From positions 1 through 25,482 of the forward strand of contig JBDREN010000038.1 of assembly GCA_043819795.1 (NCBI GenBank): a stretch of 25,482 nucleotides of DNA. Direction: 5' to 3'. This document shows positions 1 through 25,482 of this stretch, one piece after another. A program made the position numbers and the translations under genes. The notes under the pieces were generated by a model. The model searched no databases. It was not told where the DNA came from and saw nothing but the letters and a program-made list of their open reading frames with translations. Source of the DNA: Elusimicrobiota bacterium. GTDB taxonomy: Bacteria > Elusimicrobiota > Elusimicrobia > UBA1565. Every line of letters starts with the position of its first letter. Position 1 is the first letter of the stretch.

Positions 1-1
1 A

Positions 2-718
2 GGCGTCCTCATCGATCGTGTCGGCGTCGTCGGCGGCCACGGGCGCGTCGTTGACCGGCGTGATCGTGATCGTCACGGTCGCTCCGTCGGAATCGGTCGT
101 CCCGTCGCTGGCCTTGAAGGTGAAGCTGTCCGAGCCGTTCGCGTTCTCCGCGGGGGTGTAGGTGAGCTCCGGAGCAGTGCCGGTGAGCTCCCCTTTCTCG
201 GGCCCGGTCAGGACCGTATAGCCGAGCGTCTGGGAATCGATGTCCGAGGCCGTGAGCGTTATCGCGGCCGCCTCGTCCTCGTTGGTCACGACCTCCTGGC
301 CGTGGGCGGTCGGCGGGTCGTCGACCGTATTGATCGTCACGGTGAAGGACCGCGGCTCGGACACTTCCCCTTTATCGTCCCGGACCTCGATGGTCACCAC
401 GGCCGAGCCGGAGAACTCCCGTCTCGGATGTACGTGCACGGTGTTGTCGTGGGCCTGCTCGTTCCCGCGCAGGGCGAATGCGCCGCTGTCCGGGTCCTCG
501 CCGAGGGTCGCTGTCGGGATATCCGCCTCTCCGCCGGTCGAGCCGTCCGAGAGCCCGAGCGCGTCGATGACCTCGGCCATATTGACGATCCGAAACTCGA
601 GAGTCTCCATCGGAGAGTCGTCGGTAACAAACTCGCGCAGATCGCTGGGCCCCGGATGGAGGGCGTTGTCCTCGTCCACGGTTAGGTCCGGGAGCTCGGC
701 CAGGACCGGCGCCGCGTT
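2..718 (-). repeat. Cadherin-like / Big_9 (tandem-95-type) Ig repeats within the 2-4081 CDS
   Basis: Repeated motifs: [47 protein letters not shown]...[22 protein letters not shown]...[17 protein letters not shown]...IDED. Confidence 0.8.
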
Positions 719-3700
719 GCAGTCCGGATCTTCCGTTCCCGCCACTTCCTCACACCATTGCTCCGCGGTGCACTGCCCGTCCTCGCCGCAATCGCACAGG
801 TCGCCCGTCCCGTCTTCGTCCACATCCGCCTGATCCGCGTTGGCGATCGTCGGGCAGTTGTCGCAGGCGTCGCCAAGCGAGTCCGAGTCGCCGTCCTCCT
901 GCTCGGTGTTGGCCGCGGCCGGGCAGTTGTCGTCGGCGTCGGGAATCGCGTCCTCGTCCGCGTCGGCAACGGTAAACGCGGCCGAGTCCGAGGCCGCGGC
1001 GCCGGTGACGTCCTCGACCGCCGCGGTGAGGGTGTGCGCGCCCCCGGCGAGCCCCGACAGCGCGAAGGCCGCGCTGCTTGAGAATACCTGGCCGACCACC
1101 GGCTCGCCGTCCAGGCTGACCGCCAGACTCTGGGCGGAGCCTTCGCCGCTGAAGGATACCGCCGCCTCCATAGAGGAGGCGTTGACGGACGAGCCGTCCA
1201 AGCCGTTGAGGATGGACACCGTGGGCGGCGCGCTCCCAAGCGGCAGGAAGTCCGTGTGGATGCCGGCGGCGTTCTCAGCCCTGACGCGGGCGTGGTACGT
1301 GTGGGTCGAATACAGGCCCTCGAAGAGAGCGCTCAGGGCGTAGGTCGCGGAGGCCGCGGCCACTTGCGTGATCGTCGGGAAGTCCGACGTGGCGAGCTCG
1401 ACCGAGTAGAGGGTGCCATCCGGATTGTACCCGCCCTCCTCGGTGCCCGGGGCCCAATTGAGCGTGAGGCCGGTCTGCGAAACATTCGTGAAGGCCGCGG
1501 TCTCGGCCGGCGGAGCGGGCGGGACGGCCAGCGTGTGCGCGGAGCCTAGGTCCGTGAAGTCGCTGAAATCGGAGATGGATCCGAGGAACACGGCCACGCG
1601 GGCGTAGTGCAGGACGTTGGCGTCCAGGTTTTCGAACGCGGCGCTCAGGTTCTTGGTCTCGCTGGAGGCCAGCACCGACGAGAATCCCGGGTCGCCCGAG
1701 ATCTCGGCCCGATAGACCGCGCCCGGCGGATTGCCGTTGGCCGTCCAGCGGGCCCTCAGCGAGGCCGGCGCCTCCGCCGTCAGGGGAGGCTCGCCCGGAG
1801 CCGGGGCCAGGTAGTCGGGCGTGAAGATGTAGCCCAGGAGCGAGAAGCCGGAGCCGGCGCCGCTCTGGTTCAAAGCCTGCACCCGCACATAATAGGTGGT
1901 GCGCGGAGCCAGAGTCGTGAACGAGGACTCCAGGCTCAGCGTGGTGGAGGATGCGGCCAGGGGGGAGAAATCGGGCGAGACGGAAGCCTGCGCCTGGTAC
2001 AAGGTGCCCTCAGGATTGCCTCCGGAGGCCCAAGCGGCCCTGAATCCGCGCACCGTCGGCTCGGTGAGCTCGCCGGGCTCGGGGATGGCCGCGGCCGTGA
2101 GCCCGGAAGCCGAGTCGTGGCTTAGCGACTCCACGCCCGTTTCGGGGTTCTTCGCCAAGCCGGACACCACGAGCGGCGTGTTGGGGGGAAGCCCGGTGAA
2201 CGTGAATTGCGAGGTAAAGGGATCGAAGAAGGGCGAGCTGGCCACCACGTTCCCCTGGGGGTCGCTCAGCAGCACCTGCGTCTCGGCCGGCAGGCGGTTG
2301 TTGCCCGGCGTCCAGTCCACCTTCAGCGAGCCCGGACCAAGCGCGACGGTCTGGAAGGCGCGCATGGAGTTGGGCCGCGTGTAGCCCGCGGCCGCGTTCG
2401 ACATCTCGGACATGCCGCCGCCCGTGTCCTGCGTGAACAGGCGGACGTAATAGGTGGTGTTCCCGATGAGGTCCCGCAGGACGTAGGTCTGCGGGTCGCC
2501 GACCGACGTGGCCGTGGAGAAGTTCATCTGCGCCGAGGAGGGCTCGAAGACGGCCTCCGGGTCCTCCTCCCGCTGGAACATGTAACGCCCGCCGAAGATG
2601 TCGCCCTCATCGCCGTCCTCGCCCGGCGACGTCCAATCGAGCGCGAGCTGCCCGCCTTCCGACGCCGTCCGCGCCGACAGATCGTCGACCGTGCCCGGCG
2701 GCTCGTCCAATGCCCGCTGGTCGAAGTTCACCGTGTAGTCCCCGGGCGCCACGTCGAAATCGAGGATGTGCAGGCGGTAGCTCAGGCTCCGGCTGTTCTT
2801 GTTGAAGTGCTTGGCGATCCATACGTTGCGAGGATTGAGCCCCCGGCCGTCCGGTCGCGTCACGCTGACCAGCGGCACCGCCCGGCCGCTGTAGAGCGGC
2901 GCCGGGGCCGAGGTGTGCACGAACTGATTCCCGCCCACCGCGTCGAGCAGGCGCAGCTTCAATACCGGGCTCGGCCCGGACAAGGCCCCCACCAGCTCCG
3001 AGGCCACGTTCACCACCGGGATCGGCTCCGATTGGTCGGACTCGAGGATCACGTCCGGCTCCGCCTCACGGCCCTGGTCGAACCACTCCTCCATCACGGA
3101 CCGCGGGGTCGTGGTGTTCACCAGCATGTCGAACTGGTCGTCCCGGCCCGGGAAGTCCACCAGGACGTCCTTTATAAGCGTGTGGGTCGTCACGCTCTCG
3201 ATCAAGGACGTCAGCTGCCCGCCCAGCTCCGCGGCGTGGGAGAACGAGGCCGTGAACTCGATGAACCTCCCCGAAAGCGACGTCGTCATGATCCACGCCG
3301 CCGGCTTCGCCTTGTTCGGCTCGATGTCGCCGAACGGGATCAGCAGGGTGTTCGGGACGGTCTCGGTGCCCACGTAGGTCCCGATCAGCTTGAAGTCGAT
3401 GAGCAGGCCCAGCTTGTTCTCCACGATCTTCGGCTGGCCCGACTCGATCTTGAATTTCCGGGCGGTGCCGTAGCCCACGTTGTTGACGCGCACGCCCAGG
3501 AAGAACGGCTCGATCGGCTCCACCTCCGGCGTCAGCGGCTCGTCGCCGAACACCTCGAAGGGGAGCACGTACTCCAGGCGGATCGAGGGCTGCGGCTTGA
3601 CCGTGATGAAATCGTCGAACGTCGTCTCCTCCTGCGGAACGCCCAGCGCCAGATACGAGATCCGCGCGCTCACCGCGTAGCGCAGCCCCGCCGGGTTCAC

Positions 3701-4081
3701 CCCCCCGGCCCCAGTGGAGGGGATGATCAGGAAGTGGATCACGCCCTGCGTCTGCGGCTGCACGATCCCCGTCCCGTCCACCGCGTTCACGTTCTCCAGA
3801 TCGCTCACCTTCACGAAGAACAGCCCCTCCGCCGGCTCGCCCGCCTCGTCGCGGATGAGCACCTCCACCTGAAGGTTCTGGATCGGGTCGTCGGGAAGGT
3901 TGTTGTTGAGCGCCAGCCGCGCGTCGAACGCCTCGCGCTCCAGCGTGGCCTCCTGGATGATCTCCAGCTTCACCACCGCGCAGATCGTCTGCGCCGCCGC
4001 CCGGGCGGCCAGAAGCAGCGCGTACGCCGCCAACAGCGACGCCGCCAGCCTCAGCACGCCCCTCCTCGTCCTAGTTGACAT
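2..4081 (-). CDS. Large secreted Ig/FN3/thrombospondin type-3/cadherin-like (Big_9) repeat protein, 3'-truncated by the window edge (at least 1360 aa)
   Basis: Absent from the ORF track because it has no stop in the window. Manual translation from ATG 4081 gives [58 protein letters not shown]... and ends ...[22 protein letters not shown] at position 2. The frame is consistent at both ends (1360 codons). It has a signal peptide, an SD-like GAGGA 8 nt upstream, and an 11-nt overlap with the rhodanese gene end. Confidence 0.93.
719..964 (-). repeat. Thrombospondin type-3 (Ca-binding) repeats plus a small Cys-rich module
   Basis: [58 protein letters not shown] matches the TSP3 pattern DNCPxxxNxxQxDxDxDxxGDxCD twice. 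It is followed by [13 protein letters not shown]...EDPDC. Confidence 0.88.
1230..2710 (-). repeat. Tandem fibronectin type III-like domains (about 5) within the 2-4081 CDS
   Basis: Recurring elements: [46 protein letters not shown]...[37 protein letters not shown] and [15 protein letters not shown]. Confidence 0.8.
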
Positions 4082-4880
4082 CAAGACTGTCCTCGACCCC
4101 CGCGCCCACCTCAACGGGATAGCCCAGCGAGCCCCACACCGCCAGACCGCCGGAGAGCTCGATCACGTCGAAGCCCTCGTCCTTGAGCATCCGCGCGGCC
4201 TTGCGCCCGCGATCGGGCAGTCGGTCGTAGACCACCCAGGGCTCCGTATAGGAAAACTTGTGCAGCCGCGCCTGGATCTCCTCCAACGGCACGTTCAGCG
4301 CCCCCGGAAGATGCCCTGCCTTGAAATGCCGCCACGGCCGCGAGTCCAGGACGCGCACCTCCCCGGCCTCCAGTCGCTCGCGCAGCTTCATCGGCGAGAT
4401 CCGGGGCACCTTCTCCTGCTCGAATCCTTTGGGAGCGTCCGCCGGACCAGACACCAGAGGGTAGCCGCGCTTCACCCATTCCGTCAGCCCGCCCTCCAGC
4501 ACGCGTACGTTCTTGCGCCCAGCCTTCCACAGAGCCTCGGCCGTGTCCTCGCTCAGGCGGCAGGTACCCCCGGGGCAGTAGAGCACCAAAAGCTCCTTGT
4601 CCGGCAGCTCCGCGTCCCGGATCACGGTGTACGGGATGTTCACCGCCCCCTCGATCCGCCGCGTCACGAAAGCGGCCGGGGCCCGCACGTCGATGAGCGC
4701 CAGCGTGTCGTCCTCGGGATCCAGCATCGCCGCGCGGACGTTGTCCGCGGAGATGGCCGGGACCCCCGCCGCGGGCTTCTCCGCCTTGGGCTCCTCCGCG
4801 GCCAGCGCGGCGGCGCAGGCCGCCAGCAGGAGCAGACCTGCCAAGGTCGTCCGGATCCCGGTTTCCGTTCGCATCATCAT
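4071..4880 (-). CDS. Exported tandem rhodanese-like domain protein (269 aa)
   Basis: Two rhodanese repeats: [22 protein letters not shown]...VLYCPGGTC...[17 protein letters not shown] and [22 protein letters not shown]...VVYDRLPDR...[15 protein letters not shown]. The hydrophobic leader is [18 protein letters not shown]. Three consecutive ATGs make the exact start uncertain. Confidence 0.93.
4090..4094 (-). promoter_or_regulatory. Putative Shine-Dalgarno site for ATG 4081
   Basis: The minus strand reads GAGGA-cagtcttg-ATG (8-nt spacer). The site lies inside the 3' end of the rhodanese gene, consistent with translational coupling. Confidence 0.55.
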
Positions 4881-4904
4881 AAGCGTCTTCGGCTCAAAAC
4901 TTCG

Positions 4905-5423
4905 TCAATGGCAGAACAGTTCCCTATAGCGGTCAGCGAAGGCGTCTCTCCTGCCCTCGTCGACGTACGTGACGCTGTCCGCATCATCTATCCAAAAGAA
5001 GCCATTGGCATAATGTATTTCGAATTTTGCATCCACCGCGTCTGGGTCATAGAAATACTTACCGACGAAAGGGAGATGCGAAAGCGTATTGGTCCATAGC
5101 TTGCTGACGTGGAATATCTCACCTGCCTCCTGCGCGCCCAAGTAGCCAGCGTTACCATAAGCATAGGTGCACGCGTACCCCGCGATGTAATTGCCGAACT
5201 GTCCTGCGGTGAGCTCTTGGCCATTGACCGTAAACTTGAGATCCTTGTAGTTGGCCTTCTTCATGAAATCGTATTTCATGTTGCCTCCGTGCGCTGCATA
5301 CGCCTTCTTTGCGACCTCTTTCAATCCCTCGGCGCCGCCGACATCCTGACTAGCCTCCCTGAGGAACTCTTTCGTCGTGCGTTCGTCGAAAACTCCGTTT
5401 AACGCTTCCTCGGGTCCGGGCAT
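4905..5423 (-). other. C-terminal polymorphic-toxin-like tip (172 aa), Ntox44-like (predicted RNase family)
   Basis: Begins right after the RHS core end (NNPLGWTDSFGL|MPGPEE). It contains KYDFMK, FGNYIAGY and DDADSVTYVDEG, which resemble the DxK, GNxxxG and DxxxD motifs described for Ntox44. The first and last motifs match imperfectly. Confidence 0.6.
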
Positions 5424-8400
5424 CAATCCAAACGAATCCGTCCAGCCGAGGGGATTATTGAATACGTAGGCGTAGGGGTTGGTGAAGAATACCATGTCTT
5501 CCTGGATGAATCGCCCGATGTTCGGGTCATAGTATCGTTCCCGATAGTAGTAGATGCCCGCGTCTGCCTCCAGCTCGCGTCCGGTGAAGGCGAAGGGGTT
5601 GCCGACCGTCGACGCGGCCGAGACGTTCCCGGACGCCTCGTCGTGGAACACGGCTCTCCCGAAAGCGTCGTAGAACACACGCTCCACCACGTCCCCCTGG
5701 GCGTTGGTCAGGGCCACGGGGCTGTGGAGACCGTCGAGATGGTAGAAGAAGTCCTGTCCGCCCCTGCGCATGATGAGCGGCTGCTCGCCGCCATGGATAT
5801 ACGTGAACAAGGCCTCGAGCTGATTGTCGCCGTCGAGGATGGCCAGGATGTCGGCCCCATCGTACACGTACCGGGAGATCTCCGTATCCGTCCCCCGGGT
5901 CACGGTCCTTTCGGATCTTCGACCGAAGACGTCGTAGCGGTAGGATATGACGGTCCCGTCGGGCAGCTCGATCCGCGTGAGCCGGTCCTGGCTGTCGTGG
6001 GAGTAGTTGGTGGAGCCTCCCCCGGACCGGCTCGTCTTCCGGGTCAGGTTGCCGCTCGCGTCGTAGCTGTAGTCGAACTCGGCGTCCTGGAGGTTGCGGT
6101 TCGCGTCGTCGTAGAGGTAGCCGGACCCCCGCGCGTCGGCCACGCGGTTGCCCGCGGCGTCGTAGGCGAAGGTCTCGTTCAAGAAGGGCAGCTGCGTGTC
6201 CGCGGGGTGGGACGCCGAGGTCAGGCGGTGGATCTCGTCGTAGCTGAAGCCATGCGTCCCCGAAGTGTCCCGCAGGCTGACCCGGTTGCCCGCGTTGTCG
6301 TAGCCGTACTCGGCGAACGCCAGGGCCGTGGTCCCTTTCCGGTGCAGGATCTGGCGGATGCGTCCTCCGGCGTCGTAGGAGTAGTTGGTCGCGGTCCCGT
6401 TGGGGAGCTCGATGCTCGTCCTCTTGTCCCGGCTGTCGTAGGTGAAGAGGACGGTCTGGCCATAGGGATTGGTGATCGAGGTCAGCCGGTCGAGGGCGTT
6501 GTAGGAGTAGGAATACGTTCCCCACGGAGTGGTCAAGCCGGTGCGGTTCCCGTTCGCGTCGTAGCTGTAGGAAAGCGAGACGCTCAAGCCGCCGGGCAGG
6601 GTCTCCTGCATGCCGGCCCGCAGGCCCGCCGAGTCGTAGGTTTTGTTCGCGGTCGAATCCGGTCCGGAGGCCCGCGTCAGCTTGCCCCCGGCGTTGTATT
6701 CGAGGATGGTGTCTCCCTCCGGTCTCCGCTGGGCCGTGATGCGGTCGCGCTGGTCGTACTCGAAAGAGACGGACTGCCCGCGGGCGTTCGTCGCCGAGGT
6801 CAGGGCGCCGGTCTCGTCGTAGGTGAGGCTTTCGCCTTGGCCCAGGGGGTTGGTGGTCCAGGTGCGCCGGCCCCGCGAGTCGTGGCCGAAGCGGGTGACC
6901 TTGTCCCGGGGGTCGGTGATCTCGGTGAGGATGGGCCTGCCTGCCGCGAAATCGTAACCGAACCGGGTGACGTTGCCGCGAGCGTCCGTCACGGAGGTTA
7001 CTCCCCCGAACTCGCTGTAGGTCGTCTTGGTCGCCTTCCCGGCGTTGTCGATGGCCTCCGTGACCCGTCCGAGCGTGTCGCGTATCAATACCACCTTTTC
7101 GCCGAGAGGGTCCGTCATCGAGCTCAGCTGCCCTTGCGGATCGTATGTGAAGTCGGTCCGGTTCCGGTTCGCGTCCCAATGCGAAACGGGTCGGCCGCCC
7201 TCGTCGTATGCTATCTCCTTGATGCTGCCCAGGGCGTTCTCCACCTTCCTCAAGCTCCCCCGGCTGTCGTAGACGAGGGCCGTCTTGTTCCCCTTGGGGT
7301 CGGTGATGCTCGTCAGCCTGTTGCGGTCCGGCTCGTAAGTGTACCGCGTGAGCCCACCTTTGGGATCGGTGGCCGACGTGACGTTGCCTCGCGTGTCATA
7401 GGTGAACCGCGTGGTGCTGCCCGAGGGGCCCGTTATGGCGGTCTTGTTGAGCTGGTCGTCGTAGACCACCTGCGGCTGCCAGGCCGAATCGCCCGTTACG
7501 CTCGCCAGCGCCTTCCTGCCGCTCTTCTCGACGTATTCGAAGGTCTTCTGGTTCCCGGAGGCGTCGGTGGTCACCGTCTTGGACGCCGCCGTGTCGTAGG
7601 AGACCGAATACAGGGTGCTTCCCGCGGAGTCCGCCAGCGAGCTCACCCGGCCCGCGCTGTCGTAGGCGACCGCCATGCTCCTTCCGCCCCAGCCTTTGGC
7701 GATCGATGTCATCCTGTGGTCGGTGTCGTAGCCGAACGTGTCCTCGCGGCCTTCCGGGGTGGTGATGGCCAACATGTCCCCGTTCGAGCCGTAGTCGAAC
7801 GTTTGGGCTCTGCCGTCGGAAGTGGCTACCCGATGCAGCCTGTCCTGCGTGTCGTATTCGAAGCTGAGGGAGTCCCCGGACGAGCCCCTGGCCTCGATGA
7901 GCTTGCCGGCCGAATACGCGAGCTCGGTCGAGCTGCCGTTCGCGCTCGTTATCAGGGTCGGCCGGAACTTGGTCCCCGACTTGTCGAAGCGCGTGGCCTG
8001 GCCGTTGGGACGGGTCAGCTCCAGTATCTCGGGCGTCCCGTCCGGCGCGGTCTGGACCACGGACATCGCGTCGGACGCCCCGAGGGGAGGCACGAAGACC
8101 TTGCCGCCCACCGCCGGCTGGAAGAGCTTCTGGCCCCCGCCGGGGTTGACGTAGGTCATGGCTCCGGAATCACCCATGAAGACGGCCGAGTTGAAGTTGT
8201 GCGACCAGCCGGCCCCGAGGCCGGAGCCCAGGAGATTCTCGGCCTCCTTCAGTATCTTGGAGTTGAACATGGGTATGAATTTCAGGGAGTCCATCAAGCT
8301 CGGATCCATCGGCCTGGTCAGCATTTCCGGGCCTTCGTATATCCAATTCCCGCCGAACGGCTCTATGAAAGCCTCCTCCAACATCTCTTCCCAGTCTATG

Positions 8401-11400
8401 TCGGCGCAGCCGATGCCGTCGCAGAGGCAGTCGTCCAAGGCCTTGTTCGTCTCGTCGGGCGGGGTATCCCCGCAGTAGAAGGGCACCGAGGGCGGAGTGT
8501 GGCCCCACACGCCGCCTCCGCCTCCGCCGCTCCCGCCGCCCCCTCCTCCTCCTCCTCCTCCCCTATGGACGACCCGTCCCGGGCTGGAGCTGCCGCAGCT
8601 CGTCCCGGCCGTGAAGCCGACGCCCGGGGCGTTGGCGGACACGGGCACGCCGAAAGCGCACAGGTAGTAGTAGATGATCCGGATGGCGGCGTTGTGGCAG
8701 GACGCGGATACCAGGTTTACCTTGACCGGCACGACCACGGACTCCTGCGCCTTGAGCTCCGCGATGTGGGTGAAGGCCGGCTCGAGCTGGATGGCCCCGT
8801 CCGACTGGAAGCCGGAGAGGTCCACGTCGAAGGCCGAGACCAACCCCTTGTTGGTGATGGTGAACTGCACGTACGAGGTCTGCCCTCCCTCCTGGTAGAG
8901 CTCGAAGGACGTGGGCGTGACCTCGATGACGGGCGCGGGCACGTCGGTCTTGAAGGTGGCGTTGAGGGTGATGACGTATTCGTCCACGATGGTCGTCGGA
9001 GTGACGCTCCACTCGTAGGTCACGGTGGCCGTCCGGAGCAGGGACACCACGGTCTGCGTCAGCCCGGGCTCCACGCGCTGGATCCCGGAGTCGGGAAGGA
9101 ATCCCGAAGACTGGGCGTTCCAGGAGTAGTCCCCGGCCGGGATGTCCTCGAAGCGGGCGACGCCGTTGAGGTCCGCGGTGGCGCGGAAGGTGAGGCCCGA
9201 GATGTCGTTGCTGTTGAGGACGACCAATGCGTTGGGCACCCCCACTCCCTGGCCCGTCACGGGATCCTTGGGCTTGTCGGCGTTGATCACGTTGAAGGTC
9301 AGGCTGCCCTCGCGGCTCGTCGTGATGGTGATCCCGGCGTTGATGTAGATGGTCGGAACGTTGTCGGACCGGACCTCCAGCAGGGGCTGGCGGATGGTCT
9401 GGCTGGGGAGCCCGGCCGGGGGCGCGAAGCGCAGCCCGAAGACGGAGGTGCCGTTCGGAGAGATGTCGCCCAGGTCGCTCTGGCTCTGGAGCTCGACGAA
9501 GTCCACGGTGGGCAGCGTGAGCCGCACGTTCCTCCAGTCGTCGAAGCCTGTGTTCTGCAGGGTGATGCTCTGCTCGCGCGTCTCTCCGGCGAGCATCCCG
9601 ATCTCGAGCGATTGCGGCGCGGCCTTCCCGTAGGCCAGGGCCTGGCTTACCTCGAAGATGACCGGCATGGTCCGCTCGAAGCCGTTCTGCTCCCGGACCA
9701 CGAGGTCGATCTGCGAAGTGCCCACCGGGGCCGAGGGATCGGCGTGCGCGTCGATGGAAAGGCTAGTGCGCGCGCCGGCCAGCAGGGTGTCCGGCAGGCT
9801 GTCCGGGTCCAGCGTCACGCTCAGCGTGGGCGTGGAGCCGTGGACCTCGCTCGTCAGGCCCTGCAGGGGCGTCTCGCTGTCGTTGATGAGGTCCGCGTGG
9901 AACCGGTAGGTGGAGTTCTGGGCGAGGCGCACGGTGTAATGGGTGTACTGCAGCCCGAAGTCGATCACGGAGAAGGTGTCCTGCGCGGCGTAGGTCACCA
10001 CCTCGGGATGCGAGGCGGAGACGCTGTAGACGCCGGGCTGAGGCGGCACGAACTGGACGCTGTAGACGCCTTGGGAATCGGTGAAGGCGTCGAAATGGAG
10101 CTCGAATCCGCGCGCCTGGGCGTGCACCTTGACCTTGGCGGCCGGCCGCGGCTGGCCGGAGGCGTCGCGCGCCGTCCCGGTGACCGTCGCCGCCTCGCCT
10201 CGCTCGTAGACGTCCTTGTCCGCGGAGGCGTCCGCCGTGTAGGGCGGGGCGGTGACCGCGGCCTGGCTCTGGGTGCTCTCGAAGCTCCGCGTGCCGGCCA
10301 CGGGGTTGAATGGCAGGCTGTGGGCGACCTCGGCGACCTTGGCCTTGACGAGCAGGCTGTCCTCGGCCGTGTCGGGAACCAGGACCGAGACGGGATCGAG
10401 CAGGACGCTGGAGCCCGCCGGGACGGTGACGAAGAACACCTGCTGGCCTCCGACGATGGCTCCCTGGGCCCCGTTCCCGGCCTGCAGGATCTCTCCCTGG
10501 GAAACGACCAGCCCCTGCGGGGTCAGAAGCTCCACGATCACGTCCGGCACGGATACGGGGGAGCCTCCGGACATCCTCGCGGTCTTGATGTCGAGCGGGG
10601 CCGAGCCCCGGTTGTTGAATTTGACTTTCACCTTGGCCTGGGTCTCCCGCACCAGGGGCTCGGGGAAGAGCTCGATTATCGTTCCTTGGGGCGACCGGGC
10701 CGCGACGGCGAACCTGCGGGAGAGCCGCGCGGAGGTCCCCGGCTCGGTCGGGAGCGTCAGCGTGGCCTGGAGCTGTCCGGAGGCGGGCAGGTCCGGTGCC
10801 GAAGCGACCGTCCCGCTCATCACGGCCGACTGGCCGGCCTGGATGTACGCCGCGGAGACCGCGCGGCTGAACGGCTCATGTCCGGAGAACACGGTCCTGA
10901 GCTCCAGGGGGCCGAAGCTGCGCCCCTGGCCGCCCAGGTTCGTCACCTGCATGCGGACGGTGTCGAAGAACCCGCGGGTCAGGGCCTGCTGGCCGCCCGA
11001 AGACACTCCGTAGGCGGCGAGTTCCAAAGACACCGGCGGGATTGTGATCCCGGCCCTGGCCCCGACCTGGCCCAGAGTGTCGAGGGCCTCCACCTCGAAA
11101 AGATGCGCCGCGCCGCCCGTGTAGGCGTTGTCCTGGTAGCTCGCCTGCGGCACCAGGCTGGGGCTGATCCGCATCCCGTCGCGGTACACCCGATAGCCCA
11201 CGATGTCCGTGTCCGCCGCGGACCATGTGAGCGACGCCACGCCGCCTTCGATCGAAACGTCGAGAGCGGTCGGCGCCCGGGGGCTCAGGTCGAGCGAGAA
11301 GGAGAACGTCCGAAGAGTGATGTTGCCCGCCTTGTCGGTGGCCCTGGCCCCCAGTGTGTAGCTGCCGTCGAGGCCGATGAGCTCCCCGGAGTCGTAGGGC

Positions 11401-14400
11401 TCCGAGGCCCCCGACGTGTTCTCCAGCAAGGTGTAGGTGGTGGCGTCGAGGTGCAGGTCCGAGGGGAGGATCTCGATGGCCACGGGGTCGTTGCTCGTGG
11501 AGCCCTCCGCGATCCCGCTGATCTGGATCTCGGGGGGCGTCTTGTCCAAGGTGAAGCGGATCTGCTCCTCGGCGGAGTGGCCTTCCACGTCCTGGGCGCT
11601 GACCGCCAGGATGTGCTCGCCCTCGGCGCTCACCGGAGTGCCCGACTCGAAGGCCGCGCCGTCGAGCAGGCCCTGCACGCTCGCCGGGTCCAGGTTCGCG
11701 TCCGTGACGGTGAAGAGGGGGGAGACGTCCGCCTTGAAGAAGGCGCCGTCCTGTATGGAGAAGGCTATGACGGGCGCGGCCTTGTCGTAGAGGACGCCCT
11801 CCGAGCTGTTGGAGGGATCGCTCTCGTTGTCGAGCGTGTCCAGCGCGGTGACCGCGTAGTAGAACACTCCGTCGCTCGTCGGAATGTCGAAGAGCGCGCG
11901 CAGGCCCTGCCCGTCGGGCGCCGTGGCGAACTGCCCGACGAGGACGGGCGTAAGGCCGGCGATAGACGCTATGGGGCTCAAAGCCCTGTAGATGTTGAAG
12001 CTCTCCGAGTCCGGGTAGGACCGGAAGCTCAGCCTGACCCGCGTGGCCCCGGGCAGAGAGGTGTCCAGCTGCGCGGTGAGGTCAGAGGGCGCGTCGGGCG
12101 GCGTGGAGTCGGCCGCCGCGGGGACCACGGCGCTCTTGGTCTGGTTGCCGGCCGCGTCCACCGACGCGACCTCGTAGTCGTGCGGCCCGTCCGACGGGAT
12201 GTCCGCGAAGGAGCCGCTGCCGTCGGGGCTGGGCGCCACGGCCGGGGAGAGCTGCTCCCCGTCCCGGAAGACCCGGTAGGTCGCGGGCAGCTCCCCGGCG
12301 TCGGGCCGGCTCCAGGAGAGCTGGATCACCCCGCCCTGCTGGGCGATGGCCCTCACGAAGGTGGGCGGCCCCGGAGCGATGGTGTCGATGATGAAGGACG
12401 TGATGCCTCCCGACAGGGTCGCGCTGAGGTTGCCCAGGGCGTCCTCAGCGGAGTAGGTGAAGGCGGCCTCGCCGTCCCCCGTGGTCTCGTCAATCGCCAC
12501 GGACGCGGTCCAGTCCTGGTTGTCCGGCCCCGCGGCCGAGAGAGCGACCGGCACGGCCGGCTTTCCGGTGGGGGTGAAGGATAAGGCCGGGGTGTCCGCC
12601 GCGGGCTCATCCAGACGCAGGGTGAGGGGGTAGTTCCCCGTCGGGACGATGGCGGGGAAGGTGACGGAGCCTGACGGGCCCCGGGTGTCCAGGACCACGG
12701 TCCGGCCCGAGGTCAGCGTGCTCCCGTTGTTGCCCACGAAGTCGCGGCCCGAGAAGCCGAAGGTCGCGGTCCCGGAGTTCATCGCGGCGGTGACGGTGAG
12801 CGTGCCCACCCAGACCGTGCCGGTCTCGGGATCGAGCTGGATGGTCGCCGGCCCCTGCCCCTGGGGCGTCAGGGTCAATACCGGCGGCAGGGCCAGGAAC
12901 TCGGAGAAGGTCACCTCCAGCGGATGATCCCCGGGCCCGAGCGGCGGCACGGACTGCGTGAGCCTCAGGCTGGCGCTCGGCGAGACCCGGTCCGATACGC
13001 CCGCGGCGATGTTCGACAAGCCGCTGACGTTGGCCGCCGCGTCCTGCGAGATCGTGCCGTAGAAGAAGAGCCCGTCGTGAGGGGGGGTGTCGGTGTGGCC
13101 GGCGCCGCTTCCTTGATAGATGAGCGCGGACGGCGGGGGAGCCTCGCCCTCCGCCAGGTCGGTCTCCAGGTTGCTCCGGTAGAGCTTGTATGAGGTCGGA
13201 GTCTCGCCCTGCGGAGCGTCCCAGCTGACCTGGATGCGCCCGCCGCTCTGCGAGGCGGCCGTGACCTGGGCGGGCGGGCCCGGAGGCCCGGTGTCCAGCG
13301 TGCCGTTGACCGGGGCGGAAGGCTGGCTCGTGCCCTTCGAGTCGAACGTACGCGCCGTCAGGGTGACGGCCCCCTCCACCCCCAGGAGCACGTTTTGGAT
13401 CAGGAACGACCCGTTGGCCGGCACCGCGGCGGTCTCGGCCAGATAGCCGTTCACGTAGACGCTGACGCTGTTGCTCGGCTCGGCCGTGCCGGAGACGTCT
13501 ATCCCGGGCGTGGCGGTGAGGAACCCCTCCTGCGGGACCTCGATGACCGGGGCGGGCGGGGGATTGTAGCTGATGGTTACGGGGATGGTCGTCTCGCCGG
13601 AGTTGCCGAAGCCGTCGAGCGCCCGGGCCGTCAGGGTATGCGCGCCGTCGGGGTAGTCCCTGATATCGAAGGAGAACTCGTAAGGCGGGCTCGTGTCCGT
13701 ACCCGCGACCTCCCCGTCGACGAGGAAGTCCACTCGTACGATGCCCTGGGAGTCCGAGGCCGTCACGCTCGCGGCGTAGGGCCGAGACAGGACCGCCGCC
13801 GCCTCCGGGGCGGTGATCGCCACCTCGGGCGGCGCCGGGTCGTAGAGCACGCTGTTGGACACCGCCGAGAGGTTCCCCAGCTCGTCCTGCGAGCGGATCG
13901 CCAGGTAGGCGACCTCCGCCGGCAGGTCCGTGACGGTGTGGCTCTCCTCCGCGCCGGGCTCGGAGGGCGACGGCGCGGCGTGGGACACGGCCTCGTCCCA
14001 GTTCTCGTCGTCGAGCGGCTCGGAGTGGGACTTGAGGACGTATCCCGCCACCGAGCCCAGAGCGTCGGAGGGGGCCGTCCACGCCAGGTCCGCCTCGCCG
14101 TCCGCCGGCCTCTGCTCCGCGACCGCGAGGTCCCCGATGCGCGCTGGGCCCGACTTGTCGATGGTGAACGCGATCGAGGCCGTGGCCGCGTTGCCGGCCG
14201 CGTCGGTGGCGGTCAGAATGACGGTCCTCTCGCCGTCGTCCGTGAAGGTGAAGGGAGGGGCGTCGTGGCCCTGGTCGTCTCGGACCGAGATCGACTCCTC
14301 GGGGGTGAGGTCGTCGGACACGGTGTACTCGATAATCAGGTCGGTGTTGGCGGCGGCGCCCGCCTCCGGGGCGGTGATCGCCAGAGTCGGGGGATGCGTG

Positions 14401-17400
14401 TCCGTGATGACCGTGAACTCCTCCGACGCCGCCTGGTTGCCGAAGGCGTCTATGGAGACGGCCCTGAGGTAGTAGGTCGTGTGCGGGTCCAGGCCTTCGA
14501 CGGCTGTCAGAAGCTCCCGGCTCAGCTGCTCGATATCCTGGGGGTCGACCTCCGCGGGAGTGGTGGAGGTGTAGAGCCCCGGCTCGGTCCCCACCGCGAC
14601 TTGGCCGGTGGTGAGCTCGCTGGAGTCCCAGGACACGTCGATGCGCGTCTCGTCCTCGGACAGCGCGGCGCTCACGTTGGAGAGCTCCGGAGGCGTCAGG
14701 TCGGGCACGAACACCGCCAGGTCGGCCGGGACGGAGGCGTTGCCCGCCGCGTCGACGGCCTGGAGGCGGTACTCATAGGTCTCGCCGAGCGCCAGGCCCT
14801 GCGTGTCGTGGTAGGCGAGGGTCGGCGTGTCCGCGATGACCGAGAAGCCGGCGCCGCCCTCATAGACCCGGCGCGAGATCCGGTAGAGCGCCGTGCCCGA
14901 GGGATCCGGCCCTTCCGCGTCCGCGGAGGCGTCCCACGCCAGCTCCACCCGCCGCTCCTCCACCAGCGTCGTCCGCGGGTTCCCGGGCGCGGCCGGGGCC
15001 CGCAGATCGATGTGGAAGGTCGCGGACTTGGCATCCTCCTGGTTGCCGAGTTGGTCCACCGCGAAGTAGGACAGGACGTGGGTCCCCTCCGGCACCCCGG
15101 GCTGGGCGGACGCCCCTGTGGTGGTGGTTTCGGGGCCTTCGTCCACGCTGAAGCGGACCTCCCCGGCTCCGACACCCGGGCCGTCCGCCGCGCTCAACGT
15201 AAGGGTCGGCATCGGGGACTTATACCACCCGTTCGTCCCGTTGGGCCCGAGCCCCAGCGACGTGACGGGAGGCGTGTTGTCCACTTGCACGGTGACCGTC
15301 GGGCTCGCGCCCACGTTGCCCACCGAGTCGCGCGCCTGCAGATAGACCTCATGCGGGCCGTCGGCGTAGAGCGGCGCTCCCCCGGCGTCCTGGGCCAGCG
15401 TGTCCCACTCGAAGGAGAACGCGGGCGGTTCGGCCGCCCCTTGCCCCGCGCCGTCGATGAAGAACTCCGTGCCGTTGATGCCGCCCTCGTCCGCCGCGGT
15501 CCCGCTGACCGTGACCAGGCCGGCGACGAAGGCGTTCTCGGCGTGCGAGGTGATCTGCGCCACCGGGACCGAGATGTCCGCGAGCATGATGCTCGGGTTG
15601 TCGAACGACTCGACGAGCGCGCTGCCGTAGTACTGGGCTCCGCCGAAGAGCTCCACCTTGAAGTCGCCCAGGGTGTCCAGGAAATCGATCGCTCCGCCGG
15701 AGTTGTTCTTGGTCAGGTCCACGTTCGTCATGATCGCGCGGCCGTCGAGCTCCAGGCTGAAGGTCTTGTTCTCGAAGTCCAGGGCCACGTGCATCCTCTG
15801 GAAGTCGGCGTCGGGATCGGTCGCGGTCGCGATGGGAACGGCCAAGTCCGTCGTCTTGAGGGTATGCAGGGGCGATCCCGAGGCGCCCTTGCCGTAGAGC
15901 CCCAATCTCGTCCTGATGGGCCCGTTGTCGTTGGTCCGGCCCAGGTCCAGGCGGAGGTGGCGGTCGTCCGGGGAGCGGAAGGTGCCGTGACGGTTCGACT
16001 CCGGAGAGTGGAAGAACAGGCCGGGGGCGTCGCCGTTGCCGTCCGATTTCGTGCCCGGCTTCCAGTCCAGGTCCAGGTGGTAGACGCCCTGCTGGCCGAA
16101 CTGGCTCTTGGAGTAGACCAGGGCGCTCCGCCACGGGCAGCAGGAGGGGTAGTCCGTCCTGAGGTTCAAGACGCCTCCGGCGACCTGGGCCGAGGCGGGA
16201 CCGGAGACGATGGCCTCCCAATTGTCCGCGTCCAGCGCGAACCCGTTAAAATCATCCTCGAGGACGGTCAATAGGGGGCCCGTGACCGTGAACAGCCAAT
16301 CCCGGCTGCTCTGATCGTACCCGCTGGTCACGCTCAGGCTCCCGGCTCCCGCGGGCGCGCCGGGGGGCAGGACCGCGGTGACCGACGTGTCGCTCCAGCT
16401 CGTCACCGACAGGACCTGCGCGCCGAGGCTGACTCCGCCGGTCCCCCGGGTGTCGCCGAATCCGACGCCGGCGATCTCGACCTCGGTGCCGGGAGGGCCG
16501 AAGTTCGGGCGGACGGACCGGAGCTGCGGAGGGCCCTCCAGGAGCACGTTGTCGAAGGACTCGGTCAGCCCGCTACCGTAATACTGCGCCCCTCCGTAGA
16601 GCTCCACCTGCAGCTTACCGATGCTGCCGAGGAGGTCGATGGCCGTCCCGTCGCTGGCGCGGGTGAGGTCCACGTCGGTCATCATCGCCTGGCCGTCCAG
16701 GTCCACGCTGAGGGTCTTGTTCGCGAAGTCCAGGGCGATGTGAATCTGGTGCACCGTGGCGTCCGGGCTCGGGTCGGTGGCCAGGAGCAGGCCGATGGGG
16801 ACCTTCTTTACCAGATAGGGCGCTGATGCGGCGGGTCCCCTCCCGTAGAGTCCCAGCTCCGTGCGGAACGCGCCGTTGTCGCTATCCTTTCCCAGGTCCA
16901 GGCGGATGAACCTTTCCTGCGAAAAGTACTGGCTTCCCTCGCGGCTCGCGGCCAATGTTCGGAGATAGATGCCCGGGACCCGGCCGTTGCCGTCCGCCTT
17001 CGTGCCCGGCTTCCAGTCTAAATTCAGATGGTACAGGCCTTCCTTGTCGAACTGGGCCACCGAGTACGCGGCCACCCCTCGCCATGGGCAGCAGGAGGGG
17101 TAGTCCGTCCGGAGCCGCAATGAGCCGCCCGTCACCTCGACCCTGCCGTTTCCTGAGTTGGACGCCGTCCGCCATTTGCCCGCGTCCAGCGAGACCGCCT
17201 GGAAGTCGTCCGTGAGCAGGACCGCGAGGACCGGCGTGACCGTGAACCGGAGCCCCCCGACCTCGGGCCCGATGTCCGCCTTCATGACGACGCCCGCGGT
17301 GCCGAAGGAGGTCCCCTGCGGGACGCGGACCCGCACCGCGTCGTCGCTCCAGCTCAAGACGGTGAGGTCATTGCCGCCGAGCCGCACGTAGCCTCCCAGG

Positions 17401-20400
17401 CGGTTGTCGCCGAAGCCGCTGCCCCTCAGCGTCACCTCGGTGCCCGGCGCGCCGCTTCCCCGGCTCAGGGCGTGGAACTGGGGAGGGCCTTCGACGGTCA
17501 CGTTGTCGAAGGTCTCGATCAGCCCGCTGCCGTAATACTGGGCCCCGCCGTAGAGCTCGAGCTGGAGCATCCCGATGCTGTCGAGGAAGTCGACGCCGGC
17601 CCCGGTGCTGTCGCGAGTCAGGTCCACGTCCGTCATCATGGCTTGGCCGTCGAGGTCCAAGCTGAAGGTCTTGTCCGCGAGATTCAGGGTGATGTGGATC
17701 TGGTGGACCGTCGCGTCCGGGTGGGGGTCGGTGGCCAGGAGCAAACCGATGGGGACCTTCTTCAGTAGGTGGGGCGCCGATCCGGCGGGTCCCCTGCCGT
17801 AGAGTCCCAGCTCCGTGCGGAACGCGCCGTTGTCGTTGTCCTTGCCCAGGTCCAGCCGGATGTACCTTTCCAGCGGGAAGTGCTGGCTTCCCTCGCGGCT
17901 CGCGGCCACCGTCCTGAAATAGATCCCCGGGACGCGGCCGTTGCCGTCCGCCTTCTTGCCCGGCTTCCAGTTCAGGTTCACATGGTAGACGCCTTCTTTG
18001 CGGAACTGGGCCACCGAGTACGCGGCCGCTCCCCGCCACGGGCAGCAAGAAGAGTAGTCCGTCCGGATCCTTAGTAAGCCGCTCCCCACCTCGATCCTGC
18101 CGTTGCCCGAGTTGGAGGTCGCCCGCCATTTGTCGGTGTCCAGCGCGCCCGCCTGGAAGTCGTCGCTCAGCAGGAGAGGCAAGGTCTCCGTCACCGTGAA
18201 CCGGAAGCCGCCGACCTCGGGACCACGCTCGGCCTTGAGGACCACGGCCTGAGTCCCCAAAGGAGACCCCTCCGGAATCCGGACGGTCACCTCCCCGTCG
18301 CTCCAGCTCATGACGGGGATATCGTTGCCGCCGAGACGGACGTAGCCGCTTCCCTGGCTGGCGCCGAAGCCGCTGCCCGTCAGGGTCAGCTCGGTGCCGG
18401 ACGGTCCGCTTCCCCGGCTCAGGGCGTGGAACTGAGGCGGGCCTTCGAAGGTCACGTTGTCGAATTTTTCGATGAGCCCCGACCCGTAGACCTGGGCCCC
18501 GCCGAAGAACTCCACCTGGAACTTGCCGATGCTGTCCAAGAAGTCCACGCCGGCCCCGCCGCTGTCGCGGGTCAGGTCCACTCCGGCCATGATGGGCCGG
18601 CCGTCGAGGTCCAGGCTGAAGGTCTTGTCCGCGAAGTCCAGGGCGATGTGGACCTGATGGACGGTCGCGTTCGGGCTCGGCTCCGTGGGCAAGAGCAGGC
18701 TCATGGGGACGCGCTCGAGCAGATGCGCGGTCGTTCCGGACGGCCCTTTGCCGTGGAGGCTCAGCTCCGTGCGGAACGCCCCGTTGTCGTTGTCCTTGCC
18801 CAGGTCCAGACGGATGTACCTTTCCTGCGGATAGTGCTGGCTTCCATCGCGGCTCGCCGCCACCGTCCGGAAATAGACGCCCGGGATGCGGCCGTTGACG
18901 TCCGACTTTGTGCCCGGCTTCCAGTTGAAGTTCAGGTGGTAGACGCCCTCCCGGCGGAACTGGGCCACCGAGTAGGCGGCCGCTCCCCGCCACGGGCAGC
19001 AAGAAGAGTAGTCCGTCCTGATCTTCAAGAAGCCGTCCGCCACCTCCACTCGGGCGTTTCCTGAGTTGCTTGTGCTCCGCCACTTGTCCGGGTGCAGCGT
19101 GCCCATCTCGAAGTCGTCTATGAGCAATAGGGGCAGGGTCTCCGTCACCGTGAACTGGAAGCCGCCGAGTTCGGGGCCGAGCTCCGCTTTCAATGCTATG
19201 TCCTGCGGTCCCAAGGGGGTGCCCTCAGGAATGCGGACGACGATGGAGTCGTCGGCCCATCCGACGACGAGGAGGTCGTTGCCGCCGAGACGGACGTAGC
19301 CGCTTCCCTGGCCGGCGCCGAAACCGTTGCCCATCAAGGTCAGCTCGGTGCTCGAAGGGCCGCTGCCCCTGCTCAATGCCAGCAGCTGGGGAGGCCCCTC
19401 CAGCCGGACGTTGTCGAAGGTCTCGATCAAGCCCGACCCGTAGAGCTGGGAGCCGCCGTAGAGCTCCACCTGGAACTCGCCGAGGCTGTCCAGGAAGTCG
19501 ATGGGGTTCCCGCCGCTGTCGCTCATGAGGGGCACATCGCTCATGACCGGCTGTCCGTCGAGGTCGAGGCTGAAGGACTTGCTCGCGAAATCCAGGGTGA
19601 TATGGAGGCGGTGGGATGTCGCGTTGGAGCTCGGAGCCGCGAGAATGGGGGTGGTGAGGACCTCCTGCTTGATGAGGTGCTCCATGGCGCCGTAGGGTCC
19701 CTTGCCGCGAAGGGTGAGCTCCGTCCTAGTCGAGCCGGTGTTCGAGTTGCTCCCGAGGTCCAGCCGGACGTACCTCTCGTCGGGGGAGTGATAGGCCCCG
19801 TGCCGGGTCGTGTCCACCGAACGGAAGAAGATTCCCGGGATCTGGCCGTTGCCGTCCGATTTCGTGCCCGGCAGCCAGTCCAGGCTGAGGTGGTAGACTC
19901 CCTGGCCGCCGAAGCGGGAGACCGAGTACGCCCCCACTCCCCGCCATGGGCAGCAAGAGGAGTAGTCCGTCCGGAGCTTCAGGACGCCGTCCGCCACCTC
20001 GGCCCGGCCCTGGCCCGAGTTGGACGCGATCCGCCATTGGGCGCCGTCGAGGCTCGCCGCCTCGAATTCGTCGATCAGCAGCAGGGGCAGCGGCTCGGTG
20101 ACCGTGAACCGCACGGAGAAGCTCTCTTGGCCGGACCCGGTCAGGACCACGAGGTCCCGCGCCCCGGCGGAGGTCCCGGCGGGGACCGCTGCGACGATCT
20201 CGGTGTCGCTCCAGCGGGTCACGGTCAGGGCCGTGCGCGGGACCGCGGGGTCGGCGCTCTCCAGGGATACCGAGCCGCTTCCCTGGACTTCCCCGAAGCC
20301 GGCGCCCGCCAGCGTCAGCTCGGCGCCGACCGGCCCGTTGCCCGGCTCCAGGGAGTGGATCTGAGGGGGACCGGCCAGGGACACGTTGTCGAACGACTCC

Positions 20401-23400
20401 CTCAGCGAGGACCCCATGTACTGCGCGCCTCCGAAGAGCTCGACCTGGAAGCTCCCGATCGCGTCCAGGACGTCGATCGGGCTGCCGGCGCTGTTGAGGG
20501 TCAAGTCCACCCCGCTCATGACCGCGCGGCCGTCGAGCTCCATGCTGAGGGTATTGGCGTCGAAGTCCAGGGCCAGGTGGATTCGGTGGAAGACCGCGGC
20601 CGCGTTGGGATGGCCCAGTACCGGGGAGGGCAAAGTGACGCTCTTGATCGTATGGACGCTGCCCGTACCCCTCCCATAGAGCCCCAGCACGGTCCGGCGT
20701 TCCCCGTGGTCCGCGCTGCTTCCAACGTCGAGGCGGAGATAGCGGTCGGAGGGGGACTGGAGCGTCCCGTCGCGGCTCGCTCCGGCGTCGCGGATGTAGA
20801 CGGCCGGGATCTGGCCCGTGGAGCTGGCCTTGGTTCCGGGCCTCCAGTCGAGGTTCAGGTGGTAGACCCCCGCCTTCTTATAGGCGGGCTTGGTGAAGAG
20901 GGCCACCCCGCGCCGGCTGTAGTTGCCTCCCTCCGTCTTGAGGCTCAGGCGGCCGTCCGACACCTCGATGGCGCTGCTGCCGGACTTCGCCTGCGACCAC
21001 TTTCCCCAATCCGGCGCGCTGCCGGCGAATCCGTCCGAGAACAGGGTCGGAAGGTCGTCGGTGATCGTGAAGAGCCAGGGGAGGCTTGCGCGCCCGTCAT
21101 CGGTGGCGACCGCCAGGTCCTGCGGGCCGAGCGCGAGCCCGGAGGGGACCGGCGCCACGATCTGAAGGTCGGTCCAGCTCGTGACCGTCATGGGGGAGCC
21201 CCCGAGGCTTGCCCCGCCGCTCCCCTGCGTCTCTCCGAAGCCGCGTCCGCTCACGATGAGCTCGCGGCCCGCCGGAGCGCTCGCGGGACTCACCAGGCGC
21301 ACCTGGGGCGGGCCCTGGAGGAGGACGCCGTCGAAGTACTCCGCCAGGGAGGAGGACATGTACTGGCCTCCGCCGTAGAGCTCCACGTGGAAGTCGGCGA
21401 TGTCGCCCAGGAAGTCGATCGGGGCGCCGCCGCTGTCCTGGGTCAGGTCGACGTCCGTCATGAGCGGCAGGCCGTCGAGCTTGAGGCTGAAGGTCTTGGC
21501 GCCGAAGTCCAGCTCGATGCGGATGTGGTGGAACATCGCCGAGGCGGCGGGTTCGGCCGCCACGGGCGGGGCGAGCGTGACGCTCTTCAGGGTGTGGGGC
21601 CCGCCGGCTCCCCGGCCGTAGAGGGTCAGGACGGTCCTCTGCTCGCCGTGGTCCGCGCCGCTTCCCAGATCGAGGCGGATGTAGCGGTTCGTGGGAGCCC
21701 GCGTGGAGTCGTCCCGGGTGGCGGCCGGGTCCCGGAAGTAGATCCCCGGGATCTGTCCCGTGGTGCTGGCCTTGGTCCCCGGCTTCCATTCCAGGTCCAG
21801 CTGGTAGACGCCCGCCTTCTGGAAGGTCTCCTTGGAGAAGAGCGCCGCCCCGCGCCAGCTGTAGTTGCCGCCCCCGGTCGCGAGCTTCAGCACGCCGTTG
21901 GGGAAATCGATCGCCGCCGAGCCGGTCCGGTCGCTCAGCCACTTCGACGCGTCCAGAGCCCCGGAGTTGAAATCGTCCTCGAGGAGCGGGCCGGAGGGGG
22001 GAGGCGGGGTGAGGATGTCGAAGGCGTAGGCGGCGGCGTTTCCTTCCAGGTCCGACGCGGAGAGCTCGACGCGGTTGGTCCGGGGTCCCGCCGAGGGCGC
22101 CAAGTCCAGGCCCGAGGCTGTCAAATAGAAGGGATCGTTCCGGGAGGCCCCCGGAGAGACCGGTTTCAGGTCTATGTCGGAGGAAGAGATGTCCTGCCAG
22201 GTCTCGCCGCCATCGGCGGTGAAGCGTCCGGATAAGCCGGATTCGGCTTGGTACTCCCGCAGGACCTGCTCGGCGCTCAGGGCCACGTTCAGGATGCGGA
22301 TTTCGTCGATGGCGCCGTTCATCATGCGGCCCGGGGTGCCGATCGGGTAGCGGGCGTCGTAGCCGATGCCCACGAGCCCGTTGCCGTCGCGGATCGGCGT
22401 GTCGCTGTGGCCCCAGGACGAAGATCCCGTGGGGACGCCGTTCCGGTAGGCCGTCGCCTTGTCGCCGTCGTAGGTCCAGGCCAGGTGGTTCCACTGGCCC
22501 GGCGTCACGCCCGCCGTGCACGGAGAGGTGCGCCAGGACCCGCCTATGTTGACGTAGAGCTGCGAACCGCTGCTCCCGGCTCCGCAGGATTGGACGAGCC
22601 ATTCGTTGACCGACATGCTGTCGACGCCGTTGCCCTTGGTCAGCCAGGCGTCCGTCCCGTTGGGCTTGTACCAGAACTCGACGGTGAGCTGGTCGGCGGC
22701 GGCCAGGCTGGGGGAGTCCGCGACCTGCACGACTTGGTCGGCCCCGTTGAAGCTCAAGGCCCGGCCGTGGCGGCCCGCGACCCTGGCCGGGGAGCTCACC
22801 AGGCTGCCGTGGTTGCCGCTCCCGGAGGAGTCCTCGGCCGTGGCGCCGGAGGCTTCCTCGAACTGCCAGAGGGCGACCGTCCCGTCGATCTCGGGGAAGA
22901 CGGCCCCCGCGTTCGGGGGCAGCCCGCTGTAGGAGTCCACCAGCGTGACCCGCGCCGAGATTCCGTCATCGGTCGTCAGTGTGTTCGACGCGTCCAGGAA
23001 GGTCGAGCCGTCTTCCGACACCTCGGGCTGGCTGAACGCGGGCGGTGCGGTGTCCGGCGGGGGCGTCAGGATATTGAGCGCGTAGGTCCCGAGGTTCCCG
23101 TCACGGTCGGACGCCGTGAACTCGATCTGGTTGGTGCTCTGGGCGGCGGAGGGAGCGAGGTCGAGACCCGTCGCCGTCAGGTAGTGGGGGTCCGTCGCGG
23201 AGGCCCCCGCGGAGACCGGCGCCATGGCGAGGTTCGCGTACGGCACGCGGGTCCAGCTTTCGCCCCCGTCCTTGGTGTAGCGGGCGCCATGGCCGAACCC
23301 CCGCCTGTAGTGGGCCGCCACCTCCTCGGCGGAGAGCGCGCGTTCGTGGATGGAGAACTCGTCGATCAGGCCGTTCCACTGGCAGTTGCCCAGGAGCCAC

Positions 23401-25482
23401 AGCTGGGCCCCGATTCGGATCGGCCCGGGGCCGGGGTCGAACGCAGTGGCATCGAACCGGTCGATCATGGAACCGCTGGGCTCGCCGTCTATGTAGGCGG
23501 CCCATACGCCGGTCGCCGCGTCGTAGGTCGCGGCCGTGTGGTGCCATTCGCCCACGCTCGCCGTCCCGGCGGAATCCAACGGTGTCCAGCCCACGCCGGG
23601 CTTGTAGCGCATGAAGTGGACCTTCCCGTTGTCGAGGAGGCTCCAGAGGATCCCGTTGCCGGACTCATAGAGCCTGCGGCCATTGACCTCGCTTGGCGGG
23701 AAGGGATTCGAGCGGAACCACGTCTCCATCGTCACGGAGCCGGGGACATGGGCCGTGTCGGGGAGCGTGACCGAATCGTCCGAGCCGTCGAAGCTTCCCG
23801 CTGCCGCGCCCACCTGGGAATCCGGGCTGAACGTCGCGCCGTCCAATGGGCTGCCGTGGTTGCCCCGGCCGGAGGAGTCCTCCCAATCGTTGTCCATGCG
23901 CCAGAATCCGAGCATGTCGCCCGACGGGACGAGGCCGCCTCCGCTCGGGTCCAGGCCCGCGCCCGCGTCCTGGACCGTGACGCGCGCCGAGATGCCGTCT
24001 TTCGTCGTCAGCGTGTTCGACGCGTCCAGGAACGTCACGCCGTCCTCGGAGACGTCTCCCTGGCTGAAGGCCGGCGGCGTGGTGTCCGGCTCGGGGGTGA
24101 GGATGTCGAAGGCGATCGATCCCGGATTGCCGGCCAGGTCCTGGGCTGCGAACTCGATGCGGTTGGTGCCGGGCGCGGCGGACGGGGCGAGGTCGAGCCC
24201 CGCCGCCGTCATGAAGTGGGGATCGGTGCCGGATGTCCCGCCGGGAGCCGGCTCCAGGCTGAGGTCCTCGGGCGGCACCGAGATCCAGGTTTCGCCTCCG
24301 TCCTTGGAGTAGCGGGCCCGGTAGCCCGCGCCCCGCCGGTAGTGCTCGGAGATCTCCTGAGGGGAGAGCGCGCGGTCGTAGATGGCGAACTCGTCGATCG
24401 TCCCGTTCCACTGGCAGTTCGCCAGAAGCCATGGCTGGGCGCCGATCCGCACCGGCCCCCTGTCGTAGCGCACGGAGGTCGCTTCGAACCCGTCGGTCAT
24501 GGATCCGCTGGGCCGGCCGTCTATGTACGCGGCCCACCGTCCCGTGTCGGCGTCGTAGGTGGCGGCCGTGTGGTGCCATGTGTTCAGGCCGACCGTCCCC
24601 TCGGAGTCCAGCGCGATCCAACCCGCGCCGGGCTTGTAGCGCATGAAGCGGATCCGCCCGCTGTCGAGCAGGCTCCACAGAATCTCCATGTCCGATTCGT
24701 AAAGCCTGCGGCCGTTCACCTCGCTCGGGGGGAAGGGCTTCGACCGGAACCACGCCTCCAGGGTGACCGAGCCCGCGGCGTGGGCCGCCTGGGGAAGCGT
24801 GAGCGAGTCGTCCGAGCCGTCGAAGCGCGCCGCCGCCTCTCCCGCCTTGGCGTCGGAGCTGAACATGGCCCCGCCCGAGGGGACGCCGTGGTTGCCCCGG
24901 CTGGAGGAGTCGAGCCAGTCGTTTTCCATGCGCCAGAGCCCGAGCATGTCTCCGGTCGCCGCGAGTCCATGGACGGTCCGATCGATCCCCGAGCCCGCGT
25001 CCTGCAGCGTGACCCGCGCGGTGACGTCGTCGTCGGTCCCCAGGACATTGGAGGCGTCCACGAACGTCGATCCGTCCTCCGAGACCTCCGGCTGGCTGAA
25101 CGCGGGCGGGGCCGCGTCCGGGTTGCCGACGATGAAGCCCACCACGGCCTCCGCCTCGGGATTCGGCTCGGGCGTGTGGTCGGGCCCGGCCAGCCGGGCG
25201 CGGATGGCATGGGAGCCGTTTCGCAGGCCGTTGATCCGGATGGTGTCGGCGTCGATCCAGGCGGCCAAAGGCGTAGCTCCGGGCTCCTCATCGAGCTCCA
25301 CGACGTTGTCGGAGCCGTTGTAGAACATCAGGCGCTGGGCCCCGTCGTCCAGCTGGAAGTGGATGTGCGCCTCGCCTTTGCCGCCGACGGCCCAGTTGGC
25401 TGTCTCGAAGTCCACCGTCACGTTGGAACTCGTCGCCGTCTGGCCTTCGGTCGGGGAGAGTATCCGGACGGTCGGCTGCGGC
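4905..25482 (-). CDS. Giant multidomain RHS/YD-repeat protein (LamG, lectin-like/IPT arrays, Ig/FN3 stalk, RHS core, C-terminal toxin-like tip), 5'-truncated, at least 6858 aa
   Basis: The 6838-aa ORF in the track continues in frame past the listed GTG at 25421 to the window edge (PQPTVRILSPTEGQTATSSNVTVD), so the true start is outside the window. Recognisable domains run along its whole length. Confidence 0.96.
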   Translation of the reverse strand, partial: PQPTVRILSPTEGQTATSSNVTVDFETANWAVGGKGEAHIHFQLDDGAQRLMFYNGSDNVVELDEEPGATPLAAWIDADTIRINGLRNGSHAIRARLAGPDHTPEPNPEAEAVVGFIVGNPDAAPPAFSQPEVSEDGSTFVDASNVLGTDDDVTARVTLQDAGSGIDRTVHGLAATGDMLGLWRMENDWLDSSSRGNHGVPSGGAMFSSDAKAGEAAARFDGSDDSLTLPQAAHAAGSVTLEAWFRSKPFPPSEVNGRRLYESDMEILWSLLDSGRIRFMRYKPGAGWIALDSEGTVGLNTWHHTAATYDADTGRWAAYIDGRPSGSMTDGFEATSVRYDRGPVRIGAQPWLLANCQWNGTIDEFAIYDRALSPQEISEHYRRGAGYRARYSKDGGETWISVPPEDLSLEPAPGGTSGTDPHFMTAAGLDLAPSAAPGTNRIEFAAQDLAGNPGSIAFDILTPEPDTTPPAFSQGDVSEDGVTFLDASNTLTTKDGISARVTVQDAGAGLDPSGGGLVPSGDMLGFWRMDNDWEDSSGRGNHGSPLDGATFSPDSQVGAAAGSFDGSDDSVTLPDTAHVPGSVTMETWFRSNPFPPSEVNGRRLYESGNGILWSLLDNGKVHFMRYKPGVGWTPLDSAGTASVGEWHHTAATYDAATGVWAAYIDGEPSGSMIDRFDATAFDPGPGPIRIGAQLWLLGNCQWNGLIDEFSIHERALSAEEVAAHYRRGFGHGARYTKDGGESWTRVPYANLAMAPVSAGASATDPHYLTATGLDLAPSAAQSTNQIEFTASDRDGNLGTYALNILTPPPDTAPPAFSQPEVSEDGSTFLDASNTLTTDDGISARVTLVDSYSGLPPNAGAVFPEIDGTVALWQFEEASGATAEDSSGSGNHGSLVSSPARVAGRHGRALSFNGADQVVQVADSPSLAAADQLTVEFWYKPNGTDAWLTKGNGVDSMSVNEWLVQSCGAGSSGSQLYVNIGGSWRTSPCTAGVTPGQWNHLAWTYDGDKATAYRNGVPTGSSSWGHSDTPIRDGNGLVGIGYDARYPIGTPGRMMNGAIDEIRILNVALSAEQVLREYQAESGLSGRFTADGGETWQDISSSDIDLKPVSPGASRNDPFYLTASGLDLAPSAGPRTNRVELSASDLEGNAAAYAFDILTPPPPSGPLLEDDFNSGALDASKWLSDRTGSAAIDFPNGVLKLATGGGNYSWRGAALFSKETFQKAGVYQLDLEWKPGTKASTTGQIPGIYFRDPAATRDDSTRAPTNRYIRLDLGSGADHGEQRTVLTLYGRGAGGPHTLKSVTLAPPVAAEPAASAMFHHIRIELDFGAKTFSLKLDGLPLMTDVDLTQDSGGAPIDFLGDIADFHVELYGGGQYMSSSLAEYFDGVLLQGPPQVRLVSPASAPAGRELIVSGRGFGETQGSGGASLGGSPMTVTSWTDLQIVAPVPSGLALGPQDLAVATDDGRASLPWLFTITDDLPTLFSDGFAGSAPDWGKWSQAKSGSSAIEVSDGRLSLKTEGGNYSRRGVALFTKPAYKKAGVYHLNLDWRPGTKASSTGQIPAVYIRDAGASRDGTLQSPSDRYLRLDVGSSADHGERRTVLGLYGRGTGSVHTIKSVTLPSPVLGHPNAAAVFHRIHLALDFDANTLSMELDGRAVMSGVDLTLNSAGSPIDVLDAIGSFQVELFGGAQYMGSSLRESFDNVSLAGPPQIHSLEPGNGPVGAELTLAGAGFGEVQGSGSVSLESADPAVPRTALTVTRWSDTEIVAAVPAGTSAGARDLVVLTGSGQESFSVRFTVTEPLPLLLIDEFEAASLDGAQWRIASNSGQGRAEVADGVLKLRTDYSSCCPWRGVGAYSVSRFGGQGVYHLSLDWLPGTKSDGNGQIPGIFFRSVDTTRHGAYHSPDERYVRLDLGSNSNTGSTRTELTLRGKGPYGAMEHLIKQEVLTTPILAAPSSNATSHRLHITLDFASKSFSLDLDGQPVMSDVPLMSDSGGNPIDFLDSLGEFQVELYGGSQLYGSGLIETFDNVRLEGPPQLLALSRGSGPSSTELTLMGNGFGAGQGSGYVRLGGNDLLVVGWADDSIVVRIPEGTPLGPQDIALKAELGPELGGFQFTVTETLPLLLIDDFEMGTLHPDKWRSTSNSGNARVEVADGFLKIRTDYSSCCPWRGAAAYSVAQFRREGVYHLNFNWKPGTKSDVNGRIPGVYFRTVAASRDGSQHYPQERYIRLDLGKDNDNGAFRTELSLHGKGPSGTTAHLLERVPMSLLLPTEPSPNATVHQVHIALDFADKTFSLDLDGRPIMAGVDLTRDSGGAGVDFLDSIGKFQVEFFGGAQVYGSGLIEKFDNVTFEGPPQFHALSRGSGPSGTELTLTGSGFGASQGSGYVRLGGNDIPVMSWSDGEVTVRIPEGSPLGTQAVVLKAERGPEVGGFRFTVTETLPLLLSDDFQAGALDTDKWRATSNSGNGRIEVGSGLLRIRTDYSSCCPWRGAAAYSVAQFRKEGVYHVNLNWKPGKKADGNGRVPGIYFRTVAASREGSQHFPLERYIRLDLGKDNDNGAFRTELGLYGRGPAGSAPHLLKKVPIGLLLATDPHPDATVHQIHITLNLADKTFSLDLDGQAMMTDVDLTRDSTGAGVDFLDSIGMLQLELYGGAQYYGSGLIETFDNVTVEGPPQFHALSRGSGAPGTEVTLRGSGFGDNRLGGYVRLGGNDLTVLSWSDDAVRVRVPQGTSFGTAGVVMKADIGPEVGGLRFTVTPVLAVLLTDDFQAVSLDAGKWRTASNSGNGRVEVTGGSLRLRTDYPSCCPWRGVAAYSVAQFDKEGLYHLNLDWKPGTKADGNGRVPGIYLRTLAASREGSQYFSQERFIRLDLGKDSDNGAFRTELGLYGRGPAASAPYLVKKVPIGLLLATDPSPDATVHQIHIALDFANKTLSVDLDGQAMMTDVDLTRASDGTAIDLLGSIGKLQVELYGGAQYYGSGLTESFDNVLLEGPPQLRSVRPNFGPPGTEVEIAGVGFGDTRGTGGVSLGAQVLSVTSWSDTSVTAVLPPGAPAGAGSLSVTSGYDQSSRDWLFTVTGPLLTVLEDDFNGFALDADNWEAIVSGPASAQVAGGVLNLRTDYPSCCPWRSALVYSKSQFGQQGVYHLDLDWKPGTKSDGNGDAPGLFFHSPESNRHGTFRSPDDRHLRLDLGRTNDNGPIRTRLGLYGKGASGSPLHTLKTTDLAVPIATATDPDADFQRMHVALDFENKTFSLELDGRAIMTNVDLTKNNSGGAIDFLDTLGDFKVELFGGAQYYGSALVESFDNPSIMLADISVPVAQITSHAENAFVAGLVTVSGTAADEGGINGTEFFIDGAGQGAAEPPAFSFEWDTLAQDAGGAPLYADGPHEVYLQARDSVGNVGASPTVTVQVDNTPPVTSLGLGPNGTNGWYKSPMPTLTLSAADGPGVGAGEVRFSVDEGPETTTTGASAQPGVPEGTHVLSYFAVDQLGNQEDAKSATFHIDLRAPAAPGNPRTTLVEERRVELAWDASADAEGPDPSGTALYRISRRVYEGGAGFSVIADTPTLAYHDTQGLALGETYEYRLQAVDAAGNASVPADLAVFVPDLTPPELSNVSAALSEDETRIDVSWDSSELTTGQVAVGTEPGLYTSTTPAEVDPQDIEQLSRELLTAVEGLDPHTTYYLRAVSIDAFGNQAASEEFTVITDTHPPTLAITAPEAGAAANTDLIIEYTVSDDLTPEESISVRDDQGHDAPPFTFTDDGERTVILTATDAAGNAATASIAFTIDKSGPARIGDLAVAEQRPADGEADLAWTAPSDALGSVAGYVLKSHSEPLDDENWDEAVSHAAPSPSEPGAEESHTVTDLPAEVAYLAIRSQDELGNLSAVSNSVLYDPAPPEVAITAPEAAAVLSRPYAASVTASDSQGIVRVDFLVDGEVAGTDTSPPYEFSFDIRDYPDGAHTLTARALDGFGNSGETTIPVTISYNPPPAPVIEVPQEGFLTATPGIDVSGTAEPSNSVSVYVNGYLAETAAVPANGSFLIQNVLLGVEGAVTLTARTFDSKGTSQPSAPVNGTLDTGPPGPPAQVTAASQSGGRIQVSWDAPQGETPTSYKLYRSNLETDLAEGEAPPPSALIYQGSGAGHTDTPPHDGLFFYGTISQDAAANVSGLSNIAAGVSDRVSPSASLRLTQSVPPLGPGDHPLEVTFSEFLALPPVLTLTPQGQGPATIQLDPETGTVWVGTLTVTAAMNSGTATFGFSGRDFVGNNGSTLTSGRTVVLDTRGPSGSVTFPAIVPTGNYPLTLRLDEPAADTPALSFTPTGKPAVPVALSAAGPDNQDWTASVAIDETTGDGEAAFTYSAEDALGNLSATLSGGITSFIIDTIAPGPPTFVRAIAQQGGVIQLSWSRPDAGELPATYRVFRDGEQLSPAVAPSPDGSGSFADIPSDGPHDYEVASVDAAGNQTKSAVVPAAADSTPPDAPSDLTAQLDTSLPGATRVRLSFRSYPDSESFNIYRALSPIASIAGLTPVLVGQFATAPDGQGLRALFDIPTSDGVFYYAVTALDTLDNESDPSNSSEGVLYDKAAPVIAFSIQDGAFFKADVSPLFTVTDANLDPASVQGLLDGAAFESGTPVSAEGEHILAVSAQDVEGHSAEEQIRFTLDKTPPEIQISGIAEGSTSNDPVAIEILPSDLHLDATTYTLLENTSGASEPYDSGELIGLDGSYTLGARATDKAGNITLRTFSFSLDLSPRAPTALDVSIEGGVASLTWSAADTDIVGYRVYRDGMRISPSLVPQASYQDNAYTGGAAHLFEVEALDTLGQVGARAGITIPPVSLELAAYGVSSGGQQALTRGFFDTVRMQVTNLGGQGRSFGPLELRTVFSGHEPFSRAVSAAYIQAGQSAVMSGTVASAPDLPASGQLQATLTLPTEPGTSARLSRRFAVAARSPQGTIIELFPEPLVRETQAKVKVKFNNRGSAPLDIKTARMSGGSPVSVPDVIVELLTPQGLVVSQGEILQAGNGAQGAIVGGQQVFFVTVPAGSSVLLDPVSVLVPDTAEDSLLVKAKVAEVAHSLPFNPVAGTRSFESTQSQAAVTAPPYTADASADKDVYERGEAATVTGTARDASGQPRPAAKVKVHAQARGFELHFDAFTDSQGVYSVQFVPPQPGVYSVSASHPEVVTYAAQDTFSVIDFGLQYTHYTVRLAQNSTYRFHADLINDSETPLQGLTSEVHGSTPTLSVTLDPDSLPDTLLAGARTSLSIDAHADPSAPVGTSQIDLVVREQNGFERTMPVIFEVSQALAYGKAAPQSLEIGMLAGETREQSITLQNTGFDDWRNVRLTLPTVDFVELQSQSDLGDISPNGTSVFGLRFAPPAGLPSQTIRQPLLEVRSDNVPTIYINAGITITTSREGSLTFNVINADKPKDPVTGQGVGVPNALVVLNSNDISGLTFRATADLNGVARFEDIPAGDYSWNAQSSGFLPDSGIQRVEPGLTQTVVSLLRTATVTYEWSVTPTTIVDEYVITLNATFKTDVPAPVIEVTPTSFELYQEGGQTSYVQFTITNKGLVSAFDVDLSGFQSDGAIQLEPAFTHIAELKAQESVVVPVKVNLVSASCHNAAIRIIYYYLCAFGVPVSANAPGVGFTAGTSCGSSSPGRVVHRGGGGGGGGGGSGGGGGGVWGHTPPSVPFYCGDTPPDETNKALDDCLCDGIGCADIDWEEMLEEAFIEPFGGNWIYEGPEMLTRPMDPSLMDSLKFIPMFNSKILKEAENLLGSGLGAGWSHNFNSAVFMGDSGAMTYVNPGGGQKLFQPAVGGKVFVPPLGASDAMSVVQTAPDGTPEILELTRPNGQATRFDKSGTKFRPTLITSANGSSTELAYSAGKLIEARGSSGDSLSFEYDTQDRLHRVATSDGRAQTFDYGSNGDMLAITTPEGREDTFGYDTDHRMTSIAKGWGGRSMAVAYDSAGRVSSLADSAGSTLYSVSYDTAASKTVTTDASGNQKTFEYVEKSGRKALASVTGDSAWQPQVVYDDQLNKTAITGPSGSTTRFTYDTRGNVTSATDPKGGLTRYTYEPDRNRLTSITDPKGNKTALVYDSRGSLRKVENALGSIKEIAYDEGGRPVSHWDANRNRTDFTYDPQGQLSSMTDPLGEKVVLIRDTLGRVTEAIDNAGKATKTTYSEFGGVTSVTDARGNVTRFGYDFAAGRPILTEITDPRDKVTRFGHDSRGRRTWTTNPLGQGESLTYDETGALTSATNARGQSVSFEYDQRDRITAQRRPEGDTILEYNAGGKLTRASGPDSTANKTYDSAGLRAGMQETLPGGLSVSLSYSYDANGNRTGLTTPWGTYSYSYNALDRLTSITNPYGQTVLFTYDSRDKRTSIELPNGTATNYSYDAGGRIRQILHRKGTTALAFAEYGYDNAGNRVSLRDTSGTHGFSYDEIHRLTSASHPADTQLPFLNETFAYDAAGNRVADARGSGYLYDDANRNLQDAEFDYSYDASGNLTRKTSRSGGGSTNYSHDSQDRLTRIELPDGTVISYRYDVFGRRSERTVTRGTDTEISRYVYDGADILAILDGDNQLEALFTYIHGGEQPLIMRRGGQDFFYHLDGLHSPVALTNAQGDVVERVFYDAFGRAVFHDEASGNVSAASTVGNPFAFTGRELEADAGIYYYRERYYDPNIGRFIQEDMVFFTNPYAYVFNNPLGWTDSFGLMPGPEEALNGVFDERTTKEFLREASQDVGGAEGLKEVAKKAYAAHGGNMKYDFMKKANYKDLKFTVNGQELTAGQFGNYIAGYACTYAYGNAGYLGAQEAGEIFHVSKLWTNTLSHLPFVGKYFYDPDAVDAKFEIHYANGFFWIDDADSVTYVDEGRRDAFADRYRELFCH
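5424..8400 (-). repeat. RHS module: DUF6531-like N-terminal segment, YD repeats and RHS-associated core
   Basis: Starts with IEPFGGN...FNSK...GLGAGWSHNF. Many YD units follow (TRFTYDTRGNVTSATDPKGG, YSYDANGNRTGLT, YGYDNAGNRVSL). The core reads NPFAFTGRELEADAGIYYYRERYYDPNIGRFIQED...YVFNNP. Confidence 0.93.
8511..8561 (-). repeat. Poly-glycine tract (G10-S-G6) including a short perfect (GGA)n run
   Basis: The plus strand reads gccgcctccgcctccgccgctcccgccgccccctcctcctcctcctcctccc, encoding GGGGGGGGGGSGGGGGG. Confidence 0.9.
8700..15581 (-). other. Stalk of mixed bacterial Ig-like, FN3 and carboxypeptidase-regulatory-like domains
   Basis: Repeated DxTPP / AxDxxGN Ig ends and FN3 motifs (LALGETYEYRLQAVDAAGN, GLDPHTTYYLRAVS). 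Carboxypeptidase-regulatory-like segments: VTGTARDASGQPRPAAKV...TDSQGVY and GVPNALVVL...TADLNGVARFEDIPAGDY. Confidence 0.8.
15582..21986 (-). repeat. Array of 7 ConA-like/lectin-type beta-sandwich domains separated by 6 IPT/TIG domains (period about 954 nt, 318 aa)
   Basis: Units start at about 21986, 21044, 20081, 19127, 18173, 17219 and 16266 with a LxDDFxxxxLDxxKW-type motif and end in FDNVxLEGPPQ-like sequence. IPT parts read GxxGxELTLxGxGFG...VxSWSDxxIxxxVP. The CCPW codons recur at spacings of 954, 954, 954 and 951 nt. Confidence 0.85.
22000..25118 (-). repeat. Three tandem units (about 344-352 aa), each an Ig-like domain with an inserted LamG/pentraxin-like domain
   Basis: DxxPPAFSQxxVSEDG starts at 25118, 24086 and 23054 (1032-nt spacing). 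LamG hallmarks: DSSGRGNHG, FDGSDD, WHHTAATYD, YIDG, GxIDEFxIYDRALS. Each unit also has an Asp-box-like (Y/F)(S/T)xDGGE(T/S)W. Confidence 0.88.

Follow-up and report, generated by a model that had tools for sequence, protein, structure and literature searches.

The passages of PMC13018210 covered here name the display and delivery of RHS toxins that have no T6SS or Tc partners as an open question, and they leave the delivery of the teneurin-like proteins (TLPs) unexplained. The same question is raised by contig C38 of an Elusimicrobiota genome (4.99 Mb, 241 contigs, 90% complete). The entire contig, 25,482 nt, was analyzed and will be called the window. It carries genes for a giant protein that ends in an RHS shell and a C-terminal tip (the T-chain), a rhodanese-like protein and a second large protein, the partner or P-chain (Table 1). 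A previous reading of the letters alone (the sequence-only reading) had taken them for one undescribed system. Do these genes belong together, and how would such a giant be held at the cell surface? We consider it probable that they code for a two-chain surface-display system, in which a lectin-armed giant with a likely RHS toxin capsule clamps by a beta-hairpin into a partner that anchors the pair.

Table 1. Features of the window (nucleotide positions on contig C38; aa, residues of the respective chain).
Feature	Position	Strand	Remarks
Partner "P-chain" ORF	2-4081	minus	1,360 aa; ATG 4081; open at 3' end
P domain, aa 31-330	3092..3991	minus	two predicted beta-sandwiches; conserved Cys34 (3980-3982) on N-terminal strand
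Rhodanese ORF	4071-4880	minus	269 aa
Giant "T-chain" ORF	4905-25481	minus	6,858 aa in window; open at 5' end
C-terminal tip, putatively Ntox44-like, 172 aa	4905..5423	minus	motifs YDF-M, GNxxxG, DDxxS
RHS/YD shell, ~970 aa	5424..8321	minus	core ends ...TDSFGL
Gly-rich linker plus four more Cys	8322..8585	minus	start of variable cargo
T module, aa 5395-5632	8586..9299	minus	carboxypeptidase-regulatory-like domain, docking hairpin, Ig-like domain, three-Cys segment
Predicted docking hairpin TVTYEW...DVPAP	8934-9032	minus	within T module
Ig/FN3 stalk core, ~2,100 aa	9300..15578	minus	common to paralogous giants
Seven ~230-aa lectin-like repeats between IPT/TIG domains	15579..21986	minus	AlphaFold, Foldseek
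Three LamG (ConA-like) domains, aa ~175-1085	22227..24959	minus	Pfam Laminin_G_3, 3 stretches; repeat landmarks

Organization of the locus and its paralogues

The arrangement given by the sequence-only reading was borne out by the ORF coordinates. The three genes are co-oriented, with 24 nt (4881-4904) between giant and rhodanese and an overlap of 11 nt (4071-4081) between rhodanese and partner, and a GAGG is placed 9 nt upstream of the partner's start codon. No tRNA genes were found in the window, and neither a sigma-70 promoter nor a terminator in 3500-6000. Among named sequences, those nearest to the partner gene come from Elusimicrobia (55-66% identity). Rhodanese and partner each have a single N-terminal hydrophobic stretch and no other, in agreement with the export leaders read from their sequences.

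We have found the missing N-terminus of the giant on another contig, C160:3-5663(-), by an exact in-frame end overlap of 141 nt that corresponds to the giant's first 46 residues in the window. No other contig overlaps C38 in this way, and end overlaps of 139-140 nt also connect other contigs of the genome. Contigs from two DNA runs on 20000-25482 stopped short of the C38/C160 junction, so that the join is based solely on the end overlap. If it is right, the joined giant would be ~8,670 aa long (about 1,860 + 6,858 - 46 = 8,672), and all three proteins would carry export leaders. Of the two termini that were to be sought in flanking sequence, the giant's was recovered and the partner's was not, no contig overlapping the window's left end.

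In total the genome has five P genes, and T and the rhodanese clade are represented by four genes each. On contig C2 a giant with RHS and a different tip is followed by rhodanese and partner, and on C15 the same order follows a giant without RHS. On C160 an RHS-less giant directly overlaps its own partner, with no rhodanese, while C118 has rhodanese and partner at the contig start. The loci are arrayed in tandem, that of C160 (C160:3-25239; giant of 3,373 aa, partner ORF of 3,152 aa) immediately preceding the window's giant. The rhodanese-P pair is found again in relatives and at three further loci here, a recurrence far beyond what chance would give.

Several other details of these loci were observed. 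At C2, likewise, a gene with a sorting domain ends just upstream of the giant, whose own end overlaps the start of the rhodanese. The leaders of the C2 giant and the window's giant are near-identical (86% over 334 nt). The partner on C118 (C118:1083-9108, locus L006) shows an apparent frame change near residue 1,800. The genome is rich in very long ORFs (12,270, 10,012, 9,998 and 8,226 aa, and more).

The giant: a lectin-rich stalk and a predicted docking module

That the giant is made of extracellular-type domains agrees with its Pfam/NCBIfam matches, which are LamG (three), IPT/TIG (six), Ig/FN3, RHS repeats and Rhs_assc_core. Its window part has no clear transmembrane segment, and the piece on C160 adds a signal-peptide-like leader, five more LamG and TSP3/Cys-rich repeats. 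The seven ~230-aa repeats match no Pfam family. Their AlphaFold model (pLDDT 79) was matched by Foldseek to calreticulin, a legume lectin and the SraP lectin with TM 0.45-0.56, and they are predicted to have an L-type lectin/ConA-like fold, the fold being what would make them glycan binders. The glycan-binding type of stalk that had been proposed is thus supported by the lectin folds present, the binding itself being a prediction. Five of the seven repeats (15579-20084) contain SCCPW, with adjacent cysteines, possibly a vicinal disulfide near a binding site. The stalk core is 44-49% identical to that of the C15 and C160 giants over 2,100-2,350 aa. It is followed by the T module, with cysteines C5595, C5608 (8658-8660) and C5629 in its three-Cys segment.

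A hairpin predicted to dock into the partner

We modeled T (238 aa, 31-row alignment) together with P (300 aa, 67 rows). The ipSAE values were 0.87, 0.88 and 0.87, compared to 0.00 for the best of three controls; contacts agreed by at least 98% and the partner's pLDDT was 84. The mark used for complex models is attained by solved pairs in 116 of 157 cases and by mismatched pairs in 2 of 215, counts that are only rough for the alignments used here, and halves of split genes tend to pass it. In the model residues 90-122 of chain 1, the T hairpin, pair in antiparallel orientation with two strands of P (10-15 and 22-27), and the interface includes T residues 212-215 and 217 (with C5608) and P residues 1-32 (with C34). 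The hairpin is thereby predicted to insert between the first two strands of P. The sequence-only reading had singled out this TVTYEW...DVPAP segment and had supposed that the second large protein docks the giant, as the model now predicts.

The P domain matches no Pfam family at E<=10, its atlas clusters are unnamed and a PDB sequence search gave no match, its 441 homologues being 748-2,380 aa long. Fold searches gave TM <=0.28 and, with VIA, Z <=8.5 to generic Ig folds over residues 19-133 only, and no solved structure listed resembles the N-terminal strand of P, results that do not establish a new fold. The T profile matches PDB entries only outside the hairpin. With no PDB relative of P beyond generic Ig folds and no PDB match to the hairpin, recall of a like complex is not indicated.

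Co-occurrence, gene order and fusion of T and P

Of 401 genomes from the phylum, 20 have T, 21 have P and 17 have both, where ~1 with both would be expected by chance; in these figures kin are not independent, and the search profiles were made partly from the same genomes. The rhodanese clade (cut-off E<=1e-45, set by us) was present in 19 of the 401; in 18 of these P follows downstream at ~1 kb or less, on one contig with the rhodanese, and 14 have all three. The claim that the three families co-occur above chance was upheld by these numbers. So was the conservation of gene order, the rhodanese-P order recurring in paralogues and relatives: rhodanese is directly before P in 22/22 Elusimicrobia-titled loci with at least 700 nt upstream, and nearby in 20 of the 29 other split loci with at least 4.5 kb downstream. 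Of 40 near relatives 5 have P, and the genome collection contains 70 loci with it. In 78 T-anchored metagenome loci, not de-duplicated, P was downstream in 22/24 (at least 9 kb), 19/23 (5-9 kb) and 5/31 (less).

Other lineages have their own orders. The Geobacter/Nitrospira type runs T-giant, optional RHS gene, variable genes, S13 peptidase, P, rhodanese, FN3 protein and large secreted protein. In loci of this type (L042-L075, L086) a D-Ala-D-Ala carboxypeptidase S13 precedes P in 19, the rhodanese is followed by the FN3 protein in 21 and by the large secreted, Ig-rich protein in 18, a DsbA-like thioredoxin occurs in 6 and a small membrane protein with a HEAGH motif in 7. An Eleftheria terrae plasmid (L175:2721-35654) has a T gene, a separate RHS gene, an ankyrin gene, the P gene, a T2SS cluster that includes a cohesin-domain secretin-like gene, rhodanese and transglutaminase. 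In Methylomonas koyamae the order is T+RHS giant, rhodanese, transglutaminase and P. Besides these two, Cystobacter fuscus, Geothermobacter hydrogeniphilus and Nostoc PCC 7120 are cultured, harmless carriers. At L021/L090 a transposase-like gene interrupts the P gene of a relative after ~55 residues.

T and P also occur in one ORF. At nine Planctomycetes/Verrucomicrobia/Delta-3 loci they are fused directly, with ~180 residues separating P from the hairpin. In metagenome proteins and in one of Nostoc PCC 7120 plasmid alpha (WP_044523664) a variable insert separates them, usually Cys-rich and at the same place as RHS or other cargo in the split giants. The direct fusions (L077-L085) contain a second, degenerate copy of P and of the pre-T region ~1,800-2,100 residues further on.

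Cysteines of the two chains

In de-duplicated rows the N-terminal Cys of P was present in 70/71 stand-alone and 13/15 fused-with-insert forms and in none of the nine direct fusions, which lack the T cysteines as well. The stand-alone exception and one of the fused exceptions are pieces of L089, apparently a frameshifted direct fusion. The idea that fusion replaces a disulfide had to be narrowed, as insert-bearing fusions keep the Cys of P and only direct fusions lose it. On the T side the three-Cys segment is usual (12 of 18 RHS-bearing rows); L061 retains the middle Cys only, and the middle Cys is missing in the C15 paralogue and in L087.

A disulfide between partner Cys34 and a cysteine of the giant, most likely C5608, might latch the chains together; we give it about an even chance. 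Split RHS forms have an odd number of cysteines before the shell, as a latch predicts, in just 7 of 11 cases. Counted from the T hairpin up to and including the Cys of P, the number is odd in 17 of 18 fused-with-insert proteins, so the Cys of P may stay free or bond elsewhere; in 9 of 13 fused proteins there is no further Cys within 450 residues.

The clustering could also mean that the proteins are separate cargoes of one secretion system, kept together for co-regulation and without direct binding of T to P. The Eleftheria terrae genes for T, RHS, P and rhodanese, found alongside a complete T2SS cluster, would fit this, and so would a GspD/GspG-like pair in L046. Against it stand the fusion of T and P in several phyla, their joint cysteine loss and the specific complex model, and we consider it very improbable. 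The two-chain display system is the reading that we follow below.

The cargo: RHS shell, tips and immunity genes

The shell has 13 RHS_repeat matches, TIGR03696 and the DxxGL-type cleavage motif TDSFGL, all features of RHS polymorphic toxins; a plug is matched weakly (DUF6531, E 0.016). The two positions that we take to be the catalytic-type Asp of the RHS core appear kept. The tip has a GC of 53% vs 65-69% in the rest. At E<=10 it matches no Pfam family, Ntox44 (PF15607) included, and none of the 15 tip relatives scanned has a Pfam Ntox44 match. A word-indexed homologue search with the tip gave nothing, and a full HMMER search found 37 proteins, other RHS tips among them. In an atlas search 26 of 30 matches were clusters with ~25% Ntox44 members, of low value for recognition, and BLAST against the Ntox44-like tip of one relative gave no significant similarity outside the core end that both share. 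Across 15 aligned tip relatives D52, G77-N78-G82 and D146 are invariant, at positions that match the Ntox44 motifs DxK, GNxxxG and DxxxD (Zhang et al., 2012, PMC3482391, passages covered); the window's tip has Met in place of the family's Lys in DxK. From these motifs we infer a putative nuclease of Ntox44-like type, which may be released on contact.

No immunity gene follows the tip here, where only the short gap to the rhodanese is left, nor at C2, whose tip (L003:1267-1790) has no Pfam match and is unrelated to the window's. This suggests that the tip fails to reach sister cells or is not toxic to them. As the passages of PMC3482391 covered list no immunity protein for Ntox44, such an absence would be usual for this class of tips. 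At relatives' loci with RHS directly before the rhodanese, an ORF of at least 60 aa lies in the gap in 12/14, and downstream genes include Imm32 and DUF4279. The relatives' tips include Tox-HNH-EHHH and Colicin-DNase/WHH with HINT, besides weaker NlpC/P60 and Ntox44 matches. Fourteen extracted tips had no pairwise similarity at E<1e-3, and a toxin-family scan of 14 isolated tip stretches left 11 without a match. A related integrase-core (rve) insertion sequence was seen in the variable gap before the rhodanese at five loci (L024, L037, L038, L039, L040).

What follows T is exchangeable, either RHS with unrelated tips or Cys-rich domains. The RHS capsule, a part of the apparatus in the sequence-only reading, turned out to be an optional cargo, absent in two of the four giants of the genome. 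The split between cargo and P may exist because it frees the C-terminus of the cargo, needed by a tip-bearing RHS shell, and lets tips be swapped; the variation of the tips is observed, and this cause for it is our suggestion. Such optional cargo also suits a different view, in which T and P are the re-associating halves of a split adhesin fold, the whole is a fiber for adhesion or recognition and the RHS tip is a non-toxic or self-harmless passenger. RHS is missing from many homologues too, the cyanobacterial fusions have variable Cys-rich inserts and no RHS at that place, and the lack of immunity genes at C38 and C2 points the same way. On the other hand the tips are low in GC and mutually unrelated, those of relatives include recognized nuclease toxins accompanied by immunity-type genes, the Asp pair of the core appears kept and the missing immunity gene is what the passages covered of PMC3482391 would lead one to expect of Ntox44. 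We judge this view unlikely and keep to the display of a probable toxin.

The rhodanese

The rhodanese has two Rhodanese matches (Pfam/NCBIfam) after its leader and reaches the cut-off of none of the NCBIfam rhodanese families listed. The loop of domain 1 is YCPGGTC, with Cys102 and Cys107 (4560-4577), and domain 2 has Asp instead of Cys. Both loop cysteines are invariant in one alignment (A5), and the active-loop Cys is retained in 22/23 upstream-type rows. In all 20 downstream-type rows, mostly from Geobacter/Nitrospira-type loci, it is Asp, and it is also missing in Eleftheria and Methylomonas, on two proteobacterial plasmids. The gene is absent at the C160 locus and at 9 of the 29 other split loci with at least 4.5 kb downstream. 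The linkage outlives the loss of the catalytic Cys, which argues for a binding or chaperone role, and the protein would be a dedicated assembly helper.

That a thiol or sulfur enzyme matures the cysteines of the giant, as had been proposed, is therefore doubtful as a general role, given Asp for Cys in 20/20 rows and one locus without rhodanese. In its strongest form the proposal makes the rhodanese the key enzyme, whose CxxxxC loop forms a bond at, or transfers sulfur to, partner Cys34 and is required for maturation of the complex. The retention of the Cys in upstream-type rows, the translational coupling to P and the DsbA-like genes of six Geobacter/Nitrospira-type loci with Cys-less rhodanese would all suit such an enzyme. 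The Cys-less rows and the loci with no rhodanese at all do not, and the two cysteines could form a structural disulfide, so that we hold a key enzyme to be decidedly improbable. For the assembly helper, redox activity is possible in Elusimicrobiota only. We have rejected the rhodanese as an immunity protein; it also follows the RHS-less C15 giant and is conserved while the tips change.

Anchoring and export

The partner consists of signal peptide, P domain, FN3, TSP3 repeats and Big_9/cadherin repeats, and its end lies off the contig. The complete partners at C15 and C160 finish in a ~105-aa domain with weak Por_Secre_tail/FlgD matches (for C160 Por_Secre_tail at E 1.6e-4, under the cut-off). 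This sorting-like domain is near-identical in 17 ORFs of the genome and is found in none of the four giants. Six matches to PorV pass the cut-off and a profile made from them finds 29 ORFs in the genome; at L038 and L076 a PorV-like gene lies directly after the P gene. Searches of the genome for SprA_N and for ShlB, the transporter type of CDI and two-partner secretion, gave no match, their positive controls being silent too, and the giant has no FHA-type Pfam match. By analogy with the paralogues, the window's partner likely has a T9SS-like C-terminal domain that anchors the pair at the cell surface, with export across the outer membrane and anchoring mediated by PorV-like barrels. The 17 ORFs and the 29 PorV-like matches, with no SprA match from a search whose control was silent, suggest a possible T9SS-like export route in Elusimicrobiota.

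We have rejected T6SS delivery, as VgrG, TssC and PAAR were not found in the 90%-complete genome with positive controls, and Tc delivery, as SpvB/TcB was not found in it, also with a positive control. Secretins are located on other contigs. The absence of PAAR, VgrG and TcB noted for the window was thus seen for the genome too. The homologous Eleftheria terrae locus is flanked by a dedicated T2SS cluster. The complete T2SS cluster found there suggests that the outer-membrane export route probably differs by lineage.

Relation to known systems

In chaperone-usher pili subunits are joined by donor-strand complementation, and T9SS cargo is recognized by a C-terminal domain and handled by PorV shuttles. 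The predicted clamp resembles the first in that an Ig-like sandwich would be completed by strands of another chain. It differs in that a two-strand internal hairpin links two different giants, with no polymerization of subunits, and Foldseek matches to chaperones or ushers were weak (TM <=0.24). The likeness to T9SS lies in the sorting-like C-terminal domain plus the PorV-like barrels; the SprA translocon was not found in a search with a silent control.

The TLPs come closest, as far as the passages of PMC13018210 covered describe them, in having a Sec-exported RHS/YD shell, N-terminal adhesion domains and a polymorphic tip (a ~15-kDa toxin in TLPs) with no T6SS. They are described there as one chain with an FN-plug/NHL/YD superfold that has its own anchor, of lipoprotein or S-layer type, and an immunity gene accompanies them nearly always. 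Unlike them, the giant has no NHL or teneurin family match (E<=0.01), a second chain likely provides its anchor, and T/P and rhodanese are present. The Sec/"T2SS"-exported RHS polymorphic toxins of PMC3482391 share the conserved N-terminus, RHS shell and exchangeable tip, to judge from the passages covered; rhodanese, LamG and Geobacter are absent from its main text, and those passages hold no two-chain clamp. The giant proteins of Omnitrophota and related bacteria (10.1101/2023.11.21.568195, PMC12057145, passages covered) are also very large, secreted and carbohydrate-binding, with TSP3 and sometimes RHS, and have been proposed to act in attachment and predation, some beside T2SS-like loci. 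For them the covered passages of 10.1101/2023.11.21.568195 give domain lists only, with no "rhodanese" and no partner protein or docking module. The VARTIG modules of Thermococcales (PMC8416519, passages covered) combine a large protein of Ig domains, hypervariable at its C-terminus, with variable small genes downstream; they are archaeal, have no RHS and no partner chain described, and, compared to T/P by description, are an analogue only.

We found no description of the T/P module or of the gene set in the literature passages covered. The sequence-only claim of a conserved, apparently undescribed system that T6SS or Tc genes do not explain has thus held, through the co-occurrence and the negative genome searches. 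This is apparently an undescribed two-chain display module for polymorphic toxins, with binding, export and toxicity as predictions.

Significance

The locus family is a concrete candidate answer to the display of RHS toxins without T6SS or Tc, with two soluble core fragments of 238 and 300 residues, and its hairpin-plus-disulfide coupling, if natural, could serve as a protein tool. More tentatively, T/P might be a widespread self-assembling clamp, made of hairpin and disulfide latch, that defines a new class of display and delivery. Its anchor chain would use the export route of each lineage, such as a T9SS-like one in Elusimicrobiota and the T2SS in Proteobacteria, the other chain would be a micrometer-scale lectin stalk with swappable cargo, and a rhodanese-fold chaperone would hold the incomplete P until docking. 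In Elusimicrobiota, Desulfobacterota, Nitrospirota, Myxococcota, Proteobacteria, Cyanobacteria and PVC bacteria, many "hypothetical" giant genes can be read as carrying one module, either split or fused.
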